A stretch of 60,581 nt of DNA, the filler included, from Nemertoderma westbladi (lineage: Eukaryota > Animalia > Xenacoelomorpha): NCBI GenBank assembly GCA_032718475.1. It is 3 parts of 3 records of this genome, joined end to end, with 100 filler letters (N's around TTAATTAATTAA, not from the genome) between each part and the next. Parts side by side here need not be neighbours in the genome. Positions count along the whole stretch, not along the records: positions 19,313 to 45,754 come from JAUCBJ010002575.1; 2 more parts are not named here. One strand, written 5' to 3'. Shown here piece after piece: positions 1 to 60,581 of the stretch; position 1 is the first letter of the stretch; every line of letters begins with the position of its first letter. Below the pieces are notes generated by a model. That model was not told where the DNA came from. It did not search any database and saw nothing but the letters and a program-made list of their open reading frames with translations. Made by a program: the position numbers and the translations under genes.

Positions 1-104
1 CCCCGCACTGTCTCCCCAGCACCCCCCTCCCCCCCCGCACTGTCTCACCCCCCCCCCCCCCTGTCTCCCCAGCACCACCCCCCCCCCCTGTCTCCCCAGC
101 ACCC
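1..104 (+). repeat. C-rich tandem repeat carrying copies of an acceptor-like motif CTGTCTCCCCAG|CACC
   Basis: CTGTCTCCCCAG at 8-19, 61-72 and 88-99 plus a partial copy at about 40, separated by poly-C; truncated by the window edge. Confidence 0.8.
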
Positions 105-193
105 GAACTCCCTACCCGGGTCTCAACAACACTGAACCCGAACTGTTCACCCCGGAACTCACTTTAAAGTTACCAGTACGAAATCTATGTTGA
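100..193 (+). CDS. Putative terminal coding exon of an upstream gene (TRTPYPGLNNTEPELFTPELTLKLPVRNLC*)
   Basis: Follows a polypyrimidine-CAG at 88-99; open frame 101-193 ends in TGA; AT-rich downstream with AATAAA at about 451; no recognisable homology. Confidence 0.35.
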
Positions 194-861
194 CCTCATC
201 GTCCTACATCCTCTAGCTCATATCATCGATATGGTTAAATTGATTTACAGTTTTTTTACTACTTTGATATTTTTTAGAATATTATCTGTTTAACACTGTT
301 ATTTTTTTTCTTTAATGATTATCTATGCTCTTTTCGAGTTATAAAGCAAATATTATAATTCAAATATGAAAATATTTTAATTTCTTTGGCTAAAAGCTGC
401 AATATGGGATGGCCACGACACGAGTGATAATAAGGTTTAAATTACAGATAAATAAAAAAAATATACACATTTCTTTGCGTCGACGTGGTTATTTTTATTG
501 TACTATCAACATTCGACCAACGCCAGTGGTAAACCGACCCAAATATCAGCAGTAATACAATTGTCTCTGATATTGACTCTCGTGTATTAATTGTTCTGGT
601 TAGAATAACTTTTCACTGTAACCTGTTGATTTTCTCCTAAATTGATAATTATCATAATTAATTATCTGAGATGAGATTTGTCTCAATGTTACTATACCCT
701 TTCCGCCACACACACACCAGCGGTCTCCACTCAACTTAGTTGGAGTTAATTATTCCTTTTTACAAAGAAGAGTGTTAGCGTTATCGCTTATATTAATTCT
801 ACTAATATGAAGGCCAATATAATAAAATAAATGATATTGTTGTCGAGTATTGAACTATAAT

Positions 862-1629
862 TCACGTGGGTTCCGCACTGTAAGAGTCCAGTGCGCCGAC
901 CAGATTGCGTTGCTGGCGCTCCATACAGTCGACAGGGGATCGAAGGAACCCCTCGAGCGCGCCACACAACCGCGCCACCTCCGCCACAACGCCGTCGGAG
1001 TGGCGCAACGAGCGTAGCGTATCCGCGACTACCAGCCGCCCGTCGATAGCGCCCCCTAGCAACGCCAACCTGCAGTACCGATCAGTCACCGAGAATATAT
1101 CCGCTAAACTCCAACTCTCGCTGATAAAGTAGATATTAAACCCGACCATTAGGAACTCTAGGTTCGATAATCGTGTTCCTCGTACCGCCAATACCGCCCC
1201 TCTGTTAGTAAAGTGTAACGCCTCTATCGGAAGCTTGCGACATCGTTTCTTTATCGCTAGCCACTCGCTCAGAGATATTCCGTTGTTCTGAAATACGCAA
1301 ATAACCTTGGCGTCTAGGAGTTTGCTCGCTACGCTCGCTTGGTAATTATCCCACGGATGAGGGTTCGCCTCGTAATCTCGTAGTTCGCTAAGTTTATCGG
1401 CGTAGATGCGAGGAGCGCGACATGTTTCCGCTAGATGGCGTCTCATTCGCGGCGGCTGCCAGCGCTCGGTCAGGTAGTAGACCTTGACGCGTTGCCGGTG
1501 TTTCTTGGAGGGGTTCCGGTTGGACCAGAATGCCGAGGTGCGGATGGCGGGTTGCGTAGTGGGGCCTTCGATAGGAAGCCCACGTCCCGGTAATGTAGTC
1601 ATGATGCTACGCAATAGATTCGACATCAT
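862..1629 (-). CDS. MRPL10: Mitochondrial large-subunit ribosomal protein uL10m, single coding exon
   Basis: 255-aa ORF, GC-richer than its flanks; Arg-rich N-terminal presequence; motifs VICVFQN, LEFLMVGFN, LALLGGAIDGRLV and C-terminal QQRNLVGALDSY match my recollection of MRPL10 (MIAVCQN, LLPLFVGHN, LPLLGGCIDDTIL, QPLQLTTLLDQY). Confidence 0.88.
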   Translation of the reverse strand: MMSNLLRSIMTTLPGRGLPIEGPTTQPAIRTSAFWSNRNPSKKHRQRVKVYYLTERWQPPRMRRHLAETCRAPRIYADKLSELRDYEANPHPWDNYQASVASKLLDAKVICVFQNNGISLSEWLAIKKRCRKLPIEALHFTNRGAVLAVRGTRLSNLEFLMVGFNIYFISESWSLADIFSVTDRYCRLALLGGAIDGRLVVADTLRSLRHSDGVVAEVARLCGALEGFLRSPVDCMERQQRNLVGALDSYSAEPT

Positions 1630-2304
1630 TATAACAGCTTACTGCTTTACAGCTTTATGTTACACGCACCGGTCTGCCGGTATCATCTGCAGATCTGTTC
1701 AGTCCTGTACCGGTAATGCTGTATTGGGATAGTTAGATTAGAATGTACCTACCGGTCCTAGCAGTACTACCAGTACCGCCTACCGCTACCGGTAATCGCT
1801 ACTTTCAACCGTAATCTATTACAGTATTATCTAAGGCCTACTGTTTACTATTGATCCAACAATTTATTGAAAACAAATTTGTCGTTCTGAAATTTCATAC
1901 TTTTTAAATTAAAATACAACCAATTTTTTACGTGAAACATAACGTAAGATACGAAATGAAGTTGCAAGTGCAAAAACTAGGCCTATATTGCAACTATATT
2001 GCTTAATTAATTATTTGTCTATTATTATAAATTAAAACAAAGTGACAAGTCAAATCAAAGTGATTGGTGTGCCGTTACTATAAAACGAAACATACAACCT
2101 TTAGGCTACTTGTACTTATACCTGTATACCGGTGTATACAAGTAACTGTAGGTTTATTTTTTTGCTACCATTGTTAGGGGTATTATAAATAATTATCAGT
2201 ATTTCACATTTGAATTTCCCGCCTTTTTTTATACATACACATTTACCCAAATATTTCATCCTTTTATCATATCATTATCATATTTAGGATAGCATGGTGG
2301 TACG

Positions 2305-3480
2305 TAATAAAGGGTATACCGACCTGCTATACCAGAGCTTTACCGACCTATACAGAGCTATACCGACCTATACAGAGCTATACCAACCTATACAGAGCTA
2401 TACCGACCTATACAAAGATATACCGATCTATGAAGTCGTATATTTCACTCATTGGTCCGAAATGTTTGTTACCCGAAACTACCACTACGCATTCCCAAAG
2501 AATTCATAATGCAGCAGAGAGCAGACATTACTGCTCTGTTTATAAGCCTATGAAAACGAACGGATTGCTTTCTAATGTGTAATGACGTCAATATAAATGT
2601 GCCAGACATAGTTTATGGGGAAAGTCTATTGTCGATCGATCATACAGGAATGTCGGAAATTTAGCAAAATTTATCCCACTTCCATAGTAATAAATCCAAC
2701 AATATCATTAATATATTGAGGGGGGGGGGGGGGGGGGGGTGGGTCGCCGCGGTCTTTTATAATGAGTAAGCAAAGTTGTCGTTGAAAGTGAAACATGAAA
2801 CCCTAGAAGCAACCCATTGGTATAGATCTGTATTACACCAGTATAGCTTGAGATTTAGGTCGGCGTATATGCTGGTATTAGCCAGGGCCTACATCACATA
2901 CATCACATAGCTCGGTCGGTATATAGCAATGCATTACATCGTTATATTAGCGTCGAATAGGTCGGCGTTAGCTCAGCATAGGTCGGAATAGGCCAGTTTT
3001 AGCTCTGTATAGGCCAGTTTTAGCTCGGTATAGGCCAGTTTTAGCTCGGAATAGGAGTTTTAACTCGGAATAGGATTTTTAGCTCAGTATAGGCCAGTTT
3101 TAGCTTGGGATAGGCCAGTTTTAGCTCGGTATAGGCCAGTTTTACCTCAGGATAGGCCAGTTTTAGCTCGGTAGAGGCAAGTTTTAGTTCGGTATAGCCC
3201 AGTTTTAGCTCGGCCAGTTTTTGCTTGGGATAGGCCAGTTATTGCTCGGTAGAGGCCAGTATTAGCTCGGTATAGGCCAGTTTTAGCTCGGTATAGGCCA
3301 TTTTTAGCTCGGGAGAGGCCAGTTGTAGCTCGGTATACGACGGTCTGTTTTGGATTGAGATCGGTAAACCGTTTACTAGCCGTTTCTTACGTTGGTATAG
3401 CTCGTTATTAGGCCCGTAAAGCTCGATATAGGTCGGTATAGATCGATATAGGTCGATATAGGTCGGTATACCTTTTAGTA
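2305..3480. mobile_element. Foldback-like non-autonomous DNA element with tandem sub-terminal repeats
   Basis: Left end TAATAAAGGGTATACCGACCT is a near reverse complement of right end AGGTCGGTATACCTTTTAGTA; 20-bp units (TATACCGACCTATACAGAGC) on the left and oppositely oriented 21-bp units (ATAGGCCAGTTTTAGCTCGGT) at about 2985-3335. Confidence 0.7.
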
Positions 3481-3630
3481 TGTACCTAACATGATATAGT
3501 TTATATTTTGAATTGATTTGAACAAATACCATTCCTAATAAAAACATAACCGTTAAAATCATTTACTGATAGAATCTGATATTGCGAATTATAGCAAATC
3601 TGATTCTAGAATATTTTGGCATTATTACAG

Positions 3631-3883
3631 GTATCTCGCTGGGATACATTTACCAGCTGCCGTGGTTCCCAGGGCTCGTCCTGTTGCCCAGCAACCAGCT
3701 CCTGCCCCACCTGTCCCCGACCAACCAGCGGACGGACCGCCTCCAGCCGATAACGAGCCCACAACCAATCAGCTGCCAGAGGAACCCCCTAGGCCCAGTA
3801 TCCCGGTATTAATATGGACCTTTGTTCGAACGTTCGTTAGTAGTTTGGTTCCTCAACCTCATAGAATGCATCAAAACAATTAG
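3631..3883 (+). CDS. HERPUD: Terminal exon of a HERPUD (Herp)-like ER membrane ERAD protein
   Basis: Acceptor TTACAG at 3625-3630; phase-2 exon YLAGIHLP-(Pro/acidic linker)-PSIPVLIWTFVRTFVSSLVPQP..NN* resembles the HERPUD1/2 C-terminus (AWSFITTFFTSLIPEGP); upstream exons not seen in the window. Confidence 0.7.
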
Positions 3884-3904
3884 TTAGTCACGTGTTGGTG
3901 CGTA

Positions 3905-4920
3905 GGAATGTGAGGGGGGAGGGGTATGGGGGTAAGGGAAGGTATGGGGGAATATATGGGGGGAAGGGAAGGTATGGGGGGATATATTGGGGGAAGGGAC
4001 CGTATGGGGGAAGATATGGGGGGTAGGGGATGTATGGGGGGAAGGGAAGGTATGGAGGAATGGGGGAAGATATGGGGGGAAGGGGAGGTATGGGGGAAGT
4101 GAAGGTATGGGGGAAGGGAAGGTATGGGGGAAGATAGGGGGGGAAGGGAGGTATGGGGACGATATGGAGTGAAGGGAGGTATGGGGGAATGTAAGGTATG
4201 GGGGGATATATTGAGGGAAGGGAAGGTATGGGGGTAAGTTATGGGGGGAAGGGAAGGTATGGGAGGAAGGGGAGGTATGGGGGAAGTGAAGGTATGGGGG
4301 GATGTAAGGTATGGGGGGATATATTGAGGGAATGGAAGGTATGGGGGTAAGTTATGGGGGGAAGGGAAGGTATGGGGGGAAGGGAAGGTATGGGAGGAAG
4401 GGATGTGTGGGGGAGTGAAGGTATTGGGGGGGGAAGGGAAGGTATGGGGGATGGAAGGTATGGGTGGATGGGAGGTATGGGGGAGTGAAGGTATGGGGGG
4501 GGGAGGGAAGGTATGGGGGGAGTGAAGGTATGGGGGGGGGAGGGAAGGTATGGGGGGAAGGGAAGGTATGGGAGGAAGGGAGTTGGGGGGGAAGGGAGGT
4601 ATGGGGGGAGGGAAGGTATGGGGGGAGGGAAGGTATGGGTAAGGAAGTGAAGGTAAATGGGGGGAGGGAGTTGTGGGGGAAGGGAAGGTATGGGAGGAAG
4701 GGAGGTGTGGGGGAGTGAAGGTATGGGAGGAAGGGAGTTGTGGGGGAAGGGAAGGTATGGGGGGGGGAGGGAAGGTATGGGAGGAAGGGAGGTGTGGGGG
4801 AGTGAAGGTATGGGAGGAAGGGAGTTGTGGGGGAAGGGAAGGTATGGGGGGGGGGGGGGAGGGAAGGTATGGGAGGAAGGGAGGTGTGGGGGAAGGGAGG
4901 TATGTCTAGCTTGAAGGTAT
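3905..4920 (+). repeat. G-rich minisatellite (GGGAAGGTATGGGG variants)
   Basis: About 1 kb of degenerate 15-20-bp G-tract units starting about 25 nt after the HERPUD-like stop; source of several spurious Gly/Pro-rich ORFs. Confidence 0.95.
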
Positions 4921-5683
4921 TTTGATGAATTTAATGAGGATTTCGTCATAGGAATATGATGGGGAATTAAGTAGGGATGGGATGGTTGTATCTTCTATCA
5001 GGTTATCGGGGTGACTCACACTCAATGGGTTACAAATTTACCTGTCTGTTTATATATTTATGATTTCACTTGGTTTGTGTGAGTTGGAACAACTTGTATT
5101 GTAACTTAACTTGTTTGAGAGTAATAATAAAAAATTACTCAATTATTAATGTAAATATTGAACAGATCTGTATATTTGTTGGTGTAACATAAAACTTCGC
5201 CTGTTGTTATTAACCTTTTAACCTTTAGATACTTTTGTGGAGACTTTAGATGAATTCGAATTTGAAAAACATTGTTTTATCGATCTCGTTTCCATGCGCT
5301 TGTAACCCGCAAATTGTTAAAAAAATGGGTACAAAAATGAATTTTTTTCCATAATTGCCTACTTCAATAAGTAATTAAGTAACTACAAATTGTCAGATTG
5401 TTGTACTTGACATGACACCCCTTTTTTTAAATTTTGTTAAAGAAACTCATTGCATGGGTTATCTTTATCATTTTCAACTATATTTTGCCATAGACCACTG
5501 CGACTTGTCATTCCTTGTCGTTGAGTTGTATGTAACACCACGCTCATGCTTGTTACTTTATCGTTACTTTACCTTTACTGTTACTTTACTGTTAGTATTA
5601 CATTACCTCTCCCATCTGTTCCTTCTTTAGTCTTCAATAGTGGTGTCAATAAATTAATGTGTTAGATTATTCTACAATTGTTA

Positions 5684-5949
5684 CTTTTGTTGGGCAAAGC
5701 TTTGCAAAGTCGGCAATGCCGTCCAGGTGGGATCGAACTGTTGGTCTCCGGGTTGGAAGTCTGACGCGCTAACCATTCAGCTAGCGGCTCAAGTAAAAGA
5801 TACACCTGGAAATACTAACTCATACCTTGTATGTCCGCAATTTACCTCCTCATGGCCTCCCATCTATCAATACCAAAATCCGGAGGTCACCAGTTCGATC
5901 CCACCTGGACGTCATTGCCGACTTTGCAAAGCTGTGTGCCCAACAAAAG
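5684..5949. mobile_element. Palindromic element made of two outward-facing tRNA-derived SINE-like arms
   Basis: About 58-bp imperfect inverted repeat (5684-5741 vs 5890-5949); minus arm has A box TAGCTGAATGGTTAGCG and B box AGTTCGATCCC; plus arm keeps only the B box. Confidence 0.7.
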
Positions 5950-7952
5950 GTTATAATAATATGAAACCACTCATTTACCCATAACACCAATAATATAAAT
6001 TAAATATAATTCTTCTACAAAGTGAATAATATTAAAGCGGTGTGATCCGTGCATAACTGAACCTCTGTTTTTCCCTAGAAACAAGAACTGCTACTGTATG
6101 TTCAGCTGTACCGTTAGTCTGTAAACGTTATTATCTTGTATAGTTGCACCAAATTTACTAAATTTAATATTTCAAGATACACCCCCATGTGGGGTAAAAT
6201 AGGTATACGATAGAATGATATTTAATCATTTTTAACAAAAAAAAACTTAAAATACAGCTTTTGAATAATTTTAATTTTTCTGTAATTTTAAAATATCAAA
6301 ATTTTGAAATCAAACTACTGGTATATATATATATACACAGTGTTCTAATACTCACCAGCATTTTGCACTTACTCAATTTTAATCGTTATTTAACTTTATG
6401 CAACAAACCGCGCTCATCAGCATTCTCTGAAGTGCCACTTTACACATATTAATTTTTTGAAATATTAACCATTAATTATCATATTTTCACAATGAAATTT
6501 TTTCTAATTGTAACCAATAAATAATTGAAAAAATATTCTATATTCAACATTTTGGTATTAATCGAAAATCATCGATAAATCGATCGAAAATTTCATAAAA
6601 TCGATCGAAACATTTCGCAAAAAAAAGTAAACTTTGATGGACAACGCTACCCATCGATAAAATTCAATTAAGAATATTAGTAAAAATTATTTAGTAAATA
6701 AATATATAATACGTTGTATAACACTAAAAACTGATAATTAAGTAATTCGCGTAACCACCATTAGATTAATCGTTATCATTATAAAATAATACACGATGTT
6801 ATTATATAGAACTTAACTATGTCGTGGGAATATAAACGTAGTATTAATTAATATATACATATGAACTAGCGTCTAGGAACCAGTTATTACAGGCGTTTTT
6901 CTTCCTCAAAGTTTTTTGCTGTGAACAATGAAACATCATATATTATGTTTTTGTATTTAGTGTATATTTCACCGATAATTTCTTTTGCTTATGAATTAAT
7001 AATTCATCCATTGTCGGTGTTGTTCATAATATATATATATATAATTACTAACTTTGGAAACACACTCACTATTAATTGGTGCACGACGTACAGTATATGG
7101 ATATTCACGTATTGTGTTGTTTAATAATTAATATAATAATATTATCTCCATTGTTTCCCCAACTCTATGTGTCCGGTAGTACCCGTTATTTATTGTGTTC
7201 TATATTAGAGTCTCATTTGAAATGTTCATCATTTTCGCCCTATTTGCGTTGATAAATAAAACTGAAACTGGAGCCAGTTACTTTTTTCAATAACTTGTTA
7301 TCAAGTTTTTTCCGCTCCCCTTCTTACAGTTTCATTATCAGCTCAAATCATATTAATTGAATACTCTAATTATAACCGTTCGCTAATGGTTCGCAGCCTT
7401 GACTCGCCCCACAAGTCAGCTCACCTTTGCGTTGCTCTGGGTACCTGGATTGAACTGGGAGCACTAATTACAGGTTATTGTTTAATTTTACAATTTGCTG
7501 TAGTTACATATAATTACTTTGGCCATTACTGCCATTATTAAATCGAGACTATTAGCATTCAATTCATAACTACTGTCTCATTATCTCGCCTTGAATTTCA
7601 CTTAAACATGAAAATTCCGAACTTCGGTATTTACAACATTATCACAATCGTAAGACACACATGGTCATTTCATTACACCAAACCCTATACACAGGAATAA
7701 TTAGAAATAGTTTGCTGTAAATCTCAATTATGTAATTGGTTTTATGATTTTTTGATCTTCTTAAAAGGCGCACAAAATCGCAGTTCGGTAACGTAATCTT
7801 TCATTCTTTCTTCAATAGTTTTATGTAATTTATTTCTTCGTAGTTTGTAAATTACGTGCGAGCAACGACATTTTAGTTGTTGGACAGGATCAGTCTGCAC
7901 CACTGTAAGTCCCTCCTTGTAGTGGTTACATTTATGTATAGAGGGCACATCT

Positions 7953-8150
7953 CCCCTGAGGTCGTGGGTTCGATCCCCGCATGTGGGCCAGGATAGTTTT
8001 CGTTTCTGCACGAATGATTCAAAGGGACTAGCGCATAGCTGCGTTGCATCCTTAAATGGAAGCTAAATGACTGCTGGAGTTTTCTCTTGGGAGTTTAGTT
8101 ATAAAGGGGGGGGGGGGGGGGGGGGCACGTAAGACTTTGTGCGTAATCCA
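7953..8150 (+). mobile_element. 5'-truncated tRNA-derived SINE-like fragment
   Basis: GAGGTCGTGGGTTCGATCCCC (tRNA T-arm/B box) followed by a non-tRNA body. Confidence 0.45.
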
Positions 8151-8942
8151 TGGCACAACGGTCAAAAGAAACTTTTTGCTTTTGTACAATGCCGGAAGGC
8201 CCAGAAATAAAACCACCCATTATCACCAGTCATCTGTATATTTTCCGGTGTTCTCAATAAATGTCCATGAGCAGCAGGCGACGTTAAGGACTGACCACCA
8301 CAGAGATTGCCTTCTGTAAGCGGCTGGACTGCAGATTAGAGCTGGGTTTTGGTGATGAGATGCCACCATAATTCTATAGTGCCACATTGCCTACGTCATA
8401 TTTTAGCTATAAACAAAGAGGCAGCTTATTCTATGTTTTGTAAGATATGTTTAGCTTCTTTCAATCTCTCTGACCGAACACAAAGACAAATACGGAAAGA
8501 TATGATCCACTCATTCTGTTACCAGAATAACCCTCCCGATCTGAATTATGGATTTCCAAGGATACTCTTGAAATTGAAGACAAATGACAGCGAATTTTCT
8601 CTCCTTTGCTAATAATTATGCTTTGATACTTCTAAGAGCCGGAGTTGGATCCTCCAAGGTGCCGCATCATCCTTTGTTGCCGCACAAGAGTCTATGGAAT
8701 ACCTGATGCGATTCAACATTATTCAGTTGAAAATATGAATTTCAAAAACCCAGAAAAAGGGAGGTTACTTTTCTTGGCGTTGGGTCCAAGGTCCAAATGA
8801 AAAGAATGTCCGAAAATGCTCTTCACGGTGTTTTTTTTCGGACCTCGATCCATACAAAAAATTAACTGTAACATGTGTTATTGTCTCTCATTTATTGATT
8901 TGAATAGAATAAAGTACCATTGGAACTTCTCCTTTCACATAA

Positions 8943-9032
8943 TCGACCTATTCGGACCATCGTCCCATTCGGACCATCGTTCCATTCGGACCATCGTCTT
9001 ATTCGAACATTCATCCCATTCGGACCTTCGTC
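8943..9032. repeat. Short tandem repeat (CATTCGGACCATCGTCC-like units)
   Basis: About 5 degenerate copies visible. Confidence 0.75.
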
Positions 9033-10224
9033 CTTGAACCATTTTTTGGGGACTGGAATAGACTAAGTTGCCTTCAATTCTCGTGGTTTGACTTTCTTCC
9101 TTTTCATCTCCATGCGATTGGGGTGTAAAAGTAGTTGTGGTATTCGTAGGGAATACTCATCACTAGCCTGGAGACTGACAGGTTTTGCTCATAAAAATTG
9201 ATTATTATATCCCCCCTCCGTCTCAATAATAATTACTACTATCACAAAACCGGTAAGTAAGTACGCCTAAGGTTTTTTGTGATACTTGGTTGAAGACAAG
9301 GAGACATCTACAAGGAGACCTGAACAGTGAACAACATGTAAGAAAAATTGATGAGGTGTAAAGTAAGTTTACCTTGGATGTGGTCTACTCGTCAATTTTA
9401 ATCAGTATATCTTCCTTAACACACCTGTTTCTACAGGCCTGGATTCTCAACCTTTAAATAATGACCAATAGGATCTGTGTATACGATGAGGTGTGAGATG
9501 ATTGATAGCATATATTTTCCACATCATTATAAAACTGAGAACTATGTGACAAAATTTAAACAATTTTTGTCCATATTATTTCTTAGTTCTCACGTTACAA
9601 CTGAATTAGGTCATTTAGGGGTGGAGTTGCGGGGTGGAGTCGTTCTGTAACTTTTTATTCCTAAAAAGATACCCTTTTTACCGAATTATTGGGGAAGTGA
9701 CCGATTTCTTATTTATATCCTCCAGCGGAATATAAAACGTGCTCTTTAGATCCCGGCGGGAAATAAAGTTATTAATAAATATGCATGTGTTTTACTATTA
9801 CTTACTCAGTGCCGGATTAACCTTAAGGCATAAAAGGCACGTGCCCTAGGGCCAGCCGAAAAATACGGGCCATTTTTTCTCAGCGAGTCATTCTTGTGAA
9901 AAAAATATTCTTATCTGAAACGTCCACATTTTCTCCCATTAAAATTAGTAGAATACAGAACAAGAAAGTGCATCTTACGACGACTTCCTATCACTAAATT
10001 TGTGGTAGAAAGTGCAAAATTCTAGCTCAATCGACCGACAGGAAACATGGGCAGTAAAAGCTTTAAAGAGCTATGTAATTATGAACAATGGAGAATCTAA
10101 TTTTATTTATTTGTGGGGAATTATTTTTAGTTATGCTCTTAAACTTTCTAGAACAACCAATAATTACGAGGTGACACAAGTCCTACTATAATCTGTTATA
10201 TATTTTATATCTACTATAAAATAA

Positions 10225-10676
10225 ATTTCTCTACAAGGGGGGTCACAAGTTGAGCCCGAGCCCGGAGAGACTCATTAAACTGATATATTTCTCTGCAGGG
10301 GGGTCACAAGTTGAGTCCGAGCCCGGAGAGACTCATTAAACTGAGATATTTCTCTGCAGGGGGGCACAAGTTGAGTCCGAGCCCGGAGAGACTCATAAAA
10401 ACTGATATATTTCTCTACTGGGGGTCACAAGTTGAGTCCGCACCCGGAGAGACTCATAAAAACTGATATATTTCTCTCCTGGGGGGTCACAAGTTGAGTC
10501 CGCAGCCCGGAGAGACTCATAAAAACTGATATATTTCTCTACTGGGGGGTCACAAGTTGAGTCCGAGCCCGGAGAGACTCATAAAAACTGATATATTTCT
10601 CTACTGGGGGTCACAAGTTGAGTCCGCAGCCCGGAGAGACTCTTTAGACTGCTATATTTCTCTACAGGGGGGTCAC
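10225..10676. repeat. Minisatellite, about 62-bp unit, about 7 copies
   Basis: Unit ATTTCTCT(A/G)C(A/T)GGGGGGTCACAAGTTGAGTCCGAGCCCGGAGAGACTCATAAAAACTGATAT with an internal GAGTC..GACTC hairpin. Confidence 0.9.
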
Positions 10677-11454
10677 CCATTAAATTTTCTGTTTTACGTT
10701 TAATTTTCAGAATTAACTTAATCTATTTAAATATTAAAGAGCCCGGATATGGGCCATTGATGTGTTTTTACACAGGAGGCGGTGACTGGTAAATATTGGG
10801 TCGGTAGTACAGTATATATATACTAATATAAATAATAAAGTATTAACATAAAGAACTTGATAGTAATATAAAGTATCTAATAGTAATATAAAGTAATAAT
10901 ATCAGTAACGCATGGGTTGAGGGACCGTTTACGTACGTAAAAAACAGACATAGGAAAAAGAAATCACAGCCCAGGAAATCCCCCATAACAATAGCTATTG
11001 CAGCCCTTAGCAATGTACTTTTAGGAGATGGTGTGCTTTACTTTTTATTTGGACAGACAGACAGTTGGAGACACCGACCGATAGTCTTACAGAAATTTAA
11101 GTAAATGAATTTAAATTCAATATTATTGTCCAACAAAAATGTATATTACACTTTATACAAACTTATTTCATTTTTTGAGGAGTATGCCATTTCAATATGT
11201 TGACTTCAAACACAGTAACCCCCATTATCTTATTAGTATTTTACGGTTTGTTTACGCAGTCTGAGCTACGCTGCTTGATTTCTCCATGAAAAAATCGTTG
11301 ATTGATGTCACCATTGATAAAAAAAAACGCATGGAGAGTGTAACTGGAAAAATAAAAACCAGTTTATAAATAAAAAAAAAGTCGGCCCACTAAATTTAGA
11401 GGGTTGCTGCAGCTTGCCAGGTTGTATTATAGTAGGTCATGGGTGACCGGACGC

Positions 11455-12660
11455 AAACATTCAATAATGGTCTATTTAGCACTCCGGTTTTCCATACCTC
11501 CGCTGGGATTTCATCTAATCCACTCGCTTTATTATTGGACATGCTTTTAATGCTTCTTTGGAGTTCGGCAGGTGTAAAGTCCCCTGTTTCTATAGGTAGT
11601 GTCTTGTCATATATTTTCCTTGTAGGGCTGACCTCGATGTTTAGTGGCTGCCCAAGCAAGTTGCTGAAGTGATTTTTCCACTTCCCAACACGTTCTTCAG
11701 GACTATCGGCTTTGATGCGCCTCTTTGCACAACTTTTCCGACCATATACCTCATTTACAGTTTGCCAGATAAGTCTTGATTGTTGCTGTATGTGAGCAGT
11801 TGTAATTTCTTCAATTTTATCCTATATGTACTTTTCCTGGCTGATGTTGTAGGCCAATTTAAGATCGTCCTTAGCTTTCTCAACCTTGTTAATGTTTTCG
11901 GTTGTTGGTTGTTCAGTTTTTACTTTGTAGGCTATCTTAAGATCTTCTCTTTTACAAGTAACCTCAGAGTTTTGCCATGGCACAATACTGTTGTCGTTTG
12001 GGTTTCTGAGGGATATGCCTCTTAGCTGATTCCTTGTGGGCTTTTATTATGTACTGGTATATTGAATCGGTGGACTGGTCTTCATCCATTGACTGAAGTG
12101 CTTCAAAGCGGTTTTGAACTTCTACTGTATAAGCATCCTTTACTTACTGCATTGTCAGTTCTGAGTTTCTCCCAGTCATATTTGATTTGCTTGCTTGTCC
12201 TGGGTTTGCTGGCTCTCAAACGGAGTCTGATTTCTGCAGTCACAATTCAGTGGTCCGAACCAAATAGGTTGAACGAGCTGTATGCCTCGCAGTTGACCAT
12301 GCTGTTTCTCTGTTTTTCTGCTGGCTCTGAGGGATTGGTTGGACTGTAGCAACATATTACTGTTGTCTTGGGATTCCCATCAAATGTTGTTATAATAACC
12401 CTGGAATTTATAGATTCGATGTTGTTTAGGGTCTTAAGTGCAAATGGGCTTAGCAGAATTCCTACTCCACCAATTGATGCATTGGCCGAGTTTCTTGGGC
12501 AGTGTCTTCACGACAAATCCGATGTTTTTGGATACGATGTTATATTCCATTGCCAGAGCGACCATGTCACCCTGTTTGCTATGTGCTTTCAGCGTGCGTG
12601 CGTTCATTGTAGCAATCTTTAGTGTCTTTTTACATTTCAACAGGTTGGTTCTTCTTTCTT
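11455..12660 (-). mobile_element. Internally deleted 5' part of LINE family A (APE endonuclease and linker)
   Basis: Near-identical to blocks of 50495-51760; includes the endonuclease start LKIATMNARTL, CYSPTN and SDH*IV; large deletions relative to the longer copy. Confidence 0.9.
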
Positions 12661-13128
12661 CTCTGTCTTCTGTAAAGTATAGTATCTCATAAAGTAATAA
12701 TTTTAATAATAAAATAATTAATTTATTTAAAATTTATAACATGTTTTACAGAGTCGAAGTCAATGGCTCCGGTGCAACATCGATGGTGTGTGGAACTACT
12801 GTAGTTGTGTTTCAAATGTCTACACCCTAGAATATAACTACTTATTATTAATATACTGTATTATCAATGTTATGGTATTATAAGTACCACCGTATTCAGT
12901 TAATTGAGGACCAAAACAAGAATTCACTGACCTGCAAATATAATAATTTGAGTGGTGGGGGGGGGGGGGGGGGGGGGGGGGGTACGTATTACGTAATGCT
13001 GATAAATAAATACATATAAAACACATTAAACATTCAAAAACACCACAAAACAAATTTCGGTCGCTCCGCTCGCTGTTGTTCCTCTGGCCCTCCCTCCTGT
13101 TGTTCCTGTGGCAGACAACTCTTGAGAA

Positions 13129-13372
13129 AACATATCTCCTAAAATTAACTCGTAAATATATCTTGACAAAATAACTCGTAAACACTAAACATATCTCGTC
13201 AAAATAACTCGTAAACACTAAACATATCTCGTCAAAATAACTCGTAAACACTAAACATATCTCGTCAAAATAACTCGTAAATATATCTTGACAAAATAAC
13301 TCGTAAACACTAAACATATCTCGTCAAAATAACTCGTAAACACTAAACATATCTCGTCAAAATAACTCGTAA
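13129..13372. repeat. 33-bp tandem repeat
   Basis: AAAATAACTCGTAAACACTAAACATATCTCGTC, about 6 copies with 22-bp variants; explains ORF 12838-13317. Confidence 0.9.
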
Positions 13373-13538
13373 ATATTCCTCGTATAAATAACCATTTAAA
13401 AAAAGAAACATTCGACAACTTCTAGTTAATATCCGGATATCTAACCTTCAAATCGATGCTGTTAATTTTTAAAATTTGCTCAGTATTCTATTCGATTGCA
13501 ATTTGATGTGGTTATTCTATGCCGTTGTGGGTGGGTAA

Positions 13539-13617
13539 CATAGCGTACTCTATAAATCCAGCCTCCATAAATTATGAAGGCTGCACGCTTGCAAGGCCTT
13601 TAATAGAGTACGCTATG
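13539..13617. mobile_element. 79-bp hAT-type MITE with 8-bp target-site duplication
   Basis: Perfect 15-bp TIR CATAGCGTACTCTAT; GTGGGTAA directly on both sides (13531-13538, 13618-13625). Confidence 0.85.
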
Positions 13618-14615
13618 GTGGGTAATAACATCAAATGACCCCAACATATTTGTGTCAAGGACAGCTCTACAGTATTAGGTACTGTAGAGGGGTAGAGATG
13701 TCCTTGATGGGTGTAGATAACACACAATGTAGTAAGTACCGGTAGGGCAATCACGAAAGTGATAGTATTTTGAAGATGTGGTGTTGTTTCACGTGCACAT
13801 GCAGATAGGTATGCCTATCTCAGGTAGGGAGACAGGCCCACCACAGAAGCAATTTATTGTTGGCCTAGGCCTATATGGTCGATGGTGCTGCTGTACTCAT
13901 TGATGACATTGCCGGCTCACGTATTTAGTATTTTGTTACATTTAAAATTAAAGTGGAACACGATTAATAGTTGACCTGAAATTGTGCAGTTACCGGTAGG
14001 CTAGTTCATTTTAGCATAACTGCGCAGCGGTCCGTAGCTACCTCCTACCGGGAGAATTCTGATCACTTTCCCTATGAATTTTTGAAATGTTATTGTACAA
14101 TAACTGCATTGTAACTGTTATAGGCCTAAGTGTCTGTAACTGTAAGTGTAACTCACACTATAAGTGTAGGCCTAACTAAGGCCCTACGTACCTACAGTGT
14201 AGACAGTTCAACATTATATTCAACATTACAGTGTATAACAGATCTGTTACGGTATATTTCAAGTAGGCCTACCGATACCAACTAAAACTGTAATCGGTTT
14301 TAGATAAATTTAATGATTAATTTCAGCATATATCATAAATATTTATAATTTATTTTTTACGTAGGCCTACATTGTTCATTTATGACTTGTTTGCCATGTT
14401 TTATTGTTGTACTGTAATGTTTGTTTTTATTCAATAAAACCACCGGGGACTATAAATTAAATGAGATGAGATGAGATGAGATGTACAGTAGTACTGTAGA
14501 TGTTATTGTACAGTATGGTACCGGTCTACCGGTGCAGTAGAAGCAGTACGCAGTAGGCCTCCTATAAGTAACCTGTTTTATATCTAAGTAACCTAAATTA
14601 CGTATTTCTGTCGAA

Positions 14616-14831
14616 ATGAGTCATACGATCTTCCCAGGGACAAATGTGATGATAATGTTTCGTTTCTCGTTTGTTTTAACTTTTATTTTGTTGGGTAGCG
14701 TTCATTCTAATAGTATCCACAGCATCAGCACCCCACCTGTCAATCAAGATTTTAACATGTCATTTTGCACTCAATGTTTCATTCATCAGAACGAGTCTGT
14801 CTGGGCGTCATGGCGAAATTCCGAATTCAAG
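14616..14831 (+). CDS. TGF-beta superfamily (activin/myostatin-like) precursor, exon 1
   Basis: Signal peptide MFRFSFVLTFILLGSVHS (ATG at 14616, 14649 or 14655), CTQC motif, donor AAG|GTGAGT, phase 0. Confidence 0.75.
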
Positions 14832-14919
14832 GTGAGTTTCAGCATTTTTTTAATACTACAATGTGCGTATTGTAGTAATTATTCAGCCGAAACAAAGTAC
14901 CATATTGCAATATTAAAGC

Positions 14920-15258
14920 GGGTGAGTACAAAACAAACACCCAAAGACTAAAGACCTGAACAAAACCCATGTGTTAACTTTCGTTTATTGTTTTGGTTCC
15001 TACAATATGCCTCTGTATCCTGCCCCTTTAAAAGGCAATGGGACCTAACGCTCTTTGGTAACTGTACGAAACAAAGAGGTACTGTAAAGTCGCGTTAGGT
15101 TCCATGTCCCAATGAGCGTTAGGTCCCATTTAAATGAGCAGGTTAATAAAGAAGCAGGTTACAGAGGCGCGTTTGGGGAAGCAAAACAATAAACAAAGTC
15201 AACACATGTTACAAGATTATGCAGGTTACTTAATTGGGTCTTTGTTTTGTACTCACCC
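14920..15258. mobile_element. Palindromic MITE in intron 1 of the TGF-beta-like gene
   Basis: Ends GGGTGAGTACAAAACAAA / TTTGTTTTGTACTCACCC; internal mirrored AATGGGACCTAACGCTC / GAGCGTTAGGTCCCATT. Confidence 0.8.
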
Positions 15259-16039
15259 ATAGTAAAGCTAATAATTAATTAAGCATTCAGAACGCCGGTA
15301 AGTTGATATAATATTAAACGTTCAAGCGGAAACTTCGCAGCTATGCAGTACAGGCTAGACCAAAGACCATACGTTTTTGTGAGCTTTTAAATCGAATGCG
15401 ATTACCCAGTCTGCCTTTATGTGCTAAAGGGACATCTGCTTATATTTTTTTTATAATTCTTTCGAGTTAACACTTATCAAAAGTTTATGTAAAGTGCTGC
15501 GCGAAGGCCCCCACTTCGTGTTTGATAATATATTATAAAATCTACCACAAATGGATTAGTTCATTGAAGTCAACCTCCATTCCAGCCAAATACATTCGAT
15601 AACTGAACTTCACATACCGGTAATTCTATTAGATTAGGTTCTAACATGTAAAACGCATTAAACATTGTCATGGTGTACAAAAAAGTTCGCCCATGTGAAT
15701 AATAACAGGTTCTCACTTTTCGGTCGAAATTCTACTGGAATTTTATATATGAAGATTTTCTATTTTACCGAAGTTCTCAGTATTAAGTGTTTTATAGCGA
15801 TTATTTCTGTCTTACAGTATAACCTGTGTAGATAGGCCTACTTATTCGTTTATTGTTTTGCTTAGAATCAGCCCTTCTGTAACCTGTGGTTTTAGTGAAA
15901 ACCTGGTATTATTCTTCACATGGGGGTAAACTGCAAAGTTAAATATAACAGCAGTAAGACTGGTATACTTCACATGGGCCAAAAAAACGTTTCTAGGTTT
16001 AGCAATTAGACTACTGTATGAATAACGATTTGTTTCCAG

Positions 16040-16223
16040 GATATTATGCTACACAGTCTGGGGATTGAGTCGTCGGAATTGAATGTCACCGCGGATAAAA
16101 TTGCGAAAATAAAGAGTTTGGATGTGATAAAAAAGCTAGAGAGGGACATTGATCGCGATAACACAGAGGCAATGAACAACTCGAACAAATTAGATAGTGT
16201 CATAATTATTGTTGGTACAACAA
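16040..16223 (+). CDS. TGF-beta-like precursor, exon 2
   Basis: TTTCCAG acceptor; DIMLHSLGI (straitjacket helix, compare QILSKLRL); donor A|GTAAGT, phase 1. Confidence 0.78.
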
Positions 16224-16367
16224 GTAAGTAAATAACATTTAGTTATTTACAATAATAACCAAACATAACATTACTGTATAATACAATTTAATTTATCATT
16301 TAATTCGTCTGTATTATAATTTACTAAATGATCCCCGTAATATCAAACCTTTTCTTCGCGTTTTCAG

Positions 16368-16510
16368 TACCCGAAACCGATAACCAATGTTGTCACTTCA
16401 ACATGGGGGGAGAGATGCCGGAAAAAATCGCGAACGCCATGGTTAATGTGTTCGTTCGCGATAATAGCGGACCTGAAGATGTTAAAAGGGACCAAAAATA
16501 TGTATTAAAG
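16368..16510 (+). CDS. TGF-beta-like precursor, exon 3
   Basis: TTTTCAG acceptor; QCCHFNM..KIANAMVNVFVR (compare myostatin KCCFFKF..KVVKAQLWIYLR); donor AAG|GTAAAT, phase 0. Confidence 0.8.
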
Positions 16511-17417
16511 GTAAATAAATGCAATATTATGCGGCTAATTATTAATTAATACTTAAATGTAATGGCCTGTAATGTAACTGTAATGACCTGCAAAGCAGAG
16601 GCGGCTTTGTTCTAGTGTCAAGCTTGGGGGAACCAATGAGACACTTCCAATGTTATATAGTGTCTGGTTGACGATGTGTGCATTGTACTTGACACAATGT
16701 ACCCGACACATTTAACAAAATTTAAGAAATTCCACAAAAATATTTTCTGTTACTTTTGTTGTTACTTTTTTTCCCTAAGTAAAAAAGTGAAACTTTTTCT
16801 CCCGATTTTGGGGTATATTCGAGGGAATAAGTAACAATTTAAGAATAAAGTAGTTTACTTTTATTTTAATTCAAATTACAAGAATTGAATTTGAAAAAAT
16901 ATTATATAAGAAGATTTAAAATTAAACGACTAACATTATATTAATTAAAATTAATATAATTCAAATGTAAACCATTAGACGGGATAATAAATGAAAAGGA
17001 TGAAGGTGAAGGTTAACACAATGTTGAGCAATTCTAGTCCTTTTCATTCATTTTCATTATATTAATTAATTAGTTGTTTTTGTGTAATTTATATTTTATA
17101 TTTGCTGAGCACATAAACACTAACAGTACTACTGGTTAATCAGTGGGTGGTAAAGTAGTAGTAGGCCGTTAGTATTAGTAGTGGTAATATATTCTATGGC
17201 GCCTGGCGCCATACAAAATTTGATTGGTGGCGCCGGCAGTGCCATCAGCAAATTTCCAAAAAAATACTGCTTAAATTTGTTACACTTAATTTTGTAAGAC
17301 ATCACTAGGGGTTGAACCAGTGCTATACGGTAAAGTTTAAAGCTAACATTCAACTATGTAGTGTATTGGGTAATACTTCTTACTTTACAAGTAAATAAAG
17401 TGCTATTTACGTTGCAG

Positions 17418-17532
17418 CTGTTTCTCAGAAATGGAACTAAAGTTGCAGAAGCTGTCTTCAACGTTCCTGAAATATCGGCGCCTGGAGCGGTTGCCAATTT
17501 CAACATGAACGCTACAAATTTCAAGCGTCAAA
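17418..17532 (+). CDS. TGF-beta-like precursor, exon 4
   Basis: TTGCAG acceptor; open frame LFLRNGTKVAEAVFNV..NFKRQ; donor A|GTAAGT; phases fit both neighbours. Confidence 0.75.
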
Positions 17533-17840
17533 GTAAGTGAAACCGCAGTCATTCTAAAAGTTCCATATTATTTTTCTAACTTGTCTCAAAAAGTTTCATG
17601 AGGTTTTCACATACCGCGAAGCAAGAACCACCAATAGGTGAAAATTCCCTCAAAGAGTGACCGAAGATTGATGGTACATATTACCTGTGATATTGGCAGT
17701 GTGATTAAATCCATACACAACATTTTTTACAGCATATTTAAGTGCTAAAGTATGTATTTCAATATAATTTCATATATTGTTTGTCTCTTATACAACATAT
17801 TTTTGTCGTCATCTATTAAATTATTTATTTTTTAATAAAG

Positions 17841-18019
17841 TTAAGAAATGGGGTAGTCTTAACCACGATAATTCCGGCATAATAGTTGACGTGCGTCTTG
17901 GGAGTGAATGTGCCACTGGGATCGATGGAGTACTGAGATGTAATGTAACAACCGGCCCAGACCTTACTGATTGCGGGCCAGAGTGGCCAGACCAACCAAG
18001 TTCTGGTCGCAATTGTTCG
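17841..18019 (+). CDS. TGF-beta-like precursor, exon 5 (gene incomplete)
   Basis: IKKWGSLNHDNSGIIVDV (compare LQNWLKQPESNLGIEIK); donor TCG|GTAAGT; no cystine-knot exon before the gap. Confidence 0.75.
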
Positions 18020-18420
18020 GTAAGTAATCAGTCCGACAGGTCATCAGTCTCATTTAACGTATAGTTGATTAAATTTAAATTATAATAAAGCTGAATAGAA
18101 TCTATTTACTTGACTACAATATTTAATACTGTAGTTGCTATTGAACTAGTTCGAAAATTAGTCTATTTATTTCCTAATTGTAAATATTAAACTTAATAAA
18201 TTCTCATCGCGTAGCGTAAGTTCTGTCTTCATCTCTTTAACTCAACAATTTATTCAGATTTGAAACTACACCGCGCGCATACAGTATTCTGATGGCGCTG
18301 TACTGTCATGGCATCTGCTAGGGTCAAAATCCTATATTTTACTCTTCAATATATTAATATTGCGAGTAATAATATCAATAATATTACATCATTGTGCAAT
18401 ATTATTACACGTTAATTCAA

Positions 18421-19212
18421 TACTACTACTACTAGGTCGAGCGAACTCGGACAGTGGAAATGAGATCCTTCCAGGCTTCCCGATTCTCAATAGTTGTCGC
18501 AATTTCGTTTCTCCCAAGTTCAGTATCCCTTTCAAGTTGATCTATATATGTTATGGCCGGTCGTCCACGACTACGCTTTCCAAGAGTTGGTTGCCAGAAA
18601 AGTACATCTGGTATGACCTCGTCTTTACTTCGCCAGCAGTGCCCACTGAATCTTAATCTGCGTTCACGGAGGGTGGTTGATACAGGTGGTATTGTACCAT
18701 AAAGCTCGGCGTTTGTCATGTGTTGTCTCCAGCTGATGTTTAGGGCTGCCCTTAGTAGTCTTGTGTAGCAACCATCAATTCGTTGTTCAAGTGATTTAGT
18801 CAGTGTCCAGGTCTCACCCCCGTATAAAAATACACTTTCCACTGTGGCTCGAAAGAACTTGGTCTTCAGGTGCCTGGAGAGATCTGATTTCCAGATGGTA
18901 TCCATTTTTGATAGAGCTGCCCAAGCCTTTGCTTTCCTAACTTCTATGTCCTTTTTGCTACTCTCTATCCATGATCCAAGGTACTAGAAGTCATCGACCT
19001 TCCTTAGTTGATTATTATCAATGGTTGTCAAGTTTCCATCAACATTAAAGGTCATGAATTCGGTCTTGGTAGCATTTATATGCAATCCAACCACCTTAGC
19101 AGCCCTCTATAATTTATTTAGTAGAAGCTGTGCATCTGTTAGCGTATTAGAGAGCAGGGCGATGTCATCCGCAAAGTCGGTGTCTGCGACTGTAGTTGCC
19201 GGATATCTTCTA
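18421..19212 (-). mobile_element. 3' part of LINE family A (RT C-terminus), truncated by the gap
   Basis: DFADDIAL, ERRLRFSGHCWR; (TAG)n tail that includes the stop codon; near-identical to 49125-49900. Confidence 0.92.
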
Positions 19213-19312
19213 NNNNNNNNNNNNNNNNNNNNNNNNNNNNNNNNNNNNNNNNNNNNTTAATTAATTAANNNNNNNNNNNNNNNNNNNNNNNNNNNNNNNN
19301 NNNNNNNNNNNN
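19213..19312. other. Artificial 100-nt linker (N44-TTAATTAATTAA-N44)
   Basis: N-runs around a 12-mer giving stops in all six frames. Confidence 0.97.
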
Positions 19313-19467
19313 CTTTTTGCCGAAACGCAACTATTTTTGCGGAATCGCGACTTTTTATGCCGAAACGCATTTTTTTGCCGAAACGTATCTTTTTTGCCGA
19401 AACGTAACTTTTTTGCCGAATCACGACTGTTGCCGAAACCCGACAGTTGCCGAAACGCGATGTAACC
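19313..19467. repeat. TTTTTGCCGAAACG tandem units, probable sub-terminal repeat of a DNA element
   Basis: About 8 degenerate copies ending in TGTAACC. Confidence 0.65.
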
Positions 19468-19654
19468 AACCCAACAGCTAAGAAGAAGGGTTTTCTAGGA
19501 GGTTATGAATCTTTCTCTGCTACCAGATCCTCAAAACATCCAAATGCTAAACGTTTTGACGGCGGGGAAACTATTTTAGTAAAAAACAACTTAGCCAGTA
19601 GCCAAATTACTCAATAGCCAACCTCCCGCTGCAATAGATTTGGGAAAACAAAAG

Positions 19655-19720
19655 CTGACCCGGGGATCGAACTCACTGTCTTTGGCATGAATGTCGGCTC
19701 TCTAACCTCCGAGCAAGCTG
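19655..19720 (-). mobile_element. tRNA-derived SINE-like head
   Basis: Minus strand reads GCTCGGAGGTTAGAG (A-box-like) ... GAGTTCGATCCCCGG (B box). Confidence 0.45.
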
Positions 19721-19845
19721 AACAATTTCCCTGATCCCAATCCCGTGATCAATACATACTATACTGGGTTCTAGCTACATATTTTATGGGATGTAAATTT
19801 AATTACGAAAACAACTATATTAATTAGGCATATTCGTGCAATTAA

Positions 19846-20138
19846 TTAATTGAGAGCAGTTCTATTATATTCTAATAATTGTTCATCATTAGGGTATGTT
19901 GCCATGGTTTCTCGATCATGTCGCCTTGGAGCCCGACTGGGCAAATTGGTAGCCAACCAGCTGTCTTTGTAATCAATTGGCGAGAAGCAGGTGTTAGGAA
20001 TCAGGCTATCGTCGCTCATTGGTATTCGCCTGCCTAACTTCACGCGGAACATATTGGTTGGTTGGTTGAGCGCGTCTCGGCGGTAGTTGATTGGCCGGTC
20101 AAACATGTAGCGACCACCTTGGAATGCATTAATCACAC
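19846..20138 (-). CDS. Uncharacterised 328-aa protein, coding exon 5 (last)
   Basis: TTTACAG acceptor, phase 1; GVINAFQGGRY..RTALN*. Confidence 0.75.
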
Positions 20139-20282
20139 CTGTAAATGTAACCGGTATGATTTGGACGTATTAAAACCGCTAATGGAAAATTTTAACAAAA
20201 AATGCTGGTGGCTGGTGGGGATATGGGTGGGACATTTCTGGAACATTCCACATATTGTAATTTATAAAGAACAATAATTAAC

Positions 20283-20529
20283 CGTGGTTTCCTGGAGTAA
20301 CCAGCTTCCTGTATGCAACAGTGTGACCTCTTTGCGGTCCGACTCCACCTTCTAGGACCCAGGTTGGATGTCTGCGGAACGGAGGCAGGTTTATGTCGTT
20401 CACAGTGCCTTCAAGGTCCCGGATTCTCATACCAGTAGCTATCGTATGGGGGCGCTGCAGAATGGGTGCAGTCAGAGGGTTGTAAGAACGGTTTCGAACT
20501 GCTGCAGCATCAGCGTGGGGTTTCAATGA
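20283..20529 (-). CDS. Uncharacterised 328-aa protein, coding exon 4
   Basis: TTTTTCAG acceptor, phase 0; SLKPHADAAAVR..PGNH; donor G|GTTAAT, phase 1. Confidence 0.75.
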
Positions 20530-20895
20530 CTGAAAAATATTATATATTTACCAATATAATATATTATATACACCCCCAGTCGGGGTAAATGGGGGACGGG
20601 TTGTTAAAATTAATAAATTAAATAAATAATAAAATAAAAATCAATATTTACCAATATTTACCAATATAATATGTAATAAAATATAAATAGAATATTACCA
20701 TAAAATACATAGATAGCATGACATCACGTACGGTACCGATTATATATATATACTTAAACTTAATAATATTTGTACTATTTTTATGGAATTTCTTCGAATT
20801 TCCATGTAAATCTTTCTTTCTTGTCATCCATTCATACACTTTGTTCACACGTTTGATTTGCGCTGAAAAGTGATTGAGTGAATTAATATCCATAT

Positions 20896-23800
20896 GACTC
20901 ACCTTACACAATGCGCGGAGTTCCACGGTATAGTTGTCTACCAGTTGTGACTCACCCTACACAATGCGCGGAGTTCCACGGTATAGTTGTCTACCAGTTG
21001 TGACTCACCTTATACAATGCGCGGAGTTCCACGGTATAGTTGTCTACCAGTTGTGACTCACCTTATACAATGCGAGGAGTTCCACGGTATAGTTGTCTAC
21101 CAGTTGTGACTCACCTTATACAATGCGAGGAGTTCCACGGTATAGTTGTCTACCAGTTGTGACTCACCTTATACAATGCACGGAGTTCCGCGGTATAGTT
21201 GTCTACCAGTTGTGTCTCACCTTATACAATGCGCGGAGTTCCACGGTATAGTTGTCTACCAGTTGTGACTCACCTTATACAATGCGAGGAGTTCCACGGT
21301 ATAGTTGTCTACCAGTTGTGACTCACCTTATACAATGCGCTGAGTTCCACGGTATAGTTGTCTACCAGTTGTGACTCACCTTATACAATGCGCGGAGTTC
21401 CACGGTATAGTTGTCAACCAGTTGTGACTCACCTTATACAATGCGCGGAGTTCCACGGTATAGTTGTCTACCAGTTGTGACTCACCCTATACAATGCACG
21501 GAGTTCCACAGTATAGTTGTCTACCAGTGGTGACTCACCTTATACAATGCGCGGAGTTCCACGGTATAGTTGTCAACCAGTTGTGACTCACCCTACACAA
21601 TGCACGGAGTTCCACGGTATAGTTGTCTACCAGTTGTGACTCACCCTATACAATGCGCGGAGTTCCACGGTATAGTTGTCTACCAGTTGTGACTCACCCT
21701 ATACAATGCACGGAGTTCCACGGTATAGTTGTCTACCAGTTGTGACTCACCTTATACAATGCACGGAGTTCCACGGTATAGTTGTCAACCAGTTGTGACT
21801 CACCCTATACAATGCGAGGAGTTCCACGGTATAGTTGTCAACCAGTTGTGACTCACCTTATACAATGCACGGAGTTCCACGGTATAGTTGTCTACCAGTT
21901 GTGACTCACCTTATACAATGCGCGGAGTTCCACGGTATAGTTGTCTACCAGTTGTGACTCACCTTATACAATGCGCGGAGTTCCTCGGTATAGTTGTCTA
22001 CCAGTTGTGACTCACCTTATACAATGCGAGGAGTTCCACGGTATAGTTGTCTACCAGTTGTGACTCACCTTATACAATGCACGGAGTTCCACGGTATAGT
22101 TGTCTACCAGTTGTGACTCACCTTATACAATGCGCGGAGTTCCACGGTATAGTTGTCTACCAGTTGTGACTCACCTTATACAATGCGCGGAGTTCCACGG
22201 TATAGTTGTCTACCAGTTGTGACTCACCTTATACAATGCACGGAGTTCCACGGTATAGTTGTCTACCAGTTGTGACTCACCCTATACAATGCACGGAGTT
22301 CCACGGTATAGTTGTCTACCAGTTGTGACTCACCTTATACAATGCGCGGAGTTCCACGGTATAGTTGTCTACCAGTTGTGACTCACCCTATACAATGCGC
22401 GGAGTTCCACGGTATAGTTGTCTACCAGTTGTGACTCACCCTATACAATGCACGGAGTTCCACGGTATAGTTGTCTACCAGTTGTGACTCACCCTATACA
22501 ATGCACGGAGTTCCACGGTATAGTTGTCTACCAGTTGTGACTCACCTTATACAATGCACGGAGTTCCACGGTATAGTTGTCTACCAGTTGTGACTCACCC
22601 TATACAATGCACGGAGTTCCACGGTATAGTTGTCTACCAGTTGTGACTCACCTTATACAATGCGCGGAGTTCCACGGTATAGTTGTCTACCAGTTGTGAC
22701 TCACCTTATACAATGCGCGGAGTTCCACGGTATAGTTGTCTACCAGTTGTGACTCACCTTATACAATGCGCGGAGTTCCACGGTATAGTTGTCTACCAGT
22801 TGTGACTCACCTTATACAATGCACGGAGTTCCACGGTATAGTTGTCTACCAGTTGTGACTCACCTTATACAATGCGCGGAGTTCCACGGTATAGTTGTCT
22901 ACCAGTTGTGACTCACCCTATACAATGCGCGGAGTTCCACGGTATAGTTGTCTACCAGTTGTGACTCACCCTATACAATGCACGGAGTTCCACGGTATAG
23001 TTGTCTACCAGTTGTGACTCACCCTATACAATGCACGGAGTTCCACGGTATAGTTGTCTACCAGTTGTGACTCACCTTATACAATGCACGGAGTTCCACG
23101 GTATAGTTGTCTACCAGTTGTGACTCACCTTATACAATGCGCGGAGTTCCACGGTATAGTTGTCTACCAGTTGTGACTCACCTTATACAATGCGCGGAGT
23201 TCCACGGTATAGTTGTCTACCAGTTGTGACTCACCTTATACAATGCACGGAGTTCCACGGTATAGTTGTCTACCAGTTGTGACTCACCTTATACAATGCG
23301 CGGAGTTCCACGGTATAGTTGTCTACCAGTTGTGACTCACCCTATACAATGCGCGGAGTTCCACGGTATAGTTGTCTACCAGTTGTGACTCACCTTATAC
23401 AATGCACGGAGTTCCACGGTATAGTTGTCTACCAGTTGTGACTCACCTTATACAATGCGCGGAGTTCCACGGTATAGTTGTCTACCAGTTGTGACTCACC
23501 TTATACAATGCGCGGAGTTCCACGGTATAGTTGTCTACCAGTTGTGACTCACCTTATACAATGCGCGGAGTTCCACGGTATAGTTGTCTACCAGTTGTGA
23601 CTCACCTTATACAATGCACGGAGTTCCACGGTATAGTTGTCTACCAGTTGTGACTCACCTTATACAATGCACGGAGTTCCACGGTATAGTTGTCTACCAG
23701 TTGTGACTCACCCTATACAATGCACGGAGTTCCACGGTATAGTTGTCTACCAGTTGTGACTCACCTTATACAATGCGCGGAGTTCCACGGTATAGTTGTC

Positions 23801-26800
23801 TACCAGTTGTGACTCACCTTATACAATGCGCGGAGTTCCACGGTATAGTTGTCTACCAGTTGTGACTCACCTTATACAATGCGCGGAGTTCCACGGTATA
23901 GTTGTCTACCAGTTGTGACTCACCCTATACAATGCACGGAGTTCCACGGTATAGTTGTCTACCAGTTGTGACTCACCTTATACAATGCGAGGAGTTCCAC
24001 GGTATAGTTGTCTACCAGTTGTGACTCACCTTATACAATGCGAGGAGTTCCACGGTATAGTTGTCTACCAGTTGTGACTCACCTTATACAATGCACGGAG
24101 TTCCACGGTATAGTTGTCTACCAGTTGTGACTCACCTTATACAATGCACGGAGTTCCACGGTATAGTTGTCTACCAGTTGTGACTCACCTTATACAATGC
24201 ACGGAGTTCCACGGTATAGTTGTCTACCAGTTGTGACTCACCTTATACAATGCACGGAGTTCCACGGTATAGTTGTCTACCAGTTGTGACTCACCTTATA
24301 CAATGCGCGGAGTTCCACGGTATAGTTGTCTACCAGTTGTGACTCACCTTATACAATGCGACGGAGTTCCACGGTATAGTTGTCTACCAGTTGTGACTCA
24401 CCTTATACAATGCACGGAGTTCCACGGTATAGTTGTCTACCAGTTGTGACTCACCTTATACAATGCACGGAGTTCCACGGTATAGTTGTCTACCAGTTGT
24501 GACTCACCTTATACAATGCACGGAGTTCCACGGTATAGTTGTCTACCAGTTGTGACTCACCTTATACAATGCACGGAGTTCCACGGTATAGTTGTCTACC
24601 AGTTGTGACTCACCTTATACAATGCACGGAGTTCCACGGTATAGTTGTCTACCAGTTGTGACTCACCTTATACAATGCGCGGAGTTCCACGGTATAGTTG
24701 TCTACCAGTTGTGACTCACCTTATACAATGCACGGAGTTCCACGGTATAGTTGTCTACCAGTTGTGACTCACCTTATACAATGCACGGAGTTCCACGGTA
24801 TAGTTGTCTACCAGTTGTGACTCACCTTATACAATGCACGGAGTTCCACGGTATAGTTGTCTACCAGTTGTGACTCACCTTATACAATGCACGGAGTTCC
24901 ACGGTATAGTTGTCTACCAGTTGTGACTCACCTTATACAATGCACGGAGTTCCACGGTATAGTTGTCTACCAGTTGTGACTCACCTTATACAATGCGCGG
25001 AGTTCCACGGTATAGTTGTCTACCAGTTGTGACTCACCTTATACAATGCACGGAGTTCCACGGTATAGTTGTCTACCAGTTGTGACTCACCTTATACAAT
25101 GCGCGGAGTTCCACGGTATAGTTGTCTACCAGTTGTGACTCACCTTATACAATGCGCGGAGTTCCACGGTATAGTTGTCTACCAGTTGTGACTCACCTTA
25201 TACAATGCACGGAGTTCCACGGTATAGTTGTCTACCAGTTGTGACTCACCTTATACAATGCGCGGAGTTCCACGGTATAGTTGTCTACCAGTTGTGACTC
25301 ACCCTATACAATGCACGGAGTTCCACGGTATAGTTGTCTACCAGTTGTGACTCACCCTATACAATGCGAGGAGTTCCACGGTATAGTTGTCAACCAGTTG
25401 TGACTCACCCTATACAATGCACGGAGTTCCACGGTATAGTTGTCTACCAGTTGTGACTCACCCTATACAATGCGAGGAGTTCCACGGTATAGTTGTCTAC
25501 CAGTTGTGACTCACCTTATACAATGCACGGAGTTCCACGGTATAGTTGTCTACCAGTTGTGACTCACCTTATACAATGCGCGGAGTTCCACGGTATAGTT
25601 GTCTACCAGTTGTGACTCACCTTATACAATGCACGGAGTTCCACGGTATAGTTGTCTACCAGTTGTGACTCACCTTATACAATGCACGGAGTTCCACGGT
25701 ATAGTTGTCTACCAGTTGTGACTCACCTTATACAATGCACGGAGTTCCACGGTATAGTTGTCTACCAGTTGTGACTCACCTTATACAATGCGCGGAGTTC
25801 CACGGTATAGTTGTCTACCAGTTGTGACTCACCCTATACAATGCGACGGAGTTCCACGGTATAGTTGTCTACCAGTTGTGACTCACCTTATACAATGCGC
25901 GGAGTTCCACGGTATAGTTGTCTACCAGTTGTGACTCACCCTATACAATGCACGGAGTTCCACGGTATAGTTGTCTACCAGTTGTGACTCACCTTATACA
26001 ATGCGCGGAGTTCCACGGTATAGTTGTCTACCAGTTGTGACTCACCCTATACAATGCGAGGAGTTCCACGGTATAGTTGTCTACCAGTTGTGACTCACCT
26101 TATACAATGCACGGAGTTCCACGGTATAGTTGTCTACCAGTTGTGACTCACCTTATACAATGCGAGGAGTTCCACGGTATAGTTGTCTACCAGTTGTGAC
26201 TCACCTTATACAATGCGCGGAGTTCCACGGTATAGTTGTCTACCAGTTGTGACTCACCCTATACAATGCACGGAGTTCCACGGTATAGTTGTCTACCAGT
26301 TGTGACTCACCTTATACAATGCACGGAGTTCCACGGTATAGTTGTCTACCAGTTGTGACTCACCTTATACAATGCGAGGAGTTCCACGGTATAGTTGTCT
26401 ACCAGTTGTGACTCACCTTATACAATGCACGGAGTTCCACGGTATAGTTGTCTACCAGTTGTGACTCACCTTATACAATGCACGGAGTTCCACGGTATAG
26501 TTGTCTACCAGTTGTGACTCACCTTATACAATGCACGGAGTTCCACGGTATAGTTGTCTACCAGTTGTGACTCACCTTATACAATGCGAGGAGTTCCACG
26601 GTATAGTTGTCTACCAGTTGTGACTCACCTTATACAATGCACGGAGTTCCACGGTATAGTTGTCTACCAGTTGTGACTCACCTTATACAATGCACGGAGT
26701 TCCACGGTATAGTTGTCTACCAGTTGTGACTCACCTTATACAATGCACGGAGTTCCACGGTATAGTTGTCTACCAGTTGTGACTCACCTTATACAATGCA

Positions 26801-29800
26801 CGGAGTTCCACGGTATAGTTGTCTACCAGTTGTGACTCACCTTATACAATGCACGGAGTTCCACGGTATAGTTGTCTACCAGTTGTGACTCACCTTATAC
26901 AATGCACGGAGTTCCACGGTATAGTTGTCTACCAGTTGTGACTCACCTTATACAATGCACGGAGTTCCACGGTATAGTTGTCTACCAGTTGTGACTCACC
27001 TTATACAATGCACGGAGTTCCACGGTATAGTTGTCTACCAGTTGTGACTCACCTTATACAATGCGAGGAGTTCCACGGTATAGTTGTCTACCAGTTGTGA
27101 CTCACCTTATACAATGCACGGAGTTCCACGGTATAGTTGTCTACCAGTTGTGACTCACCTTATACAATGCACGGAGTTCCACGGTATAGTTGTCTACCAG
27201 TTGTGACTCACCTTATACAATGCACGGAGTTCCACGGTATAGTTGTCTACCAGTTGTGACTCACCTTATACAATGCACGGAGTTCCACGGTATAGTTGTC
27301 TACTAGTTGTGACTCACCTTATACAATGCGAGGAGTTCCACGGTATAGTTGTCTACCAGTTGTGACTCACCCTATACAATGCACGGAGTTCCACGGTATA
27401 GTTGTCTACCAGTTGTGACTCACCTTATACAATGCGAGGAGTTCCACGGTATAGTTGTCTACCAGTTGTGACTCACCTTATACAATGCGCGGAGTTCCAC
27501 GGTATAGTTGTCAACCAGTTGTGACTCACCCTATACAATGCACGGAGTTCCACGGTATAGTTGTCTACCAGTTGTGACTCACCTTATACAATGCGCGGAG
27601 TTCCACGGTATAGTTGTCAACCAGTTGTGACTCACCCTATACAATGCGAGGAGTTCCGCGGTATAGTTGTCAACCAGTTGTGACTCACCTTATACAATGC
27701 ACGGAGTTCCACGGTATAGTTGTCTACCGGTTGTGACTCACCCTATACAATGCGCGGAGTTCCACGGTATAGTTGTCTACCAGTTGTGTCTCACCCTATA
27801 CAATGCGAGGAGTTCCACGGTATAGTTGTCAACCAGTTGTGACTCACCTTATACAATGCACGGAGTTCCACGGTATAGTTGTCTACCAGTTGTGACTCAC
27901 CTTATACAATGCGCGGAGTTCCACGGTATAGTTGTCTACCAGTTGTGACTCATCCTATACAATGCACGGAGTTCCACGGTATAGTTGTCTACCAGTTGTG
28001 ACTCACCCTATACAATGCGAGGAGTTCCACGGTATAGTTGTCTACCAGTTGTGACTCACCCTATACAATGCGAGGAGTTCCACGGTATAGTTGTCTACCA
28101 GTTGTGACTCACCTTATACAATGCGCGGAGTTCCACGGTATAGTTGTCTACCAGTTGTGACTCACCTTATACAATGCGCGGAGTTCCTCGGTATAGTTGT
28201 CTACCAGTTGTGACTCACCTTATACAATGCGCGGAGTTCCTCGGTATAGTTGTCTACCAGTTGTGACTCACCTTATACAATGCGCGGAGTTCCACGGTAT
28301 AGTTGTCTACCAGTTGTGACTCACCCTATACAATGCGAGGAGTTCCACGGTATAGTTGTCTACCAGTTGTGACTCACCCTATACAATGCGAGGAGTTCCA
28401 CGGTATAGTTGTCTACCAGTTGTGACTCACCTTATACAATGCGCGGAGTTCCACGGTATAGTTGTCTACCAGTTGTGACTCACCTTATACAATGCGCGGA
28501 GTTCCTCGGTATAGTTGTCTACCAGTTGTGACTCACCTTATACAATGCGCGGAGTTCCTCGGTATAGTTGTCTACCAGTTGTGACTCACCTTATACAATG
28601 CGCGGAGTTCCACGGTATAGTTGTCTACCAGTTGTGACTCACCTTATACAATGCGCGGAGTTCCTCGGTATAGTTGTCTACCAGTTGTGACTCACCTTAT
28701 ACAATGCGCGGAGTTCCTCGGTATAGTTGTCTACCAGTTGTGACTCACCTTATACAATGCGCGGAGTTCCACGGTATAGTTGTCTACCAGTTGTGACTCA
28801 CCTTATACAATGCACGGAGTTCCACGGTATAGTTGTCTACTAGTTGTGACTCACCTTATACAATGCGCGGAGTTCCACGGTATAGTTGTCTACCAGTTGT
28901 GACTCACCTTATACAATGCGCGGAGTTCCACGGTATAGTTGTCTACCAGTTGTGACTCACCCTATACAATGCACGGAGTTCCACGGTATAGTTGTCTACC
29001 AGTTGTGACTCACCTTATACAATGCGCGGAGTTCCTCGGTATAGTTGTCTACCAGTTGTGACTCACCTTATACAATGCGCGGAGTTCCACGGTATAGTTG
29101 TCTACCAGTTGTGACTCACCCTATACAATGCGCGGAGTTCCACGGTATAGTTGTCTACCAGTTGTGACTCACCCTATACAATGCACGGAGTTCCACGGTA
29201 TAGTTGTCTACCAGTTGTGACTCACCTTATACAATGCGCGGAGTTCCTCGGTATAGTTGTCTACCAGTTGTGACTCACCTTATACAATGCGCGGAGTTCC
29301 ACGGTATAGTTGTCTACCAGTTGTGACTCACCTTATACAATGCGCGGAGTTCCACGGTATAGTTGTCTACCAGTTGTGACTCACCCTATACAATGCACGG
29401 AGTTCCACGGTATAGTTGTCTACCAGTTGTGACTCACCTTATACAATGCGCGGAGTTCCTCGGTATAGTTGTCTACCAGTTGTGACTCACCTTATACAAT
29501 GCGCGGAGTTCCACGGTATAGTTGTCTACCAGTTGTGACTCACCTTATACAATGCGCGGAGTTCCTCGGTATAGTTGTCTACCAGTTGTGACTCACCTTA
29601 TACAATGCGCGGAGTTCCTCGGTATAGTTGTCTACCAGTTGTGACTCACCTTATACAATGCGCGGAGTTCCACGGTATAGTTGTCTACCAGTTGTGACTC
29701 ACCTTATACAATGCACGGAGTTCCACGGTATAGTTGTCTACTAGTTGTGACTCACCTTATACAATGCGCGGAGTTCCACGGTATAGTTGTCTACCAGTTG

Positions 29801-32800
29801 TGACTCACCTTATACAATGCGCGGAGTTCCACGGTATAGTTGTCTACCAGTTGTGACTCACCCTATACAATGCGAGGAGTTCCGCGGTATAGTTGTCTAC
29901 CAGTTGTGACTCACCTTATACAATGCGCGGAGTTCCTCGGTATAGTTGTCTACCAGTTGTGACTCACCTTATACAATGCGCGGAGTTCCTCGGTATAGTT
30001 GTCTACCAGTTGTGACTCACCTTATACAATGCGCGGAGTTCCTCGGTATAGTTGTCTACCAGTTGTGACTCACCTTATACAATGCGCGGAGTTCCACGGT
30101 ATAGTTGTCTACCAGTTGTGACTCACCTTATACAATGCACGGAGTTCCACGGTATAGTTGTCTACTAGTTGTGACTCACCTTATACAATGCGCGGAGTTC
30201 CTCGGTATAGTTGTCTACCAGTTGTGACTCACCTTATACAATGCGCGGAGTTCCACGGTATAGTTGTCTACCAGTTGTGACTCACCTTATACAATGCGCG
30301 GAGTTCCTCGGTATAGTTGTCTACCAGTTGTGACTCACCTTATACAATGCGCGGAGTTCCTCGGTATAGTTGTCTACCAGTTGTGACTCACCTTATACAA
30401 TGCGCGGAGTTCCACGGTATAGTTGTCTACCAGTTGTGACTCACCTTATACAATGCACGGAGTTCCACGGTATAGTTGTCTACTAGTTGTGACTCACCTT
30501 ATACAATGCGCGGAGTTCCACGGTATAGTTGTCTACCAGTTGTGACTCACCTTATACAATGCGCGGAGTTCCACGGTATAGTTGTCTACCAGTTGTGACT
30601 CACCCTATACAATGCACGGAGTTCCTCGGTATAGTTGTCTACCAGTTGTGACTCACCTTATACAATGCGCGGAGTTCCACGGTATAGTTGTCTACCAGTT
30701 GTGACTCACCTTATACAATGCGCGGAGTTCCACGGTATAGTTGTCTACCAGTTGTGACTCACCCTATACAATGCACGGAGTTCCACGGTATAGTTGTCTA
30801 CCAGTTGTGACTCACCTTATACAATGCGCGGAGTTCCTCGGTATAGTTGTCTACCAGTTGTGACTCACCTTATACAATGCGCGGAGTTCCACGGTATAGT
30901 TGTCTACCAGTTGTGACTCACCTTATACAATGCACGGAGTTCCACGGTATAGTTGTCTACTAGTTGTGACTCACCTTATACAATGCGCGGAGTTCCACGG
31001 TATAGTTGTCTACCAGTTGTGACTCACCTTATACAATGCGCGGAGTTCCACGGTATAGTTGTCTACCAGTTGTGACTCACCTTATACAATGCGCGGACTT
31101 CCACGGTATAGTTGTCTACCAGTTGTGACTCACCTTATACAATGCGCGGAGTTCCACGGTATAGTTGTCTACCAGTTGTGACTCACCCTATACAATGCAC
31201 GGAGTTCCACGGTATAGTTGTCTACCAGTTGTGACTCACCTTATACAATGCGCGGAGTTCCACGGTATAGTTGTCTACCAGTTGTGACTCACCCTATACA
31301 ATGCGCGGAGTTCCACGGTATAGTTGTCTACCAGTTGTGACTCACCCTATACAATGCACGGAGTTCCACGGTATAGTTGTCTACCAGTTGTGACTCACCT
31401 TATACAATGCGCGGAGTTCCTCGGTATAGTTGTCTACCAGTTGTGACTCACCTTATACAATGCGCGGAGTTCCACGGTATAGTTGTCTACCAGTTGTGAC
31501 TCACCCTATACAATGCACGGAGTTCCACGGTATAGTTGTCTACCAGTTGTGACTCACCCTATACAATGCACGGAGTTCCACGGTATAGTTGTCTACCAGT
31601 TGTGACTCACCTTATACAATGCGCGGAGTTCCTCGGTATAGTTGTCTACCAGTTGTGACTCACCCTATACAATGCGCGGAGTTCCACGGTATAGTTGTCT
31701 ACCAGTTGTGACTCACCTTATACAATGCGCGGAGTTCCACGGTATAGTTGTCTACCAGTTGTGACTCACCCTATACAATGCGCGGAGTTCCACGGTATAG
31801 TTGTCTACCAGTTGTGACTCACCCTATACAATGCACGGAGTTCCACGGTATAGTTGTCTACCAGTTGTGACTCACCTTATACAATGCGCGGAGTTCCACG
31901 GTATAGTTGTCTACCAGTTGTGACTCACCCTATACAATGCGCGGAGTTCCACGGTATAGTTGTCTACCAGTTGTGACTCACCCTATACAATGCACGGAGT
32001 TCCACGGTATAGTTGTCTACCAGTTGTGACTCACCCTATACAATGCGCGGAGTTCCACGGTATAGTTGTCTACCAGTTGTGACTCACCCTATACAATGCA
32101 CGGAGTTCCACGGTATAGTTGTCTACCAGTTGTGACTCACCCTATACAATGCACGGAGTTCCACGGTATAGTTGTCTACCAGTTGTGACTCACCCTATAC
32201 AATGCACGGAGTTCCACGGTATAGTTGTCTACCAGTTGTGACTCACCTTATACAATGCGCGGAGTTCCTCGGTATAGTTGTCTACCAGTTGTGACTCACC
32301 CTATACAATGCGCGGAGTTCCACGGTATAGTTGTCTACCAGTTGTGACTCACCCTATACAATGCGCGGAGTTCCACGGTATAGTTGTCTACCAGTTGTGA
32401 CTCACCCTATACAATGCACGGAGTTCCACGGTATAGTTGTCTACCAGTTGTGACTCACCCTATACAATGCACGGAGTTCCACGGTATAGTTGTCTACCAG
32501 TTGTGACTCACCCTATACAATGCACGGAGTTCCACGGTATAGTTGTCTACCAGTTGTGACTCACCCTATACAATGCACGGAGTTCCACGGTCTAGTTGTC
32601 TACCAGTTGTGACTCACCCTATACAATGCACGGAGTTCCACGGTATAGTTGTCTACCAGTTGTGACTCACCTTATACAATGCGCGGAGTTCCTCGGTATA
32701 GTTGTCTACCAGTTGTGTCTCACCTTATACAATGCGCGGAGTTCCACGGTATAGTTGTCAACCAGTTGTGACTCACCCTATACAATGCGAGGAGTTCCGC

Positions 32801-33246
32801 GGTATAGTTGTCTACCAGTTGTGACTCACCTTATACAATGCACGGAGTTCCACTGTATAGTTGTCTACCAGTTGTGACTCACCTTATACAATGCGCGGAG
32901 TTCCACGGTATAGTTGTCTACCAGTTGTGACTCACCTTATACAATGCGCGGAGTTCCACGGTATAGTTGTCTACCAGTTGTGACTCACCCTATACAATGC
33001 ACGGAGTTCCACGGTATAGTTGTCTACCAGTTGTGACTCACCTTATACAATGCGCGGAGTTCCTCGGTATAGTTGTCTACCAGTTGTGACTCACCTTATA
33101 CAATGCGCGGAGTTCCACGGTATAGTTGTCTACCAGTTGTGACTCACCCTATACAATGCACGGAGTTCCACGGTATAGTTGTCTACCAGTTGTGACTCAC
33201 CTTATACAATGCGCGGAGTTCCACGGTATAGTTGTCTACCAGTTGT
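20896..33246 (-). repeat. 53-bp satellite, 233 copies, made of the exon-3 3' end plus its 5' splice site
   Basis: Minus-strand unit ACAACTGGTAGACAACTATACCGTGGAACTCCGCGCATTGTATAAG|GTGAGTC; 12351 bp = 233 x 53 plus two 1-nt insertions; the first copy is the end of exon 33349-33201. Confidence 0.97.
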
Positions 33247-33349
33247 TGGTAATATTCTTGAGATGCGATATCCATTCGCTCAGCTTCCTTTATGTTGACC
33301 TTGAGAGTGTCCATTATGTGAATAAGATCTTTGTATTTGGAAATGAGAA
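33201..33349 (-). CDS. Uncharacterised 328-aa protein, coding exon 3 (helical/coiled-coil-like)
   Basis: TTTTGCAG acceptor, phase 1; VLISKYKDLIHIMDTLKVNIKEAERMDIASQEYYQQLVDNYTVELRALYK; donor AAG|GTGAGT, phase 0, matching exon 4. Confidence 0.8.
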
Positions 33350-33798
33350 CTGCAAAACATGGGCGACTGATTCTTAATTCTTACAATATATATGGTTATA
33401 ACATGGATTGGAATACAACAGGTTGGTTTGTCCCAGCGAGGAAGTATTATACCGCTGCCTGAGATTTCTTAATCTCAATACAATAGTACGGTGCAGATTC
33501 AATATAAAATAATATAAGAAAGAAAGATAGGAAATAAAAATATAATAAAGGTAAAATACAATTCAATATTGAAATTGAAATAAATTGTTATAGTGTTCAT
33601 CCTTGGGAATTAGTTACAGACAACAGCCAAGATAGAGGAGCCTTTAATCTATAATCAAAATATATCAATATGTATACGATTTAATTAGAAACAACGTAAT
33701 CAATTCATTGTATAAAATATAGAAACTGATATAATTTAGACGCACTAAGCCCATCCAAATGACATACAAGCTGGAATATTTCATTGGCCATAAAACTA

Positions 33799-34464
33799 TT
33801 TTATCCCAAAATTGTAACAGTTATTTAGTTAGCACTTTACAACTTTAGAGGACATTACAGTATTGTATTGGCCTGTACATTACAGTATTGTATTGGCCTG
33901 TACATTACAGTATTGGCCTGTACATTACAGTGTTGTATTCCCCTGTACATTACAGCATTGTATTGGCCTGTGCATTACAGTATTGTATTGGCCTGTTCAA
34001 TTACTATTGTATTGGTGTATTATTATTTATGTAATGTCCCGACGGCGTGACTGTAACGTCACGCCGCGCCGTCATGGTTACCACATAAACAATAGCTCAA
34101 TAGCTGGTAATTTATTATTAATTGCCTGACAGCCAGATAGGCCTACTGTATTACCTACCACCGGTAGCTATTAATAACCAGTAGCTATACTATTAACATG
34201 GCTCCAAACGCAACCATAAATTATGTTATTTGTACAACAGCAACTAATTTAATTTGTGCAGTTTCTATCACTTATAATATATATACAATCATTTCGTAAT
34301 GTTACAATTTTGGAATAAAACTACATACATACTTGTTGCAAAGTACATTACAGTGTTCTGCTCCTCGTGGCTTTATTTTCACTAACACACTCACTAACGT
34401 TCGTTCGTGTAACAAAGCCACTCGGATCATCACACTGCAAAGTGCTACTTTACACACTAGTATG
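33799..34464. mobile_element. Composite repeat: TIR element with an internal 25-bp tandem array, followed by a small palindromic MITE
   Basis: TTTTATCCCAAAATTGTAAC / GTTACAATTTTGGAATAAAA ends; ACATTACAGTATTGTATTGGCCTGT units at about 33852-33995; the same arrangement recurs, deleted and interrupted, at 36091-36225 plus 37769-37898. Confidence 0.65.
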
Positions 34465-34611
34465 CCAGTTGGTTATGGATATGCTTTTATAATGCTTTGA
34501 TTCGGGGAAACCCGGATGGCGGATATCTCTCCATATGACTTAAAATTAATCGACGCCTACAATTTAGTCAGTAGCAATAAAAAATAAATTAAATATAAAT
34601 TATTAAATTAC

Positions 34612-34783
34612 CTTTAGTTTCATGTTCAAATTCTATGCGAAAGAAGTGGCGTTTATAATTATTAGTAGTTTCCCAATACGCTCGATCCGAGGAAATCTGG
34701 TCCAAGGCGCAAGCGAGATCGCGCAGGACAGCGAGGAGTTTTGGATCGTTTGGGTAGCGGTCGTCTTGGATCAGGGATTCTAT
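34612..34783 (-). CDS. Uncharacterised 328-aa protein, coding exon 2
   Basis: TTTGCTGCAG acceptor, phase 0; IESLIQDDRY..EHETK; donor AAG|GTAATT, phase 1. Confidence 0.78.
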
Positions 34784-35026
34784 CTGCAGCAAATTAATGC
34801 ATTGTCGTGAAATATATCGGTAAAAAAAACCTCCCCTGGGGGAAACTACGAATTAGTATTTGATTCACAGTAAATTGTGCGTACTGCTACTAGCTAGCTC
34901 GTCTACGTAATGTTAAATATTACATTTACTTATTGTTTGAAAGCAGGAAACTCCAGACTTAGTTAGTAAGGATTAGGTAGACTTAATAAGTCGGACTAAG
35001 TCACTGTGTGGGTATTATTAACTTAC

Positions 35027-35152
35027 CTTTTGCTTGGCCGCGGAGGCTTTAAAGTGAAAGTAATTCTCAGGCAGCGCATGGTCCACCAGGCTGTTACTGT
35101 TATTGCTGTGGGATATACCAACTGTCTGCACAACTCTCTCGTTAGCTGTCAT
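35027..35152 (-). CDS. Uncharacterised 328-aa protein, coding exon 1
   Basis: ATG at 35152; MTANERVVQ..AAKQK; donor AAG|GTAAGT, phase 0; the five exons sum to 987 nt with consistent phases. Confidence 0.72.
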
Positions 35153-35279
35153 AGTGAGGCTGGGGTTCTTTAGTATAATTTGTGATTGTAATTAATCGCA
35201 ACGTTTCCAATATATCTAATTGTTTATACTAAATTATTAAGTACGAATTAAGAATAACTATTTCTTTTATATTAACATT

Positions 35280-35402
35280 TTTGTCCGACTTTATAATCCG
35301 CATTTTCGACGAATAGGTAAAGTTTATTTCCTTTCGAGGCCGAAGGCAGAGGAAAAAAATATTTTACTATTTCGAGGAAATGCGGATTATAAAGAGGACG
35401 AA
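35280..35402. mobile_element. Palindromic MITE-like repeat
   Basis: CTTTATAATCCGCATTT / AAATGCGGATTATAAAG arms around GAGGCCGAAGGCAGAG. Confidence 0.6.
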
Positions 35403-36894
35403 ATATACTTTCCTTTTTTTACAAGATTTTGTTTTCTTTAAAATATTCACTTTTAAATTAATTATAAGTTTAACGTAACAAAGTTATCGCACATTTGAGG
35501 TAAATTATCCACCATTGTGTAATTAAATAATACAAGCTACTATATACTAGCTATTCTTTGTGAGTGAAGGTGATATTCCAGAACGTTAATCAAATAATCA
35601 AACCAAAAATTTGATTAAACTAGCTACTGGAACAGAAGATCCTACAACTAAACATTTTAATGCTAAATTTATTAATAATTAACAACGCAATTAATGATCT
35701 GTAATAAATAATGCGAAATCAACAGAATAAACTTCTAGATCATTGATTGGATAAAATATTTTATTAATCTAATTTTTGGAAGATTGATTGGATAATAACT
35801 TTATTGTCCGCAAATGTGTACATTAAAGTCTTTATTGTCCGCACTTTTGCGGACAATAAAGGGGATGTTTTAAAAGAAAATTATTTCCTATTTGTAATGG
35901 TTCAATGCGTTATGAGATAAATAGATGCGCAGCTCAAAACAATCTATACCGGTTAAAATTTTTCATTTCTATGGTAACAGAATAGCATAAGTACCAGTAT
36001 TTAGAGATTCAAATAGAACACATAATTTTGTATAATTAACGCATTTTTATTGGTCACTAAAGCAATTGTTTTTTCCACTAAATTAAATGGTTTTTATTCC
36101 AAAATTGTAACATTACTCAACGCCGTTAGTATTAACAGCGAGTTGTAATTTAGCACTTTACAACTTTAGAGGACATTACAGCATTGTTCGTAATGTTAAA
36201 ATTTTGGAATAAAACTACATACATACACCATGTCCCGTAATACAGTTGTCATTTTCTGATGACACGGACCCCCCCCCCCCCCAGATTTTTCTTCAAATCT
36301 GTATCATATTGCTTGAAATTTGAAATACCACTAGTTCCACTCACCGTTGATGACCCCATGAAGCCGGAATTGTCGATTTTGCCTTTAAATTCTTTTTATA
36401 AGCGTTTTAAAATGTAACAATATCTGAATTTCATTGAGAAACAGCTGAGATATTGGCGTTCAAAGATTGCAAGTTCGCTGCAGGCCATTTATTATATTTA
36501 ATAAATACACAAAATTCTAGAACGTATTATTTATTTTATGAGTTGGTTGGCAACGGCGGTAATCCTATCCAATATTATCTATTGCGTAGCTATTCATACT
36601 TAAACAAATTGTTCCAGAACATCGTGTATTTATTAAATAGAATAAATGGCCTTCAGCGGACAATACTTCTTGCAATCTTTCAACGACTATATCTCAGTTG
36701 TTTCTCAACAAAATTCATATATTGTTATATATTTCGAATCCTTGCAAGGCAAGCTTTTTAATGATATGAAAAAAATTACGGCTAATGTCAAGAATGGCCA
36801 CGATACGGAGGGTGCGATTTCGCAAAAGACACTTTTTAAAAACGCGTATAAAAATAATTTAAAGGTAAAATCGAAAATTCCGGCTTCATGGTAA

Positions 36895-37641
36895 GGCCCC
36901 CCTCAAACGGAGAAACTTGTTTCTGCAACTTGTTTCTGAAACTTGTTGCTGGGCCCCCTCACACACAGAAACTTGTTGCTGCAACTTGTTTCCGAAACTT
37001 GTTTCTGTGTGTGAGGACTCCAGCAACAAGTTTCTGCAACTTGTTTCCACAACTTATTTCTGTGTGTGAGGGAGTCCAGCAACAAATTGCTGGAAGTTAT
37101 ATACCCAGCAACTTTTTGAAAAACTTTTATTACATTCCATTTTGATACTAGCACATATTAGATAATTTGAGTGATGTGATCTATACCTATAAAAATCAAA
37201 TTCTCTCTCTCTCTCTCTGTTCGAACTCCTCCAAAACGGGCAGAGGGATTGCGCTGGAACTTGGCATGTGTGTATAACTTTAACCAGCGGTCGTTATAGG
37301 CCACTTTTCGAAAAGTTTAATTCACGTTCGGTACCGGTACTAAGTACCGGTACGTCAGTAGGCCTATACCGGTACCAGTACGCCAGTAGGCCTATGCCGG
37401 TAGCAGGAAATACCGGGTAACATGCCTCGGGTATTGTCTGCTAGTATTATATATAAATGACTGGACATATTAGCTATTTATTTGGAAATAATTGTTATTT
37501 TCTTCAGCAACAAGTTTCGGTGTGTGAGGGGGTCCAGCAACAAGTTTCGGAAACAAGTTGCTGAAACAAGTTGCAGCAACAAGTTTATGTGTGTGAGGGG
37601 GGTCCAGCAACAAGTTTCAGTTGCCCCGTGTGAGGGGGGCC
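36895..37641. mobile_element. PIF/Harbinger-type MITE with TAA duplication
   Basis: TIR GGCCCCCCTCA(A/C)ACGG; TAA at 36892-36894 and 37642-37644; mirrored AACTTGTT / AACAAGTT sub-repeats; interrupts the right TIR of the outer element. Confidence 0.85.
37180..37444 (+). mobile_element. Non-autonomous Helitron
   Basis: Inserted between A and T; starts TCTATAC, ends CTAG; sub-terminal hairpin ATACCGGG..CTCGGGTAT; (CT)n near the 5' end. Confidence 0.75.
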
Positions 37642-38365
37642 TAACAACCACGGTGAGTTGAACTAGTTGTGTTTCAAATTTCAAGCAATATGATAAAGAT
37701 TTGTAGAACAATCTGGTTGGGGGGGGTCCGTGTCGTCAGAAAATGACACTATATTACGGGACATGGTATACTTGTTGCAAAGTACTTTACAGTGTTCTGA
37801 TCCTCGTGGCTTTATTTTCACTCACTCACTATCGTTCGTTCGTGTAGCAACGCCACTAGGATCATTACACTGTAAAGTGCTACTTACACACAAGTATGTA
37901 AATAGTTATTTTCACGAGATTTTTGTCACTAAAATCCCTCCTCTAAAATGAATTAATTATTATTAAATTATTTATTATTAAATATTTAATATATTAATAT
38001 TTATTTAATATTAATATATTATAGTAAGTCTGTTAGCGTAACGGTATGTCAACTAAACATCTTCACGAAAAAAAAGTTTAGTGGCGAACTTTATTCCCAA
38101 AACTGAGTAAGTTACTGTAGTTAAATTGCACCACTTTAGCTTAATGCATGAAGTGCACTTCATGCATACCTGCGCGCTGCGCCCTAACCCTAACATATAT
38201 GTACTGTAGTATAGGCCTGAATGTATGTAGTATAGGCCTGAATGTATGTAGCATAGGCCTGAATGTAGTTACTACTATATAAAAGATTATTGATATTATT
38301 AATAATAATTAATTATACAGCCTACTGTCTACCTTGTTTGGTTATTGGTTGCATGATATTCAGGT

Positions 38366-38384
38366 GTTGTTGCCAGGTAACAAC
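38366..38384. promoter_or_regulatory. RFX X-box-like palindrome in a putative bidirectional promoter
   Basis: GTTGTTGCCAGGTAACAAC; lies between a minus-strand donor (AAG|GTAGAC at 38333) and the plus-strand ATG at 38543; CCAAT at about 38416. Confidence 0.55.
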
Positions 38385-38542
38385 AACATCATTTCTTGTG
38401 AGAATAAATAGCCAACCAATAAATAAGCAAGGCCTTCTTTATAAATCAGTTTTACTTCAATCAGTTTAGTTAATAATTTATTAGTTTCTCAAGTCGTATT
38501 GTTATTTACTGCTTTATTAGAAGAAAGGACGCTGGACAAGAA

Positions 38543-38617
38543 ATGGCTGCGATATTTTCTCCTGCATCACCGGATGATATATTGTTTAACCGGAACGGAT
38601 GTACTAGTTGTTTGCAG
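38543..38617 (+). CDS. Uncharacterised plus-strand gene, first coding exon
   Basis: MAAIFSPASPDDILFNRNGCTSCLQ; strong donor CAG|GTAAGT, phase 0. Confidence 0.55.
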
Positions 38618-38699
38618 GTAAGTAAACAGGTTGGGCTGTGAATAAATAATATTTTTTTTAACGATTGATTTTTAAGGAATTAACATCCTAACTTCTGGG

Positions 38700-41381
38700 A
38701 GACTGGCTAAGAAGTTTCGTAAGGTGGTTCTGATTGTGTGCTACTCTCCAACTAGTGTTGCCCCTGTAGAGGAGGTGGAAAATTTCTAACAGAATCTACA
38801 ACTGATGGAGCTACTGATGGAGTGGATCAGCATGCATTCTTAACATTCCTGGGAGACTTTAATGCAAGTCTGCATCAATCACCTACATCGCCCTGGGTCT
38901 ATAGCAATAGTGTTAACCGAAATTCCGTCCATCTTCAGGATTTTATCTCTGGAAATGGATTGTTTTCGGCTGGAACCCAGTTCAAGAAGCGAACTGGAAA
39001 GCTATGGACTCATAGTGGACCCAGTGGTCACAAGTCCCAGATAGACCATATCCTGTTTCCTAGGAAATACAGGAGCTCCATACAAGACTGTAATGCATTT
39101 ACACTACGACCCTTCTCCAGTGATCACCGCCTTATTGTGGCCAAGGTAAGACTTAGTCTGCGTGCTAGCAGAACAACGAAATCTGCCTTGCCGCGGCATG
39201 ACTGGTCCTCTCTGTTGCAACAGCCAAGTGTGAGATCCAGCTTCACACTACAGCTGAGCAACAGGTATGAGGTTCTTGCCTCTGAGGCGGCAGATCACTG
39301 TGAGGGCTATACTGCCTTCACAGAGGCAGTTAAGTTAGCAGCTGCAGAAACAGTTCCTGTATACCCTCGAAACAGGAAACGGGCCCCCTGGACTGACAAC
39401 AAAATTCAGAAGTACCGAAATGACCTCTACAAGGCGCAGAAAGAGTCCCGACTCAAACAGACTACAGCGGCCAAGACTGCAGTTAAGGCTGCATCTAGGT
39501 CCCTGAACAGGCAGTACTCTGTTAATTTACAGGAGCTAATAAACCAACAGGTTGATGCCATCAATGATGCTGACGACAGCAGGCAATCATCCCAGGCATG
39601 GAGATTGATCAACTTGCTTGCTGGTCGAAAAAGCCAACCAACCACCAAGGTTAAGGCTGAATCACCAGCCGATCGCCTCAATGGTTGGAAGGCCCACTTT
39701 GAAAAGCTCCTAAAAAATGACAGGGTATTGCCTGATAACTTTATAGAAGTAAAAGTGTCTGAGTCTGTACTCCCAGATATTCCCATTGGTGATATCTCCT
39801 TTGCAGAAGTGAAGGCTGCTGCAAACAGCATTAAGACCAATCGTGCCAGTGGAGTAGATGGTGTTCCCCCTGAGGTCTTTAAAATACCTGAGTGTTTAAA
39901 GCTCATCTATCCCATCATAGTAGACATGTACCGAACAACAAGAGTCCCACAAGTGATGAAAACAAATAAGTTGGTGCCAGTTCCCAAGAAGGGCAACCTA
40001 ACACTCTATGGTTCTTTTCGGGGAATCTCATTGATCTCGATTGCTGCAAAGCTATACAATAGAATTCTATTAAATCGTATCAGGGATCTCATTGAGAGAC
40101 TACTCCGTGGAAATCAGAATGGGTTCCGTAAAGGTCGTGGGACCATGGAGCCCATTTTGGCACTTAGAAGGATAATTGAAGAGTTATCAAAAAAGAAAGA
40201 CAGGCATCTGGCTGTTATCTTTGTTGACTTCTTCAAAGCCTTTGATTCAGTCTCTCGCTCACGTATGTTCAGCATACTTTCATTATATTGGATTCCTTAT
40301 GAAATTATTGCAGCAATCAGATCAGTATACGATGGTTCGACAACATTTGTGTCTACTGTTGACGGTGACACAGAACCATTTGAAGTGTTATGGGGCGTCC
40401 TCCAGGGAGACACACTTGCACCATTCTTGTTCATAATTGTTGTTTTCTATGCTCTACGCATGTCCTTAGATCATCATAATGATAATGGGGTGATGATAAC
40501 TCCACCTACTGGCTCCAGAAGTCGAGGAAGTCCTGCCAAGTACCTAACTGATCTAGACTTTGCTGATGACTTAGGAGTACTCTCAGAATCACTAGAGGGA
40601 GCCCAACGGCTCCTCAGCTCATTAGAACATGCTGCTTCTAGTGTTGGTCTTTTTATTAACTCCAGATAGACCAAAATTTTGACAGTTAACTTTGAAAGTC
40701 CTCAGCAAGTCTCTGATCGGATGAGCATAAGCTCAAACGATGGTATGCTTGAGCATGTGGACGACTTCTGTTACCTGGGATCATGGATCCGGAAGTCAGG
40801 TGAGGACCTTCGAATACGTAAGGGAAAGGCATGGGCAGCCTTGAATAGGCTTTCCAGGATTTGGAAGTCACCGAGAATTAATCGGAAACTTAAGGTCCGA
40901 TTATTTAGAGCAGCAGTAGTTCCAGTACTCCTCTATGGGAGTCCATGCTGGGCTCTAACTGCTGAGGACACCAGATCTCTGGATGGCACATTCACAAGAA
41001 TGCTACGCCGGGTTCATTGTGTTAAGTACGATGCACACATCTCCAACCAGACACTATATAACATTGGAGGTGTCTCATTTGTTCCCCCAAGCTTGACACT
41101 AGAACAAGCTCGCCTCCGCTTTGCAGGACATTTGCTTTCGCCGCGAGGACCAGCCAGTGCATAATCTTGTACTTTGGCAGCCTCATGGAGTGAATAAGCA
41201 TGGTGGACAGCCCATGACTTTCTTGAGACGCATCTTAATGGACACTGGCCTTGAAGATGCGGATGATCTAGCAAATGTCATGGGTGATAGGGAGTTGTGG
41301 CGGTGCAATTTTGTCGATAAGCCGGCACAGCATTCTTAAAAATGCAGCTGCAATGCAGCATGCCGATCCTAGTAGTATTAG
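38700..41381 (+). mobile_element. LINE family B (APE endonuclease plus reverse transcriptase), 5'-truncated and mildly decayed
   Basis: CYSPT, GDFNA, SQIDHI, SDHRL, QNGFRKGR, FVDFFKAFDSV, GVLQGDTLAP, DFADDL; stop at 40667, frameshift near 41143; TAG-type tail; intronic. Confidence 0.95.
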
Positions 41382-41528
41382 TTACATAATTAGGTCCACC
41401 ATTGTGCTGTTTATTTTAAGTATGATGTACCTTTAATAACTACAGTAATAATAATAATAATAATAATTGCATTATACATGTAATATTTCGATGATTATAC
41501 TTTTCCATTCTAATTCGTTTTCCTTTAG

Positions 41529-41673
41529 GGAATAAATGATGTGAATCACCCATCGGTAAGATTAACTGAAACTCTAATTGAAATATTGAATCGTCTAGGG
41601 AAGGTAATAGGCGTATGTCGGGAGGAAATCAGAAGTAACATTGAATACCAGACTGATGGACCGGTGGTTAGAT
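41529..41673 (+). CDS. Uncharacterised plus-strand gene, second coding exon
   Basis: TTTTCCTTTAG acceptor; the only open frame (GINDVNHPSVRL..EYQTDGPVVR) is in phase with exon 1; donor AT|GTAAGT; a competing donor CG|GTAAGA exists at 41556. Confidence 0.55.
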
Positions 41674-44600
41674 GTAAGTATATGGAGGGGGGGACATTGA
41701 ATACCAGACTGATGGACCGGTGGTTAGATGTAAGTATATGGAGGGGGGAACACTGAATACCAGACTGATGGACCGGTGGTTAGATGTAAGTATATGGAGG
41801 GAGGGACATTGAATACCAGACTGATGGACCGGTGGTTAGATGTAAGTATATGGAGGGAGGGACATTGAATACCAGACTGATGGACCGGTGGTTAGATGTA
41901 AGTATATGGAGGGGGGACATTGAATACCAGACTGATGGACCGGTGGTTAGATGTAAGTATATGGAGGGGGGAACATTGAATACCAGACTGATGGACCGGT
42001 GGTTAGATGTAAGTATATGGAGGGGGGACATTGAATACCAGACTGATGGACCGGTGGTTAGATGTAAGTATATGGAGCGGGGAACATTGAATACCAGACT
42101 GACTGATGGACCGGTGGTTAGATGTAAGTATATGGAGGGGGGAACATTGAATACCAGACTGATGGACCGGTGGTTAGATGTAAGTATATGGAGGGGGGGA
42201 CATTGAATACCAGACTGATGGACCGGTGGTTAGATGTAAGTATATGGAGCGGGGAACATTGAATACCAGACTGATGGACCGGTGGTTAGATGTAAGTATA
42301 TGGAGGGGGGACATTGAATACCAGACTGACTGATGGACCGGTGGTTAGATGTAAGTATATGGAGCGGGGAACATTGAATACCAGACTGATGGACCGGTGG
42401 TTAGATGTAAGTATATGGAGGGGGGAACATTGAATACCAGACTGACTGATGGACCGGTGGTTAGATGTAAGTATATGGAGGGGGGAACATTGAATACCAG
42501 ACTGACTGATGGACCGGTGGTTAGATGTAAGTATATGGAGGGGGGAACATTGAATACCAGACTGACTGATGGACCGGTGGTTAGATGTAAGTATATGGAG
42601 GGGGGAACATTGAATACCAGACTGACTGATGGACCGGTGGTTAGATGTAAGTATATGGAGGGGGGAACATTGAATACCAGACTGATGGACCGGTGGTTAG
42701 ATGTAAGTATATGGAGGGGGGAACATTGAATACCAGACTGACTGATGGACCGGTGGTTAGATGTAAGTATATGGAGGGGGGAACATTGAATACCAGACTG
42801 ATGGACCGGTGGTTAGATGTAAGTATATGGAGGGGGGGACATTGAATACCAGACTGACTGATGGACCGGTGGTTAGATGTAAGTATATGGAGGGGGAACA
42901 TTGAATACCAGACTGATGGACCGGTGGTTAGATGTAAGTATATGGAGGGGGGAACATTGAATACCAGACTGACTGATGGACCGGTGGTTAGATGTAAGTA
43001 TATGGAGGGGGGAACATTGAATACCAGACTGACTGATGGACCGGTGGTTAGATGTAAGTATATGGAGGGGGGAACATTGAATACCAGACTGATGATGGAC
43101 CGGTGGTTAGATGTAAGTATATGGAGGGGGGAACATTGAATACCAGACTGACTGATGGACCGGTGGTTAGATGTAAGTATATGGAGGGGGGAACATTGAA
43201 TACCAGACTGACTGATGGACCGGTGGTTAGATGTAAGTATATGGAGGGGGGAACATTGAATACCAGACTGACTGATGGACCGGTGGTTAGATGTAAGTAT
43301 ATGGAGGGGGGAACATTGAATACCAGACTGATGGACCGGTGGTTAGATGTAAGTATATGGAGGGGGGAACATTGAATACCAGACTGACTGATGGACCGGT
43401 GGTTAGATGTAAGTATATGGAGGGGGGACATTGAATACCAGACTGACTGATGACCGGTGGTTAGATGTAAGTATATGGAGGGGGAACACTGAATACCAGA
43501 CTGATGGACCGGTGGTTAGATGTAAGTATATGGAGGGGGGAACATTGAATACCAGACTGATGGACCGGTGGTTAGATGTAAGTATATGGAGGGGGGAACA
43601 TTGAATACCAGACTGATGGACCGGTGGTTAGATGTAAGTATATGGAGGGGGGAACACTGAATACCAGACTGATGGACCGGTGGTTAGATGTAAGTATATG
43701 GAGGGGGGACATTGAATACCAGACTGACTGATGGACCGGTGGTTAGATGTAAGTATATGGAGGGGGGACATTGAATACCAGACTGATGGACCGGTGGTTA
43801 GATGTAAGTATATGGAGGGGGGAACATTGAATACCAGACTGATGGACCGGTGGTTAGATGTAAGTATATGGAGGGGGGAACATTGAATACCAGACTGATG
43901 GACCGGTGGTTAGATGTAAGTATATGGAGGGGGGAACACTGAATACCAGACTGATGGACCGGTGGTTAGATGTAAGTATATGGAGGGGGGACATTGAATA
44001 CCAGACTGATGGACCGGTGGTTAGATGTAAGTATATGGAGGGGGGACATTGAATACCAGACTGATGGACCGGTGGTTAGATGTAAGTATATGGAGGGAGG
44101 GACATTGAATACCAGACTGATGGACCGGTGGTTAGATGTAAGTATATGGAGGGGGGACATTGAATACCAGACTGATGGACCGGTGGTTAGATGTAAGTAT
44201 ATGGAGCGGGGGACATTGAATACCAGACTGATGGACCGGTGGTTAGATGTAAGTATATGGAGGGGGGGACATTGAATACCAGACTGATGGACCGGTGGTT
44301 AGATGTAAGTATATGGAGCGGGGGACACTGAATACCAGACTGATGGACCGGTGGTTAGATGTAAGTATATGGAGGGGGGAACATTGAATACCAGACTGAT
44401 GGACCGGTGGTTAGATGTAAGTATATGGAGCGGGGAACATTGAATACCAGACTGATGGACCGGTGGTTAGATGTAAGTATATGGAGGGGGGAACATTGAA
44501 TACCAGACTGATGGACCGGTGGTTAGATGTAAGTATATGGAGCGGGGAACATTGAATACCAGACTGACTGATGGACCGGTGGTTAGATGTAAGTATATGG

Positions 44601-45754
44601 AGGGGGGAACATTGAATACCAGACTGACTGATGGACCGGTGGTTAGATGTAAGTATATGGAGGGGGGAACATTGAATACCAGACTGACTGATGGACCGGT
44701 GGTTAGATGTAAGTATATGGAGGGGGGAACATTGAATACCAGACTGATGTGACCGGTGGTTAGATGTAAGTATATGGAGGGGGGAACATTGAATACCAGA
44801 CTGACTGATGGACCGGTGGTTAGATGTAAGTATATGGAGGGGGGAACATTGAATACCAGACTGATGGACCGGTGGTTAGATGTAAGTATATGGAGGGGGG
44901 AACATTGAATACCAGACTGACTGATGGACCGGTGGTTAGATGTAAGTATATGGAGGGGGGAACATTGAATACCAGACTGATGGACCGGTGGTTAGATGTA
45001 AGTATATGGAGGGGGGGACATGTGGACCGGTGGTTAGATGTAAGTATATGGAGGGGGGAACATTGAATACCATGACTGATGGACCGGTGGTTAGATGTAA
45101 GTATATGGAGGGGGAACATTGAATACCAGACTGATGGACCGGTGGTTAGATGTAAGTATATGGAGGGGGGACATTGAATACCATGACTGATGGACCGGTG
45201 GTTAGATGTAAGTATATGGAGGGGGGAACATTGAATACCAGACTGACTGATGGACCGGTGGTTAGATGTAAGTATATGGAGCGGGGAACATTGAATACCA
45301 GACTGATGGACCGGTGGTTAGATGTAAGTATATGGAGGGGGGACATTGAATACCAGACTGACTGATGGACCAGTGCGGTGGTTAGATGTAAGTATATGGA
45401 GGGGGGAACATTGAATACCAGACTGACTGATGGACCGGTGGTTAGATGTAAGTATATGGAGGGGGGAACATTGAATACCAGACTGAATGATGGACCGGTG
45501 GTTAGATGTAAGTATATGGAGGGGGGAACATTGAATACCAGACTGACTGATGGACCGGTGGTTAGATGTAAGTATATGGAGGGGGGAACATTGAATACCA
45601 GACTGACTGATGGACCGGTGGTTAGATGTAAGTATATGGAGGGGGGAACATTGAATACCAGACTGATGGACCGGTGGTTAGATGTAAGTATATGGAGGGG
45701 GGGGGGGGGGGGGGGGGGGGCACTGAATACCAGACTGATGGACCGGTGGTTAGA
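41638..45754 (+). repeat. 55-60-bp satellite, about 70 copies, made of the exon 3' end plus 5' splice site
   Basis: Unit ACATTGAATACCAGACT(GACT)GATGGACCGGTGGTTAGAT|GTAAGTATATGGAGGGGGGA; the first copy is continuous with unique exon sequence; runs into the gap. Confidence 0.95.
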
Positions 45755-45854
45755 NNNNNNNNNNNNNNNNNNNNNNNNNNNNNNNNNNNNNNNNNNNNTT
45801 AATTAATTAANNNNNNNNNNNNNNNNNNNNNNNNNNNNNNNNNNNNNNNNNNNN
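45755..45854. other. Artificial 100-nt linker (N44-TTAATTAATTAA-N44)
   Basis: Identical in design to 19213-19312. Confidence 0.97.
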
Positions 45855-46048
45855 ACTTATTATTATTAACTAACAGCCTGGGCCAGGCATACGGGGCTAC
45901 AGTGGTTTCTACAACACTGTATAACAGTTATTCTTTGAGGCATGGTTGCCATTTCTGGCAGAGCACGGGAATAACGAAAGTTGTACTTTACTTTGAGTGA
46001 TTGTATGGCCTTAATATGATCTCCCACTCCATAGCGAAATATTCATCC

Positions 46049-46135
46049 GGTCTTGTAGCTCAGTAGACTCACCCGGCTGATGATAACCAGAAGTTTGAAA
46101 CCTAGGTACCGGGTTCGAGCCCCAATAGGGCCGGT
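46049..46135 (+). mobile_element. Degenerate tRNA-derived SINE-like head
   Basis: GTAGCTCAGT (A-box start) ... GGGTTCGAGCCCC (B box); the spacing does not give a cloverleaf. Confidence 0.4.
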
Positions 46136-47625
46136 TGATATTTTTCGCTATGGAGAGCATTATCATATTGTCCTCTGGGGGGAAGCTCGGAGAGTGATAT
46201 GGGTCTGGATGGAGCGGTTTTCCGGCAAATATAGCAAGGGAGTAAGGAGAATTATGAAAGACATCAAACATTAGATAGAAAGAAGACTTGAAACTTATGC
46301 AAACTATGGAGTGGAAGGACGTTTAGTTATAGAAACGCAAAGAAGATAATCTGCGGTGACTAAATGTAATGCAACGGTTGTGAAGATGCCTAAGAATTGT
46401 AGTGTAGTGTAGGTGCTAAGAATTTCGAACACCCCCCCCCCCCCCCCCCCCCCCCCCACCCTTCTCCCGAGAGGGCTAGTTTATTTATATGCTTATATAA
46501 TATTTCTTAATTTAAATGTAATGCAATATACTAGTTAGCATAATATGCTGAGAATCAACCAGCATTACAAACAGTGCATATTGATTTGATGTAGAGAAAC
46601 CCCGCTGATAATCTCTCAATGTATATCCCCATTCAACATGAAGGAGGAGCTGCAATATTACTACAGAAAACGTAATGAACTTCGATTTGAAGTTTCTTAA
46701 TGTAATTTCCCAACCACCGGCATTAAAGACGGGGAGCTTCAGCGTTGAGTATATATATTTAGGTGTAATCGTTGTAATAGTGCTAATATGTAGCGACAAT
46801 GTATATACATGTAAGAAAAATCAATAGAGTAGGATTCTGTGCTTATCACACATGTTTAATGTGTTGTATTCATTTAGTCAGGCTGCATTAGCGTCACACA
46901 TTCCCTTTCCCTCACCTAATATTGGGAGCAAAATTATTCGTTTGGGCTGAAAATTTGTACGCTATATTATATTTAGGATTGTAGTTTTGTTGTTACATAT
47001 TTACGTGTATGTTTATAATTCATGTATAATAATTATTGTATAAATTGAAGTAGAAGCTTGAAAATCCAATAATAAAGAGTTAATTGTATTTTATTTATTA
47101 ATCAAGCACGTCGAGTAAAAACCTTACCGGTAGGTATGTCAGTACCAAAGTATGTAAAAAACTAAAAAGCAACAAGACCTAGACGTTGCATGCAATCAGT
47201 GATCAGCTGACGGCAGGCAGCTGATCGGTAGGTTTCGTCGCCCCACAATAAAATACAATTAACTCTTAATTATTGTATACTATTTTCTAACATTAGTGTC
47301 ATTATTCGATTTGTTTGCTCCTATTTCAATGTTACAAGGATATGAAAATCCCTGGCATCACACCTACTATGGAGGTAAATTTATTTTGGGCGGCAGTCGA
47401 GCCTATGTTGCTATATGGCAGTCACTGCTAGTCTCTGTGACCCTTGGTGGTATGTACATTACATACGCAAGGACACAACGCAGGGATCATGATTTAATAT
47501 ACATTTGCAATGCTTTGTACCATATTGGTAGTGATCAAGCGCCACCCTGCAGGCACTAGGGGTGGCGTATTCCCAATCCTTTTGTATATACTACTGTATT
47601 TATTATATTACATAAAATAAAGTAA

Positions 47626-48712
47626 TTTTTTTTTTATTGTCACCCCGAGCGGGGTAGTTTTATTTAATTAACCATTAGTAGTATATAGAGTGTAATTTAA
47701 AATACGGAATTAAAATAATTTAAAATATAATAGGTAAAAATAATACTAAAAGGGAAGAATCCGAAGACAGAACTAGAGGCTTCCTAGAAGGGATAGGTGA
47801 GGGCAACTCGCACATCTAATAGCATGGAGCCGGTTGGAAGCAGGACCCCCGCAGTAGATACAGGTGCAGGCATCCCTAAGTTCGTGAAAGGGGGTTTTAT
47901 TTCGGCATATTTTCCAATGGCAACCATGGACAGTTAACTCGAATTATGAGGTGTCGATTCTTTTGGCCGGGAGAGCGCCACTGTGATGTTGTAAATGCAG
48001 GGCCTTTGGAATAATTTTCTGCAACAAATAAGCTTTCTTTTGTCTGGCGTTGTAGTCGATATTGTTCTAGAACAGTAGGTTCAAACATTGAAGGATAACG
48101 CAGTGACAAATCTTCTATGTATGTGTTCGTTGGAATCATTTTCAGGGCCACGGTGGAAGAGGCATTTTTTGGCAAACCAAGAAGACGTTTCACATAAGTT
48201 GATTTGATGATATAAATTTGTTTTAAGGTTCGCGAGAGTAAAGAATTTGGCGATCTCTGTGAAGACATAATTAACCATAGGGTCTATTTTCATTTGGAAG
48301 ATAGTTAGACCAGTGTTAACAGAAACATGGTGAAGATTTTTTAGACATCCTATGGCTGAGAAAGCTTTCCTTTTCTTCTGGTTTATGTGTCGTGAGAACG
48401 ATAACGATGGTTGTAGGGTGACCCCTAGGTACTCGTATTCATTGCATAACGGTACTTGGACGCCGTTGTAGTAGAATACATCTGCCCTGGATGTTCGACC
48501 GCCTTTCCTAAATTTAATTATTTTGGTTTTCCCCATATTTAATTCCATCGAGTTTTTAATGGACCATTTGTAGAGTTCGTTTAGTGCGTTTTGGATATCA
48601 CTGTTCTTTAGCGGGTATATAACTAGGTCGTCAGCAAAAAATATGAATCTTATGGTAGAAGCAATTTGTTGGAGAACTTGTGCCAGGTCCGCAATAAACA
48701 TCAGGAAGCAAA
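47626..48712 (-). mobile_element. LINE family C, 3' fragment (RT C-terminus)
   Basis: FIADL, IFFADDLVI, LNMGKTKIIKFRKGG, YEYLGV; frameshifts; ends in a stem-loop plus AATAAAAAAAAA. Confidence 0.85.
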
Positions 48713-48868
48713 TAAAGTAATAAAAATAAGATAGAAGTATTAAAATAAAGTAATAGGAATGCATTTTAAACAACCATGTTCAGCATGATCCGGTCTCTTG
48801 AATATAATCTTGTGTTGATTTTGTGTATATTTTTGACAGACCAATATCAAGCAATTAAAATAAAGGAC

Positions 48869-48978
48869 TATTCTGTCCGCGTGGTTGAATTTTATATGAG
48901 TTGGCAGGTTTTTAGCACGAGCGAAGCGAGTGTTAAAATGCCAATGAGTAGAAAACTCAACCCACGAGGGCAGAATAT
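48869..48978. mobile_element. Short palindromic MITE-like repeat
   Basis: TATTCTGTCC.CGTGG.TTGA / TCAACCCACGAGGGCAGAATA arms around ACGAGCGAAGCGAGTG. Confidence 0.6.
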
Positions 48979-49124
48979 CTGAATTTCGTTAATGAAAATT
49001 AGTGGAAAATAGTGTTTTACTTTACGTTTTTATATCGAATATATTGTTTTATTTTTACGACCTATAATATTACTATATTTTAATACAGAATCTCAAATAA
49101 ATATATAACTAGCTTTTCAGTAAG

Positions 49125-51762
49125 CTACTACTACTAGGTCGAGCGAACTCGGGCAGTGGAAATGAGATCCTTCCAGGCTTCCCGATTCTCCATAGTTGTC
49201 GCAATTTCGTTTCTCCCAAGTTCAGTATCCCTTTCAAGTTGATCTATATATGTTATGACCGGTCGTCCACGACTACGCTTTCCATGAGTTGGTTGCCAGA
49301 AAAGTAGATCTGGTATGACCTCGTCTTTACTTCGCCAGCAGTGCCCACTGAATCTTAATCTGCGTTCACGGAGGGTGGTTGATACAGGCGGTATTGTACC
49401 ATAAAGCTCGGCGTTTGTCATGTGTTGACTCCAGCTGATGTTTAGGGCTGCCCTTAAAGGCTACCATCAATTCGTTGTTCAAGTGATTTAGTCAGTGTCC
49501 AGGTCTCACCCCAGTAAAAAAATACACTTTCCACTGTGGCTCGGAAGAACTTAGTCTTCAGGTGCCTGGAGAGATCTGATTTCCAGATGGTATCAATTTT
49601 TGATAGAGCTACCCAAGCCTTTGCTTTCCTAACTTCTATGTCCTTTTTGCTACTCTCTATCCATGATCCAAGGTACTGGATGACGTCGACCTTCCTTAGT
49701 TGATTATTATCAATGGTTGTCAAGTTTCCATCAACATTAAAGGTCACGAATTCGGTCTTGGTAGCATTTATATACAATCCAACCTCCTTATCAGCCCTCT
49801 CCACTTTATTTAGTAGAAGCTGTGCATTTGCTGGCATATTAGAGAGCAGGGTGATGTCATCCGCAAAGTCGGTGTCTGTGACTGTAGTTGCCGGATATCT
49901 ACTACTTCTGCGTTCTTGAAGTGTGAATCCCAGATCTTCACACTTTGTGGCCGTCCTCATTGCGTAATCGAGCACAATTACAAATAGTAATGGTGCTAAT
50001 GTTTCACCATGCAGTACGCCAGCCAGGATTGAGAAAAACTCAGTTTCACCATCTGGTGAGACTACCTGCGCTTCTGTGTAACAATATAACAATCCAATGC
50101 CAGCAACAATTACTTCTGGTATTCCATAAGTTCTTAGGATTTCAAGCATTTTACCTCTATGGATGGAGTCGAATGCCTTCTTGAAGTCCACAAAAGTCAT
50201 GACTGCGGGGAGATTCTTTGACTTAATTCCTTCAATCAGTCTCCGTAGTGCAAATATCTGAGCTATTGTTGATCTACTTGGTCGAAATCCGTTTTGGTTC
50301 TTACGCAGTAGTTTCTCTATGTGAGGCCTAATCCTATACAGAATCATTTTATTGTATATTTTGGCAGCTACCACAAGCAGACAGATCCCACGATAGTTTG
50401 TTGGTATGCCGAGGTATCCTTTCTTGGGGAGAGGCTTTAGTTGACCTTTAGTTCAAATTGGTGGTGGCTTTTCCCCATTTAACATCCGGTTCCAAACATT
50501 CAATAATGGTCTGTTGAGCACTCCGGTTTTCCATACCTCCGCTGGGATTTCATCTAATCCATTTGCTTTATTATTGGACATGCTTTTAATGCTTCTTTGG
50601 AGTTCGGCAGGTGTGAAGTCCCCTGTTTCTATAGGTAGTGTCTTGTCATATATTTTCTTTGTAGGGCTGACCTCGATGTTTGGTGGCTGCCCAAGCAAGT
50701 TGCTGAAGTGATTTTACCACTTCCCAACACGTTCTTCAGGACTATCGCCTTTGAGTCGCCCCTTTGCACGACTTTTCCAACCAGATACCTCATTTACAGT
50801 TTGCCAGGTAAGTCTTGATTGTTGCTGTATGTGAGCAGTTGTAATTGCTTCAATTTTACCCTGTATGTACTTTTCCTGGCTGATGTTGTAGGCCAATTTA
50901 AGATCGTCCTTAGCTTTCTCAACCTTGTTACTGTTTTCGGTTGTTGGTTGTTTGGTTTTAACTTTGTAGGCTGTCTTAAGATCTTCTCTCTTACAAGTAA
51001 CCTCAGAGTTTTGCCATGCACATACTGTTTTCGTTTGGGTTTCTGGGCGATATGCCTCTTAGCTGATTCCTTGTGGGCTGATATTATATTCTGATATATT
51101 GAATCTTCATCCATTGACTGAAGTGCTTCAAAGCGGTTATGAATTTCTACTGTGTAAGCATCCTTTGCAGCATTGTCAGTTCTGAGTTCTGAGTTTCTCC
51201 CAGTCATAGTTGATTTGCTTGCTTGTCCTGGGTTTGCTGGCTCTCTGCTTAGGGTGAACGAGCTGTATGCCTCGCAGTTGATCATGCTGTTTCTCCACTT
51301 TTTGTTTATAAGGATGTAATCCAGTTGTGCTTTGGTTCCATTAGGGTATTGAAAGGTCCATAGCTTCCCCTTACTCTTTTCGAATGTGTTGTTTGTTGGT
51401 ATCAATTCAAATTCTTCCATTCGGTCTAAAAGTAATTACCCATTTCTGTTAGAACTGGTGTTATAGGTGTAACCCTTGATGTCTTCTGGGCCAATTTGCG
51501 CATTCAGGTCACCAGCAATGAGTTTAACATTGTATTTCGGAGTGTCCTTTATAAGTCCAGTCAGATCTTCATAAAATATCACTGCTTGTTCTGGCTCTGA
51601 GGCATTGGTTGGACTGTAGCAACATATAACTGTTGCCTTGGGATTCCCATCAAATGTTGCGATCATAACCCTGGAATTTATAGATTCGATGTTGTTTAGG
51701 GTCTTAAGTGCAAATGGGCTTAGCAGAATTCCTACTCCACCAATTGATGCATTGACCGAGCT
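49125..51762 (-). mobile_element. LINE family A, longest copy (APE endonuclease plus RT, RTE-like), frameshifted
   Basis: CYSPTN, AGDLNAQ, QLDYIL, QNGFR, FVDFKKAFDSI, DFADDI; (TAG)n tail with essentially no 3' UTR; clade assignment is inference. Confidence 0.95.
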
Positions 51763-54198
51763 GTGGAGCTTGTTAAGTCACCCGACAAGTAAGCTACATT
51801 ATAATCATTATGTACCAGGAACTTACAAATTATATGAAAGTATGTATCAATTTCATTATATTGTGTAGTAAATAGTTCATTCAAAAAGTAAAAAATAGTT
51901 TAAAAAAGAAAAAAATTAGTTAAAAAACTAAAAATTAGTTAACAAAAGTCAAAATTAGTTTAAAAAAAGTATGTTAAAAAAAGTAAAAAAATTGTTTAAA
52001 AAGGGCTTTTTTTAACTAATTTTCTGGAAATTAGTGAAAAAAGTTAGATTAATCAACTCAATTTTAAAATTATTAGTGAGAAAAAGAGCCTTTTTCAAGT
52101 AAATAATTTTTTTTATATACGACATTTCGAGTCAGCGTGTTCCTTATTATAATGAATATATATATATAACAAGGAGAAAACAACCACGTTTTCACGAACG
52201 GAGATGAATGTAAAGTACATCAAAAACACATGACATAAAAATAAGAGTTTAAGAATATAGAAACAAATCACTGTTCAAAATATCATTAACAATGTGAAAA
52301 TATTTAATTGCCAGAATTTGTTAAAGCAGAAAATATACGTTTTTTACTTATTTGACCAATTCGAGTAAACATAACTAACTTTATTATTGGTTGACAGCAT
52401 CGTCTGGAAGCCCACACTAATTTTAACATTCGGTATTTTTGCACAATTTCAGTTTATCGGTTATAAATTCAGGGTCCAATTTAGATAAAATCTTTGGTGG
52501 GGTTAGAAGAACATGGAATTTTTCCGAGTAAAATATTTTTTTACCGATCAAATATTGGTCAGATTTGAATGATTGCCATTACCAATTAATAGGAAGTACT
52601 CTTACAAATTTTATCACATGTGAAGAAAACGATATTTCGAGGTGATATATATAAAAATCATGGGATTTTAGAGAATAGTTTGTCAATGGAAATTGCATTT
52701 TTCGAATTGCAATATGTAAAATGTATGTTCCTATAAGTGCAGTGAGAAAGGGCCTTAATTAATAATTTAATTAATAATAATAATTTATTTACACAACGGT
52801 ATTTACAACAATAAAAATTGAGAGCAGGGTGATTGGTTGTTGTTATTGAGGTTGAAAGGCCAGTCAGCGGCAACAATTTATTTTAGAAATTTTTGTTACA
52901 ATATGATATTCAACAGTGGGCATATTAGCACTTCCACCAATATTGTTTAAAAATTAACATTCAAACAATACATTGAATAGTTACTCTTAAAAGACGAGCC
53001 TTAGTAGTTAGTATTTCATTGATAGATCCGGGATTTATAGACATTTATAGCACGACAGTTAGGAAAAGTCCAGATTGGCAACAAGAAAATTGCACACATC
53101 ATTTGCGATTTTTGGGTCCTAAACAAAAGACACAATTCAAAACTCGATATTACGCGAGTATTAAATATCATAAATTCGAAGCTTAATGCGATAGTAAGCT
53201 AGATTAAAATTTTTTATTATTTGCTATAAACAATTTTAGATAATAACATTCTTAAATGTCTCAAACTCCAAGAAAATGTTTGAAATAAAAGCCTTTCTGA
53301 GAGAAAGTAAGTGATCAGAACCATAACCATATAGCAATATATCTTGACGCCATTCATTCAATAACAACCATTATTTGAGCTCGAAATTAGAATAAATTAA
53401 ACATTTAATTAAAAACTTATATTTTTAACTTAACACCATAGCTTTCACTTGTACATGGAGCAAATATCATTTTTAGTCCAGTAACACTAAAAGTTCACTT
53501 GTTATATTAAAACAGTATGTCCTGTGTGTGATCTCACAATGTTGAATTGTTACAAATGTGACAGAAGTTAAAATATTTTTCTGTGAGAGTACCTGTAGTA
53601 TATAGATGACAAAAATGCAATGCTTAAAAAAATTCGACCAATGGAAGTATTGAAACTTTGTAACAATTTTTTCTTTCCTTGGCAACATGAATCTTACATA
53701 GCAACAAGGTAACTAACTAACTATGGGTAACTAACTACTGGGATTTAACCCACTTTTAGTGCAGACAATACTTAGTCCAATGAATATCGATTGAGTGAAA
53801 TATAGGCTTCTACATAGATGCACAAAGAATATATTAGTTAACAAATAGAAAGCCATTCCTCTCCACGTGATACATAACATTGTGTTAAAATTATTTGTCA
53901 AAGAAGTACAGTATAAACACATAATTAATTTATTAATTACTGTAGTTATAGAATTTTATTTATGGTAAAGTAGTAATATATATATGGGAATAAATGTAAA
54001 TAAAAAATTATAAGTTATGATTTATTAATTACTACAATTTATTATTAATATAACATTGCGAATCATATTCAGTATTATTGTAATTGTAATATTGAATTTG
54101 TAAACATATCCTCCATACCGTGGCGCATAACGAAACTCTAACTGGTGCCACTTAAGTCCCATTTGGCGGTCGCCATATCGTAGTAAAGAGAGGCGACA

Positions 54199-54270
54199 AT
54201 GAACTACTTCAAACACTTCTTCTGTCTGGCGTTGCGACCTGCATGTATTATCATTTCACTCTACACCATT
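54199..54270 (+). CDS. LAPTM/DUF4728-like multi-pass membrane protein, exon 1
   Basis: MNYFKHFFCLALRPACIIISLYTI (compare CxxLRxGxIII); donor TT|GTAAGT, phase 0. Confidence 0.68.
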
Positions 54271-54961
54271 GTAAGTATCTTTATATACATACAATCTACA
54301 TTTGATATATAATATATACATATTTATATATTTTCCCTCCGTTCTATTGCCGGTTAACTTCAGTTGATAACGTCGACTAAGCAGAATAATAATTTCTAAC
54401 AGAAGTTTTACAATATGTATAACATGTATATTGGTTTTATATAAATCAAACATATTATTTCAATATTTAACAAGTTATGAAGTTTAAAATTTTTAATTTT
54501 ATTATTTTCCCGTTAAAGCTACAGTTTTTTCAGAGACAAATAAATACCGCTTTACTGTGCCCATGTTCTACTATAGTAAGAACTCAGTAGCATTTAGCGT
54601 CATAAAAAATTAAGTAAAGTAATATTCCGCCGCTAGGCGTGGAATGACCACCCAAGGTCTACTTACTTCCACTTCCTAATCCCCGGCCAGTCTATTAAAA
54701 GCATTCATTCCGAAACGAAACTCACCTTGCTTCACTTCCGGGGAGATTGAATTCAGGGCAATGGATTTAACCAATAAGCGAGAAGGTGGGAGGACCTAAT
54801 GAGTCCTAATCATCAATATCACATAACTTCTCGCATAACATTTTGCAATGGAAATTCAATTCTAAACCTAAACTAACTGCACTATATATTTATTTCCCAT
54901 GTTGATGCCTAATATTAATCAATTTATTCATTTAAATAATCACTATAACACTTTTCTTTAG

Positions 54962-55055
54962 ATATTTTATTCTCTGGATATAGCCTGGAGGATTTACTCG
55001 GAACCAGGAGTTGAGGGCGCCATGGAATGGGTGAACTCAGCAGATCAAGATAAAG
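54962..55055 (+). CDS. LAPTM/DUF4728-like protein, exon 2
   Basis: TTTTCTTTAG acceptor; IFYSLDIAWRIYSEPG..DQDK; donor AAG|GTAAAG, phase 1. Confidence 0.7.
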
Positions 55056-55251
55056 GTAAAGTAAAAAAAAAATTAAACATAAAAGTAGTCTACCAAAATT
55101 AATAATAATATTAATTAATTATATTTAATTTGATTGTCATGAAACGTGACAGGCGATGAAAGCAAGGTAGCACATAGTATAATATAACATGAATGGAAGA
55201 AGATTGAAAACAGAAGGGAGGAGAACATTGAAATAAATGAAAGAAATGGAG

Positions 55252-56186
55252 TAAAGTACCTCAGAAACAAAGAGTTCTCTGGTATCCTCCAACTAAAGTA
55301 CCTCAGAAACAAAGAGTTCTCTGGTATCCTCCAACTAAAGTACCTCAGAAACAAAGAGTTCTCTGGTATCCTCCAACTAAAGTACCTCAGAAACAAAGAG
55401 TTCTCTGGTATCCTCCAACTAAAGTACCTCAGAAACAAAGAGTTCTCTGGTATCCTCCAACTAAAGTACCTCAGAAACAAAGAGTTCTCTGGTATCCTCC
55501 AACTAAAGTACCTCAGAAACAAAGAGTTCTCTGGTATCCTCCAACTAAAGTACCTCAGAAACAAAGAGTTCTCTGGTATCCTCCAACTAAAGTACCTCAG
55601 AAACAAAGAGTTCTCTGGTATCCTCCAACTAAAGTACCTCAGAAACAAAGAGTTCTCTGGTATCCTCCAACTAAAGTACCTCAGAAACAAAGAGTTCTCT
55701 GGTATCCTCCAACTAAAGTACCTCAGAAACAAAGAGTTCTCTGGTATCCTCCAACTAAAGTACCTCAGAAACAAAGAGTTCTCTGGTATCCTCCAACTAA
55801 AGTACCTCAGAAACAAAGAGTTCTCTGGTATCCTCCAACTAAAGTACCTCAGAAACAAAGAGTTCTCTGGTATCCTCCAACTAAAGTACCTCAGAAACAA
55901 AGAGTTCTCTGGTATCCTCCAACTAAAGTACCTCAGAAACAAAGAGTTCTCTGGTATCCTCCAACTAAAGTACCTCAGAAACAAAGAGTTCTCTGGTATC
56001 CTCCAACTAAAGTACCTCAGAAACAAAGAGTTCTCTGGTATCCTCCAACTAAAGTACCTCAGAAACAAAGAGTTCTCTGGTATCATCCAACTAAAGTACC
56101 TCAGAAACAAAGAGTTATCTGGTATCATCCAACTAAAGTACCTCAGAAACAAAGAGTTCTCTGGTATCCTCCAACTAAAGTACCTC
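55252..56186. repeat. Near-perfect 42-bp intronic minisatellite, about 22.3 copies
   Basis: TAAAGTACCTCAGAAACAAAGAGTTCTCTGGTATCCTCCAAC; 935 bp = 22 x 42 + 11; variants only near the right end. Confidence 0.97.
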
Positions 56187-56245
56187 TACTGATGCAGGGG
56201 AAAGTGCCAAGAGCTCCCGATGTATCAGTGGCCATACCGGGCATA

Positions 56246-57457
56246 CAGGGCGCAGCCACGTTCCCAAAAGTGGGGGGGACGATAAAATAATTTTAGGCCC
56301 GGCATATAACTCCCCCCCCCCCCCCCCCCCAAAAAAAAAAAAACAACAACATTTTTTTTCTACAAATCTTAATGAGATTGCATGAAATTTGAAACAGTTA
56401 GTTTCACCTCCCTCCTCCTTGCTGGGTGAGCCAGAATTTTTATTTTCGCTTTCATTCTTTAGCTACAAGCGGTTGAAAAAGGTGTTTAAAAAGATAGAAA
56501 TAAGCGCTATACAAGGAAAACTCTACAGTTGATTACAGCTCTACTGTAACCAATGGCCCCTCAAGCGGGCCTGTCCTCAGGCTGTGTGCCAGTCCCTTTG
56601 AAGAGTGTTGTCCTTGGCGCTATACAATACTTAATATTGAGAAGTTAAAAAGAATCAAAATTATTCAGATATACAATTACAATACAATTTAGACCGCAAA
56701 GTGAAAACCTGGTATTATTCACATGGGCATTTGAACCAATTGCAACTCAATTATTTTTCAACCTTAAAGTGATTGGTTGGTTGAGAACGAAATATCGCGA
56801 TGATGGATTCCAAATATGTAATAAGATTATATATATACACAATATTCTGGAACATTTGTTTATCTGCTGCGTACTAGCATTATTATATACAGTAGGTAAA
56901 TATTGTATTGTTGCCCAGCTGCTGATTAGTTACATATTAGAATGTAGAATAAATGGACTCCATCACAGCTCACGGAAAATATGTAACTTTCAACGCCCTA
57001 ACTGCCATATCTCAGATATTCCTTTTGAAAAATTCTGAATTTATTACATTATTTAGTTTCCCTTCAACAACGTCATCTTACATTCGTTATCGAAGGTCGA
57101 CTGGGATACCCACTGTATTTAAAGCGCTTGTAGGTAAGGATTGAAAGTGAAGACGGGTTGATACAGTATCTCGACACGGGGAATTAACAAAATATTTAAT
57201 TATCAATAAATTTGTTTTAGTTATTCTAACGAAAACAATTTAAGCGAAATTGTGGGGATATATATAGTTCATGGAAATATGCGATAGGGTTGGGAAGGAT
57301 AGAAATGTACGTAGGAGTTATTAGTTATACTGTAATACCCGATCAGAGTTTATTACGATTATTTGAATTTTAAATTGTATAAGATATGGTGTCCCCCCCT
57401 ACCTGAAAAGTGGGAGGGACGTGTCCCCCCCCGTCCCCCCCTATGGCTGCGCCACTA
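56246..57457. mobile_element. Possible hAT-like non-autonomous element ends
   Basis: CAGGGCGCAGCCA / TGGCTGCGCCACTA with shared AAAAGTGGG.GGGAC; no target-site duplication seen, so the ends may not be paired. Confidence 0.4.
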
Positions 57458-57854
57458 GAAAACGAGCAGCTGAAGTAGTGTTGTAACCACGCAGCGGAAA
57501 ACCCAATAGCCGAACACTGAAATGAACTGGCTAACGATCTGCTAGTTTGGGTCAGTATCCAGTACTGGGAGAACATGTCTGGGAAGTATGAAGCTTGCAG
57601 GAAGATGTGTAATATATTGCTGAGAAAGCCCATCCATTCATTCACTTACGATTTTCACTTTAATTCGTAAAATTCGAATTACAACAATCATATTATACAT
57701 TATTTATTCAACACATTATATACAAATTATGGTTTAGTTTATTCCCTTATAGTAAAATCAATGTGGCAAAAAATCGGTATCGTAAGCTTGTCATCAAATT
57801 ATCAAAACGTGTTGCATTGCCACTGCATTATATATATATATTACATATATATTA

Positions 57855-58310
57855 AGAAGCTGTGCCGGCTTGAAGACAAAACTGCGCCGCCACAACCCCA
57901 TAACACCCATGACATTCCGCATCTCCAAGGCCAATGTCCTTTAACGGAAGTCCCAATAAAGTTATGGACTGTACACCATGCTTGTTTAGCCCATGAGGCT
58001 GCCAAAGCACAAGATTGTGCACTGGCTGGTCCATACGGCGAAATGTCCTGCAAAGCGGAAGAGGTTCTTTTCAAGTATCATGCAATGCTACCCATTATTT
58101 TCCCTTACATATCCAAAGGTCTTCATCTGACTTCAGGATTCATGATCCAAGTAGCAGAAGTCATCCACGTTCTCAAGCAGCATATAATATAACGATCAGA
58201 CAGTTCCTCAGGGCAGTCGAAGTCAAAATTTTGGTCTTCCTGGAGTTAACAAAAAGACCAACACTAGAAGTAGCCTGTTCTAATGAGCTGAGAAGACGTT
58301 TGTGCTCCCT
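57855..58310 (-). mobile_element. Heavily deleted relic of the LINE family B 3' region
   Basis: Collinear patches matching 40590-41335 (LLSSLE.A.S.VGL, DQPVHNLVLWQPHG) with many internal deletions. Confidence 0.85.
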
Positions 58311-58695
58311 ATACTATACTATATATTTATGATGAAACCATGCCTAATAAATAAATTATATTTATGTATTAATTATTATAAACATTGGATAATTTTTTAA
58401 TAATTATATCGTTTTTTTGGACAACTATAATAAAATAAAAAAGTCAGCCAAAAGTCAAAATATGAAATTTGGTAAAATCTGGTTCTCATGGTATTACAGG
58501 TATGATTGGTTATTAATAATTATAATTACAATTTAATTGATATAATCTGTTCAGTGTGGGTGATGGGATACACCTAGATTTATTTCCAACCAATGGAAAG
58601 AGACACAACCTTTGAAAACATTATATTTATTATTAAAATATGTATTATTAAATAAATTTTGATTACAACAAAGTTACATTTTTTATTCAATGTAG

Positions 58696-58919
58696 TTCTG
58701 GTATCCATGCAAGTGGTGATGTGGACTTCAGGTGTTCTTCACATCCTTCTTGTGCTGACGGCATTCCTCCTGCTCGTTGGGGCTTCCATTAACAGCCAAG
58801 CTCTCATTCTGCCATGGCTTATGATGTTTGCCCTTGACCTCATATTTCAGGTCATAGCTGCAATCGTCTTCTGGATTGAAACAAAAGCCGCTTTCATTTG
58901 GCACAACAGTACGTGCGAG
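58696..58919 (+). CDS. LAPTM/DUF4728-like protein, exon 3
   Basis: Phase 1 fits exon 2; two hydrophobic helices with the motif LLLVGASINSQALILPWL; donor GAG|GTAAGT. Confidence 0.78.
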
Positions 58920-58997
58920 GTAAGTTAATTATTCTTGTTTGAAATTGATTCACGGAAAAAATTATATATAAATTTAATTTAATTTGTTACAAAACAG

Positions 58998-59174
58998 AAT
59001 CACTGCCACCAATCCCTTTCACCTGTGCCTAATAACTACGCATGTATGCCACCAATTATCTCGAATGAATCTCAAAGAAATTGTGCTTATGATCGGAAAG
59101 TTCTCACTTTAACTCGTTGCAACCTAGACATTCTCGAACCGTGTGCTGCTAAATATCATGGGCTTATCGATTAA
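58998..59174 (+). CDS. Candidate exon 4 (Cys-rich) of the membrane-protein gene
   Basis: CAG at 58995-58997 (weak pyrimidine tract); 58 open codons in phase 0, then TAA. Confidence 0.35.
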   Translation, partial: NHCHQSLSPVPNNYACMPPIISNESQRNCAYDRKVLTLTRCNLDILEPCAAKYHGLID

Positions 59175-60302
59175 TTAAGGTAAAATCTGGTGGAATAGGG
59201 TTATTTCGTAGTTTTTTCTCCAATACTGGTCATCCTATAGCTTACAACAGAAATGTCATTACGAGGTCAAGTATTGCTACTGACTACTTGTAGACACATG
59301 ACATCCTCCATAGCAACCGAGAATAGCTCAATCATGGCAGCAGAGACAATGTCGTCAAATGATGCCAATAAAGAAAAATAAATTGAATTGAAGAATTGAA
59401 ATAAAATGAAATGAAATGAAATAAAGAAAACAAAATAAGATAAGAAATCGCTCTAGCTGAAGAGTGAAATAAAATTTGGGAAATTGATTGTGATGATTAA
59501 CTAGTTATTGGATTTGAAAATGATTTATGTAATGGAAAGCCAGACCATCATCACTATTTATTAATTGAGGCTGGAATTGATAATCAAAGGTCATGGATGG
59601 AATAATTGCCATTCATTGTGATTCATACATCTTGTACTAGCAATGGATGATGCAAATAAGCTCGGTACGGTACCGATATCTACCTATGTAGCTTGTGTTG
59701 TCTGTATCTGTGATGAATGACTTAATATTAGGCCAACCTCAGTGTGACCGTAGAATAAGGCACAATCATACTGAAAGAATACTGTTATTTATTTCACTAT
59801 GTGATATATAGCTATAAATATTTTTAAGAAATAAAGTACCAGGTAATTAAACATTCACTTTTCAATTAAAATTGAATACTCCAAAGCTGTGATCTAGCAA
59901 TTAGTATGATTACAGTTCTTATCTCTAAAAATTCGCACTGTAATATTACAAAGCACTAGATCTAAAGTAAACACTTAGTAAGAACTACTACACTATTCAT
60001 TTCAGACTGCTCATGATATGCATGCAGAGTAATTGGGGATTTGTATGGCTGATCACGAACTGTGAAGGTGTTTGGCCACTTTATGTACGTACAAACACAT
60101 TTTGTAATTTGACCTTTCTACTTGTTCAACTTGTTATAATCTGGTTTTATTCATGTTTTGGTGCTACTTCCTCGATAAACCTACTGTGACACGCATTCAT
60201 TGAGATTATAAACCAGAATGTTATATTGATGTCAAGAAGAGCAAGCAACGTGGGTGGATACAAGGCAATACTCAAACATTACTATGAACAATTATTATAA
60301 TA

Positions 60303-60563
60303 ATGCTGAGGTCTGGTCAAGTAGGGCCAATGGAATTACCAGACAGAAAAATTTCCCTTTTAATCCTGGCAGTAATCCTAGTTTCTTTTTCTCTCAGTAG
60401 AGTTGGAATTTTGTTGGGTGTTTTCACTCTACTAATATACGTAGCATTTTATCCGGAAGGTCGCAATGGTGACGATGAGACTGTAGATGATAAACTCTAT
60501 AATTATGGTGGGGCCTCAATTCCAAAACCCAAACAGCTCTTCCCTGCGATCCCACCACTTTAA
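60303..60563 (+). CDS. Possible small membrane protein
   Basis: 86-aa ORF (77 aa from the second Met) with a hydrophobic hairpin and a polar tail; no family recognised. Confidence 0.3.
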   Translation: MLRSGQVGPMELPDRKISLLILAVILVSFSLSRVGILLGVFTLLIYVAFYPEGRNGDDETVDDKLYNYGGASIPKPKQLFPAIPPL

Positions 60564-60581
60564 GCTTGTTAGTCACTGCTA

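Follow-up and report, generated by a model that had tools for sequence, protein, structure and literature searches.

Tandem repeats that copy an exon boundary together with its splice signal have been described in human and lancelet genes. Human F7 carries a 37-bp VNTR of 5-9 copies in intron 7 (Borensztajn et al. 2006, PMC1557585), and arrays of 10-26 copies in 6-16, CBS, LMNB2, and PDGF are cited in the same report. A 25-bp VNTR lies in intron 18 of human ABCA7 (De Roeck et al. 2018, PMC5954066). In amphioxus, "mirage" minisatellites are found in Adh3, the globins BflGb6 and BflGb9, PGBD5, and troponin C (PMC3087553, PMC3902484). According to the available parts of these reports, splicing at such arrays takes place exclusively or nearly exclusively at the first donor (PMC1557585, PMC3087553, PMC5954066). 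The architecture described below is already published for all of these genes.

The window analyzed here is a 60,581-nucleotide stretch of Nemertoderma westbladi DNA (GCA_032718475.1). It contains a gene of five exons and 328 codons (gene 1), the third intron of which is occupied almost entirely by a tandem array (array 1; Table 1). The unit joins GTGAGTC to the final 46 nt of exon 33349-33201. These 46 nt close exon 3 and at the same time form the exonic portion of unit 1, and the last unit continues into unique intron sequence. Both boundaries had been proposed in the initial annotation and were confirmed. Its count of 233 copies was reproduced by Tandem Repeats Finder (20895-33246, period 53, 233.0 copies, 97% matches) and by cutting the array at the donor motif, which yielded 231 units of 53 nt and 2 units of 54 nt. 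Exon/donor copies make up 12,305 of the 12,671 nt of intron 3 (97.1%, in line with the earlier figure of about 97%), and 366 nt of unique sequence remain without them. The units had a mean identity of 98.0% to the consensus, to which the first unit corresponds exactly. A 21-nt piece of the unit matched the window 233 times and gave 0 matches in each of 100 shuffles, and a script search for the unit returned no match elsewhere in the window.

Table 1. Features of genes 1 and 2 and their arrays, in window coordinates
Feature	Position	Strand	Evidence or remark
Gene 1 exon 1	35027..35259	-	X4 contig piece; junction 34783^35027 with CT..AC ends; reading frame
Gene 1 exon 2, 172 nt	34612..34783	-	X4 piece; junction 33349^34612 in X4 and X5
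Gene 1 exon 3, 149 nt	33201..33349	-	X4 and X5 pieces; open frame
Donor 1, GTGAGTC	33194..33200	-	Site joined in assembled RNA of X4 and X5
TAG in unit 2, ending translation after any later donor	33183..33185	-
Array 1	20896..33246	-	233 tandem 53-bp units, exon end plus donor
Unique A+T-rich end of intron 3 with acceptor	20530..20895	-	GC 0.25
Gene 1 exon 4, 247 nt	20283..20529	-	X4 and X5 pieces 20281-20530; junction over 144 nt with CT..AC ends
Gene 1 exon 5	19760..20138	-	Stop 19846-19848; X4 3' UTR extends past 19760
Gene 2 exon 1	38448..38617	+	X4 piece 38448-38615, contiguous with next piece; ATG at 38543
Gene 2 exon 2	41529..41673	+	X4 piece 41527-41673, 0 other letters
Array 2	41637..45754	+	About 56-bp units, exon end plus donor

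The donors of array 1 read AAG|GTGAGT in 165 units, AGG|GTGAGT in 64, AAG|GTGAGA in 2, AGG|GTGAGA in 1, and AGG|ATGAGT in 1, so that GTGAGT is present in 229 of the 233 units. Common variants were clustered along the array (4 of 6 with p<0.03 in a permutation test), and words of 4, 5, 6, and 8 units recurred more often than in any of 2000 shuffles. With its clustered variants and repeated multi-unit words, array 1 shows concerted evolution.

To establish which donor is joined in RNA, assembled contigs of sequencing runs were used. Five of eight runs (X1 to X5) were compared with the window; X6, X7, and X8 shared no words with it. X4 and X5 were treated as RNA, though no run is on record as such, because their contigs lack introns, the joins falling at GT-AG ends, and leave the unique intron parts uncovered. 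A spliced X4 contig of 1531 nt (depth 259) contained all five exons of gene 1, with the ATG at 35152 and the 5' end of exon 1 set by the limit of the contig. An X5 contig of 923 nt (depth 22) contained exons 2-5. In both, which derive from two runs and two studies, unique exon 3 sequence was followed by one unit and then by exon 4. The earlier claims that 33349-33201 is an exon and that the first donor is chosen were thereby borne out: this third exon is spliced into and out of, and the end of unit 1 is joined to exon 4. Donor 1 is used in the assembled RNA of both RNA-like runs, minor forms being invisible in contigs. No read-through contig was detected in X4 or X5; a single contig per run lay on 19760-20955, and this contig accounted for all of the depth in the bin 33194-33477. 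Likewise, none of the X4 and X5 contigs compared with the window, from which rare forms are dropped, skipped exon 4. NMD would additionally conceal use of later donors, and contigs provide no measure of the share of donor 1. A processed retrocopy as the source of the X4 and X5 junctions was disfavored, as none of gene 1's exon junctions occurred in the DNA runs X1, X2, and X3.

Homology searches were performed with single exons of 25-107 amino acids, for which blank results are weak. No homologue was found among 113 candidates for gene 1 exon 4, 16 candidates for exon 2, or, for exon 5, 1.84 billion representatives. In the Atlas, no score for exon 4 reached 0.8, and Pfam returned no family for any of the five exons. 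For exon 2 of the neighboring gene 2, none of 5 candidates was a homologue and no Pfam family was assigned. Rfam gave no match in 19313-45754.

We consider it probable (about 0.8) that array 1 goes back to a single duplication and subsequent repeat turnover, with the first donor alone used in assembled RNA, and that the array is tolerated, not functional. A 53-bp duplication across the donor would not have been removed by selection because the upstream copy and the mRNA were left intact. Slippage or unequal exchange would then have amplified and homogenized the duplicated unit. The position of the most upstream donor, not its strength, would commit the spliceosome to it, through exon definition on the 149-nt exon and because RNA is made 5'-to-3', as has been tested in human F7. 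Read-through past donor 1 adds VSHNW and then reaches a TAG. According to the initial annotation, each of the 232 other donors would add a stop. The predicted product was indeed the same at all 232 positions (154 amino acids, compared with 328 from donor 1), but unit 100 reads ATGAGT, and GT is kept at 231 of the 232 donors downstream of donor 1. This retention is explained by homogenization and would also be explained by selection. A stop codon commonly elicits NMD when the last exon junction follows it by more than 50-55 nt, a rule that may not hold in this animal. With donor 2, the stop precedes the exon 4/5 junction by 282 nt, beyond this distance. Rare transcripts made with later donors would carry their stop at least 282 nt ahead of this last junction; NMD would probably remove them, which would lower the cost further. 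Tests for selection on the array, based on 15 variants and of little power, showed that synonymous changes were not overrepresented (5 of 15, compared with an expected share of 32/138, p=0.26) and that variable sites made up a similar share of the donor 9-mer (3 of 9) and of the remaining unit (12 of 44, p=0.70). Among the four roles proposed initially, the neutral one fits best.

Two explanations that would give the array a different status appear very improbable. One of them holds that array 1 was inflated during assembly, or that it belongs to a dispersed satellite of which the first copy became exonic. Both 54-nt units hold two alleles of one variable site, which resembles a consensus-calling error. 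In X1, the unit contigs had a depth of 573 with flanks near 6, and in X2 depths of 1709 and 969 with flanks of 33-35. These ratios of about 80-140 fall short of 233, contig depth being no copy number. The long array is nevertheless real, because the unit DNA contigs are roughly 80-fold or more deeper than the flanks; the depth supports about a hundred or more copies, and the figure of 233 rests on one assembly. Moreover, the flanks of the unit among the loose ends listed were the next unit and exon 3, with no third flank; the unit carries on the open frame of exon 3 and ends at the used donor; and the variants lie in ordered blocks. The other explanation, of similarly slight probability, regards the array as a selected landing pad for U1 snRNP or as a scaffold for stepwise (recursive) splicing that aids removal of a long intron or protects it. 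The predicted U1 duplexes of -10.7 and -10.1 kcal/mol at the 231 downstream GT donors, about equal to the gene's best donor, would suit a landing pad. The donor is conserved no better than the rest of the unit, however, which gives no sign of selection, and a variant predicted to weaken U1 pairing slightly has spread to 66 of the 233 units. Array 1 and the tail also lack AATAAA or ATTAAA for U1 to mask. Recursive splicing sites have the form YAG|GT with an upstream pyrimidine tract, and in nascent RNA recursive splicing shows as sawtooth coverage or as splice intermediates. AG|GT, initially ascribed to the units, was found in 167 of 233 (as AAG|GT), not in every one, and speaks in favor of this explanation; YAG|GT was found in 0 of 233. 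The pyrimidine content before the unit AG (6 of 11) equaled that of the weakest real acceptor (6 of 11) and was non-discriminating. For both the pad and the scaffold, the length of the intron to be aided is due to the array itself.

Somewhat less remote, though still unlikely, is a role as a length-dependent modifier resembling that in ABCA7, in which the array is not adaptive by origin and its length alters output. Output could change through slight use of donor 2 or 3 coupled with NMD, through reduced speed of elongation, or through skipping of exon 4. Regulated unproductive splicing with NMD entails an isoform that is made, regulated, and conserved. The premature stop at all 232 later positions would fit such a modifier, and a minor leak to later donors may be coupled to NMD. 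Use of donor 2 in human ABCA7 is about 2% and rises under cycloheximide, and exon skipping and reduced expression go with greater VNTR length (PMC5954066); the 6-16 and CBS arrays use two further sites (cited in PMC1557585). As reported in the available part of the ABCA7 study, however, the donor-2 isoform is unchanged with VNTR length (PMC5954066), and the lack of read-through and exon-4-skipping contigs in X4 and X5 argues weakly in the same direction. Since a longer donor-bearing array lowers expression and increases skipping of the following exon in ABCA7, the term neutral is unproven for array 1.

A tolerated array may still affect the protein. Exon 3 ends with AGG (Arg) in the RNA of X4 and X5 and with AAG (Lys) in the first unit of the window. 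The contig pieces over exon 3 (33203-33349) differ from the window by one letter, and unit 2 of the window has both the AGG end and the one substitution besides it. The AGG end occurs in 66 of the 233 units; other common variants would yield Val>Glu and Arg>Leu. The discrepancy between RNA and window indicates that array turnover may rewrite the exon end. A one-unit slip at the 5' end would place a variant unit first and change the last 15 codons and the donor strength. A-to-I editing was judged less likely, because 66 of 233 units carry G in the genome and the contigs differ elsewhere by changes other than A to G. A 53-nt intron in register within units 1-2 was also rejected as the source of AGG; the only AG|GT or AG|GC of the consensus unit is the donor. 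If turnover changes the coding copy, the intronic repeat would be a local source of protein variation and the array of greater importance. A narrow literature search, by which absence from print is not shown, found no report of array variants entering a coding unit.

Gene 2, which lies head-to-head with gene 1, has its own donor array with a sequence unrelated to array 1. The end of its exon 2 is the exonic portion of the first unit of array 2, and the X4 contig departs from the window exactly at the first GT of this array, so that here, too, the first donor is used. Array 2 is interrupted by an assembly gap and has at least 71 donors, all 71 reading GAT|GTAAGT, a form favored by the search motif. 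Two further arrays, of 42 bp (55252-56186) and 61 bp (10221-10676), contain splice-like motifs; from sequence alone, no exon boundary was found at their ends. That this genome is prone to exon-end arrays, and that they form a reservoir that rewrites coding exons, is a tentative proposal, which we hold to be possible but doubtful. The findings would carry greater weight if such arrays were frequent genome-wide; no genome-wide invertebrate survey of them was found in a narrow literature search, which does not show absence from print.

Array 1 likely belongs to the exon-boundary minisatellites (F7 IVS7 type, or mirage). Like them, it has head-to-tail units within 10-160 bp, a real boundary with a repeated splice signal, a main mRNA from the authentic first site, and concerted evolution. 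A further trait of this type is copy-number polymorphism or somatic instability, on which array 1 offers the contig depth ratios of about 80-140, which differ from 233 without giving a copy number. In F7, as in array 1, the exon/intron boundary lies within the first unit, the donors after it are identical copies, and splicing takes the most upstream one even where sites further downstream are somewhat stronger (PMC1557585). The donor used in the two RNA samples of this study, AGG|GTGAGT, has a predicted U1 pairing slightly below that of the commonest array donor. The F7 unit holds 4 exonic bases, whereas that of array 1 holds 46 and copies 15 codons, and copy numbers of 5-9 in F7 and 10-26 in the genes cited there compare with 233 (PMC1557585). 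Amphioxus mirages likewise consist of tandemly duplicated exon-intron boundaries, of which the genome of this invertebrate has several; normal splicing is unaffected and there is concerted evolution within clusters, but the mirages have 2-7 copies compared with 233 and at least 71 here; the boundary units of BflGb6 escape homogenization, whereas the boundary copy of array 1 equals the consensus (PMC3087553, PMC3902484). In ABCA7, every unit starts with a donor and alleles reach 10,678 bp, or about 427 units, more copies than in array 1 (PMC5954066). As described in the available part of that report, its unit is without exon sequence, compared with 46 nt in array 1; donor 2 gives a frameshifted, NMD-sensitive isoform, where the later donors of array 1 give a predicted premature stop; and its length effects on splicing and expression were measured, whereas array 1 is known from sequence and contigs (PMC5954066). 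Array 1 is a large natural case of first-donor choice: an exon of 149 nt is delimited correctly although 231 near-identical donors are spread across the following 12 kb. The general picture is unchanged, and the F7 result is extended from 5-9 copies to hundreds in a non-model animal.

Tandem Repeats Finder placed array 1, the exon-end and donor repeat in intron 3 of the minus-strand gene (gene 1), at 20895-33246, with a 53-bp unit and 233.0 copies. On the minus strand the unit consisted of GTGAGTC preceded by the final 46 nt of exon 33349-33201. Splitting at the donor motif gave 231 units of 53 nt and two of 54 nt; the latter look like consensus errors, since each carries both alleles of one site. 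Mean identity to the consensus was 98.0%, and unit 1 matched it exactly. A 21-nt piece of the unit had 233 matches within the window, compared with 0 in 100 shuffles, and none in the window beyond the array. These three analyses bear out the tandem array of exon end plus GTGAGTC described in the initial annotation, which occupied 12,305 of the 12,671 bases of intron 3. The 232 further near-identical donors held with one exception: GT was kept at 231 of the 232 sites downstream of donor 1 (the most upstream donor), and unit 100 reads ATGAGT. YAG/GT was found in 0 of the 233 units, and neither AATAAA nor ATTAAA occurred in the array or the intron 3 tail.

Exons of the two genes and donor classes of array 1
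Feature	Position	Strand	Units	Evidence
Gene 1 exon 1	35259-35027	minus		X4 contig
Gene 1 exon 2	34783-34612	minus		X4 contig
Gene 1 exon 3	33349-33201	minus		X4 contig
Gene 1 exon 4	20529-20283	minus		X4 contig
Gene 1 exon 5	20138 onward	minus		X4 contig
Gene 2 exon	38448-38617	plus
Gene 2 exon	41529-41673	plus
Array 1 donor AAG/GTGAGT			165
Array 1 donor AGG/GTGAGT			64
Array 1 donor AAG/GTGAGA			2
Array 1 donor AGG/GTGAGA			1
Array 1 donor AGG/ATGAGT			1 (unit 100)

Eight sequencing runs were listed, none of them recorded as RNA, and five (X1 to X5) were compared with the window. The contigs of X4 and X5, two samples from two studies, behaved as spliced RNA: both skipped the 144-nt and 1262-nt introns of gene 1, and an X4 contig skipped the 243-nt intron, all with plus-strand ends CT..AC. 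No gene 1 splice joint was found in the stretches compared for each of the DNA runs X1, X2, and X3. A single X4 contig of 1531 nt spanned all five exons, which joined into an open frame of 328 codons, and 33349-33201 is a real exon, as had been proposed. Single-exon queries, which are weak evidence, returned no homologue and no domain for the protein. The X5 contig left exon 5 ahead of its stop codon, at 19890, where there is no splice site, and continued for 209 unrelated letters; it is either chimeric or from an allele with an insertion.

The X4 and X5 contigs ran from unique exon 3 through 46 nt of one unit into exon 4. One contig per RNA run was placed on 19760-20955. Depth in the bin 33194-33477 was 134.3 (X4) and 11.4 (X5), compared with 134.3 and 11.3 for the spliced contig's share. 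Because the contigs hold one unit and the spliced contig accounts fully for the bin depth, donor 1 is used by the main gene 1 mRNA; the spliceosome does pick the first donor over the others, as the initial annotation required. Among the X4 and X5 contigs placed on the window, none read through past donor 1; since rare forms are lost from contigs, a minor leak to later donors would be compatible with this result. Any later donor would include the TAG at 33185-33183 and yield 154 residues (232/232), in agreement with the claim that each adds a stop. This TAG lies at least 282 nt upstream of the last gene 1 junction, and under the usual rule for premature stops ahead of the last junction, later-donor RNA would likely be an NMD target.

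Exon 3 ended in AGG in the X4 and X5 contigs, compared with AAG in unit 1 of the window (position 33202); the aligned pieces end at 33203, and AGG was read from the joint letters. The contigs carried one further substitution within unit positions 1-41. AGG was present in 66 of 233 units. Exactly one change within positions 1-41 was seen in 42 of these, of which 36 carried 34T, like unit 2 of the window. A one-unit slip would convert one exon 3 end to the other (Lys to Arg). A polishing error in the window is an alternative source of the mismatch, and editing as the origin of AGG is less likely; the DNA contigs end 30 nt into the unit, at 33217, too early to phase unit 1. In a simple U1 duplex calculation, based on the U1 motif, the AGG and AAG donors scored -10.1 and -10.7 kcal/mol. 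Since the AGG donor is used in spite of its slightly weaker pairing, position would outrank strength in donor choice, provided that the arrays of the X4 and X5 samples resemble the window's.

In X1 one unit contig had a depth of 573, compared with 5.7-6.2 in the flanks (ratio about 95; 138 once corrected for letters common to 160 of 232 units). In X2 two allelic unit contigs had depths of 1709 and 969, compared with 33-35 at exons 1-3 (ratio about 80-86) and just 4.3 for the one contig at exons 4-5 (ratio 620). Contig depth is no copy number; we take it that array 1 holds at least a hundred or so copies, and depth does not give 233. Among the loose contig ends listed at the unit, the flanks were the next unit and exon 3 only. 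Along the array, four of six common variants were clustered (p 0.0005 to 0.021), with no clustering for the other two (p 0.07 and 0.11). Repeated words of 4, 5, 6, and 8 units numbered 37, 24, 10, and 3, compared with means of 7.1, 1.3, 0.2, and 0 in 2000 shuffles; the best of 200 shuffles also produced a block as long as the array's longest (8 units). These patterns are those of ordinary minisatellite turnover with multi-unit duplication. Selection left no sign in two weak tests. Silent changes made up 5 of the 15 exonic variants (p=0.26), and at the donor 3 of 9 positions varied, compared with 12 of 44 elsewhere in the unit (p=0.70).

Array 2, in the plus-strand head-to-head neighbor (gene 2), shares this design, with exon end plus donor in units of about 56 bp that extend between 41637 and an assembly gap (45755), in at least 71 copies with GAT/GTAAGT at all 71 donors. 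An X4 contig departed exactly at its first donor; among the pieces listed, none from X5 matched there. The 70 later donors would lead to a stop in 69 cases and a frame shift in one. Units of the two arrays were unrelated (best local score 9). By a rough estimate, the chance that one of four other arrays spans a donor is 3-6%, which is only suggestive; survivorship may explain the second array, in that a duplication is tolerated when the first donor stays intact. Intron 1 of gene 2 contains a LINE-type reverse-transcriptase element (38696-41376, RVT_1 match). Single contigs of X2 and X3 join 38695 directly to 41377 and lack the element, which makes it a polymorphic insertion; its family is highly repeated in both runs.

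A single 26.4-kb piece, bounded by two identical spacers (19213-19312 and 45755-45854), carries gene 1 and both arrays; each spacer has 100 bases, with a 12-base A+T palindrome between two runs of 44 N. Elsewhere, a 42-bp array at 55252-56186 has 22 copies that are 99% alike and is open in two frames of the plus strand. It is flanked by an 11-base direct repeat and follows an exon-like stretch near 54963-55056, with an in-frame stop upstream. A 61-bp array at 10221-10676 (7.4 copies) has an acceptor-like pyrimidine run plus AG in some units and no open frame beyond the last copy. A G-rich array of 17-18-bp units at 3923-4904 has an extreme GC skew of 0.97. The multi-exon gene predicted at 14616-18020 (plus strand) has a hydrophobic, signal-peptide-like start, and the pieces tried gave no Pfam match that passed a cut-off. 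Decayed LINE-type copies at 11450-12640, 18432-18983, and 49150-51760 (minus strand) were judged by eye from the sequence and one ORF.

Array 1 is best read as a large addition to the known exon-boundary donor arrays that is most likely tolerated (probability about 0.8). The main rival, an effect of array length on splicing, is improbable; its model is ABCA7, where a donor-bearing VNTR (25-bp unit) has up to about 427 units, donor 2 usage is about 2%, and VNTR length influences how often the next exon is skipped (PMC5954066). A tentative and rather doubtful extension is that arrays of this kind are common in the Nemertoderma westbladi genome and supply the coding exon with variants. In human F7, the first unit of a 37-bp VNTR lies over the exon 7 donor and the most upstream site alone is in use. 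Downstream sites fail to compete with it even when stronger (consensus value up to 91), and are used once it is mutated; the 6-16, CBS, LMNB2, and PDGF arrays are cited in the same paper (PMC1557585). Array 1 resembles F7 in that the first unit spans the donor boundary and the first site is used. The amphioxus "mirages" provide the invertebrate case (PMC3087553, PMC3902484). With F7, the mirages, and ABCA7 as precedents, neither the design nor the size of array 1 is new.

What the first reader, a model, noticed from the sequence alone, without database searches (positions are those of the whole stretch)
20896..45754. Recurrent splice-junction satellites: candidate genome-wide mechanism
Seen: both genes of one head-to-head pair carry a locus-specific array that starts inside an exon, crosses the donor, expands into the intron in transcript orientation and has a similar unit size (53-60 bp). 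Inference: either repeat birth is coupled to transcription or splicing at junctions (R-loops, polymerase pausing), or selection tolerates only duplications that leave the first exon/donor copy intact. Established: tandem duplication of AGGT-containing segments is a proposed route to intron gain, and these arrays would be raw material for it. I cannot confirm novelty without a literature search.
Basis: inference. Interest (0 to 1): 0.85.

Follow-up and report, generated by a model that had tools for sequence, protein, structure and literature searches.

The report
Two splice-donor minisatellites in neighbouring genes
In two back-to-back genes of an unnamed animal, the end of an exon plus its splice signal has been copied 233 and at least 71 times into the next intron, the assembled RNA uses only the first copy, and the pair is likely an unusually large example of a repeat type already known from human genes rather than proof of a genome-wide mechanism.

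Summary
Array 1 (20895-33245, 53 bp x 233) repeats 45 exon and 8 intron bases of gene A. Array 2 (41637-45754, mostly 55-60 bp, at least 71 copies, ending in a gap) repeats about 37 exon and 19 intron bases of gene B. Spliced contigs confirm both genes, the head-to-head layout and use of the first donor; gene A's contig skips all 12.7 kb. Later donors would truncate or frameshift the proteins.

'Starts in exon, crosses donor, expands into intron in transcript orientation' is what any tandem duplication across a donor looks like. Array 2 has no AGGT, and array 1's AGGT is the existing junction, so the AGGT intron-gain model does not fit. Only array 2 has R-loop-type G skew. Two of 11 RNA-testable repeat loci cover a donor (0.18 expected), but the region was chosen for those two. 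No genome is held, so enrichment is untested.

The class is known (human F7, CBS, 6-16, lamin B2, PDGF; PMC1557585), and this scan found it before in other genomes. One extra: both RNA samples end the exon with an array variant (Lys to Arg codon).

The parts
35027..35259 (-). Gene A exon 1 (contains the start codon of a 328-aa frame; no family found)
   Evidence: X4 contig piece and CT..AC joint; translation
34612..34783 (-). Gene A exon 2
   Evidence: joints 34783/35027 and 33349/34612
33201..33349 (-). Gene A exon 3; its last 45 nt are the exon part of array-1 copy 1; the used donor follows 33201
   Evidence: X4 and X5 pieces; the five exons sum to 1531 nt, the contig length
20895..33245 (-). 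Array 1: 233 units of 53 bp (45 exon + 8 intron nt); copies 2-233 lie in intron 3 (12,671 nt; 373 nt without the expansion)
20283..20529 (-). Gene A exon 4, joined directly to exon 3 across the whole array
   Evidence: X4 and X5 record coordinates and loose end matching exon 3
19409..20138 (-). Gene A exon 5 with stop and 3' UTR
   Evidence: joint 20136/20281, CT..AC
35260..38447 (.). Region between the two contig 5' ends; inferred bidirectional promoter region, with dispersed repeats
   Evidence: 5' ends of X4 contigs; promoter function inferred
38448..38617 (+). Gene B exon 1
   Evidence: X4 record 16 piece 38448-38615, 3-nt cut ambiguity; donor context
38696..41376 (+). Reverse-transcriptase retroelement in gene B intron 1, absent from the X1 and X3 contigs
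   Evidence: RVT_1 hit; X1 record 4 and X3 record 12 join the flanks
41529..41673 (+). Gene B exon 2; its last ~37 nt are the exon part of array-2 copy 1; the used donor follows 41673
   Evidence: X4 record 16 piece ends at 41673; depth arithmetic
41637..45754 (+). Array 2: at least 71 units, mostly 55-60 bp (~37 exon + ~19 intron nt), running into an assembly gap

Best explanation
Each array is a donor-spanning minisatellite of the human F7/CBS type whose first copy supplies the working exon end and splice donor, likely born as an ordinary side-by-side duplication across the donor and likely expanded by local unequal exchange or slippage. Shown: unit anatomy, first-donor use in the assembled RNA, removal of the whole 12.7-kb intron of gene A, premature stops or frameshifts if later donors were used, regional clustering of unit variants. 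Inferred: the first donor wins by exon definition or 5'-to-3' scanning; rare use of later donors would be cleared as nonsense transcripts; the copies are near-neutral intron mass; exchanges at the exon-side edge can swap an array variant into the coding copy.
For: The gene A contig of 1531 nt equals five exons with one exon-part copy. Bin depths in X4 match the single spliced contig alone (132.9, 66.2, 166.8, 23.2 observed and computed), so no other X4 contig holds the intron part of a unit. Later donors give 154 aa instead of 328 (232 of 232 tested). Array-1 breakpoint shares only 1 base between flank and unit end. Adjacent units are identical 0.259 of the time against 0.156 in shuffles (max 0.228 in 200), and variants are regional. 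Of 15 distinct variants in the exon part, 10 are non-synonymous, one a stop, so the copies are not held to the code. 32 tandem loci in 60.6 kb. Unit GC 0.46-0.47 equals gene A coding GC 0.47 against 0.32 in its other introns. Precedent with first-donor use: PMC1557585 (abstract, Discussion, Introduction passages).
Against: 2 of the 3 long, young arrays in the window with units of 40 bp or more and 20 or more copies sit on donors, and the post hoc chance estimate is low (P 0.013-0.040). The scan has met the same thing in at least eight other windows of other genomes (unchecked notes). Contigs drop rare forms, so minor use of later donors is not excluded; human CBS and 6-16 use two extra donors (PMC1557585 passage). 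Synonymous variants are 5 of 15 against 31 of 135 possible, a slight and non-decisive excess.
Confidence: 0.65

Rival explanations
1. Shared local cause: both arrays flank one bidirectional promoter region, and meiotic breaks near promoters would seed and expand minisatellites in nearby GC-richer sequence, which in this AT-rich genome means exon edges. Donors are hit as bystanders.
For: The used donors lie 2.06 kb and 0.54 kb (retroelement removed) from the contig 5' ends. In PRDM9-independent species recombination concentrates at promoters (PMC11706403, passages). Human hotspots show side-by-side duplications and insertion bias in tandem repeats (PMC7615360, passages).
Against: No recombination map or PRDM9 status for this organism. 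Hotspot duplications in the human study mostly show microhomology, whereas array 1 shows 1 base. Gene A donors 1 and 2, nearer the promoter, carry no array.
Confidence: 0.15
2. One reading: repeat birth is coupled to transcription or splicing at 5' splice sites (pausing, R-loops, spliceosome-linked breaks), so donor-spanning arrays are enriched genome-wide.
For: 2 of 11 RNA-testable repeat loci on donors against 0.18 expected; strong sense-strand G skew in array 2; many similar cases in this scan's notes, including one gene with about one exon end in six copied (unchecked).
Against: Post hoc sample of two neighbouring loci; 4 of 6 RNA-confirmed donors and 5 of 5 acceptors carry no array; no skew in array 1; no shared motif, fold or breakpoint signature; the scan's notes are selected for being noticeable.
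Confidence: 0.12
3. The arrays are functional splicing elements: array 1's repeated AG|GT sites act as recursive splice points, or the donor ladder tunes expression through unproductive splicing that depends on array length.
For: 167 AGGT sites in array 1; pyrimidine fraction before the junction AG (0.67 in the variant examined) is within the range of real acceptors, 0.60-0.80; 232 of 233 GT intact; human tandem repeats can alter splicing (PMC10078293, abstract and passages).
Against: Array 2 has no AGGT; the junction acceptor would mostly be AAG, whereas the five real acceptors end in CAG or TAG; intact GT is expected at 97% unit identity; no RNA contig holds any intron part of a unit.
Confidence: 0.05
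4. The arrays, or their lengths, are assembly artefacts.
For: Array 2 ends in a gap and a long G run; its depth in X1 and X3 is only about 10 times single copy.
Against: Two DNA runs from two studies break inside both arrays and show about 100-200 times depth on array 1; 30 distinct unit types in non-random order.
Confidence: 0.03

Closest known systems
Human F7 intron 7 37-bp VNTR (Borensztajn et al. 2006, PMC1557585; abstract, Discussion and Introduction passages read)
   Same: First monomer spans the exon-intron boundary; identical pseudo-donors follow in the intron; only the most upstream donor is used.
   Different: F7 has 5-9 copies with 4 exon nt per unit; here 233 and at least 71 copies with 45 and about 37 exon nt, in two adjacent genes of an unnamed animal.
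Human CBS intron 13 (15-20 repeats), interferon-inducible 6-16 intron 2 (25 pseudo-sites), lamin B2 (100-bp unit) and PDGF intron 4 (81-bp unit) minisatellites, as listed in the Introduction of PMC1557585 (passage only; originals not read)
   Same: Junction reiterated in the following intron; unit sizes bracket 53-60 bp; lamin B2 and PDGF use only the authentic donor.
   Different: CBS and 6-16 also use two proximal pseudo-sites, not seen here in contigs; arrays here are 3-15 times longer in copy number.
Intron gain by tandem duplication of an exonic AGGT segment (Rogers model; ATP2A1; potato RdRp), from PMC4974935 (passages)
   Same: Local tandem duplication involving splice signals.
   Different: The model duplicates an exonic AGGT and creates a new intron. 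Here an existing donor is duplicated, no new intron or exon appears in the RNA, and array 2 has no AGGT.
Variable internal tandem repeats at exon-intron boundaries of human duplicated genes (De Grassi and Ciccarelli 2009, PMC2812944; passages)
   Same: Minisatellite expansion at exon-intron boundaries elongates introns; 27 intron modifications after curation.
   Different: Those are primate paralogs, with short arrays (about 4 x 30 bp) that often change splicing; here no change in the mature RNA is seen.

Membership tests
Donor-spanning minisatellite (F7 IVS7 type) | First monomer spans a real exon-intron boundary | tested here: met
   RNA contigs end the exons at 33201 and 41673, inside copy 1
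Donor-spanning minisatellite (F7 IVS7 type) | Donor sequence reiterated head-to-tail in the following intron | tested here: met
   232 of 233 and 71 of 71 donors intact
Donor-spanning minisatellite (F7 IVS7 type) | Most upstream donor used; later ones silent or minor | tested here: met
   Contig length and depth arithmetic; contigs cannot exclude rare use; gene B rests on one run
Donor-spanning minisatellite (F7 IVS7 type) | Copy number varies between individuals | tested here: inconclusive
   Depth ratios differ between X1, X3 and the assembly, but contig depth is no copy number
Donor-spanning minisatellite (F7 IVS7 type) | Pseudo-donors become active when the first donor is mutated | not testable with these tools
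   Needs a minigene
AGGT tandem-duplication intron gain (Rogers model) | Duplicated segment is exonic and contains AGGT | tested here: not met
   Array 2 has 0 AGGT; array 1's AGGT is the old junction
AGGT tandem-duplication intron gain (Rogers model) | A new intron appears in the spliced RNA | tested here: not met
   Gene A RNA shows one intron across the whole array
Recursive splice sites (definition recalled, no call) | Intronic YAG|GT preceded by a pyrimidine tract | tested here: inconclusive
   167 AG|GT sites in array 1, mostly AAG; moderate pyrimidine content; none in array 2
Recursive splice sites (definition recalled, no call) | Splicing intermediates at those sites in nascent RNA | not testable with these tools
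   Only assembled contigs were available
   2 of 11 loci against 0.18 expected, post hoc; no genome held

The most novel reading that the evidence does not exclude
Minisatellites in animals are born preferentially across 5' splice donors, through a splicing- or promoter-coupled break process, and once grown they act as an unselected pool that writes variants back into the last codons of the coding exon. The Lys-to-Arg codon at the end of gene A exon 3 in both RNA samples, a variant carried by 24 of the 39 exon-proximal units, would be such an event.
Probability: 0.12. Interest if true: 0.65.

Novelty: new member of a known kind. Interest (0 to 1): 0.27.

Why it matters
As it stands this is a large natural test of 5' splice-site choice: one donor is picked among 232 near-identical ones in a non-model animal, and one intron has grown from about 0.37 to 12.7 kb from a copy of its own junction. 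If a genome-wide excess at donors were shown, it would tie the birth of minisatellites to gene architecture and give a route for intron growth and exon-end variation. The present evidence does not show that excess.

Tried and rejected
No whole genome is held, so the proposed genome-wide test could not be run. Run search: 6 runs listed, no RNA holder on record; two of them turned out to give spliced contigs.

Gene identity: no Pfam family for 8 exon frames of genes A and B among 16 proteins scanned, of which only one unrelated frame matched. No homologue for gene A exon 2 or gene B exon 2 (7 and 5 candidates, none at E<=0.01; weak evidence). Atlas hits for exon 4 all under 0.8. The mitoribosomal-L10-like frame at 865-1629 is not in the protein collection and had no homologue there, so the organism was not placed.

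Hairpin-driven slippage: z-scores of two-unit folds +0.33 to +2.12, no excess stability. Shared repeat family: units match nothing else in the window. Explaining the RNA's exon-end variant by a 53-nt intron between copies 1 and 2: rejected, since the only AG|GT in the unit would keep copy 1's end. In-frame 48-nt cassette exons from array-1 units: formally possible, weak acceptor (pyrimidine fraction 0.40), not in the contigs.

X1 shows no cover at 19600-20551 and 20608-20887; the tool says a hole proves nothing.

Literature: searches showed no paper, by title or abstract start, that tests genome-wide enrichment of minisatellites at splice junctions; the library lacks most subscription papers. 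No supplements were read; those of PMC10078293 and PMC2812944 may hold counts of junction-spanning repeats. Scan look-ups by place and for an enrichment test returned nothing.

Full report
What is there. TRF gives 60 rows that merge into 32 tandem loci. The two in question are a 53-bp array of 233 units (20895-33245) and a 55-60-bp array of at least 71 units (41637-45754) that runs into an assembly gap.

Gene structure from RNA. Six runs were listed, none on record as RNA. I laid four of the six. X4 and X5 (two samples, two studies) gave contigs that skip CT..AC intervals, so they behave as RNA. A 1531-nt X4 contig maps to five minus-strand exons (35259-35027, 34783-34612, 33349-33201, 20529-20283, 20138-19409) whose lengths sum to exactly 1531 nt and give a 328-aa frame. 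Exon 3 joins exon 4 with a single copy of the 45 exon bases between them, so the whole 12,671-nt intron is removed from the first donor. A 1057-nt X4 contig maps to 38448-38615 and 41527-41673 on the plus strand and then leaves the stretch, that is, at the first donor of array 2. Bin depths equal what these single contigs give alone, so no further X4 contig carries the intron part of either unit. Contigs drop rare forms, so minor use of later donors is not excluded. Neither protein was identified.

The arrays are real. DNA runs X1 and X3 break 30 bases inside each array and show roughly 95-210-fold depth on array 1 and roughly 9-12-fold on array 2. The tool warns that this is not a copy number; the lower figure for array 2 counts against taking 71 as typical.

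How it likely works. Array 1's unit is 45 exon plus 8 intron bases; the last unit runs on into the original intron, and flank and unit end share one base. That is a side-by-side duplication with little microhomology. Thirty unit types occur; neighbours are identical more often than in any of 200 shuffles, an 8-unit block recurs (shuffle maximum 7), and variants are regional, as expected from local unequal exchange or slippage (inference). Ten of 15 distinct variants in the exon part are non-synonymous, one a stop. Any later donor in gene A gives 154 aa because the read-through meets a stop five codons on. In gene B donor 2 adds 56 nt, and a stop at 41754 precedes donor 3. Harmlessness therefore depends on first-donor use, which F7 minigenes attribute to 5'-to-3' scanning (PMC1557585, Discussion read).

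One unexpected detail. Both RNA contigs end exon 3 with TAT AGG (Arg) where the window's first copy has TAT AAG (Lys) (letters CTAT; window letters). That G is in 66 of 233 units and in 24 of the 39 nearest the exon. Either the coding copy exchanges sequence with the array, or the assembly's first copy was polished to the majority unit. I could not separate these.

The proposed mechanism. Starting in an exon, crossing the donor and extending into the intron in transcript orientation are one fact: a head-to-tail duplication across a donor must look so. Selection for an intact first copy explains survival but predicts no excess over intron interiors. In the two RNA-laid stretches 2 of 11 repeat loci cover a donor and none an acceptor; 4 of 6 donors and 5 of 5 acceptors have no array; random placement expects 0.18 (P 0.013; 0.040 with acceptors). 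Other arrays with 42- and 61-bp units show only weak donor motifs. G skew on the sense strand is +0.52 in array 2 and +0.06 in array 1, and folds are no more stable than shuffles. Unit GC matches coding GC (0.47) against 0.32 in introns, so a composition bias could draw arrays to exon edges without any splicing link (inference). A promoter-proximal break hotspot is a further rival (PMC11706403 and PMC7615360, passages), untested in this organism. The AGGT model needs an exonic AGGT (PMC4974935, passages); array 2 has none and array 1's is the old junction. The genome-wide test could not be run.

Comparison with what is known. Minisatellites whose first monomer spans an exon-intron boundary are described for human F7, 6-16, CBS, lamin B2 and PDGF (PMC1557585, Introduction passage; found). 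Repeats at exon-intron boundaries were also surveyed in human duplicated genes (PMC2812944, passages). This scan's notes list eight similar cases in other genomes, one with almost 300 copies and one where the last donor is used (unchecked). Searches showed no genome-wide enrichment test, within a library that lacks most subscription papers; no supplements were read.

Verdict. Observation confirmed and strengthened by RNA; interpretation partly supported. Two large new members of a known class. The enrichment question is open but cannot be advanced from two neighbouring loci. Interest 0.27; the novel reading has probability about 0.12 and would merit about 0.65.

Noticed in passing
window 38696-41376 (+): Reverse-transcriptase retroelement (RVT_1) in gene B intron 1 is missing from contigs of both DNA runs X1 and X3, which join the flanks with about 60 other letters between: a polymorphic or recent insertion.
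   Followed up: partly
window 33201-33203 (-): Both RNA samples read AGG (Arg) at the last codon of gene A exon 3 where the window reads AAG (Lys); the G variant dominates the exon-proximal array units.
   Followed up: partly
window 865-1629 (-): Intronless, strongly diverged frame matching mitochondrial ribosomal protein L10; not found in the protein collection.
   Followed up: partly
window 3923-4904 (+): 982-bp G-rich 17-18-bp array (GC skew 0.97 in 4001-5000) with a donor-like AAG|GTATGG motif, starting 40 bp after the stop of a proline-rich last exon that recalls the HERPUD C-terminus (recalled; no Pfam hit). Not RNA-tested.
   Followed up: no
window 55252-56186: 42-bp x 22 array, 99% identical and open in three frames; no strong splice motif; seems to sit in decayed mobile-element sequence (by eye).
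   Followed up: partly
window 10221-10676: 61-bp x 7.4 array whose unit holds an acceptor-like pyrimidine-AG motif on either strand, with AT-rich, non-coding-looking flanks. Not RNA-tested.
   Followed up: partly
window 19314-19467: The 3' end of gene A's contig (19409) lies in a 19-bp repeat that is dispersed in the genome (many loose ends), next to an assembly gap.
   Followed up: no
window 14631-18020 (+) and 58690-58921 (+): Further multi-exon genes with canonical donors and no arrays at them (by eye); the 58.7-kb exon matches DUF4728/Mtp.
   Followed up: no
window 47900-51780 (-), 11400-12700 (-), 18430-19212 (-): Several more reverse-transcriptase element copies and fragments (two scanned, both RVT_1).
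   Followed up: partly

What the first reader, a model, noticed from the sequence alone, without database searches (positions are those of the whole stretch)
41638..45754. Second, unrelated satellite also made of exon end plus GTAAGT donor
Seen: the unit is about 36 nt of putative exon end, AT|GTAAGT and about 14 nt of G-rich intron start, in about 70 copies in the sense orientation. It has no sequence similarity to the 53-bp array. Donor 2 shifts the frame (+56 nt) and later donors include the TGA at 41754. Inference: an independent occurrence of the same phenomenon.
Basis: partly seen in the sequence, partly recalled or inferred. Interest (0 to 1): 0.82.

Follow-up and report, generated by a model that had tools for sequence, protein, structure and literature searches.

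The report
Repeated splice donor in cilium gene
A 56-base stretch holding the end of a likely exon and the splice signal after it is repeated 71 times in a row in a gene resembling that of a sea-urchin sperm-tail protein; cells likely use only the first signal, as in known human and lancelet genes, so this is a large but ordinary example of a known kind of repeat.

Summary
Observation confirmed. The array (41638-45754) has 71 intact GAT|GTAAGTAT sites plus one unit cut by an assembly gap. It is unrelated to the 53-bp array, and the frame claims hold. New here: the 48 residues before donor 41674 match sea-urchin RIB35, an axonemal microtubule inner protein (PDB 8snb_6Q, E 1.6e-4, 16 of 40 identical, ungapped). 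All 16 identities lie past the rival donor 41556, and 7 lie inside the repeat unit. The match stops at 41673. The GTAAGT is therefore very likely the real donor, not incidental. No RNA was available, and exon 3 was not found after the gap. The structure is a known kind: human F7, CBS, IFI6, LMNB2 and PDGF minisatellites and amphioxus 'mirages', where the first donor, or the first few, are used (PMC1557585, PMC3087553). Every later donor here shifts the frame or includes a stop. This scan noted the same kind before on other DNA (21 notes, at least 13 genomes, unchecked). What stands out is the size, and a second such array in the neighbouring gene.

The parts
38543..38617 (+). Likely first coding exon of the RIB35-like gene: ATG, 25 open codons, phase-0 donor CAG|GTAAGT at 38618
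   Evidence: It has the best-scoring donor of those tested (8.8). Its length would put exon 2 within one residue of where RIB35 aligns. No homology hit of its own.
38693..41470 (+). Non-LTR retroelement (endonuclease plus reverse transcriptase, frameshifted, short TAA-repeat tail) inside intron 1
   Evidence: Pfam RVT_1 E 1.4e-23 and Exo_endo_phos E 0.015. Contigs of run X1 follow it and leave the locus at 38693 and 41378.
41500..41528 (+). Splice acceptor of exon 2 (13 of 16 pyrimidines, AG at 41527-41528)
41529..41673 (+). Likely exon 2 (145 nt, phase 0 to phase 1); encodes 48 residues like RIB35 27-74
   Evidence: No stop in frame against 9 and 7 in the other frames. PDB 8snb_6Q E 1.6e-4.
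41556..41561 (+).
   Evidence: Score 3.3 against 3.6 for the repeated donor. All 16 RIB35 identities lie downstream of it.
41604..41609 (+).
   Evidence: Score 2.3. 9 of the 16 identities lie downstream.
41674..41681 (+). First copy of the donor GAT|GTAAGTAT; inferred authentic 5' splice site
   Evidence: Homology ends here. The leftover T fits the Phe at RIB35 position 75.
41638..45754 (+). Minisatellite: 36 nt exon end + GTAAGT + 14 nt G-rich intron start; 71 intact donors plus one cut unit; 56- and 60-nt variants interspersed
41754..41756 (+). TGA that closes the exon-2 frame in the third unit; included by donor 3 onward
45755..45854 (.). Assembly gap with a 12-nt linker; hides the array's right end and probably the rest of the gene
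   Evidence: The same structure occurs at 19213-19312. No RIB35 match in the three + frames of 45855-54199 (positive control).

Best explanation
A 56-base unit made of the last 36 bases of a likely coding exon of a RIB35-like axonemal gene and the first 20 bases of the next intron stands in tandem, giving 71 identical splice donors, and it likely arose from one local duplication that then expanded, with the spliceosome likely using the first donor so that the protein would be unchanged. Shown: the unit anatomy, the intact donors, the homology running up to donor 1, and the frameshift or stop that any later donor brings. Inferred: (1) one tandem duplication across the boundary left the first exon end and donor intact and put every extra copy into the intron, so selection on the protein did not see it; (2) slippage and unequal exchange expanded and homogenised the array, with a few variants recurring in mixed order; (3) the most upstream of identical donors is chosen, as shown for human F7; (4) rare use of later donors would give unproductive RNA, probably removed by nonsense-mediated decay.
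For: RIB35 match: E 1.6e-4 among 177,635 sequences, 16 of 40 identical, no gaps, 7 of 12 identical inside the repeated exon part. With the 75-residue read-through frame the alignment needs a gap right after the donor and ends 4 residues later; the next RIB35 residue is Phe, which fits the phase-1 T. 73 residues precede the donor against 74 in RIB35. The exon is found again inside a 2781-residue read-through frame (E 0.017; the same match, not independent). A strong acceptor and an in-phase upstream exon are present. A GT site with the same T|GTAAGTAT reading ends the likely first exon of the DUF4728 gene at 54271. Only about 9% of GC-matched non-coding 117-nt frames are open (742 of 7955). F7 uses only the first of identical donors and ignores exonic cryptic sites (PMC1557585). 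Amphioxus mirages do not disturb splicing (PMC3087553; PMC3902484).
Against: There is no RNA junction. Orthology rests on one 40-residue match to one protein; about 20 short-query searches were made in all, so the corrected significance is nearer 0.003 (my estimate). Exon 1 gave no PDB hit. Exon 2 gave no Pfam hit, no hit among 5 candidates, and only an unrelated repeat protein among 1.84 billion. Coding-potential tests are weak. Plain log-odds for 41556-41672 is not significant (0.15-0.26). The frame contrast gives 0.11 and 0.31 with order 1, and 0.013 and 0.070 with order 2, on overlapping null windows. The exon holds two cryptic donors scoring 2.2 or more, whereas 0 such sites occur in 2211 positions of the window's other coding stretches. 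In IFI6 and CBS two further donors are also used, so exclusive use of the first is not a rule. Exon 3 and the array's right end are missing.
Confidence: 0.8

Rival explanations
1. The array is a copy-number-dependent damper: with 70 decoy donors behind a donor that is weak on its exon side, a real share of transcripts splices from later copies into frameshifted or stop-containing RNA, so array length tunes RIB35-like protein level.
For: All 71 donors are intact. The donor has T at -1 and a middling score of 3.6. Human IFI6 and CBS use two pseudo-donors besides the first (PMC1557585 introduction).
Against: Intact donors are expected at this low divergence: substitutions occur at only 4 of 56 positions. 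F7 pseudo-sites do not compete even when strengthened. In the neighbouring 53-bp array 64 of 229 GTGAGT donors carry a weaker AGG exon end, as drift would give.
Confidence: 0.08
2. The gene is dead or the array has disabled it: the RIB35-like exons are relics, the donor is no longer used, and the array is free satellite DNA.
For: No downstream exon was found. A retroelement sits in intron 1.
Against: Both exons are open and in phase with intact splice signals. The contig ends inside the array at an artificial gap, which explains the missing exons.
Confidence: 0.06
3. The exon ends at 41555 or 41603, and the array is an ordinary intronic G-rich minisatellite whose GTAAGT is incidental.
For: The rival donors score 3.3 and 2.3 against 3.6. 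Donor-like sites occur in about 5% of 56-nt stretches. The G-rich array at 3923-4904 repeats AAG|GTATGG 29 times behind a stop codon, apparently by chance.
Against: All 16 RIB35 identities lie past 41556, 9 lie past 41604 and 7 lie in the repeat unit. Both rivals are phase 0 and would cut the conserved stretch. The 108 nt before the array are not a decayed unit (p 0.36).
Confidence: 0.04
4. The copy number is largely an assembly artefact of a much shorter duplication.
For: The array ends at a gap, with a long G run (about 28 bases) and singleton indels near the end.
Against: There are 22 distinct unit sequences among 70, with shared substitutions recurring 3 to 10 times in mixed order (runs test p 0.29).
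Confidence: 0.02

Closest known systems
Human F7 intron 7 37-bp minisatellite, and the IFI6 (6-16), CBS, LMNB2 and PDGF cases listed with it (Borensztajn et al. 2006, PMC1557585; seen: abstract, outline, passages, section 11)
   Same: The first unit spans an exon/intron boundary, the donor is reiterated unchanged into the intron, and cryptic donors also lie inside the exon.
   Different: At least 71 donors here, against 5-9 (F7), 26 (IFI6), 15-20 (CBS), 10-15 (LMNB2) and 16-18 (PDGF). The unit is mostly exon (36 of 56 nt, against 4 of 37 in F7). It is probably an invertebrate gene. Donor use and length polymorphism are untested here.
Amphioxus 'mirages' (Adh3, globins BflGb6 and BflGb9, troponin C, PGBD5; PMC3087553 and PMC3902484, passages seen; the original Adh3 paper PMC117041 was not held)
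   Same: Minisatellite-like tandem duplications of an exon/intron boundary, with units of 10-160 bp, several cases in one genome, and normal splicing reported.
   Different: There are far more copies here than the 3-6 given for BflGb6. Two unrelated arrays (at least 71 and about 230 donors) sit in adjacent head-to-head genes.
Sea-urchin RIB35 (PDB 8snb_6Q, 310 aa; LOC578017, A0A7M7THB5, A-tubule inner protein in the table of PMC11834534, two passages seen)
   Same: 40% identity over 40 residues, ungapped, at the matching distance from the N-terminus.
   Different: Only 73 of about 310 residues are visible and exon 1 shows no hit, so orthology is likely, not proven.

Membership tests
Exon/intron-boundary minisatellite (F7-type VNTR, amphioxus mirage) | Head-to-tail array of a 10-160-bp unit | tested here: met
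   Period 56, 71 copies
Exon/intron-boundary minisatellite (F7-type VNTR, amphioxus mirage) | First unit overlaps the end of a real exon and contains its donor | tested here: met
   Met by homology and splice signals, not by RNA
Exon/intron-boundary minisatellite (F7-type VNTR, amphioxus mirage) | Donor sequence reiterated in the following units | tested here: met
   71 of 71 complete sites intact
Exon/intron-boundary minisatellite (F7-type VNTR, amphioxus mirage) | Last unit runs out into unique intron sequence | not testable with these tools
   The right end is lost in the gap. It is seen for the 53-bp array, last donor at 20902.
Exon/intron-boundary minisatellite (F7-type VNTR, amphioxus mirage) | Mature mRNA uses the first donor (or the first few) | not testable with these tools
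   No RNA holder listed
Exon/intron-boundary minisatellite (F7-type VNTR, amphioxus mirage) | Copy number varies between alleles or cells | not testable with these tools
   One assembly, no reads over the array
RIB35 axonemal microtubule inner protein | Sequence similarity to sea-urchin RIB35 | tested here: met
   E 1.6e-4, best of 12 rows, next best E 0.89
RIB35 axonemal microtubule inner protein | Similarity over the whole protein and reciprocal best match | tested here: inconclusive
   Exon 1 no hit, later exons absent, no genome held
Tandem exon duplication / exonisable cassette | Each unit has its own acceptor and donor | tested here: not met
   Three of the unit's four AGs have 5-7 of 16 pyrimidines upstream and the fourth has 7, against 13 for the real acceptor
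Dispersed satellite family shared with the 53-bp array | Sequence similarity to other arrays or copies elsewhere | tested here: not met
   No match to the 53-, 42- or 61-bp units (p 0.09-0.88) and no further copy in the window. The genome-wide test was not possible.

The most novel reading that the evidence does not exclude
In this animal lineage, 5' splice sites are hot spots for the birth and runaway growth of minisatellites through a transcription- or splicing-coupled mutational process, so that a sizeable part of intron length is amplified exon-end-plus-donor DNA. Two unrelated arrays of at least 71 and about 230 donors in adjacent head-to-head genes would be the extreme of a genome-wide bias, and a natural test bed for how a spliceosome picks one donor among hundreds of identical ones.
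Probability: 0.15. Interest if true: 0.6.

Novelty: new member of a known kind. Interest (0 to 1): 0.22.

Why it matters
As it stands this is an ordinary but large example of a known oddity. It has 71 or more identical donors against 5-26 in the human cases I read about, so it would be a strong natural test of the first-donor (scanning) rule outside mammals. It also marks a likely RIB35 gene in an animal that the protein searches did not recognise. It would matter more if a genome-wide count showed that minisatellites here start at donors far more often than chance. In this window 2 of 4 longer arrays do (naive p about 0.001), but the window was picked for it, the donor count is my estimate, and one of the two exons has no homolog.

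Tried and rejected
No whole genome is held, so the genome-wide search for the unit could not be run. No RNA holder was listed. The one run returned (X1, share 0.17) covers only the retroelement and short repeats at 90% and 80% likeness, with no cover of the exons or of either array start; this is no evidence on expression. The unit has 0 exact matches in metagenome contigs. 596 pattern hits for exon 2 gave no tblastn relative. Protein searches for exon 2 found no relative, and the single representative hit P0001 (E 1.4e-4) is an unrelated 871-aa repeat protein and was rejected. The Atlas gave nothing above 0.80. The same word-based search also missed the window's MRPL10, which PDB finds at E 5e-6, so these blanks say little. 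A search for exon 3 by acceptor scan and by three read-through + frames of 45855-54199 found nothing; the rest of the window was covered by the acceptor scan only. Rejected: a decayed extra unit upstream of 41638, exonisation of units, and polar or clustered order of the 60-nt variant. A G-rich sense strand as a general cause is not supported: skew is +0.52 here but +0.06 in the 53-bp array. The host gene of the 53-bp array was not identified. Paper searches for a genome-wide survey of such arrays returned nothing (one search gave 3 unrelated-looking titles). The terms were narrow and subscription journals are missing, so this does not show that none is in print. Three primary papers were not held. 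No structure or complex prediction was run.

Full report
Observation. One anchor finds 71 GT donors (41674 to 45684). An independent anchor finds 72 units, 71 with an intact GAT|GTAAGTAT and one cut by the gap at 45755. Among the 70 complete units there are 22 distinct sequences: 30 of 56 nt, 23 of 60 nt, 9 of 55 nt and 8 of other lengths. Variation is a 4-nt GACT duplication (26 of 70), G-run length, and substitutions at 4 positions, each recurring 3 to 10 times in mixed order (runs test p 0.29). Identity between the first and second copies extends 36 nt upstream of the first GT, so the unit is 36 nt + GTAAGT + 14 nt. The unit is unrelated to the 53-, 42- and 61-bp arrays (p 0.09-0.88), has no other copy in the window, and the 108 nt upstream of it are not a decayed copy.

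Is the donor real? An acceptor with 13 of 16 pyrimidines ends at 41528. Upstream, across a 2.9-kb intron filled by a retroelement (Pfam RVT_1), lies an ATG exon of 25 codons with a near-perfect phase-0 donor at 38618. Three donors could end the second exon: 41556 (score 3.3), 41604 (2.3) and 41674 (3.6), scored with a recalled generic matrix, not a species model. Sequence statistics alone do not decide. The frame is open to 41672 while the other two frames have 9 and 7 stops, and 742 of 7955 GC-matched non-coding frames of that length are open. Markov coding scores trained on 2.3 kb of the window's other exons were not significant in plain form and only partly so as a frame contrast (0.013 and 0.070 at order 2; 0.11 and 0.31 at order 1). 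Against the long exon, no other coding stretch in the window holds such a cryptic site (0 in 2211 positions).

Homology decides it. The 48 residues of 41529-41672 match PDB chain 8snb_6Q, named RIB35 (310 aa), at E 1.6e-4; the next of 12 rows is at E 0.89. Query 9-48 aligns to chain 35-74 without gaps, and I count 16 identities in the printed match line. All 16 lie downstream of 41556, 9 downstream of 41604, and 7 within the 12 residues encoded by the repeated part. With the 75-residue read-through frame the alignment needs a gap immediately after the donor and ends at chain 76. Chain residue 75 is Phe, and the exon leaves a single T, as a split Phe codon would. The two exons give 73 residues before the donor, against 74 in RIB35. 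A review table lists RIB35 (LOC578017, A0A7M7THB5, 310 aa) as an A-tubule protein with a 48-nm repeat (PMC11834534, two passages). That 8SNB is the sea-urchin sperm doublet microtubule is my recollection; the primary paper was not held. Limits: it is one short match to one protein; exon 1 gave no hit; Pfam and the large protein searches gave nothing real, though the word-based one also missed the window's MRPL10.

The rest of the gene. An acceptor scan and three read-through + frames of 45855-54199 show no further RIB35 exon, while the same method recovers exon 2 at E 0.017. The next recognisable + strand gene, a DUF4728-family gene, appears to start on its own at about 54200. Exon 3 and the right end of the array are therefore in the gap or on another contig. 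No RNA evidence could be had.

How it most likely works. Shown: exon end and donor are reiterated, and every later donor is unproductive. Inferred: a single tandem duplication across the boundary leaves the first exon end and donor intact and places all copies in the intron, so the coding sequence is untouched. Slippage and unequal exchange (general knowledge of minisatellites) then expand and homogenise the array. In human F7, only the most upstream of several identical functional donors is used, and exonic cryptic donors are skipped even when strengthened (PMC1557585: abstract, passages and section 11). That is the same geometry as here, including the cryptic sites in the exon. In IFI6 and CBS two more donors are also used, so some leak to donors 2 and 3 is plausible; here it would give a frameshift or a stop, and probably decay. 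There is no length 'dial': 27 of 71 donors are in phase 1, but all except the first lie behind the TGA.

Comparison with what is known. It works like, and by the three features I could test is a member of, the boundary-spanning minisatellites known from human F7, IFI6, CBS, LMNB2 and PDGF and the amphioxus 'mirages' of Adh3, globins, troponin C and PGBD5, which are reported not to disturb splicing (PMC3087553 and PMC3902484, passages). Donor use, polymorphism and the right boundary were not testable. Earlier notes of this scan describe the same kind in at least 13 other genomes, one with about 56 donors and RNA said to use the first; I did not check these. I had found the F7 paper before that look-up; the lead to the amphioxus paper came from it.

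'Independent occurrence'. The 53-bp array starts 45 nt inside a 149-nt minus-strand exon-like stretch (33201-33349), repeats AAG|GTGAGTCA or AGG|GTGAGTCA 229 times, and runs out into unique sequence after the last donor at 20902. Its exon has good splice signals and an open frame but no homolog (its upstream exon also none). Two of the four arrays with period over 40 and at least 7 copies thus start just before a donor. A naive calculation gives p about 0.001, but it is after the fact and uses my estimate of 13 donors. The G-rich array at 3923-4904 shows that donor-like motifs can also recur in repeats with no sign of an exon end. My searches found no genome-wide survey of the question, in a library that lacks most subscription journals; no supplements were consulted.

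Verdict. Observation confirmed; interpretation supported and now backed by homology; new member of a known kind; interest 0.22. The open point is whether donors are preferred birth sites for such arrays in this lineage.

Noticed in passing
window 20895-33246 (- strand gene; exon-like stretches 33201-33349, 34612-34783, and one ending at the donor 35026): The 53-bp array is 45 nt exon end + 8 nt intron, with both boundaries visible. Of 229 GTGAGT donors, 165 have AAG and 64 the weaker AGG before the GT, including the second copy; donor 2 already includes a stop. Host gene unidentified.
   Followed up: partly
window 3923-4904: Degenerate G-rich 17-18-bp array 40 nt behind a stop codon, with 29 AAG|GTATGG and 6 GAG|GTATGG donor-like sites on the + strand. 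The exon before it (3632-3883) looks like a HERPUD C-terminus (recalled label, no Pfam hit).
   Followed up: partly
window 865-1629 (-): Intronless, divergent MRPL10 gene (PDB mitoribosomal uL10m E 5e-6), missed by the word-based protein search.
   Followed up: partly
window 16040-18020 (+): Four exon-like stretches that read like a TGF-beta-family propeptide (recalled resemblance; no Pfam hit for the two frames tested), with no last exon before the gap at 19213.
   Followed up: no
window 19213-19312 and 45755-45854: Both gaps have the same 44 N + 12-nt linker + 44 N form, and genes are cut at both, so the flanking contigs may not be true neighbours.
   Followed up: no
window 55252-56186: A 42-bp x 22 array, 99% identical, lies in an intron of the DUF4728 gene about 200 nt behind the donor at 55056 and holds no donor-like site: a counter-example to 'all arrays start at donors'.
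   Followed up: partly
window 10221-10676: A 61-bp x 7 array whose unit contains an acceptor-like pyrimidine tract and AG; no flanking exon was identified.
   Followed up: no
window 38693-41378: Run X1 holds this retroelement at about 97-98% identity and high depth but no unique DNA of the locus: a recently active element shared with a related sample or species.
   Followed up: no
window 38505-38542: An acceptor-like site ends at 38520, 22 nt before the ATG at 38543, so the first coding exon may be preceded by an untranslated exon.
   Followed up: no
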